Below the pieces are notes generated by a model that had not been told where the DNA came from, did not search any database, and saw only the letters and a list, made by a program, of their open reading frames with translations. Below, piece after piece: positions 1 to 64,000 of a stretch of DNA of 64,000 nt (positions are counted from its first letter, which is position 1; every line of letters begins with the position of its first letter). The stretch is taken from positions 1-64,000 of IMG/VR virus record IMGVR_UViG_3300045988_145627; one strand, written 5' to 3'. A program made the position numbers and the translations under genes. Source of the stretch: a virus. Its lineage: Duplodnaviria > Heunggongvirae > Uroviricota > Caudoviricetes.

Positions 1-1
1 T

Positions 2-361
2 AAGCTACAGAAAGAGCTTGAGTCGCTTGTTCTGGACGATATCGAGGTTTTCGGCTTTGAAGAGCGTGAGTTGAATGTTCTCGTTGGCAGTATGACAGAA
101 GAAATGGACACCGATTCGCTAGTTATCGATCTTGGCGAAGAAACTAAACGACAGAAGGATGAACACACCGAGATCAGTCGTGAAGTTGCAGCGGAAGAAG
201 TACGTGTTGTCGACGTATTGGGCTTTAAAACGCTCCCTGCTGGCTCTGCCATTGTTGTTGGTGATTTGCTTGCCCACATGGAAGAAATGACGGGAGAAAG
301 CGGGGTAGACGCATTTGTGGCATATGCGGAGAAGATCTCTTCCGGGGAGATGGCTGCATGA
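2..361 (+). CDS. hypothetical acidic protein, 5' end probably outside window
   Basis: Reading frame is open from base 2 up to the ORF-track start at 71; stop overlaps next start (ATGA at 358-361); no recognisable motif. Confidence 0.4.
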   Translation, partial: KLQKELESLVLDDIEVFGFEERELNVLVGSMTEEMDTDSLVIDLGEETKRQKDEHTEISREVAAEEVRVVDVLGFKTLPAGSAIVVGDLLAHMEEMTGESGVDAFVAYAEKISSGEMAA

Positions 362-1023
362 GCAAATACATCATCAACGTATCGTTTCAGACACGCGTAA
401 ATAAAACCACGCGCACGTTGGAAATCGCTGAGTCGTTCGGGCTTGGCCTGGACGAAAAAGAGTGGACGCTTTACGACAATCTGGAGCTGGAAGTGAAGCA
501 GGGCGATGTGGTGTACATCACCGGCCAATCCGGTTCCGGCAAATCCGTTGTGCTGCGCGAGTTGCAACGCCAGATGAAGGATGAAGGGCTTTCTGTAGCC
601 TCCATCGATGATTTTACCTTCGATAATGAGGTTAACGTCATCGATCAGTTGGGCAAAACGACCAGTGATGCGCTTGGGTTGTTATCTATGGCTGGTCTGA
701 ACGATGCATATCTGTTTGTTCGCAAGCCTTCTGAAATGTCAGACGGCCAGAAATATCGTCTCAAGATTGCCAAACTGATTGAGTCAGGCGCTAAAGTATG
801 GGCTGCTGACGAGTTCGGCGCTGTTCTCGACCGTGTAACCGCTCAGGTTGTGGCGTCTAACCTCCAGCGTGCCGCTCGAAAGGTTGGTGCGACGGTAATG
901 GTGGCGACGACTCACGAAGACCTGAAGAACGCGCTGCGCCCGGATATGCAGATCACCAAGCACTACAAAGAACGCGTGAAGGTGGAATATCACAATGGTA
1001 GTCATGATGAGGTCCATTCATGA
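358..1023 (+). CDS. compact ABC-type ATPase (nucleotide-binding domain only)
   Basis: Walker A GQSGSGKS, signature-like MSDGQKYRL, Walker B VWAADEFG, H-loop-like ATTHED; start and stop overlap neighbours. Confidence 0.6.
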   Translation: MSKYIINVSFQTRVNKTTRTLEIAESFGLGLDEKEWTLYDNLELEVKQGDVVYITGQSGSGKSVVLRELQRQMKDEGLSVASIDDFTFDNEVNVIDQLGKTTSDALGLLSMAGLNDAYLFVRKPSEMSDGQKYRLKIAKLIESGAKVWAADEFGAVLDRVTAQVVASNLQRAARKVGATVMVATTHEDLKNALRPDMQITKHYKERVKVEYHNGSHDEVHS

Positions 1024-1910
1024 CGGACATCATCATTAAACGCTACCGCCCTGAAGAGTTTCCGCGTCATCTGGACTTTCTGGAGCGAATGACTGTTACA
1101 AAGGGAACTGTAGAGGACTGGCACGCTCTTAAGTCGCTTCACTACAAAACAGACGGCAAACCTTTCGCGCCAACTTACTATCGCTGCGAACTTGATGACC
1201 GTCTGGTGGGCGTCGTGGTTATGGCTTACCCGAAACTACTGTTGGCACCTCGCCACCGCATGTTTCCTAAGTTGAAACCAACCACTAATACCACCGTGGC
1301 TAACCAGTACTGGGGTCGGTACGTGAATAACAACTTTGCGGTGATCAGTCGCTCAGTTGTGGATACTCAGTATCGTGGCGTAGGCGTCTCTTATCGAATG
1401 ATTAACCTGGTTAGCAGGATGCATGACCGGCCAATCATTGAGATCCAGTCCTCGATGAGCAAATACAATCCCTTCGCCATGAAAGCAGGGTTTAAGTTCA
1501 TCCGCCCTGAGCGACCGAAGAGCTATGAAAGTGCACTGCGTGTGTTCCAGCGCCATTTCCGCTCCGACCCGGGTGATAACGAGGCGATCGTCAAAGAGTT
1601 GTTCGCTATGAGCGAGTCTCGTCGTCGCCGTGCGCTGCGCGATTTGGTGGCGGACTACCACAAGAACAGTTCTCTGGCAAAAGCTGGGCGGAATCGTGGC
1701 ACGACGATTCAGGACATTGCCGACAGTCTGGTGGACGAGGCCAGCATTGTGAAGCTGCTCAAGGACATTCACAACCTGAGCTTTACGTCTCCGTTGTATG
1801 GTGTGTACCGAAACCCTGACTTTGACCGTCGACTGCCTGACACGCTGCCACTGCTGGCATTCGACAAACAACCTTTGGATAAACCGTTAGAAATTGCTTT
1901 ACCGGCATAA
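1020..1910 (+). CDS. GNAT-fold acetyltransferase-like protein with C-terminal extension
   Basis: Motif-A-like QYRGVGVS after a hydrophobic strand and C-terminal NPFAMKAGFKFI resembling the GNAT N..A...Y.K.GF signature; start overlaps ATPase stop. Confidence 0.45.
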   Translation: MTDIIIKRYRPEEFPRHLDFLERMTVTKGTVEDWHALKSLHYKTDGKPFAPTYYRCELDDRLVGVVVMAYPKLLLAPRHRMFPKLKPTTNTTVANQYWGRYVNNNFAVISRSVVDTQYRGVGVSYRMINLVSRMHDRPIIEIQSSMSKYNPFAMKAGFKFIRPERPKSYESALRVFQRHFRSDPGDNEAIVKELFAMSESRRRRALRDLVADYHKNSSLAKAGRNRGTTIQDIADSLVDEASIVKLLKDIHNLSFTSPLYGVYRNPDFDRRLPDTLPLLAFDKQPLDKPLEIALPA

Positions 1911-1919
1911 GGATTTGCC

Positions 1920-2186
1920 ATGACGTTAACCGACAAACAAAAGGACATAATCAAAACGCTCAATCTCGGTTATGAGCGAGGTCATCTACTTGATCTGGAC
2001 GAATTGCTTGAAGTTTTGCCGTACAAGACAACCAAGCAAAGTATCCAGTTCTCAATTCGCGCTCTGATAAAAAAGGGGCTGGTGGAGAAAGGGCATACGC
2101 GCCAACGCAGTGACAATCGCTATCACCGCCGAACTCTTGGGTTAACCACTTTAGGTCGAGCCAAAGCGAAGTTACTGGTGATGTAA
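1920..2186 (+). CDS. small basic protein, possible winged-helix DNA binding
   Basis: 88 aa, basic C-terminus; begins 10 nt after previous stop; fold assignment is a guess. Confidence 0.35.
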   Translation: MTLTDKQKDIIKTLNLGYERGHLLDLDELLEVLPYKTTKQSIQFSIRALIKKGLVEKGHTRQRSDNRYHRRTLGLTTLGRAKAKLLVM

Positions 2187-2210
2187 TCGGTCTGGGAGCT
2201 TATTTAAAGA

Positions 2211-2265
2211 CCTGCATCTGTATATATAAATAATAAGTAACTTATTAAATATATACGGAAGCAGG
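2211..2265. promoter_or_regulatory. 55-bp imperfect palindromic element, copy A (CCTGC...TATATAAATAATAAGTAACTTATTAAATATATA...GCAGG)
   Basis: Near-identical copy at 34143-34197; outer CCTGC/GCAGG and inner AATAAGT/ACTTATT inverted arms. Confidence 0.6.
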
Positions 2266-2302
2266 CTTCGTAAGACATGCCAGATCTAATTAAACACACC
2301 AG

Positions 2303-2343
2303 AAAACAAGTTGGTTAGCAGATGCAGTAAACAAGTTGTTTTA
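2303..2343. promoter_or_regulatory. two AAACAAGTTGTTT-type palindromic operator-like sites upstream of terS
   Basis: aaaacaagttggtt and taaacaagttgtttta; same palindrome family at 31838, 35065 and 61081. Confidence 0.5.
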
Positions 2344-2381
2344 GAGCGCATGGACGCGCTCTGTGTGTTTTAGAGGGATCT

Positions 2382-3014
2382 ATGACGGTCGAAAAAGACG
2401 AGGTAAAAACTCGCCTGACACCAGCGGAGTGGGCCGAAGCTGAAGCCAAATGGACGTCAGGCGAATATACACTCTCAAAGCTGGAGGAAGAGTACGGCAT
2501 TCGTCGTGAAACACTCTCCAGACATTTCAAAAAGCGAGGATTAGAGAAAGGCGCGGACTCTGTTGGGAAGATGGTTCGTGAGTCTCTTAAATCTGACGCA
2601 GAGCTTCGCGCTAAAGCCCGTGCGGAAAAGATAGAAGAACGTCGTACACGTTATGACGGCTGGGCGTATGCGTTGGGGCAGATGGTGATGGTCGAAGTCA
2701 CTACGGCCAAACGTGAGGGTAAGCCTTTAGGGGCGATTGAGGATTCTCTCAAGAGCTTACAGAGAGCCAGTAATACCCTTGCAAAATGCTTTGAAGTTTC
2801 GTCCAAAGCATTGGGCATGGATCATGCGGAAAATGACGAGGAAGAAATTCCGAACCTGGTATTTGGTGAGCTTACGCCTTCCCAGGTGGCGAAATTACGT
2901 CAGGAAGACGACGAGCCTGAAATCATCGATGACGAATTGCTTGAGACGTTGGAAGAAGAAGCTCTAAGCGAATTTGATGCGACAGATGATGGAAGTGAAG
3001 GGGAGGACGAATAA
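2382..3014 (+). CDS. terS: terminase small subunit (putative)
   Basis: Immediately upstream of and abutting terL; N-terminal HTH-like segment TLSKLEEEYGIRRETLSRHFKKRG; acidic C-terminal tail. Confidence 0.5.
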   Translation: MTVEKDEVKTRLTPAEWAEAEAKWTSGEYTLSKLEEEYGIRRETLSRHFKKRGLEKGADSVGKMVRESLKSDAELRAKARAEKIEERRTRYDGWAYALGQMVMVEVTTAKREGKPLGAIEDSLKSLQRASNTLAKCFEVSSKALGMDHAENDEEEIPNLVFGELTPSQVAKLRQEDDEPEIIDDELLETLEEEALSEFDATDDGSEGEDE

Positions 3015-4270
3015 TGGCAATCCCGTCCTCACTCAGTCTTGTGCAACTGCATTCTGGACAGATGAAAGTCTTCCAGTCTCCGCATCGATTTAAAGTTGTT
3101 TGTGCTGGTCGACGCTGGGGAAAATCCCGGTTGTCGATCTCCACTATTATTCGTGCGGCGGCAAAGGAAAAAAAGCAAAGGGTCTGGTATGTCGCTCCTA
3201 CTTACCAGATGGCTCGCCAGATTTTGTGGGACGATCTACAGGAAGTTCTGCCTCGTAAGTGGGTTAGGAAAAAGAACGACACCACGATGACAATCGTGTT
3301 GAAGAACGGTTCGGAGATCGCCCTCAAAGGTGCTGATAAGCCTGACACTCTGCGCGGCGTAGCGTTGCATTTTGTAGTGCTTGATGAATTTCAGGATATG
3401 AAGGCTGACACCTGGTACAAGGTGTTACGACCTACTCTTTCATCGACACGCGGCGGTGCACTGATCATTGGTACGCCAAAAGGCTTCTCGGAATTTCACA
3501 AACTGTGGACGATAGGCCAGAACGTAGAGCTGCAAAGAAAGGGACAGTGGAAGAGCTGGCAGTTTGTAACTGCCGATTCTCCGTTTGTACCTACGGCGGA
3601 AATTGAAGCTGCTAAGAACGATATGGACCCCAAATCGTTCGCTCAGGAGTACCTGGCCAGCTTTGAGAACATGTCCGGGCGCGTTTACTACCCGTTCGAT
3701 CGTAACGTGCATGTAAAACCGCTTCAGTTCAACCCTCGGTTGCCTATATGGGTAGGGCAGGACTTCAACATTGACCCGATGTCTTCAGTAATTTTGCAAC
3801 CTCAGCCAAATGGTGAGCTATGGGCAATTGATGAATTGGTGCTCTTTTCCTCTAACACGGCAGAAGTTTGTGATGAGCTTGAGAGACGCTTCTGGCGCTG
3901 GAAATCACAGGTAACGGTATTTCCAGATCCGGCAGGTGCTTATCGCCAACATGCTCGTGGGGAGTCTGACGTAGACATATTCAAAGAGAAGGGATTCTTA
4001 CGTGTCGATTATTCGAAAAAGCACCCGCCAATTGCGGATCGTGTTAATGCTGTTAACCGAATGCTGATGTCCGCATCTGGAGATATCCGGCTGTATATCG
4101 ATCCGAAGTGCAAGCATTTGATTGATTCACTGGAAAAAGTCATCTACAAGCCTGGAACACGAGATATGGATAAGACAGGTGGCATTGAGCATAGTGCAGA
4201 CGCATTGGGCTATCCAGTACATCGTAGGTATCCAGTCAAAAACCGTGTTATTCTTGGTGGTTCTCGATAG
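3014..4270 (+). CDS. terL: terminase large subunit
   Basis: Walker A VVCAGRRWGKS, Walker B VVLDEFQDM; followed by portal gene. Confidence 0.8.
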   Translation: MAIPSSLSLVQLHSGQMKVFQSPHRFKVVCAGRRWGKSRLSISTIIRAAAKEKKQRVWYVAPTYQMARQILWDDLQEVLPRKWVRKKNDTTMTIVLKNGSEIALKGADKPDTLRGVALHFVVLDEFQDMKADTWYKVLRPTLSSTRGGALIIGTPKGFSEFHKLWTIGQNVELQRKGQWKSWQFVTADSPFVPTAEIEAAKNDMDPKSFAQEYLASFENMSGRVYYPFDRNVHVKPLQFNPRLPIWVGQDFNIDPMSSVILQPQPNGELWAIDELVLFSSNTAEVCDELERRFWRWKSQVTVFPDPAGAYRQHARGESDVDIFKEKGFLRVDYSKKHPPIADRVNAVNRMLMSASGDIRLYIDPKCKHLIDSLEKVIYKPGTRDMDKTGGIEHSADALGYPVHRRYPVKNRVILGGSR

Positions 4271-4296
4271 GTAAGTAATTATCTAAGGTTATTCAA

Positions 4297-5871
4297 ATGG
4301 AATTGAACGACAAACAAATTAAGGATCTGGTGGCGCGACGCCACCCGGAATACGAAAAGAAAAAAGAACATTGGGACTTCCTCGCCAGCACTTACGCTGG
4401 CGGGCGTGGTTGGTTTACAGACAATATCTTTCGTTACTTTAAAGAGGGAGATCAGGAGTTTAAGGAGCGAGTTGAACGTGCTTATCGCTTTAACCACACT
4501 CGTGAGGTGGTAAACCTCATCAACAAATATCTCTTTAAAGAAGACATTCATAGAAATATCGAAGAGGCACCAGAGCAGATCCGCAATTTCTGGAAACGTG
4601 CGACTCGCCAGAATGCCTCTATTGACTCATTTATGGCCGCTATTGATTTGCAGTCGTCTATTTACGGTCGCATATGGGTTGTTGTCGATAGCACGATGAG
4701 TGGTGATGTTGAGTCAGTAGCTGACGAGAAAAAGAAAGATGCTCGCGCCTACGCCTACTGGATTTCACCTCAGCAAATGCTGGATGTGGCATGGGACGAC
4801 GACGGGAATATGTTATGGGCGTTAATTGTGGAAGTCGCTCGCGATGACGCAGATCCTTTTACTTCTACAGGTCAGGAATACCAACGTTATCGTCTGTGGA
4901 CACAAAACGAGTGGTATCTGTTCCGTGAGGAAGTGAAGAAGGGCGCTGGTGGAGCAGGTCGCCGTCAGGCAAAAGTTATTTTAGAGGATAGCGGTGAGCA
5001 TAATCTCGGCGTAGTTCCTGTGTTTCCTGTTGATTGTATTGGAGAAAGTGAATCACCGTATTTCAGCCCATCGTTGATCGATGATATCGCTTATCTTGAT
5101 CGTGCGGTTGCAAACTATCTGTCAAACCTTGATGCCATTATTCAGGATCAGACATTTAGCCAGTTGGCTATACCAGTACAGTCGCTTTTACCTGGTGATG
5201 AAAACCACACTAAAGTGCTTGAAATGGGCACAAAGCGAGTCTTCACCTACGATTCTGAAGGTGGAAACCAGCCGTTTTATCTGTCACCAGACCCGAAACA
5301 AGCTCAGATGATCATCACTACGATTAAGACGGTGATTAACGAAATCTACCATTCAGTTGGTGTAGCTGGTGAGCGAACGAAGCAGGACAACGCACAGGGA
5401 ATCGATAACTCATCTGGTGCCGCAAAAATGTATGACTTCCAGCGTGTAAATAGCTTGCTTGTCACAAAAGCAGAGCGTCTGGAAAGGGCTGAACGCCAAA
5501 TCATGCTACTGGTTGCGAAATGGATGGGGGTAGATCTGGACGAAGACCACTCTTTAATTGCGTATCCAGAAAGTTTCGATATTCGTGGCCTTACTGATGA
5601 ATTTTCTGTTGCCGAGAAACTGTCATTACTTCAGGCACCGGACTCTGTACGTCGTCACCAGATGGAAATGCTTATTGAGAAGATTTTCCCGAACATTACT
5701 GAGGCGATGAAAAAGGAATTTGATAAAGATCTCTTGAATTTTCCTCCAAAAAATGATCTAAATACCCTTGAAAATAAGTCATCACTTACTTATGATCGTG
5801 GTGCAGCCCAAGAAAGCGGGCAAGATCAACCCCGAGGGAATGGGGACTCATCTACTCAAGAGAACGAGTGA
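4297..5871 (+). CDS. portal protein (putative)
   Basis: 524 aa ORF directly after terL with RBS aagg; size and position typical. Confidence 0.65.
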   Translation: MELNDKQIKDLVARRHPEYEKKKEHWDFLASTYAGGRGWFTDNIFRYFKEGDQEFKERVERAYRFNHTREVVNLINKYLFKEDIHRNIEEAPEQIRNFWKRATRQNASIDSFMAAIDLQSSIYGRIWVVVDSTMSGDVESVADEKKKDARAYAYWISPQQMLDVAWDDDGNMLWALIVEVARDDADPFTSTGQEYQRYRLWTQNEWYLFREEVKKGAGGAGRRQAKVILEDSGEHNLGVVPVFPVDCIGESESPYFSPSLIDDIAYLDRAVANYLSNLDAIIQDQTFSQLAIPVQSLLPGDENHTKVLEMGTKRVFTYDSEGGNQPFYLSPDPKQAQMIITTIKTVINEIYHSVGVAGERTKQDNAQGIDNSSGAAKMYDFQRVNSLLVTKAERLERAERQIMLLVAKWMGVDLDEDHSLIAYPESFDIRGLTDEFSVAEKLSLLQAPDSVRRHQMEMLIEKIFPNITEAMKKEFDKDLLNFPPKNDLNTLENKSSLTYDRGAAQESGQDQPRGNGDSSTQENE

Positions 5872-5892
5872 TAAGTAACAAAAGGAATTTTT

Positions 5893-6780
5893 ATGAATCT
5901 GTGGCAAATGCTTTTGGCCCGTCGTGGTCTGATGGATGTCGCTGAAGCGCATGAGCGTGGAGGCGCTGGCGGTGTAGCTGCTGATAATGAGCAGAGTACA
6001 CAAGATCCTGACAAACAGGGTGAACAAAAAGAGCAGCCGAAGGGCGATGACGAATACGCTGGCATGACTCAGGAAGAGTTACTGGCCGAACTTCGTAAAA
6101 CCAAGAAAGCTGGTGCTGAACTGCTGAAGGAGAACATGAAGCGCAAAGAGAAAGAGCGCACATTGGCCGATCAGCTTGCTCAGTACGGTGATATCGATCC
6201 GGCTCGTGCTCGCCAGCTTTTAGAAGCTGAACAGGCCGCAGAAAACGCACGTCGTGAGGCGGAGCAAGCTGAACTGGAGCGTCGTGGTGAGTTCGATGCT
6301 GTTAAAAAACAGATGATCGAAGCACACCAGGCAGAGCTGGCACAGCGTGACGAACGTTATGCAGCACTGGAAAGTGAAAACGCATCACTGAAATCTCAAT
6401 TAGTCGAGATGACCGTGGGCGCTTCCTTCAGTAACTCTCTCTTCCTACGTGACAAAGTTCTGATGACCCCGGCAAAAGCCCGCGTGATCTACGGTTCTCA
6501 TTTTGAAGTGGGTGAAGACGGTAGCGTAGTGGGTTATGACAAACCGGCAGGTCATAAAGAACGAGCTGTTCTGGTTGACGGTGAAGGTAAGCCGTTGCCG
6601 TTTGAATCCGCGATTGAACGCATTGTGCGGGCAGATCCGGAAGCTGACGCATTGATGCGTAGCGAAGCCAAGCAGGGTGTAGGCTCACATTCCAAATCGA
6701 CCTACACAATATCCCAACCGAAGAACAAGTCGACTATGGATAAGTTGGCCTCCGGTCTGGGGAAAATTGGACTTAAGTAA
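5893..6780 (+). CDS. scaffolding protein (putative)
   Basis: Charged, coiled-coil-like composition (AELLKENMKRKEKER..., EAEQAAENARREAEQAELERR) between portal and capsid genes. Confidence 0.5.
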   Translation: MNLWQMLLARRGLMDVAEAHERGGAGGVAADNEQSTQDPDKQGEQKEQPKGDDEYAGMTQEELLAELRKTKKAGAELLKENMKRKEKERTLADQLAQYGDIDPARARQLLEAEQAAENARREAEQAELERRGEFDAVKKQMIEAHQAELAQRDERYAALESENASLKSQLVEMTVGASFSNSLFLRDKVLMTPAKARVIYGSHFEVGEDGSVVGYDKPAGHKERAVLVDGEGKPLPFESAIERIVRADPEADALMRSEAKQGVGSHSKSTYTISQPKNKSTMDKLASGLGKIGLK

Positions 6781-6805
6781 CATCTAAATCAAAGGGAATT
6801 GATAG

Positions 6806-7681
6806 ATGCCATTACTGCGTGAAGAAGCTGAAAAGCTGTCTAACAACGAACTTGAACAGGGTGTGATCGAAACTATCATCGATCGCGATGACCTGTTTGC
6901 CATCCTGCCTTTTATGAAAATTAATTCAAAGGCATATCTGTACAACCGTGAAAAAACGCTGAGTGAAGCTACCTTCATCGACGTTAACGACACCATCCCT
7001 GAAGGTGCAGCAACCTTCGAAGAATGCGTTGCGAAACTGCGTATTCTGGCTGGTGACGTAGACGTTGATAAATTCCTGGCGACCACTATGGCCGACACCA
7101 ACAACCAGTTGGCTATTCAGGTTCGTCAGAAAGTTAAAGGTCTGGCTCGTGCGTTCCGTCGCAACCTGATTTTGGGTGACTCCAGCTCCAACAACAAGGC
7201 GTTTGACGGCATTCCACGCCTGATGCACGCAGATCAGAAGATCGATATCGCCGGTGCATCTATGACTTTCTCTATGTTCGACGAACTGGTCGATGCGGTG
7301 AAAGATCTTGGTGCTGACTGCATCATGATGCGTTCAGAGCACCTGCGTGCTTACCGTGCGCTGCTGCGTACAGTAAACGTAGGTCCGTCTGAAATCATGA
7401 TGGAGAACTTCGGTCGTCCGATGCTGTGTCATAACGGCGTTCCGTTCATCATCAACGACTTCATCCCGACCGATTCTGGCAAAGCAAGCATCTACTGCCT
7501 GCATCTGTCAGAAGAGAACGGCGTTACTGGTCTGTATGGCGGCGACAACGCAGGTATCGTTGTTGAAAACATTGGTACTGTACAGAACAAAGACGCAGTA
7601 CGTACCCGTGTGAAGTGGTACTGCTCTCTGGCGAATAAGCACGATAAGGCTATCGCTGCACTGACCAATGTAAAAATTTAA
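6806..7681 (+). CDS. major capsid protein (putative)
   Basis: 291 aa ORF after scaffold with RBS aggga; position in head module. Confidence 0.55.
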   Translation: MPLLREEAEKLSNNELEQGVIETIIDRDDLFAILPFMKINSKAYLYNREKTLSEATFIDVNDTIPEGAATFEECVAKLRILAGDVDVDKFLATTMADTNNQLAIQVRQKVKGLARAFRRNLILGDSSSNNKAFDGIPRLMHADQKIDIAGASMTFSMFDELVDAVKDLGADCIMMRSEHLRAYRALLRTVNVGPSEIMMENFGRPMLCHNGVPFIINDFIPTDSGKASIYCLHLSEENGVTGLYGGDNAGIVVENIGTVQNKDAVRTRVKWYCSLANKHDKAIAALTNVKI

Positions 7682-7715
7682 TCAGTGTAGTAGATAAGTA
7701 GTTATCTATGTTAAA

Positions 7716-7746
7716 GGGTGGGCTATACGCCCACCCTTTTTGTAGG
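7716..7746 (+). terminator. intrinsic terminator
   Basis: GGGTGGGC-tatac-GCCCACCC followed by TTTTT. Confidence 0.6.
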
Positions 7747-7754
7747 AGCAAGAA

Positions 7755-8675
7755 ATGCCAGAACAAAAGATGAAGATTACGGAAGAGGCATTTTCGGATT
7801 TTACGGGGCATATGTGCCGCGCCGGATTTACCAATTCTATCTCCGATGAACCTTTAACCGAGCGGCAACAAAGTCAGCTATCTGCTTGTTTGCAGGCGGT
7901 TCCCTTCTCCCAATCCGTAAACATAACTCCGGCTTCACCATCAGTTTTGGTTGGGAAAACTGTTCAACTTAGTGCAGGTATTAGTATGGGTAAGAGTGCC
8001 AGTTCATTCACCTGGAAGTCAGCCAATGACCAAATTGCAACCGTTAACGGCACTGGATTAGTAACTGGCGTAGCCCCAGGCAAAGTAAAAATTACTGCAA
8101 CTGATCAGGAAACCCAGCTTTCCGCTTCAGTGGAAGTCACCGTAAATCCGGTAGCCGTTCAATCCGTAACGGTAACGCCAGACTCAACCTCTGTTGAGAA
8201 AGGAAAATCAGTCAGTCTGAAAGCGAATGTTCAGCCGTCAAATGCGACGAATAAGGCTGTTACCTGGTCTTCCAAAAATGAAGATAAGGCAACGGTAGAC
8301 CAGAGCGGGAACGTAACTGGTGTAGAAGTTGGCACTGCGACGATTGAGATCGTTTCCCAAGATGGTAGCAAAAAGGCAACTGCAACGGTGGAAGTAACTG
8401 CGCCTGTTGTGGCTGTTACCGGCGTCGAAATCGACCCAAATAGCACAACCGTTGAGGCAAACAAAACTGTTCAGCTGACAGCAAATGTCGAGCCGGCAGG
8501 AGCCACAAATAAAACCGTTACTTGGGAATCTAAAAATACCGAGTTTGCAACGGTTGACAGCGAAACCGGTGTTGTAACTGGTGTTGCGGCTGGTACTGCC
8601 ACAATCGAGGTTACTACCCAAGATGGTAGCCACAAAGCGACAGCGACCGTAGAAGTCACTGCTGCACAGGAATAA
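7755..8675 (+). CDS. Ig-like (Big_2-type) repeat protein, probable head decoration protein
   Basis: Three tandem roughly 80-aa repeats VTVTPDSTSVEKGKSVSLKANVQPSNATNKAVTWSS...ATATVEVTA. Confidence 0.7.
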   Translation: MPEQKMKITEEAFSDFTGHMCRAGFTNSISDEPLTERQQSQLSACLQAVPFSQSVNITPASPSVLVGKTVQLSAGISMGKSASSFTWKSANDQIATVNGTGLVTGVAPGKVKITATDQETQLSASVEVTVNPVAVQSVTVTPDSTSVEKGKSVSLKANVQPSNATNKAVTWSSKNEDKATVDQSGNVTGVEVGTATIEIVSQDGSKKATATVEVTAPVVAVTGVEIDPNSTTVEANKTVQLTANVEPAGATNKTVTWESKNTEFATVDSETGVVTGVAAGTATIEVTTQDGSHKATATVEVTAAQE

Positions 8676-8719
8676 TCAATATTGGGCGGCGAAAGCCGCC
8701 CATGTAGAGAGAATGCGTT

Positions 8720-9154
8720 ATGAAACCAGCAAAAATTGTTTTATTAGAACCGCAATTTTCCGGTTATTCGGGAATGTTGTGCGGCGTTCAGTTCGAGAAC
8801 GGGGTGTCCGTAGCGGAGTTGCCTTTTATCGATCAGCAAAGGATTTGTGCCTCAATGCGAGCATCAACAGTCGAGGGCAAAAATGTTTCTCCGTCTGCCG
8901 CATACAGTGATCGTGGCGAGTTGACCGCAGACCTGATTACCGAGCCAGCAGCACCTGACATTGTGCCAATGAAACGTGGGACACCCGATGAACCGGCCAA
9001 ACAGATCCAGACTTTCACACGAGAAGAGTTGGAGTCAATTGCAGACAATGAAGGCATTGCCGGTCTACGTGTGATTGGTAATCAGGTTGGTGTCAAAGCG
9101 AAAGGAATTGTCGAGATGATTGAAGGCATCCTGAAAGCACAAGGCGGTGAGTAA
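8720..9154 (+). CDS. hypothetical head/neck protein
   Basis: ORF with RBS gagag in structural module. Confidence 0.4.
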   Translation: MKPAKIVLLEPQFSGYSGMLCGVQFENGVSVAELPFIDQQRICASMRASTVEGKNVSPSAAYSDRGELTADLITEPAAPDIVPMKRGTPDEPAKQIQTFTREELESIADNEGIAGLRVIGNQVGVKAKGIVEMIEGILKAQGGE

Positions 9155-9987
9155 TGGCGCAGATCGACTCGTATCGTAGCGGTGAAGCTGTTTCCCTTTC
9201 ATTTGCCTTCAACGTGCTGGATATCGAATCTGCTACCTACACAGTAAAGGACAGCACCGGGGCTATTCTCGTTGATGGCGAGCCGCTAGAAATTACCAGC
9301 GGTCAAATGTCGATTCCGGTTGTCGTGTCGGCTGAATATAACCAGCTCTCTGAGAAAGAACGCGATCTGCGGTACGTCATTGTGAAGGCGGTTGCATCGG
9401 GTCTGACGCATGAAGAGCGGCAAATGTATGTTCTGCTGAATAGTTTTGAACTGTCGATACCAGAACAGTCGTTTGCAACTGTCGCTGATGCTCAAATGCA
9501 GGCGATCGATATGCTGAATGGGGACACTTTGCTGTCGGATGGTGAAGGCTTAATGCGCAAGCGTCTCATTGAGGCTACCAGACGAATTAAAACTTTACCG
9601 TTCTCAATCCGCAAAATTCTACGTATCGACTTTGACCGATACGATCGCCCTCAAAATATGCTGAATGTGTATGACATTCCGTGGGGAGCAGATGGAGCGT
9701 ACCGGCATGATTTAGTCGATTGGGAAAAGATGACGCAGGAGAAGTTTGAAGAGTTCCCTGACTACTTCAAAGAAGCGTTGATGCTTGCCGTTGTCAACGA
9801 AGCGTGTGAGATCGCAAATGGCAATGATGTAGCCGCAGCACGAGAGGATGGCATTTTGTCAGAGTCCATCGGTGAAACAACCAACATGTACCGTACCGGT
9901 AAAGCTGCAAACGTGCATGTGGCTCGTAGTACCTGGCGCTTGCTGGTCAGTTACATCAACAACCGTATGATTGTTCGCCGTGCGTAA
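9154..9987 (+). CDS. hypothetical head-completion/neck protein
   Basis: Start overlaps previous stop (TAATG); position. Confidence 0.4.
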   Translation: MAQIDSYRSGEAVSLSFAFNVLDIESATYTVKDSTGAILVDGEPLEITSGQMSIPVVVSAEYNQLSEKERDLRYVIVKAVASGLTHEERQMYVLLNSFELSIPEQSFATVADAQMQAIDMLNGDTLLSDGEGLMRKRLIEATRRIKTLPFSIRKILRIDFDRYDRPQNMLNVYDIPWGADGAYRHDLVDWEKMTQEKFEEFPDYFKEALMLAVVNEACEIANGNDVAAAREDGILSESIGETTNMYRTGKAANVHVARSTWRLLVSYINNRMIVRRA

Positions 9988-10066
9988 CGCCAGTCGCATT
10001 ATTTACTTTTGGTCGAAAGGGTTTTTGGCCAGTAATGAGAGCGACCGACAACAACAGGGAGAGAGC

Positions 10067-10411
10067 ATGAATATTTCATGGCAAACAGAAATTGCGATCT
10101 ACCGCTTTGGCGCAAAGAACGTTTACGGCGAGGCGCAATTACAATTCGTCAGGAAGACGAATGTCGGCGTGGTTAAGTTCGAACAGAGTAATGAGAAATC
10201 GTCAGTTCGTGCTGATAGCTCTGGTAGTCGTGGTAAGGCGAGTCTGGAGCTGTTTGATGCTGTGTTAGTTGTCCCTTTAGAAGCGGCTGTACAACTTGAT
10301 GATGTGCTGATCCTTGAAGGTCAAAAATTAAAGGTGTCCAGTGTTCATCGCCGCTGGGGGCTACGAGGAAGACCTGGGCATCTTGAAGTGGGGGCGAATA
10401 TATGGGTCTGA
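10067..10411 (+). CDS. hypothetical head-tail joining protein
   Basis: Internal ATG with RBS gggagagag preferred over track start 9971, which overlaps the upstream gene. Confidence 0.35.
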   Translation: MNISWQTEIAIYRFGAKNVYGEAQLQFVRKTNVGVVKFEQSNEKSSVRADSSGSRGKASLELFDAVLVVPLEAAVQLDDVLILEGQKLKVSSVHRRWGLRGRPGHLEVGANIWV

Positions 10412-10875
10412 AATACGATGCGCATCAGTTCAAACGTGCGGGGAATAGACTCAATAACAGCCAGAAAGCATTTAAGCGATATCTTATTCGGGACATGGAA
10501 AAGCTGGCGCGTTTGGTTGAGCGTCTCAGCCGTGCAATGGCCCCGCTGGAAACCGGATCTCTGGAGATAGCCATCTTTGCCAGGGTGATTAAAGAAGGTT
10601 ATTCAGGGCTGCGCATTGAGCTTTCTGTGTCTGGAGCAAAACCACGTCAGGGGCATCCGGGCGTAGAAGTCGGTGACTATGCTAAGTACATGGAGCTGGG
10701 TAAATACCGACTCGGTTATCTTTCTCGAATGAAGAACGTGACAAACCCACCAATTGCCGGTGTTAAACCCCGTGTTGGGCCACACTTTCTGGAAAGAGCG
10801 GTGGAAATTAGCGAGAAGCAGTTCTCAGAAGCGATTCTTGAGGCTGCCAGAAAAGCCGGATTTACGAGAGGTTAA
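10402..10875 (+). CDS. hypothetical neck/tail-completion protein
   Basis: ORF with overlapping start; position. Confidence 0.4.
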   Translation: MGLKYDAHQFKRAGNRLNNSQKAFKRYLIRDMEKLARLVERLSRAMAPLETGSLEIAIFARVIKEGYSGLRIELSVSGAKPRQGHPGVEVGDYAKYMELGKYRLGYLSRMKNVTNPPIAGVKPRVGPHFLERAVEISEKQFSEAILEAARKAGFTRG

Positions 10876-10876
10876 T

Positions 10877-11260
10877 GTGTTTATCGAAGCGTTTGCAAGT
10901 TTGATGCAGAAGGCAAAGATTGGCACGGTCGGGACTGACATTTTCTGTCACTACTTGCCTGCCAATGTGAAATCTGGCGTCCTGCTTATTAACCCAAATA
11001 CCGGTATCAGCATCGATCATGAGCTACAGGGCTTTTATCACGAATCATTCACAATCATTGTGCGTGGTTCGTCAATTACTACGACGGTTGAGAAAGCCAA
11101 TAAAATCATTGAGATGTTTCCAGTAGAGGAAACGGAATCTGGTGGTGTTTATTTTCGACTTGTACGACCGATGGCGATGCCAATCATTTATCCCAAAAAT
11201 GATGGGGCATTAATAGAAGCAGGCATTCCTGTTGAATTTGCTGGCTATTTATTGAATTAA
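10877..11260 (+). CDS. hypothetical tail-completion protein
   Basis: GTG start with RBS gagagg just after previous stop preferred over track start 10754, which overlaps by about 120 nt. Confidence 0.35.
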   Translation: MFIEAFASLMQKAKIGTVGTDIFCHYLPANVKSGVLLINPNTGISIDHELQGFYHESFTIIVRGSSITTTVEKANKIIEMFPVEETESGGVYFRLVRPMAMPIIYPKNDGALIEAGIPVEFAGYLLN

Positions 11261-11334
11261 CTCAATTGGTAAGTATATACTTACTATTAGCGCAATGAAT
11301 GCGTAGAATTAACGGAAAAAGGAGTTTTCCATCA

Positions 11335-12081
11335 ATGTCTAATACCCATGTAAAAAACATCAAACTTGGTGCCTGTAAGGTGTCGTTTGGTGGTGTGGAT
11401 TTGGGTTACACCAAAGGTGGTGTTCAGGTTGAAGTAGCCACTGAAACGCTGAAAGTCACCGTCGATCAGTTGGGGCAGACCGTAATTTCCGAATTAGTTC
11501 AGGGGCGCAACATTACCATCACCGCGCCTCTGGCTGAGTCTGTACTCCAAAACATGGTTGACCTGATGCCTGGTTCTACTCTGAGCGAAGATGACAGCTC
11601 TGTCACGATCACATCTGCACAGGGCGTTAACCTGATTGATGTGGCGAAGGAGCTGGTTCTGACTCCGCAGGACACCACCGACTATGTGTTGACCATCCCG
11701 AAAGCGGCAACCGCGGGCAACTTCACTATGACCTACCAGTCTGATGATGTTCGTGTGTTCTCTGTTCAGTTCAGCGCATACCCGGATGATGAAGGCGTTC
11801 TGGGCAAAATGAGCGGTCCTAAACCGGTAAAAACCGTGTCGATCAAACAGGAATCTCCAACTGTAAAAGCAGGGGAGACTGTGCAACTGACAGTCGAAAT
11901 TACTCCAGCTGATGCCGCAGACAAAACCGGTGTTTGGGAATCCGAAGACCAGAAAAAGGCCACGGTAGATCAAACGGGTCTGGTACGTGGTGTGGCGCAG
12001 GGTTCTACAAATATCTCCTTCACCAGCAATAGCGGTGGTAAGAAGGCAACTAAGTCAGTAACAATTAACCCCGCAGATTAA
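11335..12081 (+). CDS. major tail protein with C-terminal Ig-like domain (lambda gpV-like architecture)
   Basis: ATG at 11335 with RBS aaggag; C-terminal Big_2-like segment TVKAGETVQLTVEITPADAADKTGVWESEDQKKATVDQTG. Confidence 0.65.
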   Translation: MSNTHVKNIKLGACKVSFGGVDLGYTKGGVQVEVATETLKVTVDQLGQTVISELVQGRNITITAPLAESVLQNMVDLMPGSTLSEDDSSVTITSAQGVNLIDVAKELVLTPQDTTDYVLTIPKAATAGNFTMTYQSDDVRVFSVQFSAYPDDEGVLGKMSGPKPVKTVSIKQESPTVKAGETVQLTVEITPADAADKTGVWESEDQKKATVDQTGLVRGVAQGSTNISFTSNSGGKKATKSVTINPAD

Positions 12082-12136
12082 TCAGTAATTAAGCAGAGGC
12101 TCAGGATGGGCCTCTCTTTTAAAAGGATTTTAACCA

Positions 12137-12454
12137 ATGACCAAATTACTCGATCTAGATTCCATTCTGCCTCCGAAGAAAAGCATCAAATTTGGCGGTC
12201 AGGAATATCCCATCGTTGAAATGACGGTAGGTCTGTTCGTTTCCATCAAGCAGATGGAAGGCAAAGATCTCATGAACATGTCTCCTGTTGAGCAAGTGAC
12301 AGCTTATGCAGATCTGGTTCGTAAGGTTATCCCTTCAGTACCTGACGAAGTTCTTGAAAAACTGACTGTTCCGCAACTCCAGCAGATCTTCACCTTCGCT
12401 ATGGAAGTGATTGATGAAGAAAACGAAAAAGCGGCTGGCGAAGGGGCAAAGTAA
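12137..12454 (+). CDS. tail assembly chaperone (G-like)
   Basis: Small acidic ORF between major tail and tape measure genes. Confidence 0.5.
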   Translation: MTKLLDLDSILPPKKSIKFGGQEYPIVEMTVGLFVSIKQMEGKDLMNMSPVEQVTAYADLVRKVIPSVPDEVLEKLTVPQLQQIFTFAMEVIDEENEKAAGEGAK

Positions 12455-12534
12455 TTTCCCGCGATGAATCCGGGACAAGGACCGTCTCAATAGATCTCGG
12501 ATTCTATTTCAGTCGTGTAGTTGCTCACTACGCC

Positions 12535-12804
12535 GTGTCGCCATTAGAGCTACTGAACGTTCCTCTCACGATGTTCTGGATGCTCAGTCGCAATATAGAC
12601 CGTCTGCGTGCGGAAGAGGATGTCCGCAACTTACAAGTCGCTCGTGCGTCCCAGGCGGATGGCGAGGCTGTGAAGGCGTTCATGGAGGGTTTGCAACTCA
12701 GGATTGGAAGACCAGTCGTAACAGATAAAGTCTACGATCCAAGCCAGGATAAGGCAGACCCTGACGCCAAAGAGCAACTGATGCAAATATTTGGCAGAGG
12801 ATGA
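12535..12804 (+). CDS. tail assembly chaperone frameshift extension (T-like), putative
   Basis: -1 frame relative to 12137 ORF stays open back through its 3' end; GAAAAAG run near 12425. Confidence 0.3.
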   Translation: MSPLELLNVPLTMFWMLSRNIDRLRAEEDVRNLQVARASQADGEAVKAFMEGLQLRIGRPVVTDKVYDPSQDKADPDAKEQLMQIFGRG

Positions 12805-12811
12805 CAAGGGA

Positions 12812-15800
12812 ATGTCACAAAACGTAGAGTTTATCCTGTCGCTGGAAGACAAACAGTTTACAGCGTCAATCGATCGTGCGGGGAAACTGCTTACTCGATT
12901 TGGTGAGCAGGTAACAAAGCCTGCTCAAAAAATCCAAACCTTTGAACGCTCTTTGGGTTCGGTCGCCCGTATCATTGGCGTTCTGGAAAGCAAGCTCGAT
13001 TCTACGGCAGATAAACTACAGGATGTAGCTGCCGGTTTTGAGCTTGCTTCAGATGCTACGCGTAAAATGCGTGGCAACATCACCAGCCTCAATTCTGGTC
13101 TTAAAGCCCTGATTGAGCGCGTCGATACGACAGCTTCTTCAGTAGATAAACTCACCGCGTCATTACGTAAAGTGCAATCAGAGCTAAATGATTTCTCTGA
13201 TTGGGCGACCTATGCAAGCAAAAGCGCAAGCCGCTTTGGTACGGAGGTCAAAGAAGCCTCTGCGTCCGTGAGTGGCATGAATACGCGCCTTAATACCACG
13301 ACGAAGCGACTCAGTAATTGGGGTGTCACAACGAGTCAGGCTGCCGAGGGACTGAAAAAGGTTCGTGAGCAGATGGACGAAGTTATCGGACGTCAGCAAC
13401 TGATTAGCAAGCCGGTACGCGTTCGTACATCTGGAAGTGGCGATGGTGGTAGCGAGCGGCGTAGCGGCGCTTCTGGCCATAGCGGTAAAAGTAACGAAGG
13501 AGGTATGTTCTCTGGCCTTCGTGGCAACATTTTCCTGCTTGGCGAGATCGGAGATGCAGCCAGAACGGTTACTGACATCATGTTTGGGTGGCAGAAGCCT
13601 ATTGTTGAAGCTGCGGCCGAAATGGAACGTATGCGGGTGATGCTTCGAGGGTTGAATAAGGAGAAGTCCAACCCTGGCCAGGCTGCCGCCGATGACATGA
13701 AGTACATCGTAGACATGGCTCAAAATGCGCCGTTCGCGATGCAGGCGTTAACAGACTCCTTCGTGAAGTTTCGTTCTGCTGGCTTAGATCCAACCGATGG
13801 TTCTCTGAAGGCGCTGGTGGACTCCGTTGCTCGTTTTGGTGGTGATAGTGAGCTGTTGAAACGTGCGGCTGTGGCCGTTCAGCAGATGTCCGGTAAGGGC
13901 GTTGTGTCAATGGAAGAGCTACGTCAGCAATTAGGTGAAGCCGTTCCTAACGCGATGCAGGCAATGGCAGACGCCGCAGGCATCACTATGGGGGAACTGA
14001 CTAAAGCCGTTGCCAGCGGTACGGTTGAGGCAAAACAGGCGTTGTCTCTGATGTTTGTTGGTCTGCGTGCGGAGAATGAGAACGCAGCGAAAGACATGAT
14101 GCAAACCTACACAGGTGCGCTGGCGCAACTTCAGACGTCATTCACGTTATTTGCTGATCGGGTTGGTCAGGCCGGATATCTGGATTCTCTATCGAAGGGG
14201 ATGAAAGAACTGGCTTCAATCATGAATAGCGCCGAAGGGATTTCGTTTGCCAATTCTTTAGGTTCGGGGTTAACAACGGCAATCGATGGGTTGCGTCAGC
14301 TTGCTCAATGGTTAGCAAAGAACCAAGAGCTGGTAATTAATCTCGGTAAGGTCGTGGCCGCGATGGTTGCGTTCAAACTGATGCGAGCAGGGATCATGGG
14401 GGTAGTTGGCGCTGGGAGCCAGATGGTTAGCACCTTTGCCACGATGGCGACCGCCATACAGACTCCATTTAACCTCGGCGCTACAGCAGTAACTCGATTC
14501 AATCGTGCGGCACGTATGGGGCTGGCTCCGATCCCCTCTCTTATTTTCGCCATCCGTGGGGCGATTACGGGGCTTAAAGGCGCTTTTGCTGGATTAACGG
14601 CGTTCATTGCAGCAAACCCTATAGGGGCAGCATTTACAGTTGCCACAGTAGCTGTTGCTGGCCTAATCACGTACATGACCATGCTCCGCAGCGAAACTTC
14701 AAAGGTCGTTGACGAGATTAGGAAAATACCAGAGGCGATGACGGCGGCCAAACGTGCACAGATGGCGGAGTATAAAGCGCGTCTTGAGCAACAAATCACG
14801 CAAAAGGAACAAGAGTTAAAATCTGGCGAAAAGGTGGTTTATGGGCCGGGTATGGCCGGAACTACAGTAAAGATTAATCAGGATGAACGTAAGCGTATAG
14901 AAAATGAGCTAAATGACCTTCGTAAGAAACGCGATAAAACTACTGGGGCAATTGAACGCGGAGACATTGCCGTAGCCAAACGTCTTGCAAAAGATGCGGC
15001 AGAATCACAGATAGAGAAAATACGGGAAGAGAATAGAGACTTTGCGGCAACATTCGCTAAAGCTCGTCAAGAGGCTCTGGAGAAGATCCAAAAAATCAAT
15101 GATGACGATTCACTTTCTGATGACGAAAAGAACAAACTATTGGCACCGTTACGTGAAACGGTAAACAAAAGCTATCTGAAACCAGCGCAAGAATTGGTTG
15201 ATTCACTTTCTTCTCGTAAGAATGCTGTCGAGAGGCAAATAGCGACCCTTAATGATCAGCTCGAAAAAGCCAAAAAGGATGGAAATACCGAGCAGATTCA
15301 GAAACTGCAAGGCAGTATTCGTGGTTATCAGGAGAATTTGGAAGTCGTTGCTCAGGAACTGACTCAGGCAGAGTTCGAGAGAGATAACGCGGTCAAAACT
15401 GGTAAGGGCGTAATGTCAAACCAGGGGACTGTTCTTGGGTTAGGTACAACTGATAAAGCTGCTCAGAAGGCGCTGGCGCAATATATGCGAAACCAGATGG
15501 ATTCTGCGACTTATCAGCGTACTTTGCCTGACGGCACTCCGATGATGGACTTCGAAGGTAAGCCGATTATTGGACCTAAACAACTCAAGACGCAGCTTAA
15601 TTTGCAGAAAGCATCCAGTGCCAGCTCTCTGGAGAAAATGAGCGATGAAGAGCGTGCCGCAGCCATTGCTGCACTGACTAAAGCTCGTGAACAGGATGCA
15701 GCAGCTGCCGAGAAAGCAGCCCAACGATCAGCTAACGCCTCGCAGCGTGCGGCCAAGAAGGAACAGGCAGCGCAACAGAAACTGGCAGCCGGATATCAGA

Positions 15801-17371
15801 AGGCTCTGGATAAAGCCGATCAGCTTATGGGGCAAATGGGTGAAAGCTCTAAGGCTACGGTATCGTTTGATCAGTCTCTTCGCGATACAACGAAATCGCT
15901 GACAGATTTGGCTAATGCGGTTCCTAACGAGTTCATCACTCAAGAGATGATCGACAAGGCGAAAAAACGTCTTGAAGACCTCAAAAATGCGACACCTGAA
16001 TATCGCGAGATGTTTAATCGCCGCAATGTTGAGCAGATGATCTCCACTTGGGCACCGGAGGCGGATTCCATTATTAGTGCTGGCTATACGCCGTCTCGCG
16101 AAGAGAAAGTTGCTGATTTCGAAGACACCTACAACCGCAATCTCAAAGCGTTGATAGAACTTCGTGATAAGGCGTCTGATCCTAAAGTTGTGGCGCTTTA
16201 TACAAAGAAAATCAATCAACTGATTGCTGCTGGCAATACCGCGCTTATTAAAGAGACAGGGACTGCGACGCAGAAGTTGGCACTGGAATACGAAAACCTG
16301 GCAGAGCAGATCGAAAGCACCTGGACTGATTTGTTTAGTGGCTTAACTGATGTCCTGACTGATTTCGTTATTAACGGGAAGATGAGCTTCTCCAGCCTAT
16401 CTCAGTCCATTTTGAAAGATATCACCAATATGGTCGTGAAGTCGCAGATCACGCTGCCTCTAATGAACATGTTGGGGATGGGAACCACCGCAGCTGGTAG
16501 TTCACAGAGTGGTAATTTGCTGACCGGGGTTGCTTCCGCCGTTGCCAATCAAGGGGTACGAATGGGCAACACTGTTAACGGCGACAAGTCGGTAGGAGAA
16601 GCCACGAAGGAGACGTCCAGTTCGGTAACTGGATTGGGGCAAACAACACAGCAGACCACCAGCGCAATTGGCACTGCAACAAATGCGATTGGTAGCTGGG
16701 TATCAGGGCTATTTGATAGCACTGAAGCCAAAGATGCCGAGACAAAAGCCGTGAAGGACTCCATCTTCTCGATGCAGAACCTCAGCTCTGTTACCGGCGC
16801 GCTGTCTGCCGCGTTTGCAATGCTTGGAGCTAATGCTTCCGGCTCTGGTAATAAGTGGTTGAGTTTTGGAGCAACGGTTGCATCTGGTCTTGTTTCAGCT
16901 TGGGCTGGCGGTGGTTTCGACAGCGTGACATCAAGCTCTGCTAAAACCGCAACCAGCAGTGTGGCTGACGGAACTAAAGGCATTCCTGCAATCCCGAAGT
17001 TTGCAAATGGAGGAATATTCGGAAAAGACGGCGTGATCCCGCTCCGGGCATACCAGAAAGGCGGTATTGCTAACTCGCCTCAATTAGCGTTGTTTGGGGA
17101 AGGTTCTATGAATGAGGCGTATGTTCCATTGCCTGATGGCCGAACAATCCCTGTAACGCTCAGTACCGATGGTATGAGTGGAGGCGGAAATGTTCTTTCT
17201 CCTGTATCAATTGAGATCAACGTCCATAGTGACGGTAGCACGACAGAATCCGGCGATACAGAAAGCATATGGAACAATGCCGCTCAACGGATGAAAGCAA
17301 TCGCGCTTGAGACTATCGCTCAAGAGAAACGCCCTGGCGGATCACTCAACCCAAACACTCAACGTAACTAA
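12812..17371 (+). CDS. tail tape measure protein
   Basis: About 1500 aa, helical, Gly/Ala-rich hydrophobic central segment; ATG at 12812 with RBS aaggga. Confidence 0.85.
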   Translation: MSQNVEFILSLEDKQFTASIDRAGKLLTRFGEQVTKPAQKIQTFERSLGSVARIIGVLESKLDSTADKLQDVAAGFELASDATRKMRGNITSLNSGLKALIERVDTTASSVDKLTASLRKVQSELNDFSDWATYASKSASRFGTEVKEASASVSGMNTRLNTTTKRLSNWGVTTSQAAEGLKKVREQMDEVIGRQQLISKPVRVRTSGSGDGGSERRSGASGHSGKSNEGGMFSGLRGNIFLLGEIGDAARTVTDIMFGWQKPIVEAAAEMERMRVMLRGLNKEKSNPGQAAADDMKYIVDMAQNAPFAMQALTDSFVKFRSAGLDPTDGSLKALVDSVARFGGDSELLKRAAVAVQQMSGKGVVSMEELRQQLGEAVPNAMQAMADAAGITMGELTKAVASGTVEAKQALSLMFVGLRAENENAAKDMMQTYTGALAQLQTSFTLFADRVGQAGYLDSLSKGMKELASIMNSAEGISFANSLGSGLTTAIDGLRQLAQWLAKNQELVINLGKVVAAMVAFKLMRAGIMGVVGAGSQMVSTFATMATAIQTPFNLGATAVTRFNRAARMGLAPIPSLIFAIRGAITGLKGAFAGLTAFIAANPIGAAFTVATVAVAGLITYMTMLRSETSKVVDEIRKIPEAMTAAKRAQMAEYKARLEQQITQKEQELKSGEKVVYGPGMAGTTVKINQDERKRIENELNDLRKKRDKTTGAIERGDIAVAKRLAKDAAESQIEKIREENRDFAATFAKARQEALEKIQKINDDDSLSDDEKNKLLAPLRETVNKSYLKPAQELVDSLSSRKNAVERQIATLNDQLEKAKKDGNTEQIQKLQGSIRGYQENLEVVAQELTQAEFERDNAVKTGKGVMSNQGTVLGLGTTDKAAQKALAQYMRNQMDSATYQRTLPDGTPMMDFEGKPIIGPKQLKTQLNLQKASSASSLEKMSDEERAAAIAALTKAREQDAAAAEKAAQRSANASQRAAKKEQAAQQKLAAGYQKALDKADQLMGQMGESSKATVSFDQSLRDTTKSLTDLANAVPNEFITQEMIDKAKKRLEDLKNATPEYREMFNRRNVEQMISTWAPEADSIISAGYTPSREEKVADFEDTYNRNLKALIELRDKASDPKVVALYTKKINQLIAAGNTALIKETGTATQKLALEYENLAEQIESTWTDLFSGLTDVLTDFVINGKMSFSSLSQSILKDITNMVVKSQITLPLMNMLGMGTTAAGSSQSGNLLTGVASAVANQGVRMGNTVNGDKSVGEATKETSSSVTGLGQTTQQTTSAIGTATNAIGSWVSGLFDSTEAKDAETKAVKDSIFSMQNLSSVTGALSAAFAMLGANASGSGNKWLSFGATVASGLVSAWAGGGFDSVTSSSAKTATSSVADGTKGIPAIPKFANGGIFGKDGVIPLRAYQKGGIANSPQLALFGEGSMNEAYVPLPDGRTIPVTLSTDGMSGGGNVLSPVSIEINVHSDGSTTESGDTESIWNNAAQRMKAIALETIAQEKRPGGSLNPNTQRN

Positions 17372-17413
17372 CTATCGACTGCCCCGGTCGGGGCAGTCTC
17401 ACAAGGATGTGAG

Positions 17414-17749
17414 ATGGAAAGACAAACGTTTAATTGGTATCCAGATTACGAATCTGAAAAAAGCGTAAAACCGAATGTAACGGTACTTAATTTTGGTGAT
17501 GACTACGAGCAGCGACAGGCTCAAGGTCTTAATCGTATTAAAGAAGAATGGTCGTTAACCTTTACCAGATCATACAACGAAATTAATGCAATCGATGACT
17601 TCCTGACTGAGCGAGCAGGCGTTGAGTCGTTCTATTGGGTTAATCCAAGAGGAAAACGGATTGTAGTTGTATGTGACAGTCATACGGTCAAGCGATATCA
17701 GGGGTACGCAGTATTAACCGCTCCATTCAGACAAGTATTTGAGGCTTAA
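17414..17749 (+). CDS. minor tail protein (lambda gpM-like)
   Basis: 111 aa directly after tape measure gene; order M-L-K-I-J follows. Confidence 0.6.
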   Translation: MERQTFNWYPDYESEKSVKPNVTVLNFGDDYEQRQAQGLNRIKEEWSLTFTRSYNEINAIDDFLTERAGVESFYWVNPRGKRIVVVCDSHTVKRYQGYAVLTAPFRQVFEA

Positions 17750-17831
17750 GTATCTGGATAAGTAAGTACTAATTTACTATCATTGTGGCGCTGACAGGAT
17801 GTTAGCGCCTACTTATTTCAAGGATGAAACA

Positions 17832-18530
17832 ATGGGAATTAAAGCTGATATTCAGAGCTTATCTCCCTCTGCACTCATTGAGTTGTTCGTACTGGATATG
17901 TCGAACACAACTTCAGGGGGGAAGCTATTCTTCCACGCCGGAACAAACGAACTGATGCAACCGGTCGTCTGGCAAGGAGTGACATACGAGCCGTGGCCAA
18001 TCAAAGCATCAGGCTTTGACAAAACGGGCCAGGGAACGTTGCCACGTCCAAAAATTCAGGTATCGAACTTTGCCGGAACCGTCTCTGCGGAAGTTCAGGC
18101 AAACGACGATCTTGTTGGCTGCCGCATTATTCGCAAGATGACGCTGGCTCGCTTCCTCGATGCCGTTAATTTTAAAGACGGTAATCCAACAGCAGATCCA
18201 AACCAACATTTCCCGGATGAAATGTGGTTTATCGAACAGAAAACGCTCGAAACTCATCAGGTTGTCGAGTTTGAGTTGTCCAGTGTGTTCGATTTGATGG
18301 GGGTGCAACTGCCGTATCGTCAGATCATTAAAAACACCTGCCCGTGGAAATACCGAGGGCCAGAATGCGGCTATACCGGTCCATATTTCGACAAAAATAA
18401 CCAGCAGACGTCTATGTCTGGTGCTGATTACTGCACAAAACGTTATGACGCCTGTAATGCGCGTCGGAATTATTTTGCCAACGGAGTGATCCATTTTGGC
18501 GGGTTTATTGGAGCTACGCGATATGGGTAA
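17832..18530 (+). CDS. minor tail protein (lambda gpL-like)
   Basis: C-terminal Cys cluster CPWKYRGPECGY...YCTKRYDACN; ATG at 17832. Confidence 0.65.
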   Translation: MGIKADIQSLSPSALIELFVLDMSNTTSGGKLFFHAGTNELMQPVVWQGVTYEPWPIKASGFDKTGQGTLPRPKIQVSNFAGTVSAEVQANDDLVGCRIIRKMTLARFLDAVNFKDGNPTADPNQHFPDEMWFIEQKTLETHQVVEFELSSVFDLMGVQLPYRQIIKNTCPWKYRGPECGYTGPYFDKNNQQTSMSGADYCTKRYDACNARRNYFANGVIHFGGFIGATRYG

Positions 18531-19320
18531 TAAAGCAATCCCTGAGCTTGGCTCTGATGTTATGCAGCAAATCTATCTCTGCGCCATAAATCGCTACCCT
18601 AATGAAGCGTGTGGCTTTCTGGTGAGAACTAATGGCGACAAATATCGCTTTATGGAAGCGCGAAATGTTTCGGAGAACCCGCAGAACACTTTTGTAATGC
18701 ACGTTGACGACATTATAGCGGCAGAGGATGCAGGTGACGTAATCGCAATCTGGCATTCACATACTGATGAATCAGCAGAAGCATCTGATGCCGATCGTGC
18801 AGGCTGTGAAGCGACGGAAGTTCCGTGGATGATTCTGGCTATTCGCAAGAATGTTGAGGGAGATGCCCCTTTCCATTTTAGCGAGATGAATGTGATCACA
18901 CCTGATGGTTTCGAAATGCCATACCTGGGTAGACCGTATGTATTTGGCGTATTCGATTGCTGGATGTTGTGTCGGGACTATTTGAAGCGTGAGTTTAACG
19001 TCGAGCTTAACCCGAACGCACACCTGCATATTCCATCGTGGTACACCGGCGATAACGACATTCTCGACCAGAACTACCGAAACGAAGGGTTGGTACGGCT
19101 TGCGCCTGGAACAGAGCCTCAACGTGGGGACGTCTTCTTTATTCAATACGGGAAAATGCCAGATCACTGCGCGGTTTATATCGGCGATGGAATGATTCTT
19201 CATCACCAGATCGACCGTCTTAGTTGTCGTGCTTATTACGGCGGAATGTATCAGAAACATACGACGCATCACTTGCGTCACAGAGACTTGCTCAAGGGAG
19301 ATGAGACGTGTCTGAGTTAG
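18523..19320 (+). CDS. tail tip protein (lambda gpK-like) with MPN/JAMM and NlpC/P60 motifs
   Basis: IWHSHTDESAEASDAD (HxH...D) and FDCWMLCRDY catalytic-Cys context. Confidence 0.7.
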   Translation: MGNKAIPELGSDVMQQIYLCAINRYPNEACGFLVRTNGDKYRFMEARNVSENPQNTFVMHVDDIIAAEDAGDVIAIWHSHTDESAEASDADRAGCEATEVPWMILAIRKNVEGDAPFHFSEMNVITPDGFEMPYLGRPYVFGVFDCWMLCRDYLKREFNVELNPNAHLHIPSWYTGDNDILDQNYRNEGLVRLAPGTEPQRGDVFFIQYGKMPDHCAVYIGDGMILHHQIDRLSCRAYYGGMYQKHTTHHLRHRDLLKGDETCLS

Positions 19321-19901
19321 TTCATGTGCAGCTTGGCGGACCTATGGCTAAACATTTTGGTCGCCACTGGCATCTAAAGGTGCGCAATACAAAACAGGCT
19401 CTGGATTTAATTGAAGCCAACAAGCCTGGGTTTAAAGCATGGATGAAGCGCAATATCAAAACCTATGACAGTTACCACATCCAGATCACCAATAAACAGG
19501 GCCACAAGTGGTCTGTTGACGAAAGTGAATATCAGATGATGGGGCAGTCTGACAACATTGCCAAAATCCGCATTACACCTGTTCCGCGAGGAAGCGGTGG
19601 ATCTGCTTTTGGGTGGTTTCAGACGGTAGTAGGGGCCGCTTTGTTGGTTGTATCGGCGGTAGTGATGCCTGCTTTAGCACCTCTCGGTTTGTCACTGATG
19701 ATGGGCGGCATATCACAAATCATATCGCCGCAAGCCACTAACGAAAGTGTGAGACAGGCAGATAACTCGAACTCTTATTATTTCGACGGCCCTCAAAATA
19801 CAGAAAACCAGGGCAACCCAGTACAACTTATCTATGGCGAGGAAATTCTGGTTGGCTCACAGGTTGTGAGTTCTTCAATCACGATTGACCAGCTAATGTA
19901 A
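19308..19901 (+). CDS. tail assembly protein (lambda gpI-like)
   Basis: GTG start overlapping K stop; hydrophobic C-terminal half; position before J. Confidence 0.55.
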   Translation: MSELVHVQLGGPMAKHFGRHWHLKVRNTKQALDLIEANKPGFKAWMKRNIKTYDSYHIQITNKQGHKWSVDESEYQMMGQSDNIAKIRITPVPRGSGGSAFGWFQTVVGAALLVVSAVVMPALAPLGLSLMMGGISQIISPQATNESVRQADNSNSYYFDGPQNTENQGNPVQLIYGEEILVGSQVVSSSITIDQLM

Positions 19902-19918
19902 ACAAGGATTTTTTGAAC

Positions 19919-22900
19919 ATGGAACAGTTCAAGAAGAAAAAGCTACCGCTGTTTATTGCCGGTGCGGGTGGTAAAAAAAGCAGCAAAAGCTCCAGCCGTA
20001 CACCGGTTGAAGCCGACGATACCGTAAATTCTCGTGCAATGGCCGCTATCCTCGATCTTCTTGGGGAAGGGGTAATTGGCGGCTTAGTAAATGGCGCAAG
20101 ATCTATTTTTATCGACGATCTGCCGATTGTAAATGAAGACGGTTCCTCCAACTTCAGCGGAATCACATGGGATTTTCGCGACGGTTCACAAGACCAGACT
20201 CCAATGTCTGGCTTTGATTTCGTTGAAACGCCTAAATCCGTCAATATCCAGTTAAAAAAAACACATTATGTAACGGTTTCAATCGATAACGATGAAGCTG
20301 ATCGGGTTCGTGTCATCATGAAGTTTCCTTCTTTGCGAAGCATAGATAAAAAAACTGGTGACACGAACGGTACGACTGTTGAGTACAAGTTCCAGATAGC
20401 AAATGGCGACTCAACATTTGTAGATGTGGTCGCGGAAGGTGAAAAAAGCGTTGGCATTAAGCTAACAGCAAAGAAGACCGGCGTTTATTACCGTAGCTAC
20501 GAGCTGAAGCTGCCTAAGCCTGGACGCGCATACAAGGTTCGTGTAGTCCGTATTACCGATGATAACAGTAGCCAGTATCTCTATAACGATACATGGGTGG
20601 ATTCAATCGGGGAAATTGTCGATACACCGATGAACTATCCAAACTCTGTTTTGGTTGGATTGAAGGTAAACTCTGAGCAATTCGGCAGCACCATGCCATC
20701 TCGCTCTTATCTGGTGCGTGGCCTAAAAATTCGAGTACCTTCAAACTATAACGAGTCAAGTAACACTTACGCTGGGGTATGGGATGGTACTTTTAAGCTG
20801 TTGTCTTCTTCGAACCCCGCGTGGATTCTCTTTGATTTGCTGACCAATGCTCGATATGGCCTTGGTCAGTATGTGTCGGAATCTATGATTGACCTTGGCC
20901 AGTTGTACCAGATTGGTCGATATTGTGACGAAGAGGTCGATGATGGCTTTGGTGGCAAAGAGAAACGCTTTGCAATCAATACGCAGATCACCAGTCGACA
21001 GGACGCATACCGGCTAATTCAGGATATTGCTGGAGCATTCCGCGGCATGGTGTTTTGGGCTGGTGGGATGGTTAACATCATGCAGGATAGCCCATCAGAT
21101 CCGGTAATGATGTTTACCAACTCTAACGTCAAAGATGGATTGTTTACCTATAAAGGTTCTGCGCGTAAAGATCGCCCATCCGTTGCGCTCGTAACCTACA
21201 ACAACAAGGAGGACGGTTATAAGCAAAACATCGAGTACGTTGAAGATCAGGACGCAATGCGCCGTTATGGTGAGCGTAAGACAGAAGTCGTAGCATTTGG
21301 CTGTACAAGCCGAGGGCAGGCTCACCGAGTTGGTTTATGGCTTTTATATACCGCCAGAATGGAGTCGGATGTAATTACATTTACTGCCGGCTTAGACGCG
21401 TCATTTCTGATGCCTGGTGAAACCGTTCTGATTCAGAACAAATATCGCGCAGGCAAACGTAACTCAGGTCGAATTGTGGCGTTTACCAAAAACAGCGTCA
21501 CACTCGATGCGCCTGTGTCGTTAGCCAAAGGCGGCTGCTTTATTCGAATACTGAATCAGGAAGGCAAAATCGTTGAACGCGATGTTCTTGAAACTGGCGA
21601 AAATATAACAAAAGTTACGTTTTCAAAAGCCCTGTCTTCGGCTGAAACGCCTGTTTTGAACGGCGTCTGGACTATTACAGAACCAGACCTCGAACCTATG
21701 CGCGTTCGCATCGTTAACATCGCGCAGGGGGAAACGCCGGGTAGCTTTGACATCACCGCTGTTGAGAACAATCCGTCTAAATATGAGGCGATCGACAATG
21801 GTGCAACGCTTATCCCGCAAAATACGACGGTATTGGACCCGACTTACTCCAAGCCGTCTAATTTGCAAATCACCGAAGGGACTTATCTCTCAAGCCCTGG
21901 CAACCTGTCAGTAAAACTGACTGCAACATGGGAAGGGAAATCTCCAGAGTATTGGATCAGTTGGCGACGTTCTGATGAAAACAATGTATCGAACTGGCAA
22001 TCGGCGCGTGTAACCGAAGAGCAATACGAAATCGTTAATGTTGCGGAGAATGGACGCTACGACTTCCAGCTGTATGCGGTTTCATTCAACGGTAAAAAAA
22101 CAGAGATTATCAGTACCGTTTATCAGGTGCTGGGCACAATGACACCGCCAGATGCCCCAACGTCATTAACGGCCGTTGGAGACTATCGTAATGTGATACT
22201 GAATTGGGTTAATCCAGATTCGGTAGACCTTGATCACATTAATGTTTACGCGTCCCAGACCAATAATCTGGATACGGCGAAACTGATCGCAGAGTCTGCA
22301 AGCACCACCTTTACACATGCTGGTCTTGGGGATAGCGAAACGTGGTATTACTGGGTTCGAGCATCGAACAAGCGAGGTATGTTAAGTCCTCCGAACTCAA
22401 ACTTGGGTACAGAGGCGACAACTCGCGATGTACTGTCGTTCCTGACTGGCAAAATTACATCTTCCGAGCTTGGTCAGGCTCTGCTTGAGGACATCAACAG
22501 CAAAGCCTCTCAAGAAGCCGTTGACGAGTTAAATGAGCATATCAACCAGAGCGTCGAATCTTTGGAGGGGGCGGTAAACGACGTTAAGGAAGATATAGCT
22601 GAATTAGATAAGCAGTTCAGCGATAACCTCGCGGATTTTGAAATAAAATTCAACGAGCGTAGCGATGCTTTGGAGAACGCACAAACCGAGCTTAAAGGTG
22701 AGGTTTCGGCAACGATCGACAAGGTCAATGAAGCGTTTGAAAAAATTGATGCTACTGATGCTGCAATTGTTGAAATCGAAAATACCGTATCTGAACACGA
22801 TAAAGCTCTCGCTAATACAGTCGAGGCAATAAAGGCTGCAAGAGATGAAGCGGCGGCTCTTATTGCTAAGGAAAGCGAGGCTCGTGTTGAAGGCGATGCT

Positions 22901-24646
22901 GCAAACGCTAAACAACTGGAAGTGTTGCAGTCAACGGTAGAGGAAAGCTCCGCTGCCGTTGAAGAAATGAAAAAGACGGTTGCAGAGGTCGATCGTGCAA
23001 GTGCAGAACTGACTACGAACATTGAGGCGTTAGCCAAAACAAATATTGACCTGGCTCTTCGTCAAGATGAAGACCAGCACAAGCAGATGGTCAATAACGC
23101 GAAGATCGCAACAACACAGAAAACCTTTGCTGATGATATGTCTGCAATGGCTACGAAGGTTGAAGAAATTCGCGTAGAAATTGGCGAAGACATTAAGGCC
23201 AGTATTCTGGAAGAGTCCACCGCTCGTGCCGATGGCGATGAAGCGTTGGCAAAGCGTGTCACTCAGCTGCAATCTAAGTTTGAAGGAGATATCAGCGCGG
23301 CGATTAGTACAGAACAGGAGGCTCGTACATCTGCCGATGAAGCTTTGACGAAACAAATAACTCAGCTTGAGTCGAAAGTAAGCAACGATATTGTCGCAGC
23401 CATTAAGGAAGAGCAAGAAGCCCGAGCAACGGAAGATTCGGCTCTGGCAAGCCAGATCACCCAACTTCAGGCAAAAGTTGATGATGATATTTCTGCTGCA
23501 ATACGCAGTGAGCAGGAGGCTCGTGCGAGCGGAGACTCTGCGTTAGCTAAACAAATAAACCAGCTTCAAGCAAAGGTTGACGGTGATATATCAGCCGCCA
23601 TCACTCAGGAGCAGGAGGCCAGAGCAAGTGCTGACGAGGCGCTCTCACGAGAAATTAACAGCCTGCGGGCGCAGACCGGAACTGACATTGCCGCAGCCGT
23701 TGCTGTAGAGACAAAGGCAAGGACTGACGCCGATAGTGCATTGTCCAGCCAGATTACATCTCTTACAGCAAAAGCTAATGATCTCGAGGCGTCTCTTGCC
23801 AAAGAAACAACGGCTCGTGCAGATGGTGATACCGCTTTAACAAAAGAGGTTTCAAGTTTAAAAGCACAGACTGCGAAAGATATTAGTGCGGCCGTTGCAG
23901 TGGAAACGCAGGCTCGAACTGATGCTGACTCGGCGTTATCATCTCAGATCACCAAGCTGACCTCTCAATACAAAGAGGATATTAAAGCGGCTGTGGCAAC
24001 CGAAACGAAAACGCGTACAGAGCAAGATGCGGCATTGGCGACCCAAATCACAAACTTAGAGTCTCAAACAGCAGCCAACATTTCTGCGGCGGTCACAACT
24101 GAAACGACAGCGAGAACGCAGGCAGATAATGCTCTAAGTGGGCGAATCGATACTCTGAAAGCAGAGGTGGATGGAAATACCGCGACAATTCAACAGCAGG
24201 CAACAGCTATTGCTGATACCAACAAAAAAGTGTCAACCGCGTGGACGTTGAAAATGGAGACTTCAACGAGCGGAGGGCAGAAGTATGTTGCCGGTATTGC
24301 GCTTGGTATTGACACCACTGGGCTATCTCAGTTTTTGGTTCAGGCGGACAGGTTTGGTTTGGTCAACTCTGTTAACGGGAAGATCACAACGCCATTTGTT
24401 ATCGAAAACAGTATCGCCTATATGAATGGAGCGTATATCAAGGATGGCACAATCACCAATGCAAAAGTAGGCGATCTGCAATCTACCAATTTTGTTAGCG
24501 GTAGATCTGGATGGCGGTTCGGCAAAAATGGAACGCTTGAGATCAACGGTAATAGCGGCGGCAATGGGCGATTGGTTATAAATGGTCAGCGGATTGACGT
24601 TTATGACGATAACAACGTCCTACGAGTAAGAATTGGCCGTCTGTGA
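19919..24646 (+). CDS. tail tip / host specificity protein (lambda gpJ-like)
   Basis: About 1575 aa ORF following M-L-K-I; C-terminal half holds 33-aa coiled-coil repeats. Confidence 0.85.
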   Translation: MEQFKKKKLPLFIAGAGGKKSSKSSSRTPVEADDTVNSRAMAAILDLLGEGVIGGLVNGARSIFIDDLPIVNEDGSSNFSGITWDFRDGSQDQTPMSGFDFVETPKSVNIQLKKTHYVTVSIDNDEADRVRVIMKFPSLRSIDKKTGDTNGTTVEYKFQIANGDSTFVDVVAEGEKSVGIKLTAKKTGVYYRSYELKLPKPGRAYKVRVVRITDDNSSQYLYNDTWVDSIGEIVDTPMNYPNSVLVGLKVNSEQFGSTMPSRSYLVRGLKIRVPSNYNESSNTYAGVWDGTFKLLSSSNPAWILFDLLTNARYGLGQYVSESMIDLGQLYQIGRYCDEEVDDGFGGKEKRFAINTQITSRQDAYRLIQDIAGAFRGMVFWAGGMVNIMQDSPSDPVMMFTNSNVKDGLFTYKGSARKDRPSVALVTYNNKEDGYKQNIEYVEDQDAMRRYGERKTEVVAFGCTSRGQAHRVGLWLLYTARMESDVITFTAGLDASFLMPGETVLIQNKYRAGKRNSGRIVAFTKNSVTLDAPVSLAKGGCFIRILNQEGKIVERDVLETGENITKVTFSKALSSAETPVLNGVWTITEPDLEPMRVRIVNIAQGETPGSFDITAVENNPSKYEAIDNGATLIPQNTTVLDPTYSKPSNLQITEGTYLSSPGNLSVKLTATWEGKSPEYWISWRRSDENNVSNWQSARVTEEQYEIVNVAENGRYDFQLYAVSFNGKKTEIISTVYQVLGTMTPPDAPTSLTAVGDYRNVILNWVNPDSVDLDHINVYASQTNNLDTAKLIAESASTTFTHAGLGDSETWYYWVRASNKRGMLSPPNSNLGTEATTRDVLSFLTGKITSSELGQALLEDINSKASQEAVDELNEHINQSVESLEGAVNDVKEDIAELDKQFSDNLADFEIKFNERSDALENAQTELKGEVSATIDKVNEAFEKIDATDAAIVEIENTVSEHDKALANTVEAIKAARDEAAALIAKESEARVEGDAANAKQLEVLQSTVEESSAAVEEMKKTVAEVDRASAELTTNIEALAKTNIDLALRQDEDQHKQMVNNAKIATTQKTFADDMSAMATKVEEIRVEIGEDIKASILEESTARADGDEALAKRVTQLQSKFEGDISAAISTEQEARTSADEALTKQITQLESKVSNDIVAAIKEEQEARATEDSALASQITQLQAKVDDDISAAIRSEQEARASGDSALAKQINQLQAKVDGDISAAITQEQEARASADEALSREINSLRAQTGTDIAAAVAVETKARTDADSALSSQITSLTAKANDLEASLAKETTARADGDTALTKEVSSLKAQTAKDISAAVAVETQARTDADSALSSQITKLTSQYKEDIKAAVATETKTRTEQDAALATQITNLESQTAANISAAVTTETTARTQADNALSGRIDTLKAEVDGNTATIQQQATAIADTNKKVSTAWTLKMETSTSGGQKYVAGIALGIDTTGLSQFLVQADRFGLVNSVNGKITTPFVIENSIAYMNGAYIKDGTITNAKVGDLQSTNFVSGRSGWRFGKNGTLEINGNSGGNGRLVINGQRIDVYDDNNVLRVRIGRL
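23189..24175 (+). repeat. about ten tandem 99-nt (33-aa) in-frame repeats within the J-like gene
   Basis: Units DISAAI..EQEAR.SADEAL.KQITQLQAKV.. recur with 99-nt period. Confidence 0.8.
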
Positions 24647-24739
24647 TGGTGGAAAAAAAATTTTATATCGGTAAAAATAGGTAAGTATTTACTTAATGGC
24701 GGGCAAGGATAACCCGCCAAATCAAGGAGCATATTCAAC

Positions 24740-27700
24740 ATGTGGTACAGGGAAGGTACTATCACATTTACACAGGGTAGCAATACTCTGGTTGGGGCAG
24801 GGACAGCCTGGAACGTAACAGCTAATGGTGTGTTGCCGGGGATGATCGTCATTGGCCCCGACAATAAGCTGTATGAGATCAAGCGCGTAATAAGCGATAC
24901 GAATATTGTTCTCTCAGAACCTTATACCGGCGAAACTCAGTCTGAGGTTCCGTGCCGAATCATTACGACCTATGAAGGCGACTTAACACAGTTTAGCGCG
25001 CGCTTTACAGCACTAATGTCGCGTATGTCGGCTGATTCCAAGTCTATGCGCAGTTGGTTGACTGCTCTGGATGAGGTGACAATCGAGCGTGAAGACGGTA
25101 CAGAAGTAACCGTTAAGCCGCTAATGCAGATCGTCAACGAGCACAACGAAAACGTTGAGTGGTATAAAAATAACACTGACGCGATTGATGCTGCTGGCGA
25201 CAAAGCTCGTGAGGCGGCGGCCAGTGCTGCCGCAGCAGCAGAAAGCGCCAATACCGCTGGAGAAAAAGCCTCTCAAGCGTCTCAAAGTGCATCCGCTGCG
25301 GCATCCTCACAAAGTGCCGCAAGTGCGAGTGCAACTGCTGCGAAAAAATCTGAAACGAATGCCGCAGCGTCACAACAATCAGCAGCCACTTCTGCATCCA
25401 CCGCGACCACGAAAGCGTCAGAAGCTGCCACCTCAGCCCGGGATGCGGCGGCCTCAAAAGAGGCAGCGAAATCATCAGAAACGAGCGCAGCCTCGAGCGC
25501 CAGTAATGCCGCTTCCTCGGCAACGGCGGCAGGAAATTCCGCGAAGGCGGCAAAAACGTCCGAGACGAACGCTAAGTCTTCTGAAACAGCAGCGGGACAG
25601 AGCGCCTCAACTGCGGCAGGTTCAAAAACAGCGGCTGCATTATCTGCCAGTGCCGCGTCAACAAGTGCCGGGCAGGCCTCAGCCAGTGCCACCGCCGCCG
25701 GAAAATCGGCAGAAAGTGCCGCATCGTCTGCTTCAACAGCCACAACGAAGGCTGGCGAAGCCACTGAACAGGCCAGCGCAGCAGCGAGGTCTGCTTCCGC
25801 AGCGAAGACATCCGAAACGAACGCGAAAGCGTCGGAAACCCGTGCAGAATCCTCAAAAACGGCAGCCGCATCGTCCGCCAGTTCGGCAGCGTCATCGGCA
25901 TCATCGGCGTCTGCTTCAAAAGATGAGGCGACCAGACAAGCGTCCGCAGCGAAGGGCAGCGCCACGACAGCATCCACGAAAGCAACAGAGGCGGCAGGCA
26001 GTGCGACGGCAGCATCTCAGAGCAAAACTGCTGCTGAATCCGCTGCGACCCGTGCGGAAGCTGCTGCTGATCGTGCTGAAGAGATTGCCGGTGCAGTTGC
26101 GATGGAAGACGCAAGCCTTACAACTAAAGGTGTTGTGAAACTTAGCAGTGCTGTCGATAGCACCAGTGAATCGCTGGCCGCAACGCCAAAAGCAGTTAAG
26201 GCCGCATATGATAATGCTGAAAAAAGACTACAGAAGGATCAGAATGGTGCTGATATCCCCGACAAGGGCCGCTTCCTGAATAACATTAATGTTTACAGCA
26301 AAGGTGAAGTGGATAAGAAAAAGGGGATGCGAAAATACACTTTCTCTGCTCCTGCAAATGCAGTAAGCGGTAAGTGGTATCCTGTAGTCTTTCGCCGAAC
26401 TGGTGGTGGCACAGATGAATTAGCCTCACGAGTGGTTATCACCACTTATTCCTCAGCTGGCGGATACGCTATGAATAATTGTGAGTTTAATGGTTTTGTT
26501 ATGCCGGGCGGTTGGTCTGATCGCGGTTCATATGCTGTTGGTTTTTTCTCAATATATTCAACCGTTGAACGATCTATACACTCGATTATCGCAAGCGTGA
26601 AAGATGATGATTTGTGTAGTGTATTTTACGTTGAGACAAGAGCATTCCCTATCCAGATTTTTGCTGAGGAAGGATTAAATGTGATTGTTCCAACGGCTGA
26701 TTATGCAGTTGGTCAAACCACTTATAAGTGGGGGGCAACTGATCCTTTATCAGAAAGTACGAATGCACAGATAATTTTGGACTTTAAAAATGGACGAGGT
26801 TATTACTGTTCACATCCATTTATTTCAAGTCTTTCAGGAAATGCTGCTACAGCAACGAAATTACAGACGGCAAGATCTATCGGTGGAGTTGGTTTCGACG
26901 GTTCTGCCAATATTAATCTTCCAGGTGTAAACACTACGGGTAATCAGAACACCACTGGTAATGCCGCAACTGCTACAAAACTACAGACGGCAAGAACTAT
27001 CGGCGGCGTGAGCTTTGATGGTACTGCAAATATTAATTTGCCAGGTGTTAATACGACTGGTAATCAGAATACAACAGGTAATGCGGCTACTGCTACGAAG
27101 TTGCAGACTGCGCGTACTATTAATGGGGTGTCGTTTGACGGTTCGGCAAATATTTCCTTGTCACCAGCAAATATAGGTTGCCCAGCATCTCCTACTGGTT
27201 GGTTAACTACAGGAAGTAATGGCGGAGCAATAACAACAGCCCAGTTAGTGACGTTATTGCAAAATAATGGAGCCTTTAACACAAAGGCATGGATTGCTCG
27301 ATGTGCGTGGGCCTATGCCAATAGCGCAACCATACCAAATAGTGAAACTGGTTGTGGCGTTATTCCATTGGCAGGAGCTGTTATAGAAGTATTTAATAAC
27401 GGTAGTAGTTCAAATAATTATACGATCCGCATAACAACGGCCACAACGACAAGTGTTTCCGGTGCTCTCACTAATGCGGAGTTTATCTATGTATTTAATG
27501 GCACAGATTATTCTCCAGGATGGCGAAGAGTATATAACACGAAAAACAAACCAACAGCCTCTGATGTCGGTGCATTACCTCTTACCGGTGGTACATTATC
27601 TGGAGGTTTGACATCTTCTGGCGAGATCATTTCAAAATATGCAAATGGTTTCCGCATTGCTTACGGTAGCTTTGGGTTCTTTATCCGTAATGATGGATCG

Positions 27701-28777
27701 AACACATATTTCATGCTAACAGCATCAGGAGACACATTAGGTTCATGGAACGGTTTGCGACCTATTACAATTAATAATACCAGCGGTGCTGTATCAATTG
27801 GTAATGGACTAAATGTGACTGGTGGCGTAAATGGTAGTTTGAACGGTAATGCTTCAACAGCTACGAAGTTGCAAACAGCGAGAAACATCAATGGTGTTAA
27901 GTTTGATGGTTCAGGCGATATCAATATTAATACATTGGTATCTCGTGGCCGAGTTACGGCGTTAAGCGGCTCTACTCAAGGCACTGCTGGCATTCAAATG
28001 TATGAGGCGTACAACAATAGCTACCCGACCATGTATGGCAACGTATTGCACATGAAAGGTGCGAGTGCTGCTGGTGAGGGAGAGTTGCTTATTGGCTGGA
28101 GTGGTACGAGCGGTGCACATGCGCCAGTTTTCATTCGCTCACGAAGAGATAACACAGGTGCGGCATGGTCAGCGTGGGCGCAGGTATATACCGCTAAGGA
28201 TTCAATCCCTGGTGTGAATACAACTGGTAATCAGAACACTACTGGTAATGCCGCAACCGCCACAAAATTGCAGACAGCAAGGAAAATTGCTGGTGTGGCG
28301 TTTGATGGCTCTGCCGATATAACTTTGACTGCGGCTAACCTTAATGCTTACACGAAAACAGAGGTAACAAACCTTCTAAGTTCCTATGTGAAGAGCAGTG
28401 CTCTTCCAAGCATGACTGTGCGAACTTCCTCTGTTTCAGGTGGGGATATGGGCATGAGCTTGTCCGCATTCATTAGCCACCTAAAATCAAATGGGGCGTT
28501 TAGCAAAAGTTATTGGATTGGCTTTGGCGATGCTATGGGATTCAATGCTGGCAGTATCAACAATATAACGGGATTTGGTGCTGTAGAATTAGCAGAATCT
28601 ATAATCGAAGTTTTTAATCTACCTAACGGTGATTATACAATTCGTTTAACAACGTCACATAAAGCTGACTACGGTGGAGTTACAAACGCAATCCTCGTTT
28701 ATCACTACCGTAGTAATAGAAGTCCGTCAGGTCAATGGCTGAAATTTGCAGGTACTGTTGGGGCAACAAGTAACTGA
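24740..28777 (+). CDS. side tail fibre protein
   Basis: 1345 aa; Ala/Ser-rich SETNA-type repeats and five copies of NAATATKLQTAR.I.GV.FDGSANI tail-fibre repeat. Confidence 0.85.
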   Translation: MWYREGTITFTQGSNTLVGAGTAWNVTANGVLPGMIVIGPDNKLYEIKRVISDTNIVLSEPYTGETQSEVPCRIITTYEGDLTQFSARFTALMSRMSADSKSMRSWLTALDEVTIEREDGTEVTVKPLMQIVNEHNENVEWYKNNTDAIDAAGDKAREAAASAAAAAESANTAGEKASQASQSASAAASSQSAASASATAAKKSETNAAASQQSAATSASTATTKASEAATSARDAAASKEAAKSSETSAASSASNAASSATAAGNSAKAAKTSETNAKSSETAAGQSASTAAGSKTAAALSASAASTSAGQASASATAAGKSAESAASSASTATTKAGEATEQASAAARSASAAKTSETNAKASETRAESSKTAAASSASSAASSASSASASKDEATRQASAAKGSATTASTKATEAAGSATAASQSKTAAESAATRAEAAADRAEEIAGAVAMEDASLTTKGVVKLSSAVDSTSESLAATPKAVKAAYDNAEKRLQKDQNGADIPDKGRFLNNINVYSKGEVDKKKGMRKYTFSAPANAVSGKWYPVVFRRTGGGTDELASRVVITTYSSAGGYAMNNCEFNGFVMPGGWSDRGSYAVGFFSIYSTVERSIHSIIASVKDDDLCSVFYVETRAFPIQIFAEEGLNVIVPTADYAVGQTTYKWGATDPLSESTNAQIILDFKNGRGYYCSHPFISSLSGNAATATKLQTARSIGGVGFDGSANINLPGVNTTGNQNTTGNAATATKLQTARTIGGVSFDGTANINLPGVNTTGNQNTTGNAATATKLQTARTINGVSFDGSANISLSPANIGCPASPTGWLTTGSNGGAITTAQLVTLLQNNGAFNTKAWIARCAWAYANSATIPNSETGCGVIPLAGAVIEVFNNGSSSNNYTIRITTATTTSVSGALTNAEFIYVFNGTDYSPGWRRVYNTKNKPTASDVGALPLTGGTLSGGLTSSGEIISKYANGFRIAYGSFGFFIRNDGSNTYFMLTASGDTLGSWNGLRPITINNTSGAVSIGNGLNVTGGVNGSLNGNASTATKLQTARNINGVKFDGSGDININTLVSRGRVTALSGSTQGTAGIQMYEAYNNSYPTMYGNVLHMKGASAAGEGELLIGWSGTSGAHAPVFIRSRRDNTGAAWSAWAQVYTAKDSIPGVNTTGNQNTTGNAATATKLQTARKIAGVAFDGSADITLTAANLNAYTKTEVTNLLSSYVKSSALPSMTVRTSSVSGGDMGMSLSAFISHLKSNGAFSKSYWIGFGDAMGFNAGSINNITGFGAVELAESIIEVFNLPNGDYTIRLTTSHKADYGGVTNAILVYHYRSNRSPSGQWLKFAGTVGATSN
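25200..26100 (+). repeat. low-complexity Ala/Ser/Thr-rich coding repeats inside tail fibre gene
   Basis: Repeated ...SETNAKSSETAAGQSAS... units; source of spurious alternate-frame ORFs. Confidence 0.65.
26843..27162 (+). repeat. tandem 120-nt (40-aa) tail-fibre repeats
   Basis: Three consecutive GNAATATKLQTAR(S/T)IGGV.FDGSANINLPGVNTTGNQNTT units; further copies near 27849 and 28205. Confidence 0.7.
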
Positions 28778-28979
28778 TTTAGACATTATTTATATGGCTG
28801 TGAGGTTTAAAATGCGATCTCACAGCCGCAATCATAGGGATATATTAGTGAGTTACTAGATACGAATTTGAACAGCCGTTAAACGGCATATGCATAGATA
28901 GGTAAGTATATACCTATAATTGAAAGGAGAAGTGTGATATAAATCCGCCATCCCGATTTGACTTTTCATGGAGGAAAAC

Positions 28980-29303
28980 ATGTCGAACGAGATGGCGGGC
29001 GTTACAACAGAGCAAGTTGAGCGTATTGCCGCGATCGTTGCTCGGGAGGTTGTTGGCAAATTAGGTAAAGAGCTACGTGAAGAAATTGGCCAGGAGGTCA
29101 ATGATCAGCTGAAAACCTACTTTGGTGATATGACCCCGGCGCAACATAGTATTCAACACTCCAATCTGGACAAACTCCTTAACCGGTTAGATTCCATCTC
29201 AAGTGGGTTCTTTGGCGGCATTGTTTCTAAAATAACGTCGTTCATTATTACCGCACTGCTTTTGGGGTTAGCCGCGTATGGCGTAAAAAGTGGACTGCAA
29301 TAA
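28980..29303 (+). CDS. small membrane-anchored protein, holin/antiholin candidate
   Basis: ATG at 28980 with RBS ggagg; single C-terminal TM ITSFIITALLLGLAAYGV; heads lysis-cassette position. Confidence 0.35.
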   Translation: MSNEMAGVTTEQVERIAAIVAREVVGKLGKELREEIGQEVNDQLKTYFGDMTPAQHSIQHSNLDKLLNRLDSISSGFFGGIVSKITSFIITALLLGLAAYGVKSGLQ

Positions 29304-29316
29304 CAGGAGATCAAGG

Positions 29317-30009
29317 ATGAAGACTCCGAGAGGCATTCGTAATAATAACCCCGGTAATCTTGATAAAGGATCACCGTGGCAAGGTCTGGTTGCGAATCCA
29401 GACGAACCGCGCTTTTGCACGTTTAAAGACCCTGTTTGGGGGATTCGTGCGCTGGCGGTGACTCTAATTACCTACCACGATAAACGTCGCGCAAAAGACG
29501 GCACAAGTATCGATACCATTCGTGAAGTTATTGAACGCTGGGCACCGCCGAATGAAAACAATACTGACGCCTACATTAATGAGGTGTCTAAAGCCGTTGG
29601 TGTAACCGCAGACATGATCATCGATCTGCATGATTACGACATCCTTCGACCTTTGGTTGAGGCAATCATTCGCCACGAGAATGGCCGAGGCCCGCTAAAA
29701 ACGCTGAACACCTGGTATGCGGCAGAAGTTATTGAGGAAGGTCTGCGTCGAGCTGGCGTTGTTAAGCCGGTGAAAACCGTGAAGGCTGTTCCTGTAACTA
29801 AAGAAACTGCAGGCGCAACTGTTACAGCAGGTATTGGTCTGGCGCAGCTGGCCGATGTTATGCCGCAGGTTTCCGCTGCTATGGATAAGGCACAAGGTCA
29901 TATCTCTAGCGGGGATACAGTACGCATCATCTTCGGCATTGCCACTATTGTTGTGGCTGGATTCATTGCCTGGTCGCAGGTAAGAAGACACCAGAAAGGG
30001 ATGGTCTAA
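29317..30009 (+). CDS. putative endolysin/peptidoglycan hydrolase with C-terminal membrane anchor
   Basis: ATG at 29317 with RBS aggag; N-terminal RNNNPGNL motif; sits between membrane protein and spanins; enzymatic class not established. Confidence 0.4.
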   Translation: MKTPRGIRNNNPGNLDKGSPWQGLVANPDEPRFCTFKDPVWGIRALAVTLITYHDKRRAKDGTSIDTIREVIERWAPPNENNTDAYINEVSKAVGVTADMIIDLHDYDILRPLVEAIIRHENGRGPLKTLNTWYAAEVIEEGLRRAGVVKPVKTVKAVPVTKETAGATVTAGIGLAQLADVMPQVSAAMDKAQGHISSGDTVRIIFGIATIVVAGFIAWSQVRRHQKGMV

Positions 30010-30010
30010 T

Positions 30011-30262
30011 ATGCTAGGCAGCCTGATGACAAAGCTAAAAGTTGCTTTGATTACGCTGGCTGCCGTTCTTTTCGTTCTGGTCGGCGCTTACACGATGGGC
30101 GGAAATGCGGCGCGACGAGCAATGGAAGAGAAGGCAAAACAGGAAGACAGGAAACGACTTCAAAGCACATTGGACGTCAAAAATGAAACACTTGATGAGT
30201 TACGGAGCAAGGATGCTTCTACTGTTCATCATGAGTTGCACAATAAATGGTTGCGTGATTAA
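30011..30262 (+). CDS. i-spanin (Rz-like)
   Basis: N-terminal TM LKVALITLAAVLFVLVGAY followed by charged helical periplasmic segment. Confidence 0.6.
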   Translation: MLGSLMTKLKVALITLAAVLFVLVGAYTMGGNAARRAMEEKAKQEDRKRLQSTLDVKNETLDELRSKDASTVHHELHNKWLRD

Positions 30263-30413
30263 GCCTCAACCCGCTGGTGTGCTTTTCTGCGATGCGGCTA
30301 CACCGCTATACATCAGCCGTGATGATCTCATGACCGAAGAGACTGAAAGAGAGGTGCTTTTTCACAATATGATAGGGGAGCGATTGTGTGGATGGGGCAG
30401 AAAAGTACCATAA
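30183..30413 (+). CDS. o-spanin (Rz1-like), overlapping the i-spanin in +1 frame
   Basis: Signal peptide with candidate lipobox Cys (MLLLFIMSC or TINGC), proline-rich mature part with Cys residues; start uncertain (30183/30195/30213). Confidence 0.5.
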   Translation: MKHLMSYGARMLLLFIMSCTINGCVIKPQPAGVLFCDAATPLYISRDDLMTEETEREVLFHNMIGERLCGWGRKVP

Positions 30414-30590
30414 CAGAAGAGGACTTTTCTAACATAAAATTTGCATATTATTAGAGCACAAGGTAGATTTGGCACATGGATGTCAAGTAAATCATCCCTT
30501 GCATTAATGCTGCGACGCATACTCGTAGCCTCTAAACCCTGACAAGGGTCGCCGCTATGACATTAAGTTAATACCGGCTAAGGTGGACAC

Positions 30591-30974
30591 ATGCTGAACG
30601 AAAAACGTTCTATACAAACAATTCGCGATTGCACGAGTGTTATCGCAACTCATGTGCTGAATAAGCGCAAACTTGAGGTGCGTAAACTTAACAACGATGC
30701 GACTGCGCCAAAAGACACTCGCTTCATCGTAACTTTCAAAGACGATGTTGAGAATGCTGGTGCCAGTGTAAAACCGTTGGCTGAAGCGATTTTCCTGAAC
30801 GATCGTGTTCGTTTCATTGTGAAGCCAGCAAAACAATACCCTGAATTAGCACGGTTTAGTGACCAATTCTCTGAAATTATTGAGAGTGCAATTCGCCGCT
30901 TTCTTAATACTCATGGTAGCATTGTCAGCAATACAACTGCTGATGGTACTGCTCTAAGATGGCACCTACACTAG
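30591..30974 (+). CDS. hypothetical protein
   Basis: ORF with RBS aaggtgg. Confidence 0.4.
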   Translation: MLNEKRSIQTIRDCTSVIATHVLNKRKLEVRKLNNDATAPKDTRFIVTFKDDVENAGASVKPLAEAIFLNDRVRFIVKPAKQYPELARFSDQFSEIIESAIRRFLNTHGSIVSNTTADGTALRWHLH

Positions 30975-31711
30975 AACGCACATACTCTAAAAATCTTTAT
31001 GAGTTTCCTCACCGTGGGGAAACTCGCGTTTCACGTTTTGGCTACCTCATCAACGAAGCATCGCTTTTCAAAATATCTGAAATAACCATTATCGAGCCTG
31101 ATGATGATATCTGTCTGTATATCCTGATGGAGAAAGTTGGAGCACGAGATCAGGGTGAACTGATGGACTTCATTCTGGACAGAGGCGAAGATGGAATGTC
31201 TGATTCGGACATTATTCAAGCAATTCTGCGTTCCGACATGCTCGATCAGAGCAGAAACACGATAGCAGGCAGAATTGCCTTGCGTGAATACACATTCATC
31301 GAGGATGGGGTAGAGATTGACTGCTATCAGATTGCAGGTGTTGAAACAGAAAGAGCAATAAGGCAAAGGGGACTGTGCAACCTCACGTATCGCTTCCTCC
31401 TTCATTGGTACGAACATCTTGTCTGTGATTACAATCAGACCATTCCTGGCGCAAAAATCTGGGCCGGTCCATTAATGCGAACAGGTGATGTAAGAATTTA
31501 CAACGCAAAAACTGAGACGTTCGAGGATGTGTTAGGCGAATATGGGATGGGAAAAGAAACCGGCTTTTTGCCGTGGAACAGAGGATTGTTACTTGATCCA
31601 GAATTAAGCTCTTGGTTTCCAAATAAGGTGCAAGTTAACGTTGAGAAATTTATCGTACTTATCATCTCCCGCAAAACAAGAACCCCAGTTGGTTTATATC
31701 TAAAAGATTAA
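30959..31711 (+). CDS. hypothetical protein
   Basis: 250 aa ORF overlapping previous stop; followed by terminator. Confidence 0.45.
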   Translation: MAPTLERTYSKNLYEFPHRGETRVSRFGYLINEASLFKISEITIIEPDDDICLYILMEKVGARDQGELMDFILDRGEDGMSDSDIIQAILRSDMLDQSRNTIAGRIALREYTFIEDGVEIDCYQIAGVETERAIRQRGLCNLTYRFLLHWYEHLVCDYNQTIPGAKIWAGPLMRTGDVRIYNAKTETFEDVLGEYGMGKETGFLPWNRGLLLDPELSSWFPNKVQVNVEKFIVLIISRKTRTPVGLYLKD

Positions 31712-31716
31712 CAATT

Positions 31717-31742
31717 AGGCGACTTCGGTCGCCTTTTTTGTT
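31717..31742 (+). terminator. intrinsic terminator
   Basis: AGGCGAC-ttcg-GTCGCCT followed by TTTTTT. Confidence 0.7.
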
Positions 31743-31887
31743 AACAGCCATTGATTCTCGCCTAAAAATTCTAAGGCAGCACCTACCATTTAACCTTTAC
31801 ACCGCAGCCGTAGGCATTTAGGCTATATCACATATAAGAAAACAAGTTGTTTCAGACAATAATAATAGACGCAAAGGGAACTCTCCA

Positions 31888-32556
31888 ATGACCAAGATCT
31901 TTGTGGTTGGCGGCACAAAGGGCGGGCCTGGCAAATCCACCGTTGCCCAGCAAATTGCCGTTTGCCTGAAAGTCAAAAAGAAGAAGAAGGTTTATATCAC
32001 TGATATAGATATTCAGCGCACGACAACAAGCTGGTGTGAAGACCGTCGACAGAACGAAGACCTTGAGCTGATTCCTTTTGCATACGTTCAGGATGACATC
32101 ATTAAGCACCTAAAATCGCTTCAGGGTAGAGCTGAGTTTGTAGTGGTAGATGCTGGTGGCTTTGACTCCGAAATTCAGCGACAAGCGATGCTGATGGCCG
32201 ACGTTATCATTATCCCGCTTCGTCCTAAGCGTCGTGATTTGAAATCTCTGCGTGACATCGATCCTATTATCGACAATGTTCGTAATGTAAACGATAAAGT
32301 GAAGGTCCGCGCGGTCATGAACCAGTGCCCGGCTTTGCCATCACAAGTGTCTCGCATTCTGGCGGCTAAAGAGATTGTCGAGACGTTTGGCATCGAGTCT
32401 GCGCCAGTCAATCTATATAACCGCAACGTCTACGATGATGCGGAAGAGTCTGGTCGTTCTATCTTTGAAATGACCGGTAGCGAGCGCGACAAAAAGGCGG
32501 AAGCCGAGTTTGAAGAATTTGTAGATTATCTGTTGAGTCTGGAGGAAGAAGAATAA
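31888..32556 (+). CDS. parA: ParA/Soj-family partition ATPase
   Basis: Deviant Walker A GGTKGGPGKST, Walker B-like FVVVDAGG; RBS aaggga. Confidence 0.85.
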   Translation: MTKIFVVGGTKGGPGKSTVAQQIAVCLKVKKKKKVYITDIDIQRTTTSWCEDRRQNEDLELIPFAYVQDDIIKHLKSLQGRAEFVVVDAGGFDSEIQRQAMLMADVIIIPLRPKRRDLKSLRDIDPIIDNVRNVNDKVKVRAVMNQCPALPSQVSRILAAKEIVETFGIESAPVNLYNRNVYDDAEESGRSIFEMTGSERDKKAEAEFEEFVDYLLSLEEEE

Positions 32557-32915
32557 TGTCCATGAAAATGGGTGACCTAGCAAAGCGCAAAGAGCCTGAT
32601 GCACCGGCCAAGAACACAACTCCTTTGCGCCAACCAGTCAGACCACAGGGACGCCCGACTCGTGGCAAAGAGAAAATTAAAAGCCGCACAATGTCACTGG
32701 AAGACGAATACTTCGAACTGCTGGAGATGATGAAGTTCATCCCTCGCTTCGAGAAATTCACCCGCTCTGATGTGATTCGTGCTGCTATTTTCCATCTTGC
32801 GGAGAAGACACCGCAGGAAATCGAGGACATCGTAAAGCTGAACGAGGCGATCACAGCTGCCGATGTCACGATGCGTACCGATGAAATTAAACGCGAGTTG
32901 ATGAAGAAAGGTTAA
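32556..32915 (+). CDS. small partition/centromere-binding protein (ParG/RHH-like), putative
   Basis: Start overlaps parA stop (TAATG); basic disordered N-terminus and short helical C-terminus. Confidence 0.45.
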   Translation: MSMKMGDLAKRKEPDAPAKNTTPLRQPVRPQGRPTRGKEKIKSRTMSLEDEYFELLEMMKFIPRFEKFTRSDVIRAAIFHLAEKTPQEIEDIVKLNEAITAADVTMRTDEIKRELMKKG

Positions 32916-32966
32916 TAATGTGGGCTGTCTAGCCCACATTATTTTAATTAAAGTGGAGTGATAATT

Positions 32967-33719
32967 ATGCATTCGTTAGTATTTGCATTTAAAAACATAC
33001 TCAAGAATGTTATAAACATACTAGGGATGTTAAATATTTTTTTGTCTGTGAGGGTGAGGAGAAAAGATATAAAAGATAAAATAAAGGAACTTAACAAAGA
33101 AAAAGAACAATTAAAAAGCGAAGAAATTATTATTGATTTATACAAGAAAAAACTCGCATCTAGCAAGGGGAAAGCTAATGATAAAATCAAAGGAAAAATT
33201 ATTCACTATATTATTGCTAGAGAGTTGGGGAATGATCCTGATAATGAAGATTTTCGACATAATCTTTTTACAAAGATAAAAGAATCAGAAGAACAGGTTG
33301 AAGTTCTGGTTCATCAAAGAGAAGTAAGTGAGCAGGCGAACAAAAAAGAAACGGTTGTCAATTTGTTTTTATTGTATGAAAAAAATAAATTGTTTAAAGC
33401 TAAGGGGTTGGCTGTGTTTCTTATAGTTATAAACTTAATTATAGTTGCGACTCTCGATCTTCCAGCTTGGTCATTGATTATAAGTTTTTTTATTCTCTCT
33501 TTGATTATGTTGAAAGATCAGATACTTACTATTCGTGTCTCTAAAGGATATTTTGGCACAAGTGCGTATGAAGCGGTTCAATTGCTTAAATTCATCAGAG
33601 AAAATTCAGACAAATTTGACTCAGATGATAATGACGGTAGCCCACGACGGATATTGAATCCGAAGGGAACAACAAAAAAATCAGACAACCTATTCGATAA
33701 AGGGTGGCAAAATGTTTGA
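32967..33719 (+). CDS. A+T-rich membrane protein of unknown function
   Basis: ATG at 32967 with RBS aagtggag; N-terminal hydrophobic segment, Lys/Glu-rich helix, two adjacent TM helices (LAVFLIVINLIIVATL, SLIISFFILSLIML). Confidence 0.5.
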   Translation: MHSLVFAFKNILKNVINILGMLNIFLSVRVRRKDIKDKIKELNKEKEQLKSEEIIIDLYKKKLASSKGKANDKIKGKIIHYIIARELGNDPDNEDFRHNLFTKIKESEEQVEVLVHQREVSEQANKKETVVNLFLLYEKNKLFKAKGLAVFLIVINLIIVATLDLPAWSLIISFFILSLIMLKDQILTIRVSKGYFGTSAYEAVQLLKFIRENSDKFDSDDNDGSPRRILNPKGTTKKSDNLFDKGWQNV

Positions 33720-34134
33720 CCTTGACGCCATCACTAAGTTCTTAAATCAGTGTTTTGATCTACTTTTGCTCAAGCAGCCTTTAAGAACTGTTTTCGGAAT
33801 ACTGATTGGTTTCATTATTTTTGTTTTTGTTTACACGTTTAGGTTTGCGATAGCTCAAGATTTTTATGAAATAGATGGCGTGCATTACGCTGCATGTTTC
33901 GTCATCGGTGTTTTAGTTGTTCACACAAGAACATTTTTTGACGTTATCAAGGGCACCGCAGTTGATGAAGAAATAGATAGTATGATCAGAGTTATTACGA
34001 AGCAGCCACACCTATCTAACCATCAAAAAAACATAATGATTGCTGAAATACTTCAAAAAGAAATTGCAGCCATAAGTCAAAAGAGATTGGATAAAGTTGC
34101 ACAAGAAATGACGGAGAAAAAGACAACTGATTAA
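33712..34134 (+). CDS. A+T-rich membrane protein of unknown function
   Basis: Start overlaps previous gene by 8 nt; two TM helices (VFGILIGFIIFVFVYTF, AACFVIGVLVVHT). Confidence 0.5.
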   Translation: MFDLDAITKFLNQCFDLLLLKQPLRTVFGILIGFIIFVFVYTFRFAIAQDFYEIDGVHYAACFVIGVLVVHTRTFFDVIKGTAVDEEIDSMIRVITKQPHLSNHQKNIMIAEILQKEIAAISQKRLDKVAQEMTEKKTTD

Positions 34135-34142
34135 TTTAATTA

Positions 34143-34197
34143 CCTGTTTCTGTATATAAATAATAAGTAACTTATTAAATATATATACGGAAGCAGG
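34143..34197. promoter_or_regulatory. 55-bp imperfect palindromic element, copy B
   Basis: Near-identical to 2211-2265. Confidence 0.6.
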
Positions 34198-34314
34198 TCT
34201 TTTAAAAGACACCCACCAGAACAACTCCCTTCCGTTTCCACTTCCAAAAACTGCCACCAGTCGCTATCATCCGCTCATTGTGATAAGTAAGTAACTACCT
34301 ACTAGGTGAGCCAC

Positions 34315-35055
34315 ATGAGCCAAATCTTTTTCGATACCATCGACAACAACCAGTACGACTTCATGACAGAGTGGAATACCGCTGTTATGGACAAGTGGGT
34401 TGCTGAAAACATTGGTTTGTCGCGCTGCAAAGACGAGGCTGAACTCTTCGAGACGAAGTGGTTTGATTACCGCGACATGCATCCTCTCATGGCCACCTGC
34501 CTTTTTACGGAGGCATACAAACGTCAGTACTCAAATATCATGCTGACGCACGGTCGCGAACACTTTGAAACAGCTCCGTTCACCACCGGGTTAAAACGCC
34601 TGCCTTATCAGGAGTTGTCGACTGCCAATAAAACGTCTCTATGGAAAGCACGCCAGTTTGCTGACCGCTATTGCTGCTCATACGACTACTTTATCTCCAC
34701 CGTTCTTTCCGCAGCTGCACGACGGCTGTGGGACAAGCTGCCGCGCCCACAGCATTTATGGCAGCCAGAACTGATTGAGATATTTGAAGAGAAATTAGCC
34801 AGACGCGCAACAACCCGTCTGGATGACTCTCTGGTTAGCTTTAAGTATATGGGAGACATGCAGTTCAACCCGATTCAGGAAAGCTATTTTGAGTGGATTC
34901 TGGAGCGTTTGCGCACCATCCCTCGCAGTAAGCGCATACGCGCAATTTTCTCCGCTATCTGGCTAATGGAAATCGTTCCAGAGCGCCTTATTTCCGCCCA
35001 CTTTCCAGAAGAACTGGAAGAAGCACGGCGGTTTATTGATCCCCTATCTAATTAA
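34315..35055 (+). CDS. hypothetical protein upstream of helicase
   Basis: ATG at 34315 (track GTG 34306); no motif recognised. Confidence 0.45.
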   Translation: MSQIFFDTIDNNQYDFMTEWNTAVMDKWVAENIGLSRCKDEAELFETKWFDYRDMHPLMATCLFTEAYKRQYSNIMLTHGREHFETAPFTTGLKRLPYQELSTANKTSLWKARQFADRYCCSYDYFISTVLSAAARRLWDKLPRPQHLWQPELIEIFEEKLARRATTRLDDSLVSFKYMGDMQFNPIQESYFEWILERLRTIPRSKRIRAIFSAIWLMEIVPERLISAHFPEELEEARRFIDPLSN

Positions 35056-35098
35056 CTAATACTAGAAAACAATTTGTTTAAAAAACAAAGGAAAGCAC

Positions 35099-36439
35099 AT
35101 GACCGAACTTTGCCATACAGGACGCGGGCTGTCCGAAGAGTTTGATGAAGATTTCCAGAACAGACTGACGGCATATTTTTGTCGTGATCACGAGTTTCTT
35201 ACTCGTGCGGGAGATCTGGTTGTGCCTAGCCAATTTGCCAATGCGGCCAATGCCATATTGGTTAATATGGTTTCGGGCTATTACCGTATGTACAAGAGCG
35301 CGCCCTCTTCATCTGCAATTCTGGATATGCTTAAGCGTGCGAAACGCGATAAGACTATCCGTGAGGAACTATTCGCCGATGTTGTTGCTGCGTTTAAGCG
35401 CATCCTTGCAGAAAAATTGTCCGATACCTCGTACATGGTTGACCAGGTATCAACCTTCGCAAAAAGCGTAGCGTTTGATGATGCTCTGATTAAGGCTGCT
35501 GAACTGAAAGAGAAGGGCGACTTTCAGGGGGCGATGGCAATCATGGCCAAGGTTCAGCAGATAGGCTCGAACGAAGCAACCGGAATCTATGACTACTACA
35601 TCTCAGCAAGTGAGCGACTGAAAGCGCGTGAATATGAGGCCTCAGAGGAGTATGTGCCAAACAGCATTACAACTGGACTCCCTCTGCTCGATAGGTTGCT
35701 GTACCAAAAAGGCTGGGCGAAGCGTGAAATGGTGCTCTTCATGGGGTTCGCTAAATCCGGTAAATCGACCGCAATGGGTGAGTTTTCCATAAACGCAACG
35801 CTTGCTGGCTACAATGTTCTGTATCTCTCGCTGGAGGTTCACACCACCATTTTATCCGACCGTTTTGATGCAAGATTGTCGGAGACAGAAATGTCCAAGC
35901 TGGTGGAACGGCGCGATGAGGTTCATCGTAAGTTGGCAGAGTTGGGAGCCACGAAGGGGATTGGTAGTTTGTGGGTGGTTGAGCGTCCGTCAGGAAGTAT
36001 GTCACCGGCAGATCTGGACCGTATGCTTAACAGCATGAAAGCCAACGGCATGGTGCCTGACATGGTTGTTGTCGACTACGCAGATTTGATGCGTGCCAGT
36101 TATGACCTTCGTGATGATCGCGCCAACATTCGTAGTATCTACACCGATTTACGTGCTCTTTATGACAAACATAACGTTGCTGGAATCACGGCATCGCAGA
36201 CAAACCGTGAAGGTGGCGCGTCAGAAGTTGCCACAATGATGCACGCCGCCGACAACATCGAAAAAGTACGTATTGCTGACCTGGTAATAACGATCAACAA
36301 AACCGAAGAAGAAGAAGCGAAAGGAGAGGCTCGTCTCTACTTTGCTGGTTCACGTAACCAGCAGGGAGGGATCAGCATTCGTGTTAAACAAAACCTCGAA
36401 CAAATGCGCTTCATTGAGCGAATCTTAGACGTTACCTAA
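35099..36439 (+). CDS. replicative DNA helicase (DnaB/T7 gp4 helicase-like)
   Basis: Walker A GFAKSGKST, Walker B VVVDYADLM, ITASQTNR motif; RBS aaagga. Confidence 0.8.
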   Translation: MTELCHTGRGLSEEFDEDFQNRLTAYFCRDHEFLTRAGDLVVPSQFANAANAILVNMVSGYYRMYKSAPSSSAILDMLKRAKRDKTIREELFADVVAAFKRILAEKLSDTSYMVDQVSTFAKSVAFDDALIKAAELKEKGDFQGAMAIMAKVQQIGSNEATGIYDYYISASERLKAREYEASEEYVPNSITTGLPLLDRLLYQKGWAKREMVLFMGFAKSGKSTAMGEFSINATLAGYNVLYLSLEVHTTILSDRFDARLSETEMSKLVERRDEVHRKLAELGATKGIGSLWVVERPSGSMSPADLDRMLNSMKANGMVPDMVVVDYADLMRASYDLRDDRANIRSIYTDLRALYDKHNVAGITASQTNREGGASEVATMMHAADNIEKVRIADLVITINKTEEEEAKGEARLYFAGSRNQQGGISIRVKQNLEQMRFIERILDVT

Positions 36440-36448
36440 AAAATAAGC

Positions 36449-37702
36449 GTGGAGAACACCTCCACGCTTGATTCATTGGTGAAACAACTTTTCTTTTGCC
36501 AAACCACAAAAGAAAAACACATGAGCCTTTATGTTATATCAACATTTAGGTTGGTCACAATATTGCCTGTTAAAAGTGGAATTATCGTGAGCGAGCTGAA
36601 AGAGATAATTACCGAATTAGATTTTGAACAATGGTTGGACACTGAAGGTATCGTTTATCGACGTGGAGGCGTGAGTTCTCGCGGTCGTGAAGTGAATATC
36701 AAAGAGTGTCCGGTATGCGGCAGCTCCAACTGGAAGGTATATTTCAATCTGACCAGTGGCGTCGGCAAATGCTTTGCTGGTGATCATCCCGAAGAGATTC
36801 AGTTCAATAAGCTGGTCTTCCTCAAGCACTACAGCGGTAAATCACGACGACAGTTCGAGGAATATGTGCAGAACGCTCTTCTTTCCCAGGGGTGGGCACC
36901 AAAGAAAGAAGAGATAGTGCTTACAAGCACAGTCGAGTTAGAGGGACCACTTGCACTCCCTCGTCATTACGAACTTCCTATAGATGGCCGTCTTCCAGAC
37001 TATCTGGTTGAACGAAACATATCGCCTGAAATGGCAAAGTATTTTGACCTACGATACTGCGTCGAAGGCAAGCACGCTTATGTAGATCCGTATACAGATC
37101 AGGTAAAAGGACAGATATTCGATATGCGAGTACTGATACCGGTTTACGATCTGGATGGGGTAATGAAGACATTTCAGGGACGAGACATTACCGGTACAGC
37201 AGACCGCCGCTACCTCTTTCCTATGCAGCTTCCAGCTTCAGGTAAGTTTCTCTACAACGGCCATAATGCAGTTGGCAAACAGACTGTAGTTGTCTGTGAG
37301 GGGGCGTTCGATGTTATGGGAGTTAAACGAGCTATTTTTGATGAAGAAACATTACGTGATTACGTGGAACCGATAGGAACGTTCGGGATGCATCTATCTG
37401 GTAACACCACTCAGGATGCAGAAGATCAGTTAGGCGCGTTCCTGACGCTCAAGGCGCGTGGGTTACGTAATGTGATCATGATGTGGGATAGTGAAAAGCA
37501 AGCTATACGCAACACGATGGCCGCAGCCAGGCGATTGACCAGTATTGGTCTTAATGTCAAAGTTGCGTGTTTGGGCGAGGAAGGACTCGACCCCGGCGAT
37601 GCGACACCGGGGCAGATTATCAAAGCCTACTATTGCGCAAAACCTTACTCACGACAGCTTGAACTTTTAAGCAAGGTAAAAGGTATAGCAGCATTAGTTT
37701 GA
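36449..37702 (+). CDS. DNA primase (zinc-ribbon plus TOPRIM)
   Basis: CPVCGSSNWKV...GKCFAGDH zinc ribbon; TOPRIM VVVCEGAFDVMG and MMWDSE; true start uncertain. Confidence 0.7.
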   Translation: MENTSTLDSLVKQLFFCQTTKEKHMSLYVISTFRLVTILPVKSGIIVSELKEIITELDFEQWLDTEGIVYRRGGVSSRGREVNIKECPVCGSSNWKVYFNLTSGVGKCFAGDHPEEIQFNKLVFLKHYSGKSRRQFEEYVQNALLSQGWAPKKEEIVLTSTVELEGPLALPRHYELPIDGRLPDYLVERNISPEMAKYFDLRYCVEGKHAYVDPYTDQVKGQIFDMRVLIPVYDLDGVMKTFQGRDITGTADRRYLFPMQLPASGKFLYNGHNAVGKQTVVVCEGAFDVMGVKRAIFDEETLRDYVEPIGTFGMHLSGNTTQDAEDQLGAFLTLKARGLRNVIMMWDSEKQAIRNTMAAARRLTSIGLNVKVACLGEEGLDPGDATPGQIIKAYYCAKPYSRQLELLSKVKGIAALV

Positions 37703-38731
37703 ACCAGTATTAGTCACGTAAACATTGACCGAAAATGATTTAACTTCTGTGTTGAAGTTGTCAGTCATTACCGCGAGGTAGGCATTCTTGGTATCTCTGA
37801 ATTGCTTCAGGATGATTTGAACGTTATCGGTGCAAACAAACGAGGTAGCCAGATTGCCTCCTTTCTCTGAAAAATCCTTTAGGAAAGTGCAGTCAATTTT
37901 GCCATCATTAGCGGTGAAGGTGGCATCATCACCCTGCCAGGTAAATGTTGCGTTAACGCCTTTATCAATGGATTTAGCAATAAGTCGTTGAGTGGAGGAT
38001 TTTGCTTTAGATCTTGCAGCTGATGGTTGGTATTTACCGCTTTCTTTTAGTTCTGCAATGTAATCACAGCCATTTTTATCTTCTTTATCGCAAGCTGCCT
38101 GATAAAGCTCAGCTGCTTTTTTATAATCTTTTTTAACCCCTTCACCATACTCATACATAATGCCAAGATTCGCCAATGCAGATGCACTGCCTAGTTCGAT
38201 TCCTTTTTTATAATACTCTATTGCCTTTTTGTAGCTTTTTGGCACGCCTGCGCCAACATAATATAACTGTCCTAAATATGACGCAGATTCAGGGTCGCCA
38301 GCCTCTACTGCAAGTTTGTGATATTTCAGGGAAAGTTTTTGGTCTTTCTTACCCGCAAGTCCTTTATGATAAATAACACCCAGATTGTGATAAGAGTTGC
38401 CTCCAGCTGCATCACCAGCTTTCTTAAAGAGTTCCTCTGCCTTTTTGAAATTTTTATCAACCCCATACCCAAGGGCATACATTATACCTAGAGCATTAAA
38501 CGCTTCTTTGTTCCCCTTAGAAGTCGCCAGTTCAAGCCATTTTCTGGCTTCATCGTAGTTTTTTTCGACACCATGAATACCTTTCATATAGTCGATACCT
38601 AAAGCACTCTGTGACTCAACGTCGCCTGCTTTTGCCGCATCGATCAGCTTTTGTATTTCATAGGCATGTGCACTCCCCGAAACAAGTAATAGCGACAACA
38701 TAAAGAAAGATATTGGTTTGAAATGTTTCAT
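37694..38731 (-). CDS. secreted Sel1-repeat (TPR-like) protein
   Basis: Signal peptide MKHFKPISFFMLSLLLVSGSAHA; repeated Sel1-like units ending ...YYKKA/ELYQ.. Confidence 0.75.
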   Translation of the reverse strand: MKHFKPISFFMLSLLLVSGSAHAYEIQKLIDAAKAGDVESQSALGIDYMKGIHGVEKNYDEARKWLELATSKGNKEAFNALGIMYALGYGVDKNFKKAEELFKKAGDAAGGNSYHNLGVIYHKGLAGKKDQKLSLKYHKLAVEAGDPESASYLGQLYYVGAGVPKSYKKAIEYYKKGIELGSASALANLGIMYEYGEGVKKDYKKAAELYQAACDKEDKNGCDYIAELKESGKYQPSAARSKAKSSTQRLIAKSIDKGVNATFTWQGDDATFTANDGKIDCTFLKDFSEKGGNLATSFVCTDNVQIILKQFRDTKNAYLAVMTDNFNTEVKSFSVNVYVTNTGSN

Positions 38732-38912
38732 TTTTGGATTTTCACAAGATGGTTAGGTGGTTGTGGCTACTCGGTGTAAGGCTTTGTAATCACCGATTGG
38801 TAAGGTTACTTCAATTTAGCTTAACTGTCAGCATACCCAATCGCCGAAAAGATAAGTAGATGATTACTTATTAGTGTGTAAGAATACTGCCATCTGTTAG
38901 CTAGGAGTTGGT

Positions 38913-39695
38913 ATGAAAGACGAAATTCAGAAATTAGCCTGCGACATCATTGATAAAACTGGTTTAGAAATCAGCGAGAGCAATCGGCTAGACATCATTG
39001 AAAAAGCCGTCAATACGGCAATGGATCATATCGCCACTCGTTTAGTCGAGATCCCGCTACCGGGGCTACCTTATCTGAAGGTTAAGTTGCGCGTATGGGG
39101 CGAACCTGCACATGCACGACGTTCTGCATTAGTTGTTTTTGTACGCAAAGAAAACTTACGAACTCTAAAAGTGCAGGTTGGGGCGTGGTTTGATGGCAGA
39201 GTCATCTATACAGATACCATTATCTGTCCTCCAGGTGACGAACATATTGAAGCCGTCATTCGAGAATCAATTCGAGCTATGCGCAGTTTAGCTTTGCTGG
39301 AAGACAAGCAAAACTTTGAAGATTACTTGCTGTCGGTAAAAGCTGAACCAACATTGTCTCTGAAAGCCGATTTCGTCACCCCGACAAATCTGTTGGAGGT
39401 TTTGATTAATAAAGGGGCTAATGATGCTGTAAACCTAATCAGGGAGAGCGAATATTCGACTCTTTGCGACATGTGCAAAAGCCAGTTGGATCTTGTGCAT
39501 ATCATTGTTGATGCGGGGAAGGCGTGTGATGGCGTAATGGCGGAATTTGCTGGGAAGATGGTCAGGATTGCTAACGAATTACCGATGATAGAGCAAGAGG
39601 CCAAATCATACGCCACCAATCATGTCACAGAGCTTCTTGCCCCCTATCGCTTAGAAAGCGATCAGCGCAAGATGATTAGCTGGGGAAGTTGGTAA
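38913..39695 (+). CDS. hypothetical protein
   Basis: 260 aa ORF with RBS aggag. Confidence 0.45.
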   Translation: MKDEIQKLACDIIDKTGLEISESNRLDIIEKAVNTAMDHIATRLVEIPLPGLPYLKVKLRVWGEPAHARRSALVVFVRKENLRTLKVQVGAWFDGRVIYTDTIICPPGDEHIEAVIRESIRAMRSLALLEDKQNFEDYLLSVKAEPTLSLKADFVTPTNLLEVLINKGANDAVNLIRESEYSTLCDMCKSQLDLVHIIVDAGKACDGVMAEFAGKMVRIANELPMIEQEAKSYATNHVTELLAPYRLESDQRKMISWGSW

Positions 39696-39762
39696 GCTCT
39701 CTGTGTGTCGTTTTTTACGCAAATAATGATAGGTAAGCACAAGATTATTTCTGGCGGTAATT

Positions 39763-40233
39763 GTGAAAGCTGATTTGTCAAAAATCCCTTCTATTTCAGG
39801 AAATAACGGTTATTCACTTCGTTGTGAGGAAGTAAAGATAAACGGTGAGTCGGCATATTGCAGCTATTCCGTTTGCCAGCACACCATTCTTGCCTTCAAA
39901 GAAAACCGTCTTCCTCGAACTTCTTTCCAGTCGTGCGCAACCGCTATTAAAGCAGGCAAATGTAAGGCGTTAAAAATGATGGTTGAAGAGATTCGTAAAG
40001 GAGAATCTCTGTATTTCGCAGATATGACCGCACTCATTAAGGAGGTTGAAGAACGGAATAAACAAGCCAGATCTATAAAACGAAAACGTGACAGTGTAAC
40101 GATTAATAGCATGGTTAAGAAGAGCGCCACATCACAAACAGCGATCACTGACGTGTATGCGGCGTTGCTTGAAGAAACAACAAAAGAAACACATGAGCAA
40201 ATCGATCAACATATGGAGGCAAAACAACAATGA
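39763..40233 (+). CDS. hypothetical Cys-containing protein
   Basis: GTG start; N-terminal Cys cluster C..C..C....C; stop overlaps ligase start. Confidence 0.4.
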   Translation: MKADLSKIPSISGNNGYSLRCEEVKINGESAYCSYSVCQHTILAFKENRLPRTSFQSCATAIKAGKCKALKMMVEEIRKGESLYFADMTALIKEVEERNKQARSIKRKRDSVTINSMVKKSATSQTAITDVYAALLEETTKETHEQIDQHMEAKQQ

Positions 40234-41552
40234 AAAAGTTGATCGCACTTAAGCATAAGCTGGACGAAATGAAAGCTATGGGAACCAATGCAAAAAAAGA
40301 GGCATTGGCCAACATGGATGACTTTGAACAAAGCATGGTTTCATTGATGCTCAACCCTTTCATCCGTTTTGGGGTAAAGAAATACAAAGTGGCAGAGCCG
40401 CTTAGTGAGTCCGTCCCAAGTGACGAAAAAGCCATTGATGTACTGAATAAGCTGGCCTCTCGCGAGCTGACGGGGAACGCAGCAATAGCTGCTGTTGAGT
40501 CTATCGTGGCGTCAATGTGCGCCGATGGGCAGGACGTGTTCCGTCGTTTCCTCTTAAAAGACCCGAAAGCGGGTGTTGGGATTAGCCTATGCAACAAGGT
40601 TTTTGAAAATCCCATTCCGAAATTCGAGGTGCAGCTGGCGTCACCGTATAAAGAAAAAGGCGACAAATACCCCTTCAAGCCAAACCCTAAAGCAAAATGG
40701 CCGATGATTGGCAGCCTTAAGCTCGATGGTTTGCGAGTAATTTGCGAGGTTATTGTTGACGAAGAAGAGGTTAACTTCCTTTCTCGTACTGGTAATCCAA
40801 TCACGTCTCTCGATCACCTAAAGCCAGCCATGCTCGAATTAGGCAAACTTTCAGGCCACAAACACATCTTCTTCGATGGTGAAGGCACAGCCGGTTCATT
40901 TAACCAGTCCGTATCTGCATTGCGCAAAAAGAACGTGCAGGCAATTGGCGCTATTTATCATGTTTTCGACTTCTTCCTACCGGAATGGCGAGCACAGGCT
41001 AAATCCAAAGAGTATGCAAAGACATGTATGAAGCTGAAAGAGCGCCTGGCTATGCTCGTGGCGTTGTTCAAAAACGATCGCAGTGAAGGCTACGCACAAG
41101 ACATTCACCTGCATCCGTTCTACATCATCCATAGCCACGAAGACTTCATCGAACGCTTCATGAAACGCCTGGACGATAACGAAGAAGGGGAGATGGGCAA
41201 AGATCCGAACTCTGTTTACGAGTTTAAACGTACCCGCAGCTGGTGGAAGTTAAAAGACGAAGATTCAGAAGATGGTGAAATTATCGATTTTGAGCCGGGC
41301 GACCCGGACTCTGGTTTTGCCAACACGCTTGGAAAAATTGTTATTCGTCTTGAAAACGGCGTCATCGTTCGTGCGAGCGGCATTAAGCATAAATATCTGG
41401 ACGAGATCTGGAACAACAAAGAGAAGTACCGTGGTCGCATTGTCGAGGTTCATTGTCACGAGAAAACACCTGATGGCAGCTTACGCCACCCACGACTGAA
41501 ATGGCCGCGTTGCTTACGCGATACCGAAGATCGAATCGGAGATAAAGAATGA
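40230..41552 (+). CDS. ATP-dependent DNA ligase (phage type)
   Basis: Adenylation motif KLDGLR, FFDGE, WWKLK, C-terminal LRHPRLKW. Confidence 0.8.
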   Translation: MKKLIALKHKLDEMKAMGTNAKKEALANMDDFEQSMVSLMLNPFIRFGVKKYKVAEPLSESVPSDEKAIDVLNKLASRELTGNAAIAAVESIVASMCADGQDVFRRFLLKDPKAGVGISLCNKVFENPIPKFEVQLASPYKEKGDKYPFKPNPKAKWPMIGSLKLDGLRVICEVIVDEEEVNFLSRTGNPITSLDHLKPAMLELGKLSGHKHIFFDGEGTAGSFNQSVSALRKKNVQAIGAIYHVFDFFLPEWRAQAKSKEYAKTCMKLKERLAMLVALFKNDRSEGYAQDIHLHPFYIIHSHEDFIERFMKRLDDNEEGEMGKDPNSVYEFKRTRSWWKLKDEDSEDGEIIDFEPGDPDSGFANTLGKIVIRLENGVIVRASGIKHKYLDEIWNNKEKYRGRIVEVHCHEKTPDGSLRHPRLKWPRCLRDTEDRIGDKE

Positions 41553-41764
41553 TCGTATTAAGTAAACGGGAGAAAGAAACGCTTCATGAAATTAGTAAGT
41601 GGCCGGAGTTCCCTGAGTACTGGAAGCCTAAAACGCGAGCTAAGTTAGAGCGTTTAGGGTTGGTTGCAAACGTTTCTGAAACGTGGTGCTCGGCCAACTA
41701 CCAGTTAACTGATAAAGGGAAATTATTGCTACAGCAATTAGTAGAATCAAGAGCCTTTAAATGA
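41549..41764 (+). CDS. hypothetical small protein
   Basis: 71 aa, start overlaps ligase stop. Confidence 0.35.
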   Translation: MIVLSKREKETLHEISKWPEFPEYWKPKTRAKLERLGLVANVSETWCSANYQLTDKGKLLLQQLVESRAFK

Positions 41765-41910
41765 TTCCATACATCTCATTGGCTTTTATGGCTGGCTTCC
41801 TTATCGGCTTCGGCATCTGTCGTGATTTGATTAAGCAGGAACTTAAAACCAAAACACTGTGCATCGGGAAGCGTGTGTATCGGGTAGTTCATGAAACAAA
41901 GGTGAGAACA
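41761..41910 (+). CDS. small hydrophobic protein (49 aa), putative
   Basis: ATGA overlap at both ends; below track size cutoff; hydrophobic MIPYISLAFMAGFLIGFGIC. Confidence 0.3.
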
Positions 41911-42200
41911 TGAGCAATTTAACTTCTTGGGACTGGTGGTTGGTACACTATTTCTTAGCGGCCGGAGTCGCATTCGCCTTTTACGTAGGTCAGTTAGTCG
42001 TAAAACTGTTGCTGATTAAATTTGCTAGTCATAAACGTATCGATGATGGTCTGTGGCGTCTTGGCACCCTGGTGGAAACTCGCTACGGGCAACTTAAGGA
42101 GAACGAAACCATTACTATCCAAGCGAAACGATTCACTGCCACCATCACAAGAACACCTAGTCGTAGAGTGGCCTTGATCAAAAAAGTCACAACCGAATAA
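41910..42200 (+). CDS. small membrane protein
   Basis: N-terminal TM WWLVHYFLAAGVAFAFYV. Confidence 0.35.
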   Translation: MSNLTSWDWWLVHYFLAAGVAFAFYVGQLVVKLLLIKFASHKRIDDGLWRLGTLVETRYGQLKENETITIQAKRFTATITRTPSRRVALIKKVTTE

Positions 42201-42978
42201 AAACACAAAGATAAGTATTTACTTACTTATCTTTTATGTATAAGATGACTTTGTTTTCGTTGAGACGCGACTGTTTGAACTTAAATACAAGTGCAAACGA
42301 AGAAGTCTATCTGGCAGTAGCCTAATAAGCCAAACACCAGCGAGGTCAGTTTCCAGCCTCGTTACCGAAATGGGACACACTGAGCGAGTGTGATTGCAGA
42401 ACGCAGGAGGGAACATTCATGTTCCCTCCGATGAAGTAACAGAATGGGCGGTTGGTATATTTTCAACTCCATATGACTCCCGGATTCTTAGCCACTGACC
42501 GCCCATCCTGTTACGTCATTTTGTTCAATTATGTCGTTTATACTGGGTTAAAAAGCGGCGACGTAGCCCGGCTGGTATGGTTAGCCAGCACACAACGTTG
42601 AGGCCATTACATTTTTATTAATTCTAAGGTTCTATTCACAGAGATACCGGCGAGCGTTGATATGTAACATGTTGGGCAAACATTCAATCGGAGTAGTGGC
42701 CTCAACGTTGTGAAGACAGGATTGTTGTGTAGGTTTAACCACTGTTGCCATTGGTGCCTGTTTTCACAACAAATGATTCCATACATCACATTGTATAAAT
42801 TACAAAGTAGGTGCTGTCCTCAGAAACATCATCTACTTAAAGATTTTGCCTTCTACTATTGAGCGAAGTCGAAAGCGTCTGGCACTAACGAAAAGTGCAA
42901 GTAGCGGTGCGTTTCCTGGCAGAAACTAAACCGTCGCGATTGGCACTGTTGAGTAATAAATACTGGCAGTGCCGAATT

Positions 42979-43053
42979 GATGGTGTAGCTCAGCGGTAGA
43001 GCAGTTGGCTGTTAACCAACTGGTCGGTGGTTCGAATCCGTTAACCGGCACCA
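42979..43053 (+). tRNA. tRNA-Asn(GTT)-like, non-canonical T/acceptor stems (possible pseudogene or fragment)
   Basis: Canonical D arm GCTC-AGCGGTA-GAGC, anticodon arm GTTGG-CTGTTAA-CCAAC, T loop TTCGAAT, 3' CCA; T and acceptor stems need wobble pairs and mismatches. Confidence 0.45.
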
Positions 43054-43266
43054 ACACAACAGGAAAGAGCATTGAGAACCGCCGAGACTGCACTGTTTGA
43101 AGCGTAAGTCCGTGCAAACGTCATACAGTGCTCTTTTCGTTGTGGTGAATGCGGCTAAGCGCACGCGGGGAAATGGTTATATTGATCCTTTGTGATGTCT
43201 ATTGGCTCCGTCCACGGTGGATAACCAGCCAAAGGACACCGGGAAGCACCCGGCACCATAACAATT

Positions 43267-43353
43267 GGAGAGTAGGGAGCATGGTGCTCAAGCGGTCTTG
43301 AAAACCGTCCCATTGCGCAAGCGATGATGGTTCGATTCCATTACTCTCCGCCA
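43267..43353 (+). tRNA. tRNA-Ser (anticodon TGA), type II with long variable arm
   Basis: Acceptor GGAGAGT/ACTCTCC, anticodon loop CTTGAAA, T arm GATGG-TTCGATT-CCATT, 3' GCCA. Confidence 0.8.
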
Positions 43354-43508
43354 GACACAGCGTTGAGCGGTTTGGCCTTTTAATCAACTCGATTAAGACT
43401 CCGCTAACATAAACCAGACCGCTCAACGCTGTGATAGACAATTACGGCAGACGTTCTTAACCATAGCTTGCTAACATCCTAGCAACACTTTTTTTCAGCG
43501 CAAAATTC

Positions 43509-43532
43509 AAAGGGGCTTCGGCCCCTTTTTTG
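43509..43532. terminator. bidirectional intrinsic terminator
   Basis: AGGGGC-ttcg-GCCCCT flanked by A-run upstream and T-run downstream; between convergent tRNA locus and minus-strand gene. Confidence 0.7.
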
Positions 43533-43548
43533 AAAGCAATGGGCAAGT

Positions 43549-44883
43549 TCATGCCAAATTATCCAGATTTCTTTTCTTTTGTTCAATTATATTTCTCGCG
43601 CCAGAAAAAATTTTACTCAAAATAATTGATTTGCTTGCTCTATTATTAAGATGTAACAACGCGCTATAAAATACATAGTTATCTATTTTACTATTTAAAG
43701 TATTCCCAAGCTTCCCGTCATATATGCTATTAATAGTATTAAAATATACATGTTCAGGACCTATATTACAAATACCCCTATCAACTCGCTTTAAATAATG
43801 TTTAACTAAAGAAATAGCATCTTCCTTATCATTAATAACATAAAGTCCTGAGCGTTTACCCAGTTTGCTGTTCGAGAGCAATTTACAACCTACAAGCTCA
43901 CTTAACGTATCTTCAAAATTTTTCAACTCTTTGTCGGCGTTTTCCAGATAATGCTCAATCTCTTTCTCCATATTACTTATTAGAGAATTAAATTCTGCTC
44001 GTAACAAATCACCACCAGGTGATTTATAACTCCATAAAATTGAATTGGTAATACGTACTACGTCAGATACTTCTGGTTTCTCTGAATAGTTTTTGTATCT
44101 AGTGCAAATAATGCTGTGCTTTATATATTCTCTAACTAATGATCGATAATCCCTTTCGAAAAGGGTTTTGACATCTAGTCTTCCATTGCTTGTTGTTATT
44201 AGTGTGGTATTTAAAACTGGGTCGCCTTCAAAAAAATTATATTTATTTAGTAATCGTTTTAGCTTGTGTGAATTATGTGATGTTTCGCCATAATAATTTA
44301 GCCCAAAAATAGCAATTATTAGCATAACATCAGGAGTGATGAAATGTCGTAATTGCTCGGCATAAACTTTTTTCTCTTCGATTTTCGAAGATGGAGAGTA
44401 AAAACCTTTGTCTATATATTCTAATATTGAAACAATATTACTAACATAACGTATAAAAACTTGATTCATTACAACGGAACCATAAACCTGATGCAAATAA
44501 TCTACTCTCAAGTTGTTTTTTATTTTTTCCCCTGTGCTAGATGATAACTCTTCTTTTACCTGCCCAAGTAGCTTTTCGTGGTGCTCCAGCAATGTTTTAA
44601 ACCATTGTTCAAATGATGATTTTCTTGCCTCAGTTAATGAATCTGATGTTATCTGGACAGCTTTCATAGCTGCTTTCGCACTTTTCTTTGCTTCATAAGC
44701 GTTCCATGCTGTAGCACAAAAAGCTGCCGCCGTGATGCAACTGGTAAAAATAGAAATCCTATCTGCAACATTCAAGCTCCAGAACCAATCAGACGATGAA
44801 ATCAAAACCACAGATATTACGGGAACAATGAAAATCAAAACAGGCATGTATGTACTCGCTCTAATAGTTATTAGTCGAGGCAA
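43549..44883 (-). CDS. A+T-rich membrane-anchored protein of unknown function (candidate exclusion/abortive-infection factor)
   Basis: 444 aa; N-terminal TM helices (MPVLIFIVPVISVVLISS, ISIFTSCITAAAFCATAW), large soluble C-terminal domain; composition differs visibly from flanks. Confidence 0.55.
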   Translation of the reverse strand: MPRLITIRASTYMPVLIFIVPVISVVLISSSDWFWSLNVADRISIFTSCITAAAFCATAWNAYEAKKSAKAAMKAVQITSDSLTEARKSSFEQWFKTLLEHHEKLLGQVKEELSSSTGEKIKNNLRVDYLHQVYGSVVMNQVFIRYVSNIVSILEYIDKGFYSPSSKIEEKKVYAEQLRHFITPDVMLIIAIFGLNYYGETSHNSHKLKRLLNKYNFFEGDPVLNTTLITTSNGRLDVKTLFERDYRSLVREYIKHSIICTRYKNYSEKPEVSDVVRITNSILWSYKSPGGDLLRAEFNSLISNMEKEIEHYLENADKELKNFEDTLSELVGCKLLSNSKLGKRSGLYVINDKEDAISLVKHYLKRVDRGICNIGPEHVYFNTINSIYDGKLGNTLNSKIDNYVFYSALLHLNNRASKSIILSKIFSGARNIIEQKKRNLDNLA

Positions 44884-45025
44884 ATATTATATAAATCTCG
44901 TTATGATTTACAGACATGTATACGTATTGCTAATTATCACCAACAAATGATAGGTGTGTACATATTTATCATTTGTTGTAAAATTAATGTATACGCTATG
45001 AATACACTAATAATATGAGGTAATC

Positions 45026-45271
45026 ATGACTATCGTTATCTACGGACGAGATAACTGTTCATACTGCAAACGTGCGGTCGAGCTGGCGAAGCAACTAAAG
45101 GGACATGGCTACGGTGATTATGAGTACATCGACATCACCACTGCTGGTATCGACAAGGAAAAACTTAGTGAAATTGTTGGTAAACCGGTAGAGACTATCC
45201 CCCAGGTACTGATCGATGGCCAACCGATTGGCGGATACACAGAACTGGCTGCATACGTCAGCACCCTCTGA
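45026..45271 (+). CDS. glutaredoxin-like protein (NrdH/Grx)
   Basis: CSYC active-site motif near N-terminus, about 80 aa; RBS gaggt. Confidence 0.8.
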   Translation: MTIVIYGRDNCSYCKRAVELAKQLKGHGYGDYEYIDITTAGIDKEKLSEIVGKPVETIPQVLIDGQPIGGYTELAAYVSTL

Positions 45272-45276
45272 TTTTA

Positions 45277-45300
45277 ACGGCTCACAGGAGCCGTTTTTTA
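45277..45300 (+). terminator. intrinsic terminator
   Basis: CGGCTC-acag-GAGCCG followed by TTTTTT. Confidence 0.7.
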
Positions 45301-45482
45301 TTCCCACCAAACTCACACCTGTTTCCCTTAAAATTCAAAAAACAACATCTAAATGATTCCATACCTACTATGTATGGAATCATTACTGAAAATGAGTTAC
45401 TTTTACTCTTGATCCTATAAGAATCTATGCCTAATATACTGTTTACTTATACAGTGCATCGGCGTAACTCGGTGATTGTCAT

Positions 45483-46586
45483 ATGAAAAATAGCTTTGAC
45501 AGAGCACGCGCTGCGGAGAACACCTCAAAAGAGGCGATTGAGTATCTCGAAAGAGCATCTCAAATGCAGGCCGTTATGATCTCCCAGGTCAGCAATGACA
45601 TGAGATTCTCGGACGCATTCATGTTATTCACTCGCTTATCTCTGCTGATAACAAGACGTCGGCCAGAGATCGCTGTTCATTGTATTTTGATACATGTTTT
45701 GCCGCACATTGCCGATGTAAAAGTAAGTGATATTAATAGGTTCATGGTGAACCAACTGGTCAACCCACTAATACTGGATGGCAAAATTGTTATGGGTCGC
45801 CGCGTTTTCTCTCTGATGAAGCAGTTCCTCAGCTGGTGCGCCTTCCAGGGGATGATCGACGTGTCACCGTTAAACGATATGTCACTTAACAAAGTTGCCG
45901 GTGGCGCAAAGCCCACACCTCGCGAGCGGAAGCTAACCGACGCAGAGGTATGGGTGTTCTGGAATATATGGGACTACTTCAATGTGTGTGCTGGTACAAA
46001 ATGGGCGGCCAGGCTATGTCTTGTATCCGCAAGACGACCTGACGAAGTACTGCGGGCTAAAAAAAGTGAGTTCAACCTCCAGCGTGGGGTTTGGAATCAA
46101 GGCAAGAGAAACAAATCAGCCCGTGAGCATTCTCTGCCTTTAAGCACATTAATGCGCACATGCATTGAAGAGTTATTCGAATATGGTAAAGGCAGCCAGT
46201 GGCTTGTGCCTTCGAATAAAAAAATCGGGAAAGATCTTCCGATGTCTAAAGTGGCAATAGCCCAGGCATTACGCCGTATCCTGGAACGACCAGAACTGAT
46301 GGAGCTTGAGCCATTTACACCACGAGATTTGCGTCGTACTGCGCGTAGTTACTTCCCAGCATTAGGCATAAGCCAGGAGGTATCACGTAAAATCATGAAC
46401 CACAGTCTTGAGGGGATAGATCGGGTCTACGACCGGCACGATTATATGGACGAGATGCGAGACGCCTTAGAAAGTTTCTCGACGTACATCGCATCAATCG
46501 TAGAGCAACCGGATTTAGACGAAATTGACCACAAATTCAAGGGAGATCGTCTATCGACAGAGCTTATTCGTGTAAATTTTTCATAG
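45483..46586 (+). CDS. tyrosine recombinase (integrase/resolvase family)
   Basis: C-terminal catalytic region with RRPDE..., FTPRDLRRTARS, NHSLEG..RVYDRHDY (Tyr nucleophile context). Confidence 0.7.
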   Translation: MKNSFDRARAAENTSKEAIEYLERASQMQAVMISQVSNDMRFSDAFMLFTRLSLLITRRRPEIAVHCILIHVLPHIADVKVSDINRFMVNQLVNPLILDGKIVMGRRVFSLMKQFLSWCAFQGMIDVSPLNDMSLNKVAGGAKPTPRERKLTDAEVWVFWNIWDYFNVCAGTKWAARLCLVSARRPDEVLRAKKSEFNLQRGVWNQGKRNKSAREHSLPLSTLMRTCIEELFEYGKGSQWLVPSNKKIGKDLPMSKVAIAQALRRILERPELMELEPFTPRDLRRTARSYFPALGISQEVSRKIMNHSLEGIDRVYDRHDYMDEMRDALESFSTYIASIVEQPDLDEIDHKFKGDRLSTELIRVNFS

Positions 46587-46967
46587 AGACTTTATGGCCT
46601 CAACAACCTTTTGTGATGCGCCTTTCTCTTTACCGAATCGCTCGTTATATGCAGCAAGAACCTGTTTTTCGTCCTCGTTAAGAGGAGCAGTGCCTTCTTT
46701 GTATAAAAATGCTGCGAGTTCGGGTTGGCGTTCTTCCAGCACCATCATCATAAGACGACTTGGCTCAATACCCAGTGCCAGCGCCAGCGGACGAACCTTA
46801 TCGATAGGCAAAGGAATTTTGCCGCTTTTAATTAAAGAAAGGTTGTTGGCGTTTTTATACCCAATTGTTTTGGCTATCTGGGCCTGGCTCATAGGTGAGG
46901 ATTCAATCAACCCTGCGATAAAAGCAGCGTAGCGACTTTCTATAAATTCAATCTTGTTGTCAGACAT
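46581..46967 (-). CDS. XRE-family HTH transcriptional regulator (repressor-like)
   Basis: HTH MSQAQIAKTIGYKNANNLSLIKSGK; divergent from downstream plus-strand operon. Confidence 0.7.
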   Translation of the reverse strand: MSDNKIEFIESRYAAFIAGLIESSPMSQAQIAKTIGYKNANNLSLIKSGKIPLPIDKVRPLALALGIEPSRLMMMVLEERQPELAAFLYKEGTAPLNEDEKQVLAAYNERFGKEKGASQKVVEAIKSL

Positions 46968-47218
46968 TGTTACAACCTTTGCGCGTTCAATTCTCTCTGG
47001 TAAGTGCTTACCGATATTACATCAAAGGTTAGGGTTGTAAAGCTATTATCATTTTTTTCGGCAGGCACTTTAAAGACCGGACAAAGACCAATGCATGGTG
47101 AAAAACTAGCCCCAAATAGGTAAGAAAATTAACTTGCATCTAATATGGATGTATTCAGTATTGATATAAATTTTAGTAGTATTCCTTACAATAGTATAAG
47201 TAAGAATGGATTGATTGA

Positions 47219-47431
47219 ATGAACACCACTATTTCCAGCCTAATAGCTCTTGAGATCGGACACGTACAAAAATTAGCTGATGAGTGTGTAGCTGACATCC
47301 TCACCGAGCTACCGAATGAGCAGATTGAGGTTGGTGTGAATGACACAACTGGCTTTATATTCGAACTTAACAACAAACGCTTCACGCTTATCAATACCGG
47401 CTCCGGGTCTTTAGCCGTCAGAACCTGTTAA
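47219..47431 (+). CDS. hypothetical small protein
   Basis: 70 aa ORF in divergent promoter region. Confidence 0.3.
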   Translation: MNTTISSLIALEIGHVQKLADECVADILTELPNEQIEVGVNDTTGFIFELNNKRFTLINTGSGSLAVRTC

Positions 47432-47529
47432 TCCCTCTTCTACCTGCGCGAATGGCTTAGTTCCCTGTTCGCGCAGTGCTACATTAAACACACTAGTAAA
47501 TAATTTGTTTTCATAACAAAGGATTAGCC

Positions 47530-49638
47530 ATGTCCAAAAAACGTTCCATCAAAGAGGTTCAGGACTTCCGTGACAGTGTAAAACGAGTAGTCGCTCTCCT
47601 TTCAGGTAAAAACATCCCTGTTGCAGAACGAGGGGACGACGCTTATGTACGCTATAACGATGATGGAGAGCCAATTCTCGTAAACATCCCATCAATCCCA
47701 GATAACGCAACACCGGCATTGATGAATGCAGTACGCGGATTTCTAGATCATGAAGTTGCTCACATTTTGTTTACCGATATTCATGTGTCCAACAAAATGA
47801 GAGAAAAAGGACACGTCCCTTCCTGGTCACTATGGAATGCCTTAGAAGACGTGTTCATCGAGCGAAAAATGGGGCAGGTCTTTAACGGAACAAGACGTAA
47901 TCTGATGGCAACTCAGCGCCTGATAATCGAAAAAGTCTTTAAACCAAAGGCTTCAGAGGCTATTACTTATTGTGGCAAAGATCAGCGCGCGCTTTTTCTA
48001 AACTTCTTTCTCTGTCCGGTTGTAAGAGCCTGGGATGGCCAAGCACCGTTCGTAGATTTCATGGATGAATACTGGCCTGTCATTGAGAAACCAATTTCAT
48101 TATTAAAAGAACATGGTATCGATGTGGCCGTGCGTAACATGTCTTGCACGGAGGATTGTTTAAAGGTGGCTGCGACCATAGCTAAGATCCTCAAAGACAC
48201 AGAAAGTGAAAGCAAAGGTAAGGAGTCAGCTCCGGGAAAAACTCCCGATCCTTCAGACGCTGACCAAGCGGATTCCTCTGGAGAAAGTAATGAAGACAAT
48301 GAAGATCACAAGACACATGAGATGCTAGATAATCACATATCTATAGATGATGAGTCACACGGTAAGTACATACATGATGATAACGATAGTGATGATTCAG
48401 ATAATTCTGAATCATCAGAAACAATATTCGATGATACAAAAAATGATAAAGAGGTATTAGATTCTGATACTTCCAATAGCGCGACGACAGAAGCAACTAC
48501 CTCGGATCACGAAAAAAGAAAAACGGCAGAAGACGGCTCTTCAGACATTCCCACTCCGTCCAAAATGAGTCTGGAAGAGGCTTTAGAGGAGCTTGATAGC
48601 ATGGAAGATGAAGTCGGAGGCATGACAGAAGATGCACTATCCGAAACGATTAAAAGCGAGTTAACAGAAAGCTCGAAAAGCGAATACAGGCCATACAATC
48701 GCTCATACGACTTCATCGGTTCGATTGATCAGGCAGAAGCCCATATCAAACGGCTTATTAAAACATTCTCCGATATTGATTTAGGTGGATATCCAATCAG
48801 CCGTTATCGCATCGTTCCTGAAGGCAACCAACTCTTCGACAAATATATTGAAAAGCATCTTTCGTCAGGTGTTTCGTCGACGCTGGCAAAAGACCTGGAG
48901 CGTGCAATTGCAAGCAGAAACAGAGTTCAGTTTATACCGGGCCAGCGTCGGGGGCGCATTCATGGTTCTAGTATCTACAGATTAGCAATGAATGATGATC
49001 GCGTGTTTCGTAAAAAAGAAGAATCTAAGGCCGTTAACGCCTGTGTTCAACAAGTGATTGATTTATCAGGTTCAATGAGCGGCGAAACGATTAAACTGGC
49101 TCTTGCAAGTGCATATACCATCGCCGATGCGCTTGATCGAATAAATGTTCCCAACATTATCACCGGCTTCACAACATTTGGTAGTCATATGGCAGCAGGA
49201 GAGCTTAAGGCAATCAAGTATGAGTTCTCTCGCTTTGAATCTTTAATGCTACCTATCATCAAAAATTGGAATGAAAAGGCAAATTCTCGCGAAGTTCGCT
49301 CACGTATGGGGTGCGTAGGCTACACATTCCCACTTCTTAATAACGTGGATGGTGAAAGCATAGCCAGCCTTGCATCGTTATTTTCTGGTCGCATGGAGGA
49401 CAAGAAGATCATGCTTGTTCTAAGCGATGGCGCGCCGTGGGCTGTTGGGAGAGGTTTTGACGCTCATTTGCGTTCGGTTGCGAAGCAAATTGAAACGCAG
49501 ACTGACATTGATTTGATGGCAATTGGCATCATGACTGACGCACCGGAGAGATTTTACGCAAACCATGCCCTAGTAACGAGCGTTGATAGTCTTGGTTCAT
49601 CTGTAGTTACTGAACTATCTCGTATCATTTTGAAGTGA
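47530..49638 (+). CDS. von Willebrand factor A domain protein (CobT-like) with acidic low-complexity insert
   Basis: MIDAS motif IDLSGSMSGE; Asp/Ser/Glu-rich stretch DDNDSDDSDNSESSE. Confidence 0.75.
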   Translation: MSKKRSIKEVQDFRDSVKRVVALLSGKNIPVAERGDDAYVRYNDDGEPILVNIPSIPDNATPALMNAVRGFLDHEVAHILFTDIHVSNKMREKGHVPSWSLWNALEDVFIERKMGQVFNGTRRNLMATQRLIIEKVFKPKASEAITYCGKDQRALFLNFFLCPVVRAWDGQAPFVDFMDEYWPVIEKPISLLKEHGIDVAVRNMSCTEDCLKVAATIAKILKDTESESKGKESAPGKTPDPSDADQADSSGESNEDNEDHKTHEMLDNHISIDDESHGKYIHDDNDSDDSDNSESSETIFDDTKNDKEVLDSDTSNSATTEATTSDHEKRKTAEDGSSDIPTPSKMSLEEALEELDSMEDEVGGMTEDALSETIKSELTESSKSEYRPYNRSYDFIGSIDQAEAHIKRLIKTFSDIDLGGYPISRYRIVPEGNQLFDKYIEKHLSSGVSSTLAKDLERAIASRNRVQFIPGQRRGRIHGSSIYRLAMNDDRVFRKKEESKAVNACVQQVIDLSGSMSGETIKLALASAYTIADALDRINVPNIITGFTTFGSHMAAGELKAIKYEFSRFESLMLPIIKNWNEKANSREVRSRMGCVGYTFPLLNNVDGESIASLASLFSGRMEDKKIMLVLSDGAPWAVGRGFDAHLRSVAKQIETQTDIDLMAIGIMTDAPERFYANHALVTSVDSLGSSVVTELSRIILK

Positions 49639-49733
49639 TTAGAATAGCCTTAATGATAAGTAATCACTTACGATATTTGATGGTATATTTATATAAGAAG
49701 TTGAAAGCTCATTAGAAAACAAAGGAAAAACGC

Positions 49734-50969
49734 ATGACTACTACTGCACTGCAAAATGAAAAAAATCCTTCTGATTACCTTGTTTGCAAGTGGTGCGGAA
49801 AATCATTTCACTATTTTAAGTCCCATGTAGCCAATGGTAATTGCGAGGGCATTCCTGAGTCAGTAAAAGATGCCGATCCTGACACCGTACTGAAAATGTA
49901 CACAACGCAGTTTCCAGATGAGCCAACGCTATCGAAAAAGGCACTTGATGCAATTCAAGCTAAACGTGCCGAGCAAAAAAGCGAAATGGCCAAATCATCT
50001 GGCGTGACCAATAGCCCAGGCTATACAGGCACAGTTGAGTACAAGACAGATCTGGTCGCAGCTCACGAACTGCTAAATGTAACGGTGAAAGAACTCGGAA
50101 CAAAACGTGGGACGCCGCTCATGGTTAGCGTCAACGTCAATACGCCGTTTCCAGAGTTCGTTCCAGAAGTGAAGAAGGGATACGTATATGGCGACTTCGA
50201 ACTGATCAAAGACATTTTCATGATGCTTGAACTTGGCATACCAGGCTATTTGTGGGGTCATGCAGGAACAGGCAAATCTTCATTGCCTACACAACTATGT
50301 GCTTTGCTCAATCGTCCGTTAATCCGTGCCCAACATACAGCATCAATGGAAGAGGCTCATGTTACGGGACAAATTCTGGCGCGTGATGGCTCTACGTATT
50401 TCGAGCCTGGCTTGCTTGCGCTCGCAATGAAGCATGGCTGGGTTTACCTCGCGGATGAATACGACTTTGCGTTTCCACAGATTCTTGGCGTGTATCAGCC
50501 AGTGCTGGAAGGTGAAGCGTTGGTCATCAAAGAGGCGACTCCAGAATGGCGTCGCATTACTCCGCATGAACGGTTTGCTTTCATTGGCACTGGCAACACG
50601 AACGGATCTGGTGATGAAACCGGCTTGTACCAGGGTACAAACATCCAGAACGCCGCTAACTTTTCGCGTTTTGGCATCGTTTCGAATGTGAAATACATGA
50701 GCAAAGAGGCAGAGATCAGCATGTTGATAAATGCTGGCATCGTGGATGAATACGCTGAAAAGATGGTTAAGTTTGCCGGTATCGTTCGCGATGGATACGA
50801 AGAACACCTGATCAGTCAGCCGATTGGCCCTCGTGAACTTTTGTTGTCGGCCAAGATTGGAATGATGCGAGGCGACTTTGTGACAGGTATTGAGCGTTCT
50901 TTCATTAACAAACTCCCTTCAGCTTCTGCGCAAGCGGCACGTGAAGTTGTTCAAAAAATATTTGGTTAA
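49734..50969 (+). CDS. AAA+ ATPase (MoxR/CobS-like) with N-terminal Cys cluster
   Basis: Walker A GHAGTGKSSL, Walker B YLADEYDF; CKWCGKSFHYFKSH...C. Confidence 0.75.
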   Translation: MTTTALQNEKNPSDYLVCKWCGKSFHYFKSHVANGNCEGIPESVKDADPDTVLKMYTTQFPDEPTLSKKALDAIQAKRAEQKSEMAKSSGVTNSPGYTGTVEYKTDLVAAHELLNVTVKELGTKRGTPLMVSVNVNTPFPEFVPEVKKGYVYGDFELIKDIFMMLELGIPGYLWGHAGTGKSSLPTQLCALLNRPLIRAQHTASMEEAHVTGQILARDGSTYFEPGLLALAMKHGWVYLADEYDFAFPQILGVYQPVLEGEALVIKEATPEWRRITPHERFAFIGTGNTNGSGDETGLYQGTNIQNAANFSRFGIVSNVKYMSKEAEISMLINAGIVDEYAEKMVKFAGIVRDGYEEHLISQPIGPRELLLSAKIGMMRGDFVTGIERSFINKLPSASAQAAREVVQKIFG

Positions 50970-50971
50970 TC

Positions 50972-51175
50972 GTGCGTAAAGGATGTTTCGGCTCTCTTAT
51001 CGCTGCTTCTGAAACTGGCAAGGCTTGCCTGGTGTGTCCAGACAAGCCCGATTGTCACCAATCAGCAAAAGAAGTTGCGATTTCGATGTATGGGAAGTTC
51101 GTAGGCTTCCCCAATGACAAAATCAAAAAAACCAGAAAGGTAAAAACACATGAAGGCTCTGATGGTTCGAACTGA
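50972..51175 (+). CDS. small Cys-rich protein, putative
   Basis: 67 aa ORF with CxxC pairs; overlaps start of polymerase gene. Confidence 0.3.
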   Translation: MRKGCFGSLIAASETGKACLVCPDKPDCHQSAKEVAISMYGKFVGFPNDKIKKTRKVKTHEGSDGSN

Positions 51176-54100
51176 CTTCTCTCTTGGGGAGTCGGCTCTA
51201 AAAGCAGAAAACGCGGTGAAGATTGCCAGAGAAGCTGGCTACACCGCTGTAATTTCGGCAGATAGCATGAATATTGCGAGTGTTATTCCACTACAACGTG
51301 CCGCTGGTGACGACATGGCGGTTATTTGTGGTGTGAAACTAAACATTGTTGATGATCCCACATACGAGCACCGGGCTAAACTTGCTAAAGAGTCTATGGG
51401 ATGTATGGAATCATTAGAGCGTGGGCGGAACTACTCCTTTACCGCTCTAATTAAAAATGAGCAGGGATATCGAGACATCTGCGAACTAATGACGGCGGCC
51501 AACACACGAGAACAGTTCTACTTTGTACCGCGTCTCTCGCTCGAACAGTTGGTTTCTACATATGCCAAAGGCAACATCATCCTGCTCACTGCCGACATCG
51601 GTAGCGTGTTCCAACGCAACGATTTTGCAAAAATCATAAGCTCACTGATTACAGCGGGTGGAAAAGACAACTTCTATAGTGTGGTTTATCCGCACCCTAC
51701 CCCATTCTACGACCAGATTAACGTCCGGGCGATGAAAGTCGCCAGCGCACTGAAAATAGAGCCAGTAGCGTTCTATCCCGCTTATTACGAATCGATCGAC
51801 GATGCAGACATTAAAGACATTGCGCACATGGTTACGAACAACATCAAAATCGACCAGCCGCATCGTCTGCGTATCCCCCACCAGCGAGATAACGCCGTCA
51901 ATGGTCGCCGCCATCTCCTTGAGGCGCTGAAAGCCTTCTCCGTTCGCATGGATGTGCCGGTAACAGCTGCAATGGCCTCAACAACGCAGGATACCATTAT
52001 CGATGCCTGCACATGGCGCTGGCATGAATTGCCACCAGCACTGCCAAAGATGGCAGACGACGAGCCTGCAACGCTGATGAAACTGGCCGTTGCTGGGCTG
52101 CGTAAACGTCTTACCACAAAAGAGTTTGGCTACACACCACCGGCTTCTGAGAACAGGGTTTATGTTGAGCGACTTAAGTACGAAATGGACACGCTTACTC
52201 GCCTGGGATTTTGTGGTTACTTCCTGATGGTACGCGATCTGATGAATCACAGCCGTGAAACTGGCATTCCTGTCGGGCCTGGTCGTGGTTCCTCCGCTGG
52301 CTCTTTGGTGGCATGGTGCATAGGCATAACCAACGTCGACCCTATCCGTCACGGTCTTCTGTTTGAACGTTTCATCAACCCTGAGCGTCTCGACTTGCCA
52401 GATGCGGACTTGGACTTCAGCCAGGCACGTCGCCATGAGGTGATCGAGTATCTGAATGAACGCTACGGCGAAGATTACGTTGCAGGCATTCCGAACTTCA
52501 CCTACCTGGGCGCGGCCTCTGCACTACGTGACACCGCTCGTATTTATGGTGTGGAGTCCGCAGATATGGCGGTATCAAAAGAACTGAAGAACGTCGAGGA
52601 TGATAGCCTTCCATTGGAAGAGCTGCGCGAACAACTGGCAAGCCTCGACAAATACGCGACAAAATATCCTGATGCATTCAATGCAGCCTGCAAGTTACAA
52701 AGCCTTATGCGTGGCTATGGTAGACATGCGGCAGGGATGATCGTAGCAGGTGTTCCTCTGACAGAACGAACACCGGTTGAACGACGTGGTGACGCGCGTT
52801 GTATCGCATTTGACAAGCGTTACTGCGAGGCTATGGGCCTAATTAAGCTGGACGTACTTGGCCTGGCGACTCTCGATTTGCTCGATAGTGCAAAACGCTA
52901 CATTAAAGAGAACACAGGTGAGGATATCAATCTTGATGCCATTTCTCTTGAAGATCGCAAGGTGCTGGATGGTTTTGCTGCTGGGTACACTCAAGGTGTT
53001 TTCCAGCTTGAATCAGGCCCAATGCGCAAGCTGCTTAAAGATTTAGGTGGTGGAATTGAGCCAATGAGCTTTAAAACGGTCGTTGCTACGACTGCGCTCT
53101 TCCGGCCGGGGCCAATTCAGTCAGGCATGTTGGATGATTATGTTTCTGTCGCCAAAGGCTTTATGACGCCGGAATCATTACACCCCGTTCTTGATGAACT
53201 TACCGCAGAAACAAATGGCGTGATTCTTTATCAGGAACAGACGATGAACGCGACTCGATTGCTTGCGGGCTTCACAATGGCTGAAGCTGACGGCGTTCGT
53301 AAAGCGATCGGCAAAAAAGACATGGAGAAAATGAAGAGCATGGGTGAGAAGTTCATCGTTCAGGCTCAAGCTGGCTGGATAGACGTTGAGCTGGAAGATT
53401 GCACTACACAGCGCATTCACCGTGCGGAACATTTTAAATGCGAAGACGGAACACTGAAAACTGTCGAAGAGGCGCTTGAACACGGCGCAAAACTACCTAT
53501 AAACGCAGTACGCGTGACAGCGTCACACCCAGGGCTATCAGAGATGAAAGCGAAGGAGATCTGGACCGCATTCGAAAAAAATGGTGCCTACCAGTTCAAC
53601 AAATCACACTCTGTTGCTTACTCCTTGATCAGTTATCAATCTATGTGGTTGAAAACTCATTATCCCGCAGAGTTTTTCGCTGCTGCTCTCACTATTCTTG
53701 GCGAAGATAAACACCAGGGGCTGGTTAAAGATGCGCTGACCTATGGTATTCGCGTATTGCCACCAGACGTTAACGTGTCATCCAACCGAATCGAGATCCG
53801 CACGCTTGAAGATGGCAGCCAGGTGCTGTATGCGCCCTTCTCTGCTGTGAAGGGGTGTTCTGAGAATGGCTGCCAAGCCATCATGAGAGCGCGAGAAAAA
53901 GTTGGCGGCAAATTCGAGTCACTGGCGCAATTCGAAGAAGCTGTCGAGAAACGTGCCTGTAATAGTCGAGTGCGCGAATCGCTGCAAAAAGTAGGGGCGT
54001 TTGCATCCATCGAGCCAGGTAGTCTGCCAGCAACTGATCCAGAGCGCCTACGCGACCAGGCTGAATTGATGGGAAACCTTGTCATAGACGCAGTTAAAGC

Positions 54101-54668
54101 CTCACGTCCGTTTGAGATGAACCCCAAACGTTCGGCTGAGATTAACGTGCTCATGACACGGATGGCGGCTGAAATGGGCTTAGGTGATGAACTAATCCGC
54201 CCCAGCATTGGTATTAAGCCGAAAATCATGATCATTCTGGACAATGCGAACGGCAATGATGCTCGAACCGGTTACTTTATGGAGAACGGATACGACGATT
54301 TTAAGGCCAAGCTATTGACGGCTGGAGATTTACGCATGGGCGATCTCTATGTCACAGGCGTTTGCAAGAAGGTTAAAGACAAAGAAAAAGACTACACCAA
54401 AGACGAGATCGGCCAGTTCACCGACTTTATGCGTGAAGAGATCAATCTGGTGCGTCCAACCTATGTGCTGACGTGTGGCAGCCGGGCGACATCGCTCTTC
54501 AACAACAAGAGCAAACCATCCGACCTGGTTGGACGCAAAGAGTATCTGCCGGAGCTGGATGTGACTGTTTTCTACGGATTTAACCCGAATATTTTGTACT
54601 TTCACCCAGAGGAAGGCGAAAAGCTGGAAGCAATTCTTGCAGAGGTAGCGGAGACTATTAGCAAATGA
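51150..54668 (+). CDS. dnaE: DNA polymerase III alpha subunit-like replicative polymerase (DnaE family)
   Basis: 1172 aa; palm-region motif GPGRGSSAGSLVAWCIGITNVDP. Confidence 0.85.
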   Translation: MKALMVRTDFSLGESALKAENAVKIAREAGYTAVISADSMNIASVIPLQRAAGDDMAVICGVKLNIVDDPTYEHRAKLAKESMGCMESLERGRNYSFTALIKNEQGYRDICELMTAANTREQFYFVPRLSLEQLVSTYAKGNIILLTADIGSVFQRNDFAKIISSLITAGGKDNFYSVVYPHPTPFYDQINVRAMKVASALKIEPVAFYPAYYESIDDADIKDIAHMVTNNIKIDQPHRLRIPHQRDNAVNGRRHLLEALKAFSVRMDVPVTAAMASTTQDTIIDACTWRWHELPPALPKMADDEPATLMKLAVAGLRKRLTTKEFGYTPPASENRVYVERLKYEMDTLTRLGFCGYFLMVRDLMNHSRETGIPVGPGRGSSAGSLVAWCIGITNVDPIRHGLLFERFINPERLDLPDADLDFSQARRHEVIEYLNERYGEDYVAGIPNFTYLGAASALRDTARIYGVESADMAVSKELKNVEDDSLPLEELREQLASLDKYATKYPDAFNAACKLQSLMRGYGRHAAGMIVAGVPLTERTPVERRGDARCIAFDKRYCEAMGLIKLDVLGLATLDLLDSAKRYIKENTGEDINLDAISLEDRKVLDGFAAGYTQGVFQLESGPMRKLLKDLGGGIEPMSFKTVVATTALFRPGPIQSGMLDDYVSVAKGFMTPESLHPVLDELTAETNGVILYQEQTMNATRLLAGFTMAEADGVRKAIGKKDMEKMKSMGEKFIVQAQAGWIDVELEDCTTQRIHRAEHFKCEDGTLKTVEEALEHGAKLPINAVRVTASHPGLSEMKAKEIWTAFEKNGAYQFNKSHSVAYSLISYQSMWLKTHYPAEFFAAALTILGEDKHQGLVKDALTYGIRVLPPDVNVSSNRIEIRTLEDGSQVLYAPFSAVKGCSENGCQAIMRAREKVGGKFESLAQFEEAVEKRACNSRVRESLQKVGAFASIEPGSLPATDPERLRDQAELMGNLVIDAVKASRPFEMNPKRSAEINVLMTRMAAEMGLGDELIRPSIGIKPKIMIILDNANGNDARTGYFMENGYDDFKAKLLTAGDLRMGDLYVTGVCKKVKDKEKDYTKDEIGQFTDFMREEINLVRPTYVLTCGSRATSLFNNKSKPSDLVGRKEYLPELDVTVFYGFNPNILYFHPEEGEKLEAILAEVAETISK

Positions 54669-54807
54669 ACAAAGCGAACACCATGAAGGTGGCCAAAGAG
54701 CAAAGAGTTTATGGAAGTAAACAAGATTGGCGATGTGAGACAGTACAGGCTGAAGCGCCAGACCAGAGTCACGCTATCCAATATTTTTGGTAAGAAAGTC
54801 GCCTAAT

Positions 54808-54836
54808 GAAAAGCTCGTCAATTGACGAGCTTTTCA
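54808..54836. terminator. bidirectional intrinsic terminator between convergent genes
   Basis: GAAAAGCTCGTC-aatt-GACGAGCTTTTC. Confidence 0.7.
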
Positions 54837-54841
54837 TTTGA

Positions 54842-55840
54842 CTATCTTGAATTAGGGGCTTTCTCTATAATTATTCGATTCAGAATATGATTACGATCAC
54901 TGTATGGTTCGAAATGTTCTGCAATCGAGTATGAACCGACACTACGTGCGACCACATCTTCAAAATATTCAAGGATTTTAGGTAGATACTTTTCATAATT
55001 TTGTGAACAAATCGACACTACAGGATCGAATTCTACTAATCGACGCTTTACACGTATATGGTTATTTATTTTTTCATATTCATTCATCATAGAGTTCAAG
55101 TCTGGTACTACCCGCTCAGGGCTACACAGGTAGGTGCTGCGGTCATACTCGTCTCCGAATTTATCAAGAGGAACACCTATCTCTAGCAACGTCTTGTTTA
55201 CTCGCTTTGCAAGCTCAATTATCTCTTTATCTTCTTCTGTAAGCCACATGTCGACCCACTTTTGTTTGTCTGCCCATTCAGACAGATAATCATCCTTATT
55301 GAAAGTTACAGGAGCACATCCAGAGTCACTTCTTAATGCTTTATCCTTTATTTTAGAAATTGTTTTTTTATCTAAATGCTTCCAATAAATAGCAGGTTCG
55401 TCTAATTCATTATCATCGTGTAGGCATATCAAAACAATTACCACAGGAAAATCACAACTTCCCCAATAGGTTATATTTTTATAAGGTATTTGTACGCTTA
55501 ACCTTCTCTTCATTTTGCGTGAGGTGGTTTTTATCTGAACGCCGATAAAAAAACCTGTCGAAAGATTATTTTCATATATTTCAACCTGAGCATCCAATCC
55601 CATATCAATATCTAGCAATCGACAAGGCCATCTGAAATAACGAGAAATCCAATAGGCAAACAAGTACTCTCCAGCGTGTCCATCCGCACTGGTTTTCGGA
55701 TATGTCATACCTTCAGTTTTATTCTTTTCTGCCGCTGGCTTTACAGACTTAGCTTTTGGGGGGAGGGCTGTTTTTTTAGTCGGCACTGACTTTGTTGCTT
55801 TGACTTGTTTGTTAGCCTTATCCATTGGTTTTATTCTCAA
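54842..55840 (-). CDS. A+T-rich protein with Lys-rich N-terminus and PD-(D/E)xK-like nuclease-fold motifs (DUF4365-like, from memory)
   Basis: GHAGEYLFAYWISRYF...LDIDMGLDAQVEIYENN...GFFIGVQIKT pattern; opposite strand to flanking replication genes. Confidence 0.45.
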   Translation of the reverse strand: MRIKPMDKANKQVKATKSVPTKKTALPPKAKSVKPAAEKNKTEGMTYPKTSADGHAGEYLFAYWISRYFRWPCRLLDIDMGLDAQVEIYENNLSTGFFIGVQIKTTSRKMKRRLSVQIPYKNITYWGSCDFPVVIVLICLHDDNELDEPAIYWKHLDKKTISKIKDKALRSDSGCAPVTFNKDDYLSEWADKQKWVDMWLTEEDKEIIELAKRVNKTLLEIGVPLDKFGDEYDRSTYLCSPERVVPDLNSMMNEYEKINNHIRVKRRLVEFDPVVSICSQNYEKYLPKILEYFEDVVARSVGSYSIAEHFEPYSDRNHILNRIIIEKAPNSR

Positions 55841-55968
55841 TTTGCTTTGCTCGGTGTGCCTCCTGATTCTGCACCTTAGCGCCGATACTGTCTACCGCCA
55901 ATCATGACAGTAAAGCTCTATTTGTTTGATATAATCAGATACACGAAAGTAAGTTTGAGCATATCAAT

Positions 55969-56400
55969 ATGAACACCGATATTTACGAGAAAATAATGTC
56001 TGATCTCGAGTTTGACAGAGACAATCTGGAAGACGTCTGGCGTAAACAACCTCGCCTGTTGATGGAGTATGGTTCAAAGCTCGCCCATGCAGAAAGAAGT
56101 GTCGCAGAGGCAAAACTTAACCTTGAAGCTGTTGAAGCAAAGCTATACGACACAGAGCGTAAAAACTTGAGTATGAACGGCATTAAGTTTAACGAATCTG
56201 TACTAGACGCTAAGGTTAAAACAAACCCACAGTATCTGTCTAAACGGCAAAAGTTGGATGAAGCACGGCACATCGCAGACATATACAAACATGCTGTCGC
56301 CGCCTTTTCGCATCGCCGAGACATGATCGTTCAGGCGTCGAAGATGGCTATCGTTGAATTAGAGCGATTAGGCTCTGAACGCTTTATTACTCCCCGTTGA
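55969..56400 (+). CDS. hypothetical coiled-coil protein
   Basis: 143 aa ORF. Confidence 0.4.
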   Translation: MNTDIYEKIMSDLEFDRDNLEDVWRKQPRLLMEYGSKLAHAERSVAEAKLNLEAVEAKLYDTERKNLSMNGIKFNESVLDAKVKTNPQYLSKRQKLDEARHIADIYKHAVAAFSHRRDMIVQASKMAIVELERLGSERFITPR

Positions 56401-56517
56401 TTTTTGATAGATAATAAGTAAGTACTGATCTATCATTTAACAGCTCGAAAGAGCCACGAATGAACGAAAGCCCAACGCGCATAGCGCCATCGGCCAAATC
56501 ACAACAAGGAGAAACAC

Positions 56518-57546
56518 ATGTCTAAGACATTACTTGATTTGCTTAACAAAACTCGTGAAGACATTGCCGCCAAACGTGGCAACAACGTTGATCTGACTCG
56601 TTTAAAAGACGGCGTCAACTATATCCGCATCTTCCCGAATAAAGACGACCCAAACGGTAAGTTCTTCCAGACTTTCGGTATGCACTACGTTAAGTATCAG
56701 AACGAGGAAGGTAAAGAAGCAACCAACGCTTATATTTGTGAGCAACATACTCACGGTCGCGCTTGTCAGCTATGCGAAATGGTGATGGAAGGTCGCGCTC
56801 GTCACAAGGGTAACAAAGCAATGGAAGAACGCATCGGTCAAATGCGTGCCACTCCTCGCTACCTGGTCAACGGCATTCTTTCTGCTCGTGAGGATTTCGC
56901 AGATGCTGAGAAATGCCAGTTAATCGAGCTGCCGTCTACTGTATTCGATGATATCTGCAAAGCAATCACCGAAGACATCGCTGATGATATCGGCAATCCA
57001 CTGAGCAAAGAGGAAGGCTACGCATTCCTGATTAAACGTACTGGCTCTGGTCGCGATACCAAATATGACGTCTCGCCTAAGCGTAAAGTCTACAAAGGCG
57101 ATATCGAAGATAAATTCTGGAACACCCAGCATGATCTGATCGCATACGCAAATCAGGCTGATGAAACTCGTCTTCTGTCGACAGTTCGCACTATGGGTCG
57201 TCTGATTGGCATCGCTGCACCAACTGCCGCAGCATCTGCACCAGCAATTTCCTCAACCGCGAAAACATCGGCTGCGGCACTACCTGGATTTGGCTCTGTC
57301 ACTGGTCATACAGAAGGAGCGACGGCTGTAGCAACCGCGCACACACCGGCTTCTGAACCAACCAGTCTGGTTGATGAAGAAATCCTCCGTGCCGTTGAAA
57401 CTGAATTTAAACCAGAGGCAAGTTCCGCTGCCGTTGCCGTATCAGTCAAAGAGTCTGAAGCAGTCGCAGCGACATCTGTAGCAACCGCATCTGCGACGGA
57501 AGATGAAGGTCTGGATGACCTACTGAGAGAGCTGGACTCTCTGTAA
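56518..57546 (+). CDS. ssDNA-binding protein (T4 gp32-like)
   Basis: IRIFPNKDDPNGKFFQTFGMHYVK and H...C..C zinc motif (CEQHTHGRACQLC); acidic C-terminal tail DEGLDDLLRELDSL. Confidence 0.7.
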   Translation: MSKTLLDLLNKTREDIAAKRGNNVDLTRLKDGVNYIRIFPNKDDPNGKFFQTFGMHYVKYQNEEGKEATNAYICEQHTHGRACQLCEMVMEGRARHKGNKAMEERIGQMRATPRYLVNGILSAREDFADAEKCQLIELPSTVFDDICKAITEDIADDIGNPLSKEEGYAFLIKRTGSGRDTKYDVSPKRKVYKGDIEDKFWNTQHDLIAYANQADETRLLSTVRTMGRLIGIAAPTAAASAPAISSTAKTSAAALPGFGSVTGHTEGATAVATAHTPASEPTSLVDEEILRAVETEFKPEASSAAVAVSVKESEAVAATSVATASATEDEGLDDLLRELDSL

Positions 57547-57562
57547 TCCCATTACGTGACCA

Positions 57563-57591
57563 GTAAGGCGTCTACGGACGCCTTACTTTTT
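57563..57591 (+). terminator. intrinsic terminator (GGCGTC/GACGCC family)
   Basis: GTAAGGCGTC-tacg-GACGCCTTAC followed by TTTTT. Confidence 0.65.
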
Positions 57592-57606
57592 GGAAGGAAT
57601 GTACCG

Positions 57607-58551
57607 GTGAATTATCTCTTCGTAGATGGCAATAGCCTGGGTTATTACCACCAACAATCTGACAAATTGCACAACGGCGAAATGGAAGTACAGGCTGCTT
57701 TCGGCTTTGTTAAGAACGTCCGTCGTTATGCCTCCATCCTCCATGCCCGACCTATGATTCTTTGGGATGGATTTAGTGACAAGCGTCGCGACTTTTACCC
57801 GGACTACAAAGCAAATCGCGACGACGATCCTGATATGAAAAAGATGAAGGAAGGCTTTGCTATCCAGAAGCCATACATCCTCAAAATGATGACCGCGCTT
57901 GGTATTAACCAAATCATTGCAAAAGATGCAGAAGCGGATGATCTGGCCGGGCTGCTGGTATCCCGCATGGCACCGCAGCCAACCGTTGAACACATCTATC
58001 TGTTAACAGGCGATAGCGACTGGCTTCAGTTAGTTCGCGAAAACGTAAGCTGGGTAAGCCTGCGTGAAGACGCCAAAAACAAGCAGGTTAATTTTGAGCA
58101 ATTTGCGGAGCTGACAGGATTCGCCACGCCTCGCGCATTTTTGGAAGCAAAAGCATTACAAGGCGATAACTCGGACAACATTAGCGGTGTTGGTGGCATT
58201 GGTGCTGGCGGTGCGAAAGAGCTGCTGCATGAATGGGGAAGTGTCGCAACGATGGTACGCGGCATCAACGACGGCTCAATCGTGGTTAATAAAGGGCGTC
58301 ATAAGACCGCCTTCAACAAACTAGCGAAGAATGCCTTCAACGAGAAAACAGGCTGTCGAATGCTCGAAGCGTTCAAGAGAAACATCACGCTAATGAACCT
58401 GATTGAGACGAAGTTTCCGCCTACCGAAATCGAAACAATCAAAGGCAATCGTGACGTGAAAGCATTCGAGCAACTGTGCTACGAGCTGAATTTCCGTTCG
58501 TTCCTTGAAGACCTTGAAGTGTTTGTTCTTCCATTCGAAAGGTATTGCTAA
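57607..58551 (+). CDS. 5'-3' exonuclease / flap endonuclease (RNase H-like)
   Basis: LFVDGNSLGY, YLLTGDSDWLQLV, GIGAGGAKELL (H3TH); GTG start at 57607 after RBS ggaagg preferred because track start 57556 lies inside the terminator hairpin. Confidence 0.7.
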   Translation: MNYLFVDGNSLGYYHQQSDKLHNGEMEVQAAFGFVKNVRRYASILHARPMILWDGFSDKRRDFYPDYKANRDDDPDMKKMKEGFAIQKPYILKMMTALGINQIIAKDAEADDLAGLLVSRMAPQPTVEHIYLLTGDSDWLQLVRENVSWVSLREDAKNKQVNFEQFAELTGFATPRAFLEAKALQGDNSDNISGVGGIGAGGAKELLHEWGSVATMVRGINDGSIVVNKGRHKTAFNKLAKNAFNEKTGCRMLEAFKRNITLMNLIETKFPPTEIETIKGNRDVKAFEQLCYELNFRSFLEDLEVFVLPFERYC

Positions 58552-58817
58552 TGCTTAAATCGATTATCAATGGCGCTACAACCACCCCTGCCCAACTGGC
58601 AAAAGAGATTGTCTTTTATCACGGTGAGTACGCTGTCATCGCACTGCCGTCAATTCTAGGCGCTGCCGGAATGAAAGCGACAGATCGCGAGTTTGGATTA
58701 GTCAGCGAGCAGGTCGTAAAAATCCTCGCTCGTGTATCCAGACTCCTTAACCACGATGCGATTGTATTCGATGAATCCGCCGCTTTAAAACGAATCAACG
58801 AAACAAAAGGAGCCTGA
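58545..58817 (+). CDS. hypothetical protein
   Basis: 90 aa, start overlaps exonuclease stop. Confidence 0.35.
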   Translation: MLMLKSIINGATTTPAQLAKEIVFYHGEYAVIALPSILGAAGMKATDREFGLVSEQVVKILARVSRLLNHDAIVFDESAALKRINETKGA

Positions 58818-58819
58818 TC

Positions 58820-59893
58820 ATGGCAAAAGGAAAATCCGCACTGGCACTTGCTCTGAAAAAGAAAATCGGTAGCAACGACGAAATTCAGAAAGTAACTCAT
58901 TGGATTGATACAGGCTTTCCACCGTTAAACAAAGCTATTTCTGGTCGTTACGATGGCGGCTTCCCATGTGGTCGTATCGTCGAAGTATTCGGTCCTCCAA
59001 GTGCAGGGAAAACGTTCCTTGCAACAGCAGCGATGATCTCCGCTCAAAAACAAGATGGTCTGGCGGTATTCCTCGATCATGAAAACAGTTTTGACGTTGG
59101 CCTGGCTGTAGCCAATGGCCTGAACGCAGATGAGGATGACGGTCAGTGGGTATACAAGCAGCCTGACACCTTCGAAGACTCTGTAGAGTTGATCGGCACA
59201 ATACTTAAATTGGTACGTGATGAAGAGCTTATCCCTGAATCAGCACCTATCTGTATCGTGGCTGACTCACTTGCGTCTATGGTTCCGAACTCCAAAGCCG
59301 AGAAGTTCGAAAAGATGGCTGAAGGCACTGCCAAAGACAAAGATCAGCTAAACATGAACGACAATACGGCACTGGCTCGTGCGACAAGTGCGAACTTCCC
59401 TACTCTGGCTTTGTGGGCACGCAAATACAACGCCTGCATCATCTTCTTGAATCAGGTTCGCACAAAAATCGGTGTAATGTTTGGCGACCCTACTACGTCG
59501 CCAGGTGGAGATTCACCGAAGTTCTACGCTTCTGTACGTATCCGTCTTGGTGCATCGGTGATGAAGGATGGTAAAGAGAAGATCGGCCAGGACGTAGGCG
59601 CAGAATGCATCAAAAACAAAGTTGCACCACCGTATGGCAAATGCACCTGGAAATTCTACTTCGATCCTACTCGTGGCCTCGACGTTATCGAATCGCTCGT
59701 CGAGTACATGCTGGAAGAAGGATACCTGCCAAAGAACGCCAGCGGGCGAGTTGAAATTGGTGACAAGAAATACACCAAATCGCAGATCGTCGAGATGTAT
59801 CGGGAGAAGCCACTGGCTGAAATCATTGCGGCTTTGCAGGCAATCGACGACCGAAGAGCAAAAGACAACCCCACCGAGTCAGTAGAAGAGTAA
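58820..59893 (+). CDS. RecA-family recombinase
   Basis: Walker A region RIVEVFGPPSAGKTFLA; RBS aaaggag. Confidence 0.75.
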   Translation: MAKGKSALALALKKKIGSNDEIQKVTHWIDTGFPPLNKAISGRYDGGFPCGRIVEVFGPPSAGKTFLATAAMISAQKQDGLAVFLDHENSFDVGLAVANGLNADEDDGQWVYKQPDTFEDSVELIGTILKLVRDEELIPESAPICIVADSLASMVPNSKAEKFEKMAEGTAKDKDQLNMNDNTALARATSANFPTLALWARKYNACIIFLNQVRTKIGVMFGDPTTSPGGDSPKFYASVRIRLGASVMKDGKEKIGQDVGAECIKNKVAPPYGKCTWKFYFDPTRGLDVIESLVEYMLEEGYLPKNASGRVEIGDKKYTKSQIVEMYREKPLAEIIAALQAIDDRRAKDNPTESVEE

Positions 59894-59898
59894 ACACA

Positions 59899-59923
59899 AG
59901 GCGTCCACAGGACGCCTTTTTTA
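59899..59923 (+). terminator. intrinsic terminator (GGCGTC/GACGCC family)
   Basis: AGGCGTCC-acag-GACGCCT followed by TTTTTT. Confidence 0.75.
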
Positions 59924-59985
59924 TCTCTTGAAAATATATAAGCACTTACTTATTATTTTCGCATAACAACCACATAGGAAAACAC

Positions 59986-60186
59986 ATGATCAAAATCTAT
60001 CTATTGGCAGTAGCCACAGGCCTTTCAGTGGCTCTCATCTACGGTTTACTGGTTCCGTCGCTGATTTCTACCAAGAGTGATTTAGCCGTCATGTTTGGAG
60101 TTATCGTTGGTTTTGGTGCTCCTGTAATCGGTCTTATTGCTGGTCGTAAGTTTATCAACTCATTAATCAAAGCAAAGGGGAAATAA
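59986..60186 (+). CDS. small two-TM membrane protein with basic C-terminus
   Basis: IYLLAVATGLSVALIYGLLV and VMFGVIVGFGAPVIGLIAG helices, C-terminal RKFINSLIKAKGK. Confidence 0.45.
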   Translation: MIKIYLLAVATGLSVALIYGLLVPSLISTKSDLAVMFGVIVGFGAPVIGLIAGRKFINSLIKAKGK

Positions 60187-60189
60187 GTA

Positions 60190-61020
60190 ATGAAGAAAGG
60201 TTTACTTGCAGTTGCTCTGGCGGCTATTTGCACAATGGGTCTTACTGGCTGTGATCGCGTGGAGCCTGGATACGTTGGCATCAAAGTAAACAAATTAGGT
60301 GAAGACAAAGGGATTGGTGAAGTGGTTGGCGTTGGTCGCCAATGGACAGGTCTTAACACCGAACTTTACGTATTCCCGACCTTCAAACAAATGAAGACCT
60401 ACGACGAGCCGTTCACATTCCAGATGAGTGACGGTACTGCTATTGGTCACAAAATTGGCGTTGCGTATCTGGTTAATCGTGACAAGGTAACGACGGTGTT
60501 CCAGACCTATCGCAAAGGCGTAGACGATATCACCGAATCAGATCTGCGTCAGAAAATTGCCGACTCTCTAAACCGTTTGGCCAGCCGTATGACCACTGAC
60601 TCATTTATCGACGGTGGTAAGGCACAATTGCTGGACAACGCACTGAAAGATATTCAGAAAGAGATGTCTCCGGTTGGTATTGAGGTACTGAGCCTGTCAT
60701 GGGTTGGAAAGCCTGATTACCCAAAAACTGTCATTGAATCTATTAACGCCAAAGTAACGGCTAACCAGCGTACTCTGCAACGTCAGCAGGAAGTTGAACA
60801 ACGTAAAGCTGAGGCGAATATGCTACGTGAACAGGCTAATGGTGAAGCTGATGCTATCCGTGCTCGTGCGCAAGCAGAAGCAGACGCCATTCGTCTGCGC
60901 GGTGAAGCTCTGCGTCAAAACCCGAACGTTATGGAACTGGAAGCCATCAATAAATGGAATGGCCAGTTACCGCAGTACATGACTCAAGGGGCTAACACTC
61001 CTTTCATTACAGTGAAATAA
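60190..61020 (+). CDS. SPFH/Band-7 domain lipoprotein
   Basis: Lipoprotein signal ...MGLTGC; SPFH-like VEPGYVGIKV start; C-terminal coiled coil QRKAEANMLREQANGEADAIRARAQAEADAIR. Confidence 0.65.
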   Translation: MKKGLLAVALAAICTMGLTGCDRVEPGYVGIKVNKLGEDKGIGEVVGVGRQWTGLNTELYVFPTFKQMKTYDEPFTFQMSDGTAIGHKIGVAYLVNRDKVTTVFQTYRKGVDDITESDLRQKIADSLNRLASRMTTDSFIDGGKAQLLDNALKDIQKEMSPVGIEVLSLSWVGKPDYPKTVIESINAKVTANQRTLQRQQEVEQRKAEANMLREQANGEADAIRARAQAEADAIRLRGEALRQNPNVMELEAINKWNGQLPQYMTQGANTPFITVK

Positions 61021-61036
61021 CTCCCCTAAAAAGTTC

Positions 61037-61062
61037 AGGCGTCCAGTTGGACGCCTTTTTTA
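61037..61062 (+). terminator. intrinsic terminator (GGCGTC/GACGCC family)
   Basis: AGGCGTCCA-gt-TGGACGCCT followed by TTTTTT. Confidence 0.75.
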
Positions 61063-61111
61063 TCGCAATTATCTTATTAAGAAAACAATTTGTTTAAAAG
61101 AATAAGAAAAC

Positions 61112-61537
61112 ATGACAGCTATTAAGAAACTCTACGATGCCGCAAACGTGGCTCTGGATGTTATTGATGATGAAGCAGCAAAAGGCTTTCCTGAACCTGA
61201 TTGGGCGCATCAGCTACGAAACGCTATCGCCGAAATGAATCCACCAGATCCGAGCACCGACGAGACAGACTGGCAGCGATTTATCCGTATGTACGCTCAG
61301 GAAATAGGTCCAACGCCAACGGCAGAGCAAGCAATGCTGCTGAAATACTTCAAAGAGGCGGGAGAGGATTTACCAATTGATGACTCAGCATATTGGTTCC
61401 ACTGCGCATGGCGTAAGTATGACGTGATATTCACACAAGGCATGGGGAGCAAAGATATGGTTGTGTGGCATCTACTCCATATAGACACAGCCGTTGACAG
61501 AGTTATTGAACAGTTTTTCCCTAAACAAGAAGATTGA
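61112..61537 (+). CDS. hypothetical protein
   Basis: 141 aa ORF preceded by AAACAATTTGTTT palindrome. Confidence 0.4.
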   Translation: MTAIKKLYDAANVALDVIDDEAAKGFPEPDWAHQLRNAIAEMNPPDPSTDETDWQRFIRMYAQEIGPTPTAEQAMLLKYFKEAGEDLPIDDSAYWFHCAWRKYDVIFTQGMGSKDMVVWHLLHIDTAVDRVIEQFFPKQED

Positions 61538-61592
61538 TCGCCTATTCATAACTAACAAAATAAGTAAACACTAACCACAAAAGGAAAAACAC

Positions 61593-61868
61593 ATGAGAGT
61601 TTTAGTTCGAATCGTTACCAGCACTGTCTATGACGTGTTTCCGCTTTTTATGGTCAAAGCCGATGGCCTTAACGACGAAGAAACTGACGCGCTGATCCAG
61701 CGTATTCTCGTTGAATATACAGGTCATGACGCTGATTCAGTGATGGTTGATGATGATGGTGTTTGTTGGCATAACGGCAACTGTTGGTACGTAGAAGAGA
61801 CTCAACAAATCAGTGATGAAGATGCCGCACATCTTGAGCGTATTTTAAGCATCAGCACTTTTGAGTGA
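61593..61868 (+). CDS. hypothetical acidic protein
   Basis: 91 aa ORF with RBS aaagga. Confidence 0.4.
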   Translation: MRVLVRIVTSTVYDVFPLFMVKADGLNDEETDALIQRILVEYTGHDADSVMVDDDGVCWHNGNCWYVEETQQISDEDAAHLERILSISTFE

Positions 61869-61910
61869 GTTTACAGTAAATTTATATAAATAAGTTAGTA
61901 TCTACCTATC

Positions 61911-62090
61911 ATGAAGATTTTTATTGAATACTTGTTACTCATCGTTTCAATAGCTTTTGTCATCGACTGCATTTTCACCGGTGTCATTCGTAAAGTCTTT
62001 TCCCCGGTGAACGACGTAGTCATAAACGCTTTGGCTATCGTGCTCGTATTTAATTCAGCATTTGATGTAATCAAAGAGGTGGCAGCATGA
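61911..62090 (+). CDS. small hydrophobic protein (59 aa), putative
   Basis: Below track cutoff; hydrophobic IEYLLLIVSIAFVIDCIF; stop overlaps next start (ATGA). Confidence 0.3.
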   Translation: MKIFIEYLLLIVSIAFVIDCIFTGVIRKVFSPVNDVVINALAIVLVFNSAFDVIKEVAA

Positions 62091-62422
62091 AGGCCATCCC
62101 ATTCGCGCTGTTGTTCCTTTCTTCGATCGTTGTGGCCGACACCACTGTTTATCAGTGTGAAATGTCTGTAGCCGACGTTAAGAATGGCGCTCTTACCGAC
62201 GTCATAAAAGCACCATATGGAGCGATGGTCGTAGACAGCGGCGACCAGTTCTATGTTGTGCGTGACGATCGAGTGTTGTCATCCCCATATCTCACAAATC
62301 GTAATGGCAAATTAACCGGCGTCGGAGAAGACCACTTCGTATACAACAAATACAAGGGCTTCTATGGTGTTCACGCTTCTCAGCAAAGCTACCTTTTCGA
62401 TGACTGCAAGGAGGTTGGATAA
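62087..62422 (+). CDS. small secreted protein
   Basis: Signal peptide MKAIPFALLFLSSIVVADT, two Cys. Confidence 0.4.
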   Translation: MKAIPFALLFLSSIVVADTTVYQCEMSVADVKNGALTDVIKAPYGAMVVDSGDQFYVVRDDRVLSSPYLTNRNGKLTGVGEDHFVYNKYKGFYGVHASQQSYLFDDCKEVG

Positions 62423-62634
62423 TGGCATTAACACTGGCAGGTCTGGAAATCGAGAAAACAAGCGGCTACTGGCGTGCTAAGGGTTTCAAGCAGCCTGGCA
62501 TTCTTGAGCGTCTGGAACGTGAAGATGGGTATATCGTCCACCAGCGGCGTGAATGGCGTATGTACGATCCAGAAACAGGAAAACTGACTACAAAAGCCGG
62601 AACACTTTGGGGTCTGTTAAAGAAAATACACTAA
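62422..62634 (+). CDS. hypothetical small protein
   Basis: 70 aa, start overlaps previous stop. Confidence 0.35.
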   Translation: MALTLAGLEIEKTSGYWRAKGFKQPGILERLEREDGYIVHQRREWRMYDPETGKLTTKAGTLWGLLKKIH

Positions 62635-62682
62635 ATGCAAACTGACTGCGGCACGTTCCGCAGTCATATTTCATAGTCGTCA

Positions 62683-63214
62683 CCGCTGACAGCATACACA
62701 ATCAACTACCGCTGATAGCATATCGAGAGTCTATCTCACCGCTCACAGCATACTTTACTCGATTTTTTACCGCTGACAGCATACTTAAGACATTGCATGA
62801 ATAATGTGTACCGGTATGGGTATAACCAGAACAAAATTACCGCTGGCAGCATACGAAGGTCTGACATATACCATTAATTACCGCTGATAGCATATCCAAA
62901 CAAAAATTCCTCAATAAAACACCGCTGACAGCATACGTTCTATCAGGGAGCAGCAGGCAATAAATGCCTTTCACTACAAGCAATCAGCGCAATAGCAATA
63001 GAATGTTAGTGAGCGCAAACCTATATGGAATGCACTCTTCGAGGTTAGTAACCACTGGGGAGGTATGACAGAGCATTGAGTGGTGATAGATGATTTACCG
63101 CCCACAGCATACGTTCATCTCACTATACCGCTGGTAGCATATCTTTAACCGTTCACAGCATACTTTTCAGAAAAATAGCCGCTGATAGCATACATTTCAC
63201 CGCTGACAGCATAT
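62683..63214. repeat. iteron array: 12 direct copies of 15-bp CCGCTGA(C/T)AGCATA(C/T), putative plasmid replication origin
   Basis: Copies at 62683, 62709, 62739, 62770, 62840, 62881, 62922, 63098, 63128, 63149, 63179, 63200 in two clusters; adjacent to rep-like gene. Confidence 0.85.
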
Positions 63215-64000
63215 CAAAGCAGTTTGAGACTATTGGAAAGGATCTCAATCATCTTGATATTTTCAGGCGTCAAATTCTGCGAAAGTTCGGTTATCTTGTT
63301 GATAATGTTCTGTTTGGCATCAATTTCCCCAGCTTTCTCATCTAGTTTTTTGGGTTCGATGTCTTCAGGTTTTGGCGGTGCGACTTTGAGTTTTGGATTG
63401 CGGCTGTGAATCTGGATATAGATCGACCGCCCTCGTTTAATCTCGCTGTATTCGAGATAACCCAAATCTTGGAGAGCTTTTAAGCCGTTGCGTATAGTCT
63501 GATTCTGCGAGCTGACATTCCTGCTACTCAAATTGAGTCGCGCACGCAATCGAGCAAGCGACACCGGCGCAGGCTTGGTTGGAAGACTTTCGATGAAGGT
63601 GTACAGAGCCTGTGCTGTTTCTTTGCGTGGTAGCTTATTGATAACCTTTAACTGCAAAAGAACCTTATGGTCAAAGCGATATAGTTCGGCCAGCTTCGGT
63701 TCTGCATAGAACACCACCGTATCTTTCTGCTCGTTGTAGTCCACGCTATTGATGAGGTGCACCATCAGAAGCGAGATCTTGTTAGAGCCGTCGACGTTCT
63801 TTTCTTCATACGTTCTCTGGAAAGACAGAGTTGTACGCATGATCTTCAAAAGACTGTTTGTAAGCCGGTCGCGGAGTGTTTTGCGGATCTGTGACGATGG
63901 ATAGCCACAAAACTTCGCAAATTTCGTGATGCTTAACTCGACACGACCGTTAGGTTCGCCGTATTCTGCCAGCGAACGCACAACGCCCACCCACGTTTTG
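63214..64000 (-). CDS. replication initiator (iteron-binding Rep-like, winged helix), 5' end may lie beyond window
   Basis: ORF open to window edge; basic Lys-rich N-terminus and helix-rich LPRKETAQALYTFIESL segment; abuts iteron array. Confidence 0.6.
   Translation of the reverse strand, partial: KTWVGVVRSLAEYGEPNGRVELSITKFAKFCGYPSSQIRKTLRDRLTNSLLKIMRTTLSFQRTYEEKNVDGSNKISLLMVHLINSVDYNEQKDTVVFYAEPKLAELYRFDHKVLLQLKVINKLPRKETAQALYTFIESLPTKPAPVSLARLRARLNLSSRNVSSQNQTIRNGLKALQDLGYLEYSEIKRGRSIYIQIHSRNPKLKVAPPKPEDIEPKKLDEKAGEIDAKQNIINKITELSQNLTPENIKMIEILSNSLKLL

Follow-up and report, generated by a model that had tools for sequence, protein, structure and literature searches.

Organization of the locus

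The DNA analyzed here (the window) is a 64,000-nucleotide stretch of a viral genome, the left end of which carries four tightly packed genes on the top (+) strand. The first reading frame, at positions 2–361, covers the 3′ half of ParB2, a ParB-like gene whose start codon and ParB_N domain lie upstream of the window; the part inside specifies the C-terminal 119 amino acids. It is followed by the gene of an ABC ATPase (positions 358–1023, 221 aa), whose start overlaps the ParB2 stop codon, and by that of a GNAT-fold protein (positions 1020–1910, 296 aa, pI 9.8), whose start in turn overlaps the ATPase stop codon. The last gene of the operon, at positions 1920–2186, begins 9 nt after the GNAT stop codon and codes for an 88-aa winged-helix protein. 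The two ATGA stop/start overlaps reported in the first-pass annotation are present at positions 358–361 and 1020–1023, and Shine-Dalgarno-like purine runs (GGGGAGA, GAGG and AAGGA) are found 6–8 nt 5′ of the three starts. Such overlaps are frequent in compact phage genomes and alone carry little weight; that the module is non-random is shown by its conserved gene set and by the fusion of its genes in relatives. No membrane-protein gene is present in the operon.

The first-pass annotation described a four-gene operon. In complete relatives, however, the operon has six genes, and a paralogous ParB-like gene (ParB1) lies farther upstream. Relatives that are 98–99% identical over the window DNA have the order ParB1-ParB2-ABC-GNAT-wHTH, followed by the TerS-like, TerL and portal genes. 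PhiR41_1 is 97.8% identical over window positions 1–4300, and the phage-plasmid Cyrano is 99% identical over positions 1–2248. By comparison with these sequences, the window genes are the final four of a six-gene operon and supply the downstream two-thirds of a module conserved among viruses.

The operon is separated from the TerS-like gene by 195 bp (positions 2187–2381). This interval contains an AT-rich palindrome (2211–2265), two 17-nt direct repeats (2300–2341) and a G+C hairpin with a T-run (2342–2363). The linear records of SSU5 and Cyrano, as deposited, end at window positions 2247 and 2248, respectively, both within the palindrome. Beyond the gap the terminase genes begin, as the first-pass annotation had placed them: a gene for a TerS-like DNA-binding protein (2382–3014, +; phrog_867) and the TerL gene (3014–4270, +; Terminase_6N, 37.2 bits), for which the Cyrano annotation gives the names of the two terminase subunits, small and large. 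Next comes the portal gene, at positions 4297–5871. The TerS-like and TerL genes provide context and are outside the module.

ParB-like proteins

The reading frame at 2–361 had been taken as a whole gene for an acidic protein. Its product matches phrog_930 ("ParB-like partition protein") with an E-value of 2.3e-48 over profile positions 104–223 of 223 and, at 119/119 positions, agrees exactly with the end of PhiR41_1 XSB42497, a ParB-like protein of 222 aa. It is thus the C-terminal part of such a protein, truncated at the left end of the window. The acidity was noted correctly (pI 4.2); it belongs to the C-terminal half of ParB2, outside ParB_N. In PhiR41_1 the Pfam domain ParB_N (PF02195, cut-off 26.3) is recognized in ParB1 with 50.0 bits and in the N-terminus of ParB2 with 35.2 bits, and the arginine-rich, GxxRxxA-like box II reads GGEHRWRAA and GHGRREAA. 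Neither ParB1 nor ParB2 of PhiR41_1 gave an HTH_ParB match. Given the lack of a recognizable HTH and the strong acidity, a direct DNA-clamp role of these proteins is hypothetical. A ParB2 homologue has been named "DNA modification methylase" by one annotator.

The ABC ATPase

The ATPase matches Pfam ABC_tran (PF00005) with 50.1 bits (cut-off 25), phrog_293 with an E-value of 6e-59 and ABC nucleotide-binding domains of solved structure with an E-value of 1e-13. Its motifs stand in the canonical order. Walker A (GQSGSGKS, positions 523–546, aa 56–63) was located by a regular expression on the translation, and its G-S-G-GK residues are invariant in fused relatives. The signature, MSDGQ (736–750, aa 127–131), is a variant of the canonical LSGGQ; LSDGQKYRY is the family-wide form in the fused relatives. 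Walker B with the catalytic Glu (VWAADE, 796–813, aa 147–152) has its D-E pair invariant in both alignments of fused relatives, and the H-loop His is found in a TH dipeptide (910–915, aa 185–186). The 221-aa protein consists of the nucleotide-binding domain only, is free of a coiled-coil insert and resembles transporter-type domains. A permease or transmembrane partner is absent from the operon and from every related context examined, and the description of a bare ABC domain without a permease is thus borne out by the motifs, the ABC_tran match and the gene content. A transporter reading was rejected because the permease is absent in all contexts examined; the ATPase is not that of an ABC importer or exporter. 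Against the Pfam CbiA/ParA family it scored only 19 bits (cut-off 25.4), an NCBIfam scan gave only sub-threshold transporter-type matches, and no match to a packaging or partition ATPase family was found.

The GNAT-fold and winged-helix proteins

The 296-aa protein had been called GNAT-like from its motifs, and the GNAT fold was confirmed by a structure model and structural matches. Of the two outcomes named beforehand as refuting the first-pass reading, an ATPase of a known packaging or partition family and a second protein without the GNAT fold, neither was obtained. Among the 60 matches listed, the best are mostly protein N-terminal or lysine acetyltransferases (Naa10, RimI, Gcn5). Its C-terminal part was described earlier as a 130-aa extension; the model, analyzed by DSSP, does not show a plain tail but helices at residues 169–254, followed by two more strands (259–264 and 275–277). 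Residues ~169–254 may therefore form a helical insert ahead of the last GNAT strands. The acyl-CoA pyrophosphate-binding motif Q/R-x-x-G-x-G/A is present as QYRGVG at positions 1368–1385 (+) and is followed by VS (aa 117–124 with VS). R119, G122 and Y125 are invariant columns among 37 homologues, and R-x-x-G-x-[GAS] is also found in fused relatives.

Sequence profiles recognize this protein less readily. It scored 14.4 bits against Pfam Acetyltransf_10 (cut-off 23.6), an NCBIfam scan gave nothing, and a PDB sequence search returned only noise (AlkD at E ~1). Homologous domains of Jace gp86 (35.9 bits) and P0246 (25.6 bits) exceed the Pfam Acetyltransf_1 cut-off of 20.7; for the Jace gp86 C-terminus the GNAT assignment came from the Pfam scan, and its hhalign comparison with the SSU5-type GNAT alignment was weak (probability 20%). 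Since the fold is confirmed and the CoA-binding motif is invariant, the enzyme is probably active.

The small basic protein of the first-pass annotation is indeed basic (pI 10.2) and is modeled as a winged helix. It matches phrog_900 with an E-value of 2e-45 and has weak LexA_DNA_bind, Sta1 and Lrs14 matches. Single-sequence AF2 gave a topology of H-strand-H-H-hairpin with pLDDT >85 for residues 1–50 and 73 for residues 51–60. The best Foldseek matches of the model were LexA N-terminal wHTH domains, with a probability of 0.99 but an E-value of 0.14. The protein is kept in SSU5-like relatives. An 88-aa gene is also located upstream of a ParB-ABC-GNAT triple fusion in L252; it has no similarity to the window protein, so the wHTH is a partner in certain lineages only.

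Gene fusions and distribution of the module

A profile of the 296-aa protein found 884 representatives, of which the best 150 were checked for fusion. In 70 of these 150, the window ATPase and GNAT parts were both matched in one chain, always in the order ABC then GNAT. Since both parts share one chain in so many representatives, the pair forms one functional unit. In phmmer comparisons with fused archaeal-virus proteins the ATPase matched the N-terminal halves at ~1e-65 and the GNAT part gave ~1e-20. Here the ATPase and GNAT are encoded by two genes with a 4-nt overlap, and they are split likewise in all SSU5-like relatives; they are best described as a split form of a family, COG2401, that is usually a single polypeptide.

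ParB is associated with this pair both by fusion and by neighborhood. At the N-terminus of relatives of 666–699 aa, hhalign finds a homologue of the SSU5-type ParB_N domain (probability 97.6%, E 3.6e-12). A ParB_N gene lies directly upstream of the fused ABC-GNAT gene in phages Jace, EastWest and BiggityBass; in 315.4 and MismyG it directly precedes the ABC gene, and such a direct upstream position is also seen in 52 of 75 informative IMG/VR loci. No ParB homologue was found by phmmer in 80 archaeal-type viral loci. These associations assign ParB to the ABC-GNAT unit, of which it is the most informative partner; the link was outside the view of the first-pass annotation.

The location next to the terminase genes, taken earlier as incidental, is conserved across unrelated viruses. 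Of 73 informative loci, 55 have TerL within 3 kb downstream of the module, the median gap being 495 bp. In a freshwater virus, the ParB-ABC-GNAT triple fusion has a small gene, TerL and portal directly downstream, and in (pro)viruses of Bathyarchaeia and related Thermoproteota TerL is directly upstream of ABC-GNAT in ~20 of 35 loci. The linkage of ABC-GNAT to ParB upstream and TerL downstream recurs in SSU5-like phages, streptococcal prophages, actinophages and the freshwater virus; archaeal tailed viruses share the linkage to TerL, with no ParB found. In phiE255 the module comes after the tail-fiber genes, also a late-gene position. One lineage instead has its ABC and GNAT genes beside primase and DnaB, with no terminase called within the 15-kb locus.

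Carriers include SSU5-like phage-plasmids of E. coli, Klebsiella and Salmonella, Streptococcus pyogenes prophages and archaeal viruses; a single bacterial subtype is already present on at least 588 IMG/VR contigs. The module is present in integrated prophages and in viruses without sign of plasmid maintenance, and it is syntenic and conserved in a phage lineage of ~100–120 kb across several Proteobacteria. A viral-contig scan with the SSU5-type alignment returned only relatives 80–100% identical and no independent context; the archaeal set came from a scan with a second, fused-family alignment, from which the lower rows, ordinary ABC transporters, were left out.

Several neighbors are recurrent. 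A gene of ASCH, the family of N4-acetylcytidine amidohydrolases, is found in 14 of 80 loci and, in addition, in streptococcal phages; others are PanD (aspartate decarboxylase, once with a CoA-transferase) and a formyltransferase. Some relatives are fused to TFIIB repeats or to a family-B DNA polymerase, or bear an intein. tRNA genes are close to the module in MismyG and nickie, and Cyrano encodes MetRS.

Possible function of the module

From the folds, motifs, gene fusions and neighborhood described above we infer a substrate, a chemistry, a timing and a benefit to the phage. We estimate at about 0.4 the probability that the module is an NTP-gated, acyl-CoA-dependent modifier of nucleic acid, likely phage DNA, made together with the late genes. 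Its parts would be an NTP binder of the ParB/Srx fold (two paralogues), a soluble ABC ATPase, a GNAT acyl-CoA transferase and a small wHTH protein. The ParB-fold proteins and the wHTH may seat the complex on its nucleic-acid target, of which replicated phage DNA is the likeliest; the ABC dimer, in binding and hydrolyzing ATP, would expose or clamp this target, and the GNAT would move an acyl group from acyl-CoA onto a base amino group. This group could be acetyl, and a different acyl may apply in some lineages, as PanD and CoA-transferase are among the neighbors. Transcription of the module with or just before the packaging genes would mean that progeny genomes are marked before encapsidation, and marked genomes might then be shielded from host restriction-type defenses.

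The basic GNAT and wHTH proteins, the fusions to TFIIB and DNA polymerase and the precedent of ParB-methyltransferase proteins all point to nucleic acid, and the recurrent neighbors suggest acyl-amine or base chemistry. The conserved late-gene location agrees with the proposed timing, to which the lineage with primase and DnaB beside the module is an exception. The terminase-adjacent site is a common accessory-gene slot in temperate phages, so that adjacency to terminase alone is no proof of a link to packaging. ParB folds also act as plain NTP-binding or enzyme modules (PMC12704722), and no base modification in SSU5-like phages has been reported in the searchable literature. A more far-reaching form of the proposal is that ParB-ABC-GNAT is an unrecognized ATP-dependent writer of an acyl mark (of the N4-acyl-cytosine or N6-acyl-adenine type) on viral DNA before packaging, in bacterial and archaeal tailed viruses alike, with lineage-specific tailoring or erasing by ASCH, by PanD with CoA-transferase and by formyltransferase; this we regard as rather doubtful.

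The structural matches of Naa10, RimI and Gcn5 type could be explained if the ABC-GNAT pair acetylated a protein, either viral (terminase, portal, capsid or DNA-bound) or from the host (for takeover or anti-defense), with the ParB fold serving only as an NTP-binding regulator. A bacterial ParB-fold-acetyltransferase fusion does bind GTP and has been discussed as a nucleotide-regulated enzyme (PMC12704722), and the location among head and packaging genes would suit a virion-protein substrate. However, a protein target leaves the TFIIB, DNA polymerase B, wHTH and ASCH associations unexplained, as well as the need for an ABC motor, and except for TerL there is no conserved candidate substrate gene common to the archaeal and bacterial contexts. 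We consider this explanation unlikely.

The ASCH neighbor bears on a further alternative. Proteins of this family hydrolyze N4-acetylcytidine (PMC6972931; bioRxiv 10.64898/2026.02.27.708502), and as erasers they have been shown so far to act on tRNA and free nucleosides, so that this association favors an RNA target just as well. On this view the module would be functionally analogous to TmcA/NAT10, placing N4-acetylcytidine or a related mark on tRNA of the host or the phage to tune late translation. The logic of an ATPase joined to a GNAT is that of TmcA, an enzyme described in bioRxiv 10.64898/2026.02.27.708502; removal of ac4C from tRNA has been shown for the family of the recurrent ASCH neighbor; and the tRNA genes of MismyG and nickie and the MetRS of Cyrano fit such a role. 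Even so, tRNA acylation appears quite improbable to us.

The module could also assist packaging or segregation without any covalent modification of DNA: ParB clamps and an SMC/Rad50-like ABC protein would organize or mark the concatemer near pac/cos, or partition the phage-plasmid, with the GNAT in a regulatory role. Recruitment of an ABC-type SMC ATPase by ParB is an established theme in bacteria, and adjacency to TerS/TerL and to genome or contig ends is kept in many lineages. The ATPase, however, is a transporter-type domain without a coiled-coil insert, the invariant CoA-binding motif implies catalysis, and the lineage with primase and DnaB has its module away from a terminase gene. Plasmid partition as the main explanation was rejected, since Cyrano annotates a separate ParA and RepA elsewhere in its genome and the module occurs in integrated prophages and non-plasmid viruses; the module is probably not a plasmid partition system. 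An accessory of this kind is very unlikely.

The least probable explanation, a defense, exclusion or toxin element (an ATPase-regulated GNAT toxin for which the wHTH serves as antitoxin or repressor, or else a system of superinfection exclusion), would fit with the temperate nature of many carriers, with the general abundance of GNAT toxins paired with small DNA-binding antitoxins and with a KacT-type pair that the Cyrano annotation lists elsewhere in the genome, but it is opposed by gene order and a ParB/TerL context unlike those of type II GNAT toxin-antitoxin pairs, by the synteny of the module throughout the ~100–120 kb phage lineage and by the PADLOC scan, where matches were limited to generic P-loop similarity and the GNAT protein had none.

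If the module does modify nucleic acid, DNA or RNA bases would be acylated by an enzymatic route that is new. Among phage DNA-modifying activities with a GNAT fold only Mom would precede it, and no earlier one would have an ABC ATPase and a ParB-fold switch as its drive; the module would also bear on phage evasion of restriction and other defenses. The module is widespread in bacterial and archaeal viruses, including clinically relevant SSU5-like phage-plasmids, and the routine database labels "ABC transporter", "ParB partition protein" and "DNA methylase" are misleading. Should the target prove to be a protein, the question would still be directly open to test in tractable E. coli phages, since coupling of the module to the terminase region is conserved.

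Comparison with known systems

The module resembles ParABS in that a ParB_N-fold protein gene stands beside a P-loop ATPase gene on a phage-plasmid, and databases name the product "ParB-like partition protein". The ATPase is nevertheless of the ABC and not of the ParA/MinD type, and the ParB-like proteins show no HTH_ParB domain.

In type II GNAT toxin-antitoxin systems (TacT/KacT-like) an RHH or HTH antitoxin is encoded upstream, whereas here a GNAT of 296 aa has an ATPase upstream and a wHTH downstream; this distinction is based on gene order, the coverage of GNAT toxins by PADLOC and NCBIfam being unconfirmed. In PADLOC-DB v2 the ATPase had only generic P-loop/ABC matches (mad3, E 2e-13, partial), the wHTH matched in part the end of a CARF-protein model (E 4.5e-5), and no match was obtained for the ParB fragment or the GNAT protein. 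The bracket of "modification, defense or anti-defense" proposed in the first-pass annotation was reasonable: gene context favors modification, and a known defense system finds no support in these generic matches.

The closest known relative is COG2401/"MK0520", an ABC-type ATPase fused to a predicted acetyltransferase, the two halves of which are homologous to both window proteins. Common motifs are the N-terminal F.T...T.R...AFGLG, LSDGQKYRY, (F/L)HY(K/R), R-x-x-G-x-[GAS], YNPF..KAG(F/M) and the C-terminal Y.(I/V)(W/Y).NP. The system described here differs in being split into two translationally coupled genes and in the company of a wHTH gene and two genes of the ParB-like type. The COG2401 name is also the one given to close relatives in their source annotations. 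The protein families are already catalogued, and COG2401 gives a name but no mechanism; we found no description of the module, of the COG2401/MK0520 family or of a function in the searchable literature; elsewhere an earlier comparative-genomics account may still exist.

Mom of phage Mu is a GNAT-fold DNA adenine methylcarbamoylase, and the position of mom in the Mu genome is comparable to the late-gene and packaging position of the module. No sequence similarity between Mom and the GNAT protein was detected, the structural match to Mom was no better than those to many ordinary GNATs, and Mom works without the help of an ATPase or a ParB protein.

TmcA/NAT10 combines a P-loop ATPase with a GNAT, and ATP hydrolysis presents the nucleic-acid base to the acetyl-CoA site. 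This architectural logic is shared with the module, but the ATPase is helicase-like in TmcA/NAT10 and of the ABC class here, and the module has a ParB partner and no tRNA-binding domain. The window proteins gave no match to this family in Pfam, NCBIfam or PDB sequence searches, and TmcA is absent among the 60 listed structural matches of the GNAT protein.

Where the ParB fold occurs in phages, its usual fusion partner is a DNA methyltransferase (PMC12704722). Such fusion proteins (ParB_N with N6_N4_Mtase or Methyltransf_23) likewise combine a ParB/Srx NTP-binding module with a group-transfer enzyme (PMC12704722). The module differs from them in the use of GNAT acyl-CoA chemistry instead of SAM and in the ABC ATPase interposed between the two activities, and its parts are coupled mostly by neighborhood and only sometimes by fusion.

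Composition and organization of the module

Analysis of the left edge of the window supported most of the gene calls made in the first-pass annotation, which had described a four-gene operon encoding an acidic protein, an ABC ATPase, a GNAT-like protein and a small basic protein. The last three are complete open reading frames at 358-1023, 1020-1910 and 1920-2186, and both ATGA overlaps are present together with plausible ribosome-binding sites. The "acidic protein" is not a gene of its own: its reading frame runs past the left window edge, and its 119 residues are the C-terminal half of a ParB-like protein. Against PHROG 930 ("ParB-like partition protein") they align with just the C-terminal half of the profile (E 2e-48, positions 104-223), and they are identical to the last residues of a 222-aa protein of the related phages PhiR41_1 and Cyrano, the N-terminus of which is a ParB_N domain. 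Complete relatives carry a second, paralogous ParB-like gene just upstream, with a UvsW-type helicase in divergent transcription. Their layout replaces the four-gene operon with the unit ParB1-ParB2-ABC-GNAT-wHTH, of which ParB1 and half of ParB2 therefore lie outside the window. No sigma-70-like promoter was predicted in window positions 1-3200 (2.9 expected by chance), which is consistent with transcription of the operon starting upstream of the window.

Among relatives, the place where the ABC gene meets the GNAT gene is a hot spot of insertion (locus L003, 6961-7999; L004, 7655-7984; L247, 5041-7001), occupied either by small genes (Phage_gp49_66, RyR domain) or by a Methyltransf_21 gene with a sulfotransferase-like gene. 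The window has no insert there; its ABC and GNAT genes overlap.

The description of the ATPase as a bare ABC nucleotide-binding domain was borne out: the protein passes the Pfam ABC_tran threshold, contains every canonical motif, with the signature in the variant form MSDGQ, and has no membrane-protein neighbour. A transporter was rejected, as no permease is encoded in any context examined. The 88-aa wHTH protein is basic (pI 10.2) and conserved inside the SSU5-like group. Its predicted structure is helix-strand-helix-helix-hairpin, and the closest structural neighbours are LexA-type winged helices, with E-values that are weak for so short a domain.

Positions 1-4300 share 97.8-99.2% identity with two SSU5-like phage-plasmids of E. 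coli, CMS-2020a and PhiR41_1, and positions 1-2248 are 98.9% identical to Cyrano, whose linear record stops there. With Klebsiella phages and Salmonella phage SSU5 the identity of the region is ~80-88%. At these identities the module copy belongs to a well-sampled phage lineage. The near-identical cluster (at least 90% identity) around the GNAT protein has 1,192 member sequences and the protein families of the module are already catalogued in COG and PHROG, so the copy is not new as a sequence.

ATPase, GNAT protein and ParB as one unit

A profile search of 1.84 billion representatives with the GNAT protein found 884 relatives. The distant ones are mostly 450-500 aa long and carry the GNAT part in the C-terminal half; their N-terminal half was identified by Pfam and phmmer as the same ABC ATPase. 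Both parts occur in a single chain in 70 of the best 150 of the 884 representatives, and family-specific motifs common to the fused relatives are found along both window proteins. The fused protein bears the label COG2401, a name used by the annotators of Cyrano and of JGI records. These comparisons indicate that the ATPase and the GNAT protein form one functional unit, and that the window carries a split version of the COG2401 protein. Further family representatives show a family-B DNA polymerase, ABC and GNAT as one called reading frame (P0178, P0205), a LAGLIDADG intein inside the ABC domain (P0165), TFIIB repeats at the C-terminus (P0154), or ~430-aa N-terminal extensions (P0195, P0204, P0246) with a possible PD-(D/E)xK-like motif, a P-loop being seen in P0195 and P0204.

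In four relatives, 666-699 aa long, an additional N-terminal segment precedes a zinc ribbon. In profile-profile comparison this segment matched SSU5-type ParB proteins over 101 columns (97.6% probability, E 3.6e-12). A ParB_N gene lies directly upstream of the fused ABC-GNAT gene in Rhodococcus/Gordonia phage Jace, Arthrobacter phage EastWest and Gordonia phage BiggityBass, and of the split ABC and GNAT genes in S. pyogenes prophage 315.4 and S. mitis phage MismyG; in all five its end overlaps the start of the next gene or stops a few bases short. We sampled 80 bacterial-subtype IMG/VR loci out of at least 588; of the 75 with enough upstream sequence, 52 have a ParB_N-like gene as the immediate upstream neighbour on the same strand. 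Fusion and linkage together argue that ParB belongs to the ABC-GNAT unit.

Position beside the terminase and sequence signals

The position of the module beside the terminase is conserved, with exceptions. A TerL-like gene was located downstream on the same strand within 3 kb in 55 of 73 informative loci among the 80 (median gap 495 bp). Immediately downstream of the gene for P0223, a ParB-zinc ribbon-ABC-GNAT triple fusion, come a small gene, TerL, portal and a Mu-F-like gene, an order that matches the window, and in BiggityBass the first four genes from the left genome end encode ParB, ABC-GNAT, a formyltransferase and terminase. In archaea (Bathyarchaeia, other Thermoproteota, Nitrososphaeria) the fused protein occurs among tailed-virus genes (tube, gp10-like and YQBQ-like tail proteins), and TerL is the gene directly before it in ~20 of 35 loci. 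One phage lineage departs from this pattern: its ABC and GNAT genes, which flank a methyltransferase and a sulfotransferase-like gene, have primase and DnaB as neighbours. Mu-like phage phiE255 is another exception, with the module after the tail-fibre genes.

The module was also observed at contig ends far above chance frequency (archaeal-type contigs L167-L246, bacterial-type L261-L340). Among the archaeal-type contigs, 23 of 80 end less than 400 bp past the ABC-GNAT match and 0 of 80 start that close upstream; in many bacterial-type contigs ParB and ABC-GNAT are the first genes, as in BiggityBass. Genuine genome termini could account for this bias, as could the trimming of proviruses at gene boundaries.

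Between the operon and the TerS-like gene lies an AT-rich near-perfect palindrome at 2211-2265 (arms 2211-2227/2249-2265 and 2223-2238/2240-2255). The deposited linear records of SSU5 and Cyrano stop within it, at window positions 2247 and 2248. The palindrome may mark a true terminus of the genome or a pac/cos-related site, or these ends could be just a shared record-start convention. Further on, 2300-2375 holds two 17-nt direct repeats (CAGAAAACAAGTTGGTT and CAGTAAACAAGTTGTTT), then a G+C hairpin carrying a T-run (2342-2363) and repeated TGTTTTAGAG, all ending less than 20 nt upstream of the start codon of the TerS-like gene. Should this hairpin act as a terminator, transcripts would have to read through it to reach TerS. 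An ACAAGT core shows partial conservation in Pseudomonas phage nickie.

Recurrent neighbours and existing annotations

Next in frequency among the neighbours are ASCH-domain genes (14 of the 80 IMG/VR loci, in most cases immediately downstream, and streptococcal phages too); ASCH proteins are N4-acetylcytidine amidohydrolases and tRNA ac4C erasers (PMC6972931; bioRxiv 10.64898/2026.02.27.708502). Aspartate decarboxylase (PanD) is encoded directly downstream of the module in four loci and in Jace, where it is followed by a CoA-transferase-III-like fragment (gp87-gp88; L249, 6101-7212), 3' of ABC-GNAT. A Formyl_trans_N protein is encoded 3' of ABC-GNAT in BiggityBass (gp3, annotated there as a tRNA methyltransferase; L258, 1823-2473) and phiE255 (L259, 5074-5688). 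The PanD, CoA-transferase and formyltransferase neighbours hint that the transferred group, or its processing, varies by lineage.

Public annotations of the module are inconsistent and probably misleading. ParB2 of PhiR41_1 (L001, 5693-6361; homologous to window 2-361) is labelled "DNA modification methylase". RefSeq SSU5 and PHROG 886 name the GNAT protein "ABC transporter ATP-binding subunit", and the ATPase of the streptococcal phages is listed as "ABC iron siderophore transporter".

By the Cyrano annotation (28190-29975, +2247), window ~30440-32220 is expected to encode a GNAT toxin of KacT type and its antitoxin, as well as a ParA partition gene with a RelE/ParE-like gene after it, all apart from the module. 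Outside the window, the Cyrano annotation lists another small "ABC transporter ATP-binding protein" amid genes of nucleotide metabolism (74621-75265) and a protein with an ASCH domain (62432-63076).

Proposed function

A ParB-fold NTP switch, a soluble ABC ATPase and a GNAT with an intact CoA site would best fit modification of nucleic acid. The basic character of the GNAT and wHTH proteins, the relatives with TFIIB repeats, DNA polymerase B fusion or intein, the late-gene/packaging location and the habitual fusion of phage ParB folds to DNA methyltransferases (PMC12704722) all count in the same direction. We infer, with a probability of about 0.4, that the module would carry out an NTP-gated, acyl-CoA-dependent modification of nucleic acid, the target most probably being progeny phage DNA before packaging. 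Protein acetylation by the module is unlikely given these pointers to nucleic acid.

TmcA-like RNA acylation is distinctly improbable. Neither by sequence nor by best structural match is the GNAT protein a member of the TmcA or Mom family.

A non-covalent role in packaging or segregation, to which the ParB folds and terminase-side position could also be fitted, is very unlikely. The module is probably not a plasmid partition system: near-identical Cyrano annotates separate ParA and RepA, the ATPase is not ParA-like, and both archaeal viruses and integrated prophages carry the module. A toxin or defence role is the least probable reading, the module having no specific match to a catalogued defence system.

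In the searchable literature we found no description of the module as a unit (ParB, ABC and GNAT, with or without wHTH), although prior naming of the ABC clade is possible, nor of its fusion series, its terminase-side position conserved across bacterial and archaeal viruses, or its ASCH, PanD and formyltransferase partners. We regard the module as a variant on two themes already known: phage modification enzymes coupled to ParB, and GNATs coupled to an ATPase.

Follow-up and report, generated by a model that had tools for sequence, protein, structure and literature searches.

TAAGTA/TACTTA palindromes in the intergenic gaps of an SSU5-like phage-plasmid, candidate operators of an XRE-type repressor

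Why does a palindrome centred on TAAGTA and TACTTA recur in intergenic gaps scattered over a tailed-phage genome, and what might read it? The window analyzed here, a 64,000-nt stretch of IMG/VR record IMGVR_UViG_3300045988_145627, represents an E. coli SSU5-like phage-plasmid and is 96–99% identical to known plasmids and phages. An earlier note on this DNA had listed 14 such gaps, and had proposed that the motif is a promoter, an operator or an RNA-processing signal and that it forms the core of a duplicated 55-bp element. We found no paper in the literature on regulation in SSU5-like phages.

Results

Occurrence and conservation of the palindromes

The TAAGTA/TACTTA palindromes are real, essentially intergenic and conserved across SSU5-like phage-plasmids. 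The described sequences are present at all 14 of the coordinates listed previously. When at most one mismatch was allowed, TAAGTAnnTACTTA matched nine times, compared with 0.10 matches expected from dinucleotide shuffles of the window, and 0 of 100 shuffles attained this number; all nine matches are wholly intergenic, although intergenic DNA makes up only about 7% of the window. The hexamer most enriched in the gaps is TAAGTA itself (19 occurrences in 4.4 kb, versus eight in 59 kb of coding DNA). Nor is the motif equally frequent in A+T-matched coding DNA, which the earlier note had named as grounds for rejecting it: TAAGTA and TACTTA together occur 6.18 times per kb in intergenic DNA, 0.30 times in coding DNA and 0.84 times in A+T-matched coding windows, and the 27 intergenic occurrences compare with 4.8 ± 2.3 in shuffled intergenic DNA. 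One good member (5772–5793) falls in coding DNA, inside the 3'-terminal part of the portal gene.

Conservation in related phage-plasmids, suggested as a check, was also found, orthologous gaps carrying the motif in SSU5 of Salmonella, in pJN2-26 of Klebsiella and in about 160 IMG/VR relatives (80 + 80). SSU5 has 41 motif matches versus about one expected, and pJN2-26 carries the exact 14-mer GGTAAGTACTTACC both at the repressor promoter and in lytic gaps (five matches versus 0.09 expected). The exact 20-mer is carried by just 26 IMG/VR stretches, all on large contigs; many of these overlap our sets of relatives collected with TerL and RecA, and those that do are SSU5-like.

Architecture of the motif

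The palindromes are built from units in 4-nt phase, (TA[AG]G)n TA nn TA (C[CT]TA)n, with the 22-mer GATAGGTAAGTACTTACCTATC as the consensus of the family (in halves, GATAGGTAAGT and ACTTACCTATC). Arm spacers are restricted to 2, 6 and 10 nt, and the centre of the palindrome moves by 4 nt from site to site. Most sites in the window are of the form TAAG-N6-CTTA, whereas the site at 46999–47012 is TAAG-N2-CTTA; in the 22-mer consensus the two geometries are interleaved. Since a single rigid dimer is unlikely to fit both spacings, two proteins, or a more flexible mode of binding, may apply. In one clade of relatives (L071–L077), ATAGGTGGTTAACTACCTAT replaces the usual inner sequence while positions are unchanged, as is expected of a co-evolving protein-binding site; from the sequences, this looks like a switch in binding specificity.

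The proposal that the motif forms the core of the 55-bp element (Table 1) stands only in so far as the words are related: the 3-nt spacing of that core is absent from all other members, and because its geometry differs we regard it as a relative at best and left it out of the family. A second intergenic palindrome family, AAACAAnTTGTTT, is also present, showing that the genome is subject to at least one further regulator, and the region of small early genes, where TAAGTA sites are scarce, is dominated by a different, directional element.

Table 1. Palindromes, promoters and the candidate repressor gene in the window (a dot stands for no strand)
Position	Strand	Feature	Context
2211–2265	.	55-bp long palindrome, copy 1	core TAAGTAACTTA (TAAG-N3-CTTA) at 2231–2247
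4268–4285	.	palindrome TAGGTAAGTAATTATCTA	TerL–portal gap; TerL stop TAG inside motif; portal ATG 11 nt on
5768–5796	+	sigma-70 promoter TTGAAA-N17-TATGAT	3' end of portal gene; 10/12 matches
5774–5793		palindrome ATAAGTCATCACTTACTTAT	spacer of the 5768–5796 promoter
7691–7708	.	palindrome TAGATAAGTAGTTATCTA	3' of major capsid gene; intrinsic terminator 7716–7740 after 8 nt
11269–11284	.	perfect palindrome GTAAGTATATACTTAC	ahead of tail gene; then variable GC hairpin and Shine-Dalgarno
17747–17776	.	TAAGTA, plus GATAAGTAAGTACTAATTTA	TAAGTA at stop codon of 17414–17749
17755–17783		sigma-70-like match TGGATA-N17-TATCAT	
24677–24696	.	ATAGGTAAGTATTTACTTAA	ahead of tail-fibre gene; GC hairpin begins 2 nt on
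28898–28917	.	ATAGGTA-AGTATA-TACCTAT	ahead of holin gene; perfect 7-bp arms, 0 mismatches in N6 geometry
34143–34197	.	55-bp long palindrome, copy 2	core TAAGTAACTTA at 34161–34177
34283–34302	.	ATAAGTAAGTAACTACCTAC	ahead of replication-module gene 34306/34315; orthologue SSU5 33605
38852–38871	.	ATAAGTA-GATGAT-TACTTAT	0 mismatches; orthologue SSU5 38178
42209–42232	.	AGATAAGTATTTACTTACTTATCT	strongest palindrome of the window; -11 kcal/mol on both strands; orthologue SSU5 41773
46581–46967	-	128-aa XRE-type HTH protein	candidate trans-acting repressor; identical to Cyrano CYRAN_45
46999–47012	.	GGTAAGTGCTTACC	candidate autoregulatory operator; directly downstream of repressor promoter -10, about -5 to +9
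47014–47041	-	predicted repressor promoter	TTTACA (47041–47036), 16-nt spacer, TAATAT (47019–47014)
49655–49671	.	GATAAGTAATCACTTAC	between cobT-like and cobS-like genes; orthologue SSU5 45125
56406–56436	+	GATAGATAATAAGTAAGTACTGATCTATC	overlapped by promoter TAGATA-N17-TATCAT (56408–56436)
59928–59956	+	sigma-70 promoter TTGAAA-N17-TATTAT	10/12 matches; immediately 3' of terminator; spacer ATATATAAGCACTTACT
61560–61574	.	ATAAGTAAACACTAA	weak member, left half only; 3 mismatches; added to the earlier list
61870–61910	+	TTTACA, 20-nt spacer, TAGTAT	promoter 61870–61901; ATG at 61911

A conserved copy at the repressor promoter

A fold search suggests an XRE/Cro-CI-type HTH fold for the candidate repressor, with weak E-values (0.08–0.7) and a single-sequence structure model. 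The LF82 lysogen expresses a homologue of this protein (PMC9928086). The core GGTAAGnnCTTACC at 46999–47012 lies at about +1 of the predicted promoter of this gene, and all 78 repressor loci with a captured upstream region (repressors 58–100% identical) read TTTACA-N16-TAATAT-C-[GA][GA]TAAG[CT]ACTTACC; the promoter hexamers are invariant and the spacer is variable. Unlike this site, the remaining switch region has diverged among relatives.

Position of the palindromes relative to promoters

In three conserved sigma-70 promoters (5768–5796, 56408–56436 and 59928–59956) the palindrome fills the 17-bp spacer, while other copies cover -10/+1 or occur where no promoter fits, as at 4268–4285; at some of them a start codon is 2–11 nt away or an intrinsic terminator follows directly. 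Such a variable position relative to the promoter hexamers is typical of operators. At 5768–5796 neither hexamer varies in any clade, while the spacer differs in sequence but remains palindromic; the 59928–59956 promoter is kept in every clade that has the downstream genes; and transcripts from 56408–56436 would begin at a conserved GCTC-GNRA-GAGC hairpin within the leader of a gp32-like ssb gene. At 61870–61910, where the palindrome (61881–61910) is weak, TTAGTATCTACCTA spans -10 to about +1, and the promoter spacer is 17 nt in most relatives.

Among the remaining sites, the orthologue of 4268–4285 in relatives is a perfect copy of the 22-mer, the 11269–11284 palindrome is invariant in 51 relatives, and the arms at 7691–7708 vary between clades while the adjoining terminator is invariant. 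The 38852–38871 copy lies between two divergent genes, a Sel1-repeat gene on the minus strand and one at 38913 on the plus strand, and that at 42209–42232 marks both the end of the ligase operon and the left border of a variable region containing tRNA, integrase and repressor genes.

Discussion

We consider it somewhat better than an even chance (roughly 0.55, judged from sequence) that the palindromes are operators of the XRE-type repressor, some within promoters and some roadblock-like. Of the three roles first proposed, operator is the favoured one: the motif is a mirror-symmetric palindrome of double-stranded DNA, its position relative to -35 and -10 varies, and its core lies on the repressor's own promoter in all relatives examined. 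The promoter role survives indirectly, at least three sites lying within conserved sigma-70 promoters while the motif itself is not a promoter, and RNA processing is unsupported, as detailed below. We infer that in the plasmid-prophage state the repressor would bind these sites, curbing its own synthesis via 46999–47012, near +1 of the repressor promoter, and would silence the lytic sigma-70 promoters that have a palindrome in the spacer or over -10/+1 (5768–5796, 56408–56436, 59928–59956 and 61870–61901); at promoterless intergenic copies (4268, 7691, 42209) it could roadblock read-through transcription in the manner of a stoperator. SSU5 lacks both the repressor and the cro-like gene, and its palindromes are intact, which may reflect a recent deletion or, equally, a function needed in lytic growth.

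An alternative that we regard as unlikely is a site for a phage activator that takes over from -35 recognition in middle and late promoters, as Lpa does in P1, whose late promoters (AAGTnACTT-N4-TAnnnT, with the -22 box AAGTnACTT) share the inverted AAGT/ACTT half-sites, immediately 5' of a -10-like hexamer and in many copies per genome. A -35 element is absent at most sites here and a TAnnnT hexamer stands at the gene-proximal end of about 60% of them; the sites lie ahead of genes for the portal, tail, fibre, holin and DNA metabolism, with few among the small early genes; and the lytic phage SSU5 retains them. However, the P1 half-sites are spaced by N1, whereas those here are AAGT-N0-ACTT or AAGT-N4-ACTT, the distance from the motif to a -10 hexamer is not set at 4 nt, and the flanks are mirror-symmetric, TAnnnT being found at the right end of 40 of 70 sites and mirrored at the left end of 44, which leaves the element without direction. 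The motif also shifts relative to -35/-10, and it may sit in the optimal 17-bp spacer of complete sigma-70 promoters with 10/12 consensus matches, for which an activator would be unneeded. Some copies are directly followed by a terminator (7691; SSU5 5471 and 67775) and others are 2–11 nt from ATG, tblastn and phmmer searches turned up no Lpa homologue, and the +1 copy at the repressor promoter suits repression rather than activation. It is also unlikely, in our estimation marginally more so, that the operators serve a different or additional DNA-binding protein, such as the 70-aa product of the cro-like gene (47219–47431) or another regulator, with N2 and N6 sites perhaps having separate readers. 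The spacing classes are 4 bp apart, with N2 at the repressor promoter and N6 at most of the window's lytic sites, repressor-less SSU5 still has the sites, and the cro-like gene is conserved beside the repressor gene; against this, the Klebsiella repressor promoter and lytic gaps share an identical 14-mer, the consensus interleaves both geometries, and the cro-like gene, in whose product we sought but did not detect a DNA-binding domain, is missing from SSU5 as well.

That the motif acts as an RNA hairpin in polycistronic transcripts, for processing, stability or translational control, seems very improbable, even though many intra-operon copies lie immediately 3' of stop codons, pairing is maintained by G.T in some arms (e.g., TAGGTAA/TTATCTA at 4268 and SSU5 5471), and arm changes between clades are of the A-T, G.T and G-C kinds. 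The sense strand is not favoured (19 sites fold better on the plus strand, 26 on the minus); hairpins are weak (0 to -7 kcal/mol at most sites); A.C mismatches in the arms are about as common as G.T (23 versus 18); and no Rfam family matches the motif. Moreover, copies in promoter spacers lie 5' of the transcription start, the gene served by the repressor-promoter copy is on the minus strand, and sites differ by 4 nt in where the palindrome is centred. We give least credence to motifs devoid of a regulatory role, serving as recombination linkers at module boundaries or as six-frame stop insulators. (TAAG)n does stop all three frames and the palindrome both strands, the TAA or TAG of the motif is the stop codon of several genes (4268, 5872, 17747; SSU5 41774), and the strongest copy (42209) borders the variable region; but the sole cassette gain or loss traced (59986–61020) ends in a duplicated terminator rather than in TAAG sites, stops require neither the conserved G nor a palindromic partner at fixed phases, and copies on the repressor promoter and inside promoter spacers would be left unexplained.

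The repressor-operator reading has several counterparts. Cluster A mycobacteriophages (L5, Bxb1) likewise carry 20–30 copies of one short repressor site genome-wide, predominantly within short gaps between genes, a few being true operators in promoters and the majority not promoter-associated; one copy precedes the repressor gene and serves autoregulation (PMC6550527), and D29, a lytic deletion derivative, retains its stoperators (PMC5712189), as lytic SSU5 retains its palindromes. Stoperators, however, are asymmetric 13–14-bp sites for a monomeric two-domain repressor that act in one orientation relative to transcription (PMC9283540, PMC6550527), whereas here we find palindromes and a small XRE-type HTH candidate, and a block to elongation is only putative. 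Lambdoid Cro/CI operators (lambda, 434, P22) share the 14-bp palindrome, an XRE/Cro-CI-type HTH protein, a location on the repressor's own promoter and a divergent repressor/cro-like region, but are confined to the immunity region, while the core here is dispersed over about 20–25 sites per genome. In the C1 regulon of P1, as annotated in the P1 record, a single repressor of a plasmid prophage has operators before many lytic units, overlapping sigma-70 promoters; these are asymmetric 17-mers of unrelated sequence, and P1 late genes are separately controlled through Lpa, whereas the palindromes here also occur within the structural-gene region. KorA and KorB (the latter a ParB-family protein) of IncP plasmid RK2 provide coordinated repression through palindromic operators dispersed over a plasmid genome at or near many promoters, as is proposed for the motif here, although the ParB_N proteins of the SSU5-like element are without a demonstrated link to it.

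Repressor operators scattered over a genome are a known form of phage regulation, to which the TAAGTA/TACTTA family of the SSU5-like phage-plasmids would add a fresh example.

Sequence context of the motif

Judged from its sequence, the window is an SSU5-like phage-plasmid of Escherichia coli, being 96–99% identical to E. coli plasmids and to the phages CMS-2020a, PhiR41_1, and Cyrano, and approximately 80% identical to Salmonella phage SSU5. The gene layout was assigned using the Cyrano annotation and is tabulated together with predicted lytic promoters.

Gene layout of the window and predicted promoters associated with motif copies
Feature	Position	Strand	Remarks
Terminase, head, tail, and fibre genes	2382-28777		
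Lysis genes	from 28968		
parA	31888		
Helicase, primase, and ligase genes	35099-41552		
Variable region	42.2-47.5 kb		tRNA, integrase, putative repressor, small divergent gene
Integrase	45483-46586		
Putative repressor	46581-46967	minus	
Small divergent (cro-like) gene	47219-47431		
cobT/cobS-like, dnaE, uvsY, gp32-like ssb, recA	right of variable region, in this order		
RepA iterons	right end of window		
Sigma-70 promoter TTGAAA-N17-TATGAT	5768-5796	plus	within portal gene 3' end; near-consensus; motif in spacer
Sigma-70 promoter TTGAAA-N17-TATTAT	59928-59956	plus	3' of terminator; conserved; motif in spacer
Promoter TAGATA-N17-TATCAT	56408-56436	plus	conserved; motif in spacer
TTTACA-N17-TAGTAT, in most relatives	61869 gap		motif over -10/+1

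About eight iterons of the form (T)ACCGCTGACAGCATAC (62635–63213) lie upstream of the RepA gene (63214–63990, minus strand) and mark the region of the plasmid's replication origin. Rfam identifies a tRNA gene (52 bits) in the 42979–43050/43130–43258 area, next to a stretch that shares about 89% identity with the P1 tRNA region. The longest-ORF starts of two genes are probably wrong: for the tail gene, a conserved Shine-Dalgarno sequence (AACGGAAAAAGGAG) and the annotations of Cyrano and SSU5 favour an ATG at about 11335 over that at 11299, and for the minor-tail gene, SSU5 and an AAGGA Shine-Dalgarno sequence favour an ATG at about 17836 over 17799, the start annotated in Cyrano. The earlier ATGs of both genes fall within hairpins.

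Enrichment and conservation of the intergenic motif

The TAAGTA/TACTTA palindromes described in an earlier note were present at all 14 of the 14 positions reported there. TAAGTA was the hexamer most enriched in intergenic DNA and, counted together with TACTTA, occurred at 6.18 per kb in gaps, compared with 0.30 per kb in coding sequence and 0.84 per kb in A+T-matched coding windows; the 27 occurrences in gaps compare with 4.8 ± 2.3 after dinucleotide shuffling. Since density, hexamer ranking, and shuffling all reveal an intergenic excess, the equal frequency in A+T-matched coding sequence that the note had named as evidence against its motif was not what we found. The 14-mer TAAGTAnnTACTTA, allowing at most one mismatch, occurs nine times in the window (0.10 expected), and all nine matches lie in intergenic DNA, which makes up only about 7% of the window.

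Conservation in related phage-plasmids, a check proposed in the same note, was borne out, as sites recur in SSU5, in Klebsiella pJN2-26, and in 80 TerL-centred and 80 RecA-centred relatives. The window holds 16 intergenic motif clusters, and SSU5 holds 28 clusters; in SSU5, 41 motif matches with at most two mismatches (about one expected) are nearly all intergenic and situated at orthologous gaps. The exact 20-mer consensus was detected in only 26 IMG/VR stretches, all on large contigs, many of which also belong to our sets of SSU5-like relatives; it had no match in species-representative genomes.

Architecture of the motif

Across four genomes, the arms ATA[AG]GTA and TAC[CT]TAT are found at spacers of 2, 6, and 10 nt only (76, 59, and 27 matches, respectively), any other spacer yielding 0–9 matches each. 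This restriction implies an element of the form (TA[AG]G)n TA nn TA (C[CT]TA)n, in which TA steps recur at 4-nt intervals. The perfect 22-bp palindrome GATAGGTAAGT followed by ACTTACCTATC is the family consensus at the TerL/portal junction; it combines a type I core (GGTAAGnnCTTACC; TAAG-N2-CTTA) with two overlapping type II 14-mers (TAAGTAnnTACTTA; TAAG-N6-CTTA) that flank this core. Lytic sites of the window are mostly type II. The 4-nt phase of (TAAG)n places a stop codon in each of the six frames, and several genes terminate within the element.

The motif flanks are likewise mirror-symmetric: a TAnnnT hexamer is present at the right end of 40 of 70 sites and, mirrored, at the left end of 44 of 70. 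We considered and rejected a fixed -10 hexamer beginning with the final TA of the 14-mer (its sixth position being T in about 70%); as the mirrored flank shows the same pattern, this apparent -10 is a mere extension of the palindrome. An iterative position weight matrix scan of both strands collapsed into a symmetric model, from which no orientation could be assigned. One variant clade of relatives (L071–L077) carries ATAGGTGGTTAACTACCTAT at the same positions, a change expected if a site and the protein binding it co-evolve, and unexpected of a host RNA polymerase element.

The evidence favours the motif acting as DNA over RNA, and the RNA-processing signal suggested earlier was not supported. 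Apparent G.T covariation at the 4268 and 7691 copies had prompted us to consider a sense-strand RNA hairpin. Of 48 sites, however, 19 folded better on the plus strand and 26 on the minus strand, with mostly weak energies; A.C mismatches in the arms were as common as G.T (23 versus 18); and an Rfam scan returned only tRNA, leaving the motif without a match. We therefore rejected the sense-strand hairpin and consider any reading of the motif as an RNA hairpin very improbable. GC hairpins downstream of the motif were also rejected as motif-positioned 5'-terminal stem-loops, their distances (9.5, 14, 16, and 21 nt) showing no fixed relation.

Relationship of the motif to promoters

Sigma-70-like matches fell below dinucleotide-shuffle levels (8 versus 20.6, 22 versus 30.5, and 24 versus 32.7), which suggests selection against spurious promoters. 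Despite this depletion, two of the four plus-strand matches at 10 of 12 positions, and three of the 9-of-12 matches, lie on motif sites. At the promoter within the portal gene, no clade departs from either hexamer, the spacer varies in sequence but remains palindromic, and an Asp-to-His codon change retains TAnnAT; promoter and palindrome together seem to have shaped the C-terminal residues of the portal protein (L-E-N-K ... T-Y-D/H). A convincing promoter-to-hairpin layout was seen at the 56406 site only, where a GCTC-GNRA-GAGC hairpin 8 nt past the promoter forms the start of the gp32-like ssb leader. This leader (56437–56517, about 80 nt) is conserved; it has GAAA, GCAA, or GTGA loops in its first hairpin, contains a second GC hairpin, and calls to mind the autoregulated leader of T4 gene 32.

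Other copies cannot themselves be promoters. At 4268, 11 nt from the portal ATG, the motif overlaps both the stop codon of TerL and the Shine-Dalgarno sequence of the portal gene; the 7691 copy is immediately followed by an invariant intrinsic terminator, as are those at SSU5 5471 and 67775; and copies 4268, 7691, and 42209 leave no room for a promoter. The variable position relative to the hexamers and the promoterless copies are operator-like, as a promoter module would hold a fixed position. Thus, of the earlier proposal of a promoter or operator, the operator part is favoured; the motif overlaps some sigma-70 promoters but does not itself appear to be one.

The repressor locus

The copy at 46999–47012 lies just 3' of the -10 of a minus-strand promoter, TTTACA (47041–47036)-N16-TAATAT (47019–47014), which is predicted to drive the 128-aa repressor gene. 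In all 78 of the 78 relatives with a captured upstream region, GGTAAGnnCTTACC directly follows this -10, the block reading TTTACA-N16-TAATAT-C-[GA][GA]TAAG[CT]ACTTACC, and the repressors are 58–100% identical. Between E. coli and Klebsiella, repressor identity is 55% and the switch region has diverged, yet the block of promoter and palindrome is retained. Most clades carry a degenerate second motif copy over the -35, and in pJN2-26 the exact 14-mer GGTAAGTACTTACC is found at the repressor promoter and in lytic gaps (five matches, 0.09 expected). An IMG/VR pattern scan for this promoter in divergent clades (TTTACAAN{14,16}GTAATATC) proved too unspecific.

The repressor matches the profiles PHROG_8 (1.3e-11) and HTH_19 (8e-4). 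Its AF2 model, built from a single sequence, has a five-helix XRE fold (pLDDT 74), the best fold matches being Stl, C.AhdI, and the 434 and lambda cI N-terminal domains (probability 0.9–1.0, with weak E-values of 0.08–0.7). The Cyrano homologue is a putative master repressor that is expressed in the LF82 lysogen (PMC9928086).

A search for another regulator among about 30 small or minus-strand proteins (Pfam, PHROGs, NCBIfam) returned only the XRE-type repressor, an FljA-like protein, and two ParB_N proteins. The latter precede terS. The FljA homologue (Pfam Flag1_repress, 1e-68), which may repress host flagellin, is encoded outside the window in a conserved minus-strand block of all SSU5-like genomes examined (37192–37710 in PhiR41_1; SSU5_121).

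SSU5 contains neither the repressor gene nor the cro-like gene. As the whole integrase/repressor/cro-like segment, present in E. coli and Klebsiella relatives, is missing (SSU5 41776–42761 versus window 42234–47500), SSU5 looks like a deletion derivative without an immunity region. SSU5 behaves as a lytic phage.

Candidate readers of the motif

We consider it somewhat probable (roughly 0.55), from sequence evidence, that the palindromes are operators of the candidate XRE-type repressor. As for Cro/CI-type operators, a site lies on the repressor's own promoter, the same site lies on predicted lytic promoters, and the gene of a candidate HTH repressor adjoins. The repressor would autoregulate its promoter via the 46999–47012 copy, would shut off the lytic sigma-70 promoters that the motif overlaps, and might block read-through at non-promoter copies. 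The main weakness of this reading is that the sites come in two spacing classes: N2 and N6 sites should not both be bound by one rigid dimer, which leaves room for a second protein. We regard it as rather unlikely that another protein reads some or all of the sites.

An activator site or promoter module like that of P1 Lpa is unlikely. The motif does share AAGT/ACTT half-sites with P1 late promoters, but these are spaced by N0 or N4 rather than the N1 of AAGTnACTT, their distance to the -10 varies instead of being exactly 4 nt to TAnnnT, and some sites have a perfect -35, which P1 late promoters lack. Searches with P1 Lpa (tblastn/phmmer) found no homologue in the window, SSU5, Cyrano 50–100 kb, or pJN2-26 1–50 kb, though a very remote one is possible. 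Possible resemblances to NarL heptamers (TACYYMT), the Fur box, and the P22 c2 half-site, each with a different arrangement or spacing, are treated as leads only. That the motifs, with their stops in six frames, are recombination linkers or stop-codon insulators is hardly credible, as the one traceable cassette gain or loss has its endpoints in duplicated terminators. The terminator GGCGTCC...GGACGCC-T6-ATC occurs twice (59898–59925 and about 61040–61075), and in some relatives (L182, L193, and L150) the two genes between (59986–61020) are absent and a single terminator is left; cassette gain and loss therefore seem to run through the repeated terminators.

Other intergenic elements

A second, directional element is located at 2304–2341, 31840–31852, 35067–35079, 47498–47510, and 61083–61095, and in about 20 copies in SSU5, mostly at 80–95 kb. 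It comprises a -10 hexamer (GATAAT/TATTAT/TACATT, often with TGn), about 13 nt, the palindrome AAACAAnTTGTTT, and a Shine-Dalgarno sequence, with an ATG 13–36 nt further on. This layout has the appearance of a distinct promoter class, in which an operator or leader hairpin would occupy about +6 to +18. In the small early-gene region this element is dominant and TAAG sites are rare.

The 55-bp duplicated element (2211–2265 and 34143–34197; about 78300 in SSU5 and 13448 in PhiR41_1) is a long imperfect palindrome, CCTGC...TATATAAATAATAAGT A ACTTATTAAATATATA...GCAGG. The motif had been described as its core; related TAAG/CTTA words are indeed present, but the core spacing is N3, unlike that of the operator family. 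The first copy is located some 120 nt upstream of terS, the second some 110 nt upstream of the replication module. As to function, a cruciform, an origin, and a complex control region are all conceivable.

Relation to known systems and implications

In its proposed function, the present system comes closest to the L5-type stoperator/operator network (PMC6550527) and the P1 C1 regulon, but it differs from both in its symmetric sites and in the Cro/CI-type HTH of the candidate repressor. As with mycobacteriophage stoperators, there are many intergenic copies, most without a promoter; unlike stoperators, these are mirror-symmetric. SSU5, which lacks the repressor gene but keeps the palindromes, parallels D29, a deletion derivative that retains stoperators (PMC5712189). 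We found no description of regulation or lysis-lysogeny control of SSU5-like elements in the searchable literature.

More tentatively, SSU5-like enterobacterial phage-plasmids might employ genome-wide, stoperator-style silencing, in which one small, flexible XRE-type repressor would read both N2 and N6 among some 20–25 symmetric palindromes per genome, non-promoter copies would act as bidirectional roadblocks at cassette boundaries, and the 4-nt-phased TAAG/CTTA units would also stop translation in six frames; we consider this possible, though doubtful.

Phage-plasmids of the SSU5/pHCM2 type, which can harbour resistance genes, are common among E. coli, Salmonella, and Klebsiella. The analysis provides an operator sequence, a candidate repressor with its putatively autoregulated promoter, three to four predicted lytic promoters, and a list of sites for mutation, which may be used for better annotation, for predicting immunity groups among phage-plasmids, and for designing induction-defective or constitutively lytic derivatives. 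Should the non-promoter copies prove to be roadblocks, silencing of the stoperator type would no longer be confined to mycobacteriophages or to asymmetric sites.

What the first reader, a model, noticed from the sequence alone, without database searches (positions are those of the whole stretch)
32967..34134. A+T-rich two-gene membrane-protein cassette inserted between partition and replication modules
Two translationally coupled ORFs (253 and 140 aa) are strikingly A+T-rich compared with flanking parA/parG and helicase genes. Both products have paired TM helices, and the first also has a Lys/Glu-rich helical segment. The cassette is bounded on the left by a hairpin after parG (AATGTGGGCT...AGCCCACATT, 32917-32945) and on the right by copy B of the 55-bp palindromic element (34143-34197). 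I recognise no motif from any described family. Placement and composition are typical of a horizontally acquired moron, for example superinfection exclusion, abortive infection or a membrane-acting toxin/immunity pair.
Basis: partly seen in the sequence, partly recalled or inferred. Interest (0 to 1): 0.75.

Follow-up and report, generated by a model that had tools for sequence, protein, structure and literature searches.

The report
Mobile two-gene membrane module in defence hotspot
Two overlapping, A+T-rich genes for small inner-membrane proteins sit as swappable cargo in a defence-gene hotspot of an SSU5-like E. coli phage-plasmid, and they belong to a widespread but undescribed gene pair that most likely protects the host cell against other phages by acting on the membrane.

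Summary
ORF1 (32967-33719, 250 aa from the ATG) and ORF2 (33712-34134, 140 aa) overlap by 8 nt. Their GC is 0.31/0.35 against 0.47-0.49 in the flanks, and each has a two-helix hydrophobic hairpin.

The window is an SSU5-like phage-plasmid. The pair fills a variable slot between the stop codon of the parG-like gene and a conserved backbone palindrome. In related elements the same slot holds PD-T4-3, a DUF2971/PDC-S31 gene, a 357-aa unknown, or a diverged copy of the pair plus DUF2971 (SSU5 itself).

About 9% of ~797 SSU5-like plasmids and 7 of 5,426 complete E. coli genomes carry the pair. It also occurs in P2-like prophages, next to a RusA-like gene and in integrative elements. It is A+T-rich wherever the flanks are GC-richer.

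An ORF1-type gene was followed by a short, start-overlapping gene in all 25 loci inspected; the 21 tested by profile were ORF2-type. ORF1's C-terminal module defines a family of 362 representative clusters with no Pfam, NCBIfam, PADLOC or PDB match. One member carries an N-terminal EAD1 adaptor.

The moron reading is supported. The function, a membrane-acting defence or exclusion pair, is inferred and has not been shown.

The parts
31888..32556 (+). parA (context): ParA/MipZ-type partition ATPase, first gene of the par operon
   Evidence: Pfam MipZ 7e-14 and AAA_31 9e-14; PHROG 164 ParA-like 4e-51
32556..32915 (+). parG-like gene (119 aa; context). Its stop codon is the left edge of the variable slot.
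   Evidence: phrog_5111 1.5e-79, no Pfam match. tblastn finds it in 797 plasmids, 90% identical or more in most. Homology among six elements ends at its stop codon.
32914..32943 (.). 13-bp-stem hairpin directly after the parG-like stop codon; probably an attenuator or weak terminator between the par genes and the cargo
   Evidence: -18.5 kcal/mol, z = -4.7. Flagged as terminator-like on the minus strand only. Hairpins with different sequences occupy the same place in pMS-37c, L011, L006 and Cyrano, but not in SSU5.
32967..33719 (+). ORF1, 250 aa: the predicted membrane effector of the pair
   Evidence: GGAG 8 nt upstream of the ATG. phrog_22270 6e-115. dN/dS 0.21 against pMS-37c. The profile search found 362 representative clusters.
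32967..33338 (+). Variable N-terminal part of ORF1 (residues 1-124): an amphipathic or hydrophobic first helix followed by a Lys/Glu-rich long helix
   Evidence: Poorly conserved. Homologues have 1-4 TM helices or an EAD1 domain here instead. AF2 predicts helix at pLDDT below 50.
33339..33716 (+). Conserved module of ORF1 (residues 125-250). It consists of a juxtamembrane helix (NKKETVVNLFLL.EKNKL.KAK), hydrophobic helix 147-163, a DLPA turn, hydrophobic helix 168-182, then LKDQ.LT.RVSKGYFG..A.EA.QLLKFIREN.DKFD and an acidic, Gly-rich loop.
   Evidence: Invariant columns. The R[VI]..G[YF]FG motif lies about 60 residues from the C-terminus in 44 of the 54 aligned members; the exact pattern was not found in the other 10. 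pLDDT is about 70-79 across residues 130-210. Kyte-Doolittle peaks.
33712..34134 (+). ORF2, 140 aa: the obligate small membrane partner. Helices at 26-48 and 58-76, an acidic loop between them, and a long C-terminal cytoplasmic helix.
   Evidence: Overlaps the ORF1 stop. phrog_17322 2e-68. dN/dS 0.26. An ORF2-type gene follows ORF1-type genes in 21 of 21 loci tested by profile, and a short overlapping gene follows in 4 further loci.
34143..34197 (.). 55-bp imperfect palindrome; conserved backbone element and right edge of the variable slot
   Evidence: Conserved in window, Cyrano, SSU5, pMS-37c, L011 and L006, and in the PD-T4-3 and 357-aa-cargo plasmids. -26.1 kcal/mol, z = -7.4. Second copy at 2206-2265.

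Best explanation
The cassette is a self-contained, horizontally mobile two-gene module carried as cargo in a defence hotspot of SSU5-like phage-plasmids. The hotspot is the slot between the parG-like gene and a conserved palindrome.

Proposed mechanism, all inferred. The pair lies 51 nt downstream of the par genes, behind only a hairpin, so it is probably transcribed by read-through while the element is maintained as a plasmid. The two genes are translationally coupled, so they should be made in matched amounts.

Both proteins insert into the inner membrane as helical hairpins, with their N- and C-termini in the cytoplasm. ORF1 carries the effector module, which is a short two-helix hairpin plus the conserved GYFG-containing C-terminal domain. 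Its variable N-terminus acts as the regulatory or sensing part. ORF2 is the cognate partner that restrains or gates ORF1.

When a competing phage or other mobile element infects the cell, ORF1 is released or rearranged. It then permeabilises or depolarises the membrane, which aborts or excludes the invader.

Shown: the genes, their composition, the obligate pairing, the variable presence, the hotspot and the mobility. Inferred: expression, topology, the protein interaction and the defence function.
For: Real, selected genes: dN/dS is 0.21 and 0.26.

Obligate pair: an ORF2-type gene follows an ORF1-type gene in 21 of 21 loci by profile search. A short gene overlapping the ORF1-type stop follows in four more remote loci. 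tblastn finds 74 plasmids with ORF1 and 73 with ORF2, with nearly the same taxon counts. hhalign of the ORF2 family against the partner of the EAD1 homologue gives probability 91%.

Hotspot: homology among relatives stops at the parG-like stop codon and resumes at the palindrome. The same slot holds PD-T4-3 (PADLOC 1.1e-23, GIY-YIG domain) in three E. coli plasmids and DUF2971 = PDC-S31 (2e-33) in Cyrano, LF82 and SSU5. It holds a 357-aa unknown in another plasmid. A 2025 preprint independently reports PD-T4-3 in SSU5-like elements of E. coli and Shigella (10.1101/2025.09.12.675607).

Mobility: the pair lies between P2 gpS-like and gpV-like genes, next to a gpD-like gene, after a RusA-like gene, and in elements with an integrase or resolvase. 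Cassette GC is 0.31-0.38 against 0.43-0.60 in every flank longer than 1 kb, apart from the right flank of L017 and both flanks of L018, whose host DNA is itself A+T-rich.

Effector hint: homologue P0074 is EAD1 (34.2 bits, cutoff 24.2) fused to the module. EAD1 is described as an adaptor that recruits effectors to conflict systems (PMC7159879).

Fast evolution: dN is 0.13-0.14 for the pair and 0.02-0.07 for the flanking genes. Protein identity falls to 41-51% between elements whose ParG-like proteins are 92-95% identical.
Against: There is no experimental or homology-based link to any tested defence protein. PADLOC gave only insignificant hits in the low-complexity helix.

The EAD1 fusion was seen in 1 of 54 members scanned. 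No EAD1-bearing partner was found next to it.

The AF2 models are of low confidence (pLDDT 57 and 66), and fold searches returned only generic helical hairpins.

Guilt by association in a hotspot is suggestive only, because hotspots also carry counter-defence and other cargo.

ORF1 appears as two pieces in 15 of about 41 Klebsiella records while ORF2 is always intact. This could reflect a cost of ORF1. However, the one case examined is a 1-nt deletion in an A5 run and may be a sequencing error.

No promoter or terminator could be assigned with confidence.
Confidence: 0.45

Rival explanations
1. Superinfection exclusion without cell death. The two inner-membrane proteins block DNA entry or another early membrane step of incoming related phages, as small prophage membrane proteins such as T4 Imm and P22 SieA do.
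For: Both proteins are small inner-membrane proteins. The pair occurs in temperate elements, positioned where it could be expressed in the lysogen. Rapid divergence fits an arms race with phage entry machinery. It is cargo of the same hotspot as defence genes.
Against: The EAD1 fusion points to a triggered effector rather than a passive block. Strict conservation of a large cytoplasmic C-terminal module and a cytoplasmic partner domain is not obviously needed for blocking entry from the periplasmic side. The periplasmic loops are only about 4 and 9 residues long. There is no similarity to known Sie families.
Confidence: 0.2
2. Addiction (post-segregational killing) module for the phage-plasmid. 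ORF1 is a membrane toxin and ORF2 its labile or cognate antidote, stabilising the element next to its partition genes.
For: The pair is located directly after parA and the parG-like gene. The two genes are overlapping and always together. ORF1 is sometimes frameshifted while ORF2 never is. A toxin-antitoxin pair (GNAT/DUF1778) occupies the neighbouring variable slot in relatives.
Against: The same pair sits among tail genes of integrated P2-like prophages and next to a RusA-like gene on a short contig. Plasmid addiction is irrelevant in an integrated prophage. Over 90% of SSU5-like plasmids do without it. The gene order, with the larger putative toxin first, is atypical but not excluding. The frameshift evidence may be sequencing error.
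Confidence: 0.12
3. Accessory function in the element's own lytic cycle, for example a holin/antiholin-like lysis-timing pair or a membrane scaffold used during replication or assembly.
For: Two-TM hairpin proteins resemble class II holins in topology. In the window and in P2-like prophages the pair lies a few kb downstream of lysis genes. BFVD listed holin and antiholin entries among its non-significant hits.
Against: The window already has endolysin and spanin genes about 3 kb upstream in a separate block, and close relatives lyse without this pair. The pair is dispensable and replaceable by a nuclease-type defence gene in the same slot. It has no match to any Pfam family (holin families included), its two PHROG families carry no functional annotation, and the structural hits have E > 0.5.
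Confidence: 0.08
4. Housekeeping membrane anchor for partition or replication of the phage-plasmid, or non-functional A+T-rich ORFs.
For: Position between the partition and replication modules.
Against: It is absent from about 91% of elements with the same par and rep genes. It is present in prophages that have no par genes. Purifying selection and conservation across 362 representative clusters rule out spurious ORFs.
Confidence: 0.03

Closest known systems
SLATT-type two-TM effector domains of nucleotide- and NTPase-centred conflict systems (Burroughs et al. 2015; described in Kaur et al. 2020, PMC7159879)
   Same: Both have a two-helix membrane hairpin flanked by cytoplasmic helices and are used as a modular effector. 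One homologue of ORF1 is fused to EAD1, the adaptor that couples effectors to such systems.
   Different: None of the 54 family members scanned matched a SLATT Pfam model at E <= 0.1. No SMODS, SLOG, TIR or GTPase genes are nearby. This family always comes with a dedicated second membrane protein, and it has its own conserved GYFG-containing C-terminal domain.
Lambda RexA/RexB and similar prophage two-gene membrane abortive-infection systems (own knowledge)
   Same: Both are two genes carried by a temperate phage and presumably expressed in the lysogen. Both have a membrane component proposed to depolarise the cell on superinfection.
   Different: RexB is a four-TM channel and RexA is cytoplasmic, whereas here both proteins are two-helix hairpin membrane proteins. 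PADLOC gave no Rex hit.
PD-T4-3 and DUF2971/PDC-S31 (PADLOC models)
   Same: They occupy exactly the same slot, between the parG-like stop codon and the palindrome, in sister phage-plasmids. They are interchangeable cargo.
   Different: They are unrelated proteins: a single soluble GIY-YIG-type protein and a DUF2971 protein, with no membrane segments and no sequence similarity.
Class II holin/antiholin pairs, and SieB of P22 and lambda (own knowledge)
   Same: They are small phage-encoded inner-membrane proteins with two TM helices, sometimes acting as a pair in which one restrains the other.
   Different: No Pfam family, holin and SieB families included, matched either protein, and the only PHROG matches are two families of unknown function. 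The pair is not adjacent to the endolysin. ORF1 is larger and has long cytoplasmic domains. The pair is dispensable and variably present.

Membership tests
Moron / hotspot cargo of a temperate element | Variably present among close relatives at a fixed position bounded by conserved backbone | tested here: met
   Five slot states lie between the parG-like stop codon and the palindrome. The pair is in 73-74 of about 797 plasmids.
Moron / hotspot cargo of a temperate element | Composition different from the host element, and occurrence in unrelated elements | tested here: met
   GC 0.31-0.35 against 0.47-0.49. The same pair occurs in P2-like, RusA-adjacent and integrative contexts with GC 0.31-0.38.
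Moron / hotspot cargo of a temperate element | Own promoter and terminator, with expression in the lysogen | tested here: inconclusive
   There are only 51 nt and a hairpin upstream. The consensus scans were not above the shuffled background. No expression data are available.
SLATT two-TM effector domain | Match to a SLATT profile | tested here: not met
   No SLATT family appeared among Pfam hits of 54 members at E <= 0.1, nor for ORF1 at E <= 1.
SLATT two-TM effector domain | Linked to nucleotide-signal generating or NTPase core genes | tested here: not met
   No such genes were found in any neighbourhood inspected.
EAD-coupled effectors (Kaur et al. 2020) | Effector domain fused to an EAD adaptor | tested here: not met
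   The window's ORF1 has no EAD. Only the remote homologue P0074 has EAD1. This bears on what the module works like, not on membership.
Known anti-phage defence systems (PADLOC-DB v2) | Significant match of either protein to a system model | tested here: not met
   The best hits were PDC-M02B at 0.0024 in the low-complexity helix and JetC at 0.02. Nothing was consistent across the 54 members.
Known anti-phage defence systems (DefenseFinder-only models, e.g. Rst systems) | Match to DefenseFinder profiles | not testable with these tools
   The DefenseFinder library is not available here.
Holin / antiholin | Match to a holin family, and placement in the lysis cassette next to the endolysin | tested here: not met
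   No Pfam family matched either protein, and the two PHROG families that did match have no assigned function. The endolysin and spanin genes are at 29290-30413, separated from the pair by four genes.
Toxin-antitoxin (membrane toxin with cognate antidote) | Toxicity of one gene that is neutralised by the other | not testable with these tools
   The only evidence is indirect: ORF1 appears in two pieces in 15 Klebsiella records and ORF2 in none. The one case examined is a homopolymer indel.

The most novel reading that the evidence does not exclude
The ORF1/ORF2 pair is the founding example of an undescribed anti-phage defence family. It would be a two-component, purely membrane-embedded system in which a short two-helix hairpin effector with a conserved GYFG-containing cytoplasmic domain is gated by a dedicated two-TM partner. 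It spreads as a minimal 1.2-kb cassette among phage-plasmids, P2-like prophages and other mobile elements. In some bacteria its effector module has been recruited through EAD1 into larger NTPase conflict systems.
Probability: 0.4. Interest if true: 0.7.

Novelty: new member of a known kind. Interest (0 to 1): 0.55.

Why it matters
The parG-like-gene-to-palindrome slot of SSU5-like phage-plasmids emerges as a compact, sharply bounded hotspot that exchanges defence cargo. These elements are common in clinical E. coli, Klebsiella, Salmonella and Shigella. The 2TM+2TM pair is among the smallest candidate systems in that slot and has no annotation in any library searched here. If it protects against phages it adds a new membrane-acting defence family, and a tractable 1.2-kb two-gene model for how a membrane effector is held in check. 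It would also help explain why phage-plasmids persist in clinical lineages and how they alter phage susceptibility, which is relevant to phage therapy.

Tried and rejected
Searches that led nowhere:
- Sequence against the PDB with family profiles found nothing.
- Pfam, NCBIfam and PADLOC on ORF1, ORF2 and 54 remote members gave no consistent family. The DUF575 hit for ORF2 (E = 0.071, below the cutoff) and the PDC-M02B, LeoBC and JetC hits fall in low-complexity helices, and I rejected them.
- The GTDB representative-genome scan with the module profile confirmed no locus. The full-length alignment was too divergent to seed a scan.
- The literature held no paper on the pair. The K. pneumoniae p2 study attributes that SSU5-like plasmid's protection to an R-M system (PMC8969562). 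The hotspot and phage-plasmid surveys do not mention the pair.

Ideas considered and rejected:
- A K+-channel-like 'GYG' filter: the GYFG motif lies after the second helix in the cytoplasm, not between the helices.
- An EF-hand: the acidic Gly-rich loop does not fit the consensus.
- A housekeeping partition role: rejected on distribution.
- 'ORF1 is often a pseudogene in Klebsiella': downgraded, because the pKPHS1 case is a single-base homopolymer deletion.
Full report
**1. The observation**

The region contains two + strand ORFs: 32958/32967-33719 and 33712-34134. ORF1 most likely starts at the ATG at 32967. A GGAG lies 8 nt upstream, and RefSeq and the 51-member cluster P0001 both give 250 aa. 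The ORF2 ATG overlaps the ORF1 stop codon (ATGTTTGA), so translational coupling is plausible.

GC is 0.313 for ORF1 and 0.352 for ORF2, with GC3 of 0.29 and 0.33. The neighbouring parA, parG-like, 249-aa and dnaB genes have GC 0.47-0.49 and GC3 0.51-0.57. Only 0.6% of equally long windows in the 64 kb are as A+T-rich.

Kyte-Doolittle analysis and the AF2 secondary structure give a hydrophobic helical hairpin in each protein. In ORF1 the helices are 147-163 and 168-182, joined by a DLPA turn. In ORF2 they are 26-48 and 58-76, joined by an acidic 9-residue loop.

Lys and Arg cluster on the outer sides of both hairpins and are absent from the loops. By the positive-inside rule both proteins would therefore be N-in/C-in; this is an inference. 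The ORF1 helices are short, at 15-17 residues, so a re-entrant hairpin cannot be excluded.

The hairpin after the parG-like gene and the 55-bp palindrome both fold far better than shuffled controls.

**2. The element and the slot**

The flanks are 97-98% identical to Escherichia phages Cyrano, PhiR41_1 and CMS-2020a, and 82% identical to Salmonella phage SSU5. The window is therefore an SSU5-like phage-plasmid. All of these relatives match in two pieces that skip the cassette.

Alignment of six elements shows that homology stops exactly at the parG-like stop codon and resumes at the palindrome. The palindrome is backbone. It has a second copy at 2206-2265, and the cassette-plus-palindrome query matched 779 plasmids, most of them only over its conserved 3' part.

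I found five states of the slot:
- the pair alone: the window, pRM13322 (100% identical), five other E. coli plasmids, E. hormaechei pMS-37c and many Klebsiella plasmids;
- a DUF2971 gene alone: Cyrano and LF82;
- a strongly diverged copy of the pair (SSU5_035/036) followed by DUF2971, in SSU5 itself;
- a reverse-strand 255-aa gene in three E. coli plasmids;
- a reverse-strand 357-aa gene.

A motif search confirmed that the last two cargos sit between the same two landmarks. The 255-aa gene is PD-T4-3 (PADLOC 1.1e-23, with a GIY-YIG domain). DUF2971 matches the PADLOC candidate PDC-S31 (2e-33). A 2025 preprint independently lists PD-T4-3 among the defence systems of E. coli and Shigella SSU5-like elements.

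By tblastn, ORF2-type genes are in 73 plasmid records, ORF1-type genes in 74, and the parG-like gene in 797. Seven of 5,426 complete E. coli genomes carry this cassette, always on a plasmid.

**3. The gene pair as a family**

Word-seeded searches found only a handful of enterobacterial homologues, all unnamed. A full HMMER profile search found 362 representative clusters (E <= 1e-3; 40 at <= 1e-10).

These share only the C-terminal ~120 residues of ORF1:
- a juxtamembrane helix, K-N-E-T-V-V-N-L-F-L-L-x-E-K-x-K-L;
- the two hydrophobic helices;
- L-K-D-Q-x-L-T-Y-R-V-x-K-G-Y-F-G-x-N-x-x-E-A-x-Q-L-x-K-F-I-x-x-N-x-D;
- an acidic, glycine-rich loop, then R-K-I-L-N.

The R-V-x-x-G-Y-F-G motif lies about 60 residues from the C-terminus in 44 of the 54 aligned members; the exact pattern was not found in the other 10.

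The N-terminal part is variable. It is a charged long helix in the window, one to four extra TM helices in most members, and an EAD1 domain in P0074 (34.2 bits against a cutoff of 24.2).

In every locus retrieved, the ORF1-type gene is followed by a short gene whose start overlaps its stop. Profile search identified it as ORF2-type in 21 of 21 loci. The arrangement, but not the homology, was confirmed in four more remote loci, three of which are cut off by the contig end. hhalign of the ORF2 family against the partner of the EAD1 homologue gave 91% probability.

Named members come from Enterobacter, Pantoea and Lelliottia chromosomes and from a Candidatus Electrothrix MAG. Almost all are labelled 'hypothetical protein'.

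No Pfam, NCBIfam, PADLOC or PDB entry matches either protein or their homologues consistently. The only library hits are two PHROGs of unknown function.

**4. Mobility and evolution**

Besides SSU5-like elements (L004-L007, L011-L013, L021), the pair occurs in several other contexts:
- between P2 gpS-like and gpV-like genes (L008-L010, L014, L015; I recognised these genes by eye from their translations);
- beside a gpD-like tail gene in DNA of 60% GC (L016);
- after a RusA-like gene on a short metagenomic contig (L020);
- in elements with Prim-Pol, AAA_25 and an integrase, or with resolvases (L018, L026).

Cassette GC is 0.31-0.38 in all of them. Flanks longer than 1 kb are 0.43-0.60, except the right flank of L017 (0.37) and both flanks of L018, whose host DNA is 0.37-0.38.

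Between the window and pMS-37c, dN/dS is 0.21 for ORF1 and 0.26 for ORF2, against 0.03-0.05 for parA, the parG-like gene and the 249-aa gene. dN is two- to six-fold higher for the pair. dS is lower (0.5-0.7 against 1.0-1.5), which fits more recent exchange of the cassette, although codon bias may contribute. Against Klebsiella-type elements the pair is only 41-51% identical in protein, while ParG-like is 92-95% identical.

**5. Most likely function**

The pair is dispensable, mobile, compositionally foreign, fast-evolving cargo of a slot that otherwise carries recognised defence genes. Its conserved module is fused in one lineage to EAD1, which Kaur et al. describe as an adaptor that brings effectors to conflict systems, and which they discuss alongside SLATT two-TM pore-forming effectors (PMC7159879).

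I therefore favour a membrane-acting defence pair. ORF1 would be the effector that perturbs the inner membrane, and ORF2 would restrain or gate it. The variable N-terminus of ORF1 would be the sensing or regulatory part. Expression would come by read-through from the par operon in the plasmid state. In SSU5 the first gene starts 2 nt after the parG-like stop, and in the window only a hairpin intervenes. All of this is inference, with confidence 0.45.

The rivals are:
- exclusion at the entry step (0.20);
- an addiction module (0.12), weakened by the pair's presence in integrated prophages;
- a lytic-cycle accessory such as a holin-like pair (0.08), weakened by dispensability and by interchange with a nuclease-type defence gene;
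- a housekeeping role or spurious ORFs (0.03), contradicted by distribution and selection.

**6. Comparison with known systems**

The pair works most like SLATT-type or Rex-type membrane effectors, but it is not a member of either. It matches no SLATT profile, has no nucleotide-signalling neighbours and gives no Rex hit. It also has features of its own: the obligate second hairpin protein and the GYFG-containing domain. No Pfam family, holin and SieB families included, matched either protein. I file it as a new, undescribed family within the known category of prophage and phage-plasmid hotspot cargo.

**7. Limits**

There are no expression or phenotype data. The structure models are of low confidence, and the fold searches were uninformative. 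The slot census rests on tblastn counts and nine inspected slots, not on all ~797 plasmids. The apparent ORF1 frameshifts in Klebsiella may be sequencing errors.

Noticed in passing
window 43104-45569 (ORF 43549-44883, minus strand): This is the most A+T-rich island of the window (minimum GC 0.319). It holds a 444-aa ORF with N-terminal hydrophobic segments and a borderline Pfam putAbiC hit (PF16872, 22 bits, equal to the cutoff). A glutaredoxin-like ORF and an integrase-like ORF (45483-46586) lie next to it. It may be another defence-type moron.
   Followed up: partly
window 54803-56033 (ORF 54842-55840, minus strand): A third A+T-rich island holds a 332-aa DUF4365 protein (Pfam 9.6e-16). It also matches the PADLOC Argonaute-associated REase model (1.7e-10).
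   Followed up: partly
window 34143-34197 and 2206-2265: The 55-bp imperfect palindrome occurs twice in the window, both times in intergenic DNA. It folds at -26 and -29 kcal/mol and is conserved in every SSU5-like element compared. It could be a terminator, an operator or a centromere-like site; its role was not determined.
   Followed up: partly
window 30591-31711, compared with L001 472-1306 and L022 1716-2514: A second variable slot lies just left of parA. The window, pRM13322, pMS-37c and SSU5 have two + strand ORFs of unknown function (127 and 250 aa, with no Pfam or PADLOC hit). Cyrano and pLF82-type plasmids have a reverse-strand GNAT (KacT-like)/DUF1778 toxin-antitoxin pair there.
   Followed up: partly
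L003 (pKPHS1) 3615-4381, compared with L011 4602-5369: The ORF1 homologue of K. pneumoniae pKPHS1 is split by a single-base deletion in an A5 run. Fifteen of about 41 Klebsiella records show ORF1 in two tblastn pieces, while ORF2 is always intact. This is either recurrent inactivation or phase variation of ORF1, or homopolymer sequencing error.
   Followed up: partly
L001 2613-3416 (phage Cyrano CYRAN_29 and CYRAN_30): Two deposited annotations look wrong. The parG-like gene is labelled 'RelE/ParE putative toxin'. The DUF2971 gene is given a TTG start that overlaps a hairpin, whereas the SSU5 homologue starts at the MLYKYVG methionine.
   Followed up: no
window 37694-38731 (minus strand): A 345-aa protein with an N-terminal hydrophobic, signal-like segment and five Sel1 repeats (Pfam 1e-37), in a moderately A+T-rich stretch (GC about 0.40) just after the primase gene. 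It is possibly another accessory gene.
   Followed up: no
L018 6001-8796: The EAD1-bearing homologue and its partner are followed by a 231-aa protein with no family match and by a 296-aa protein with pentapeptide repeats. The element also carries Prim-Pol, AAA_25 and integrase genes. No second EAD1 protein was found nearby.
   Followed up: partly
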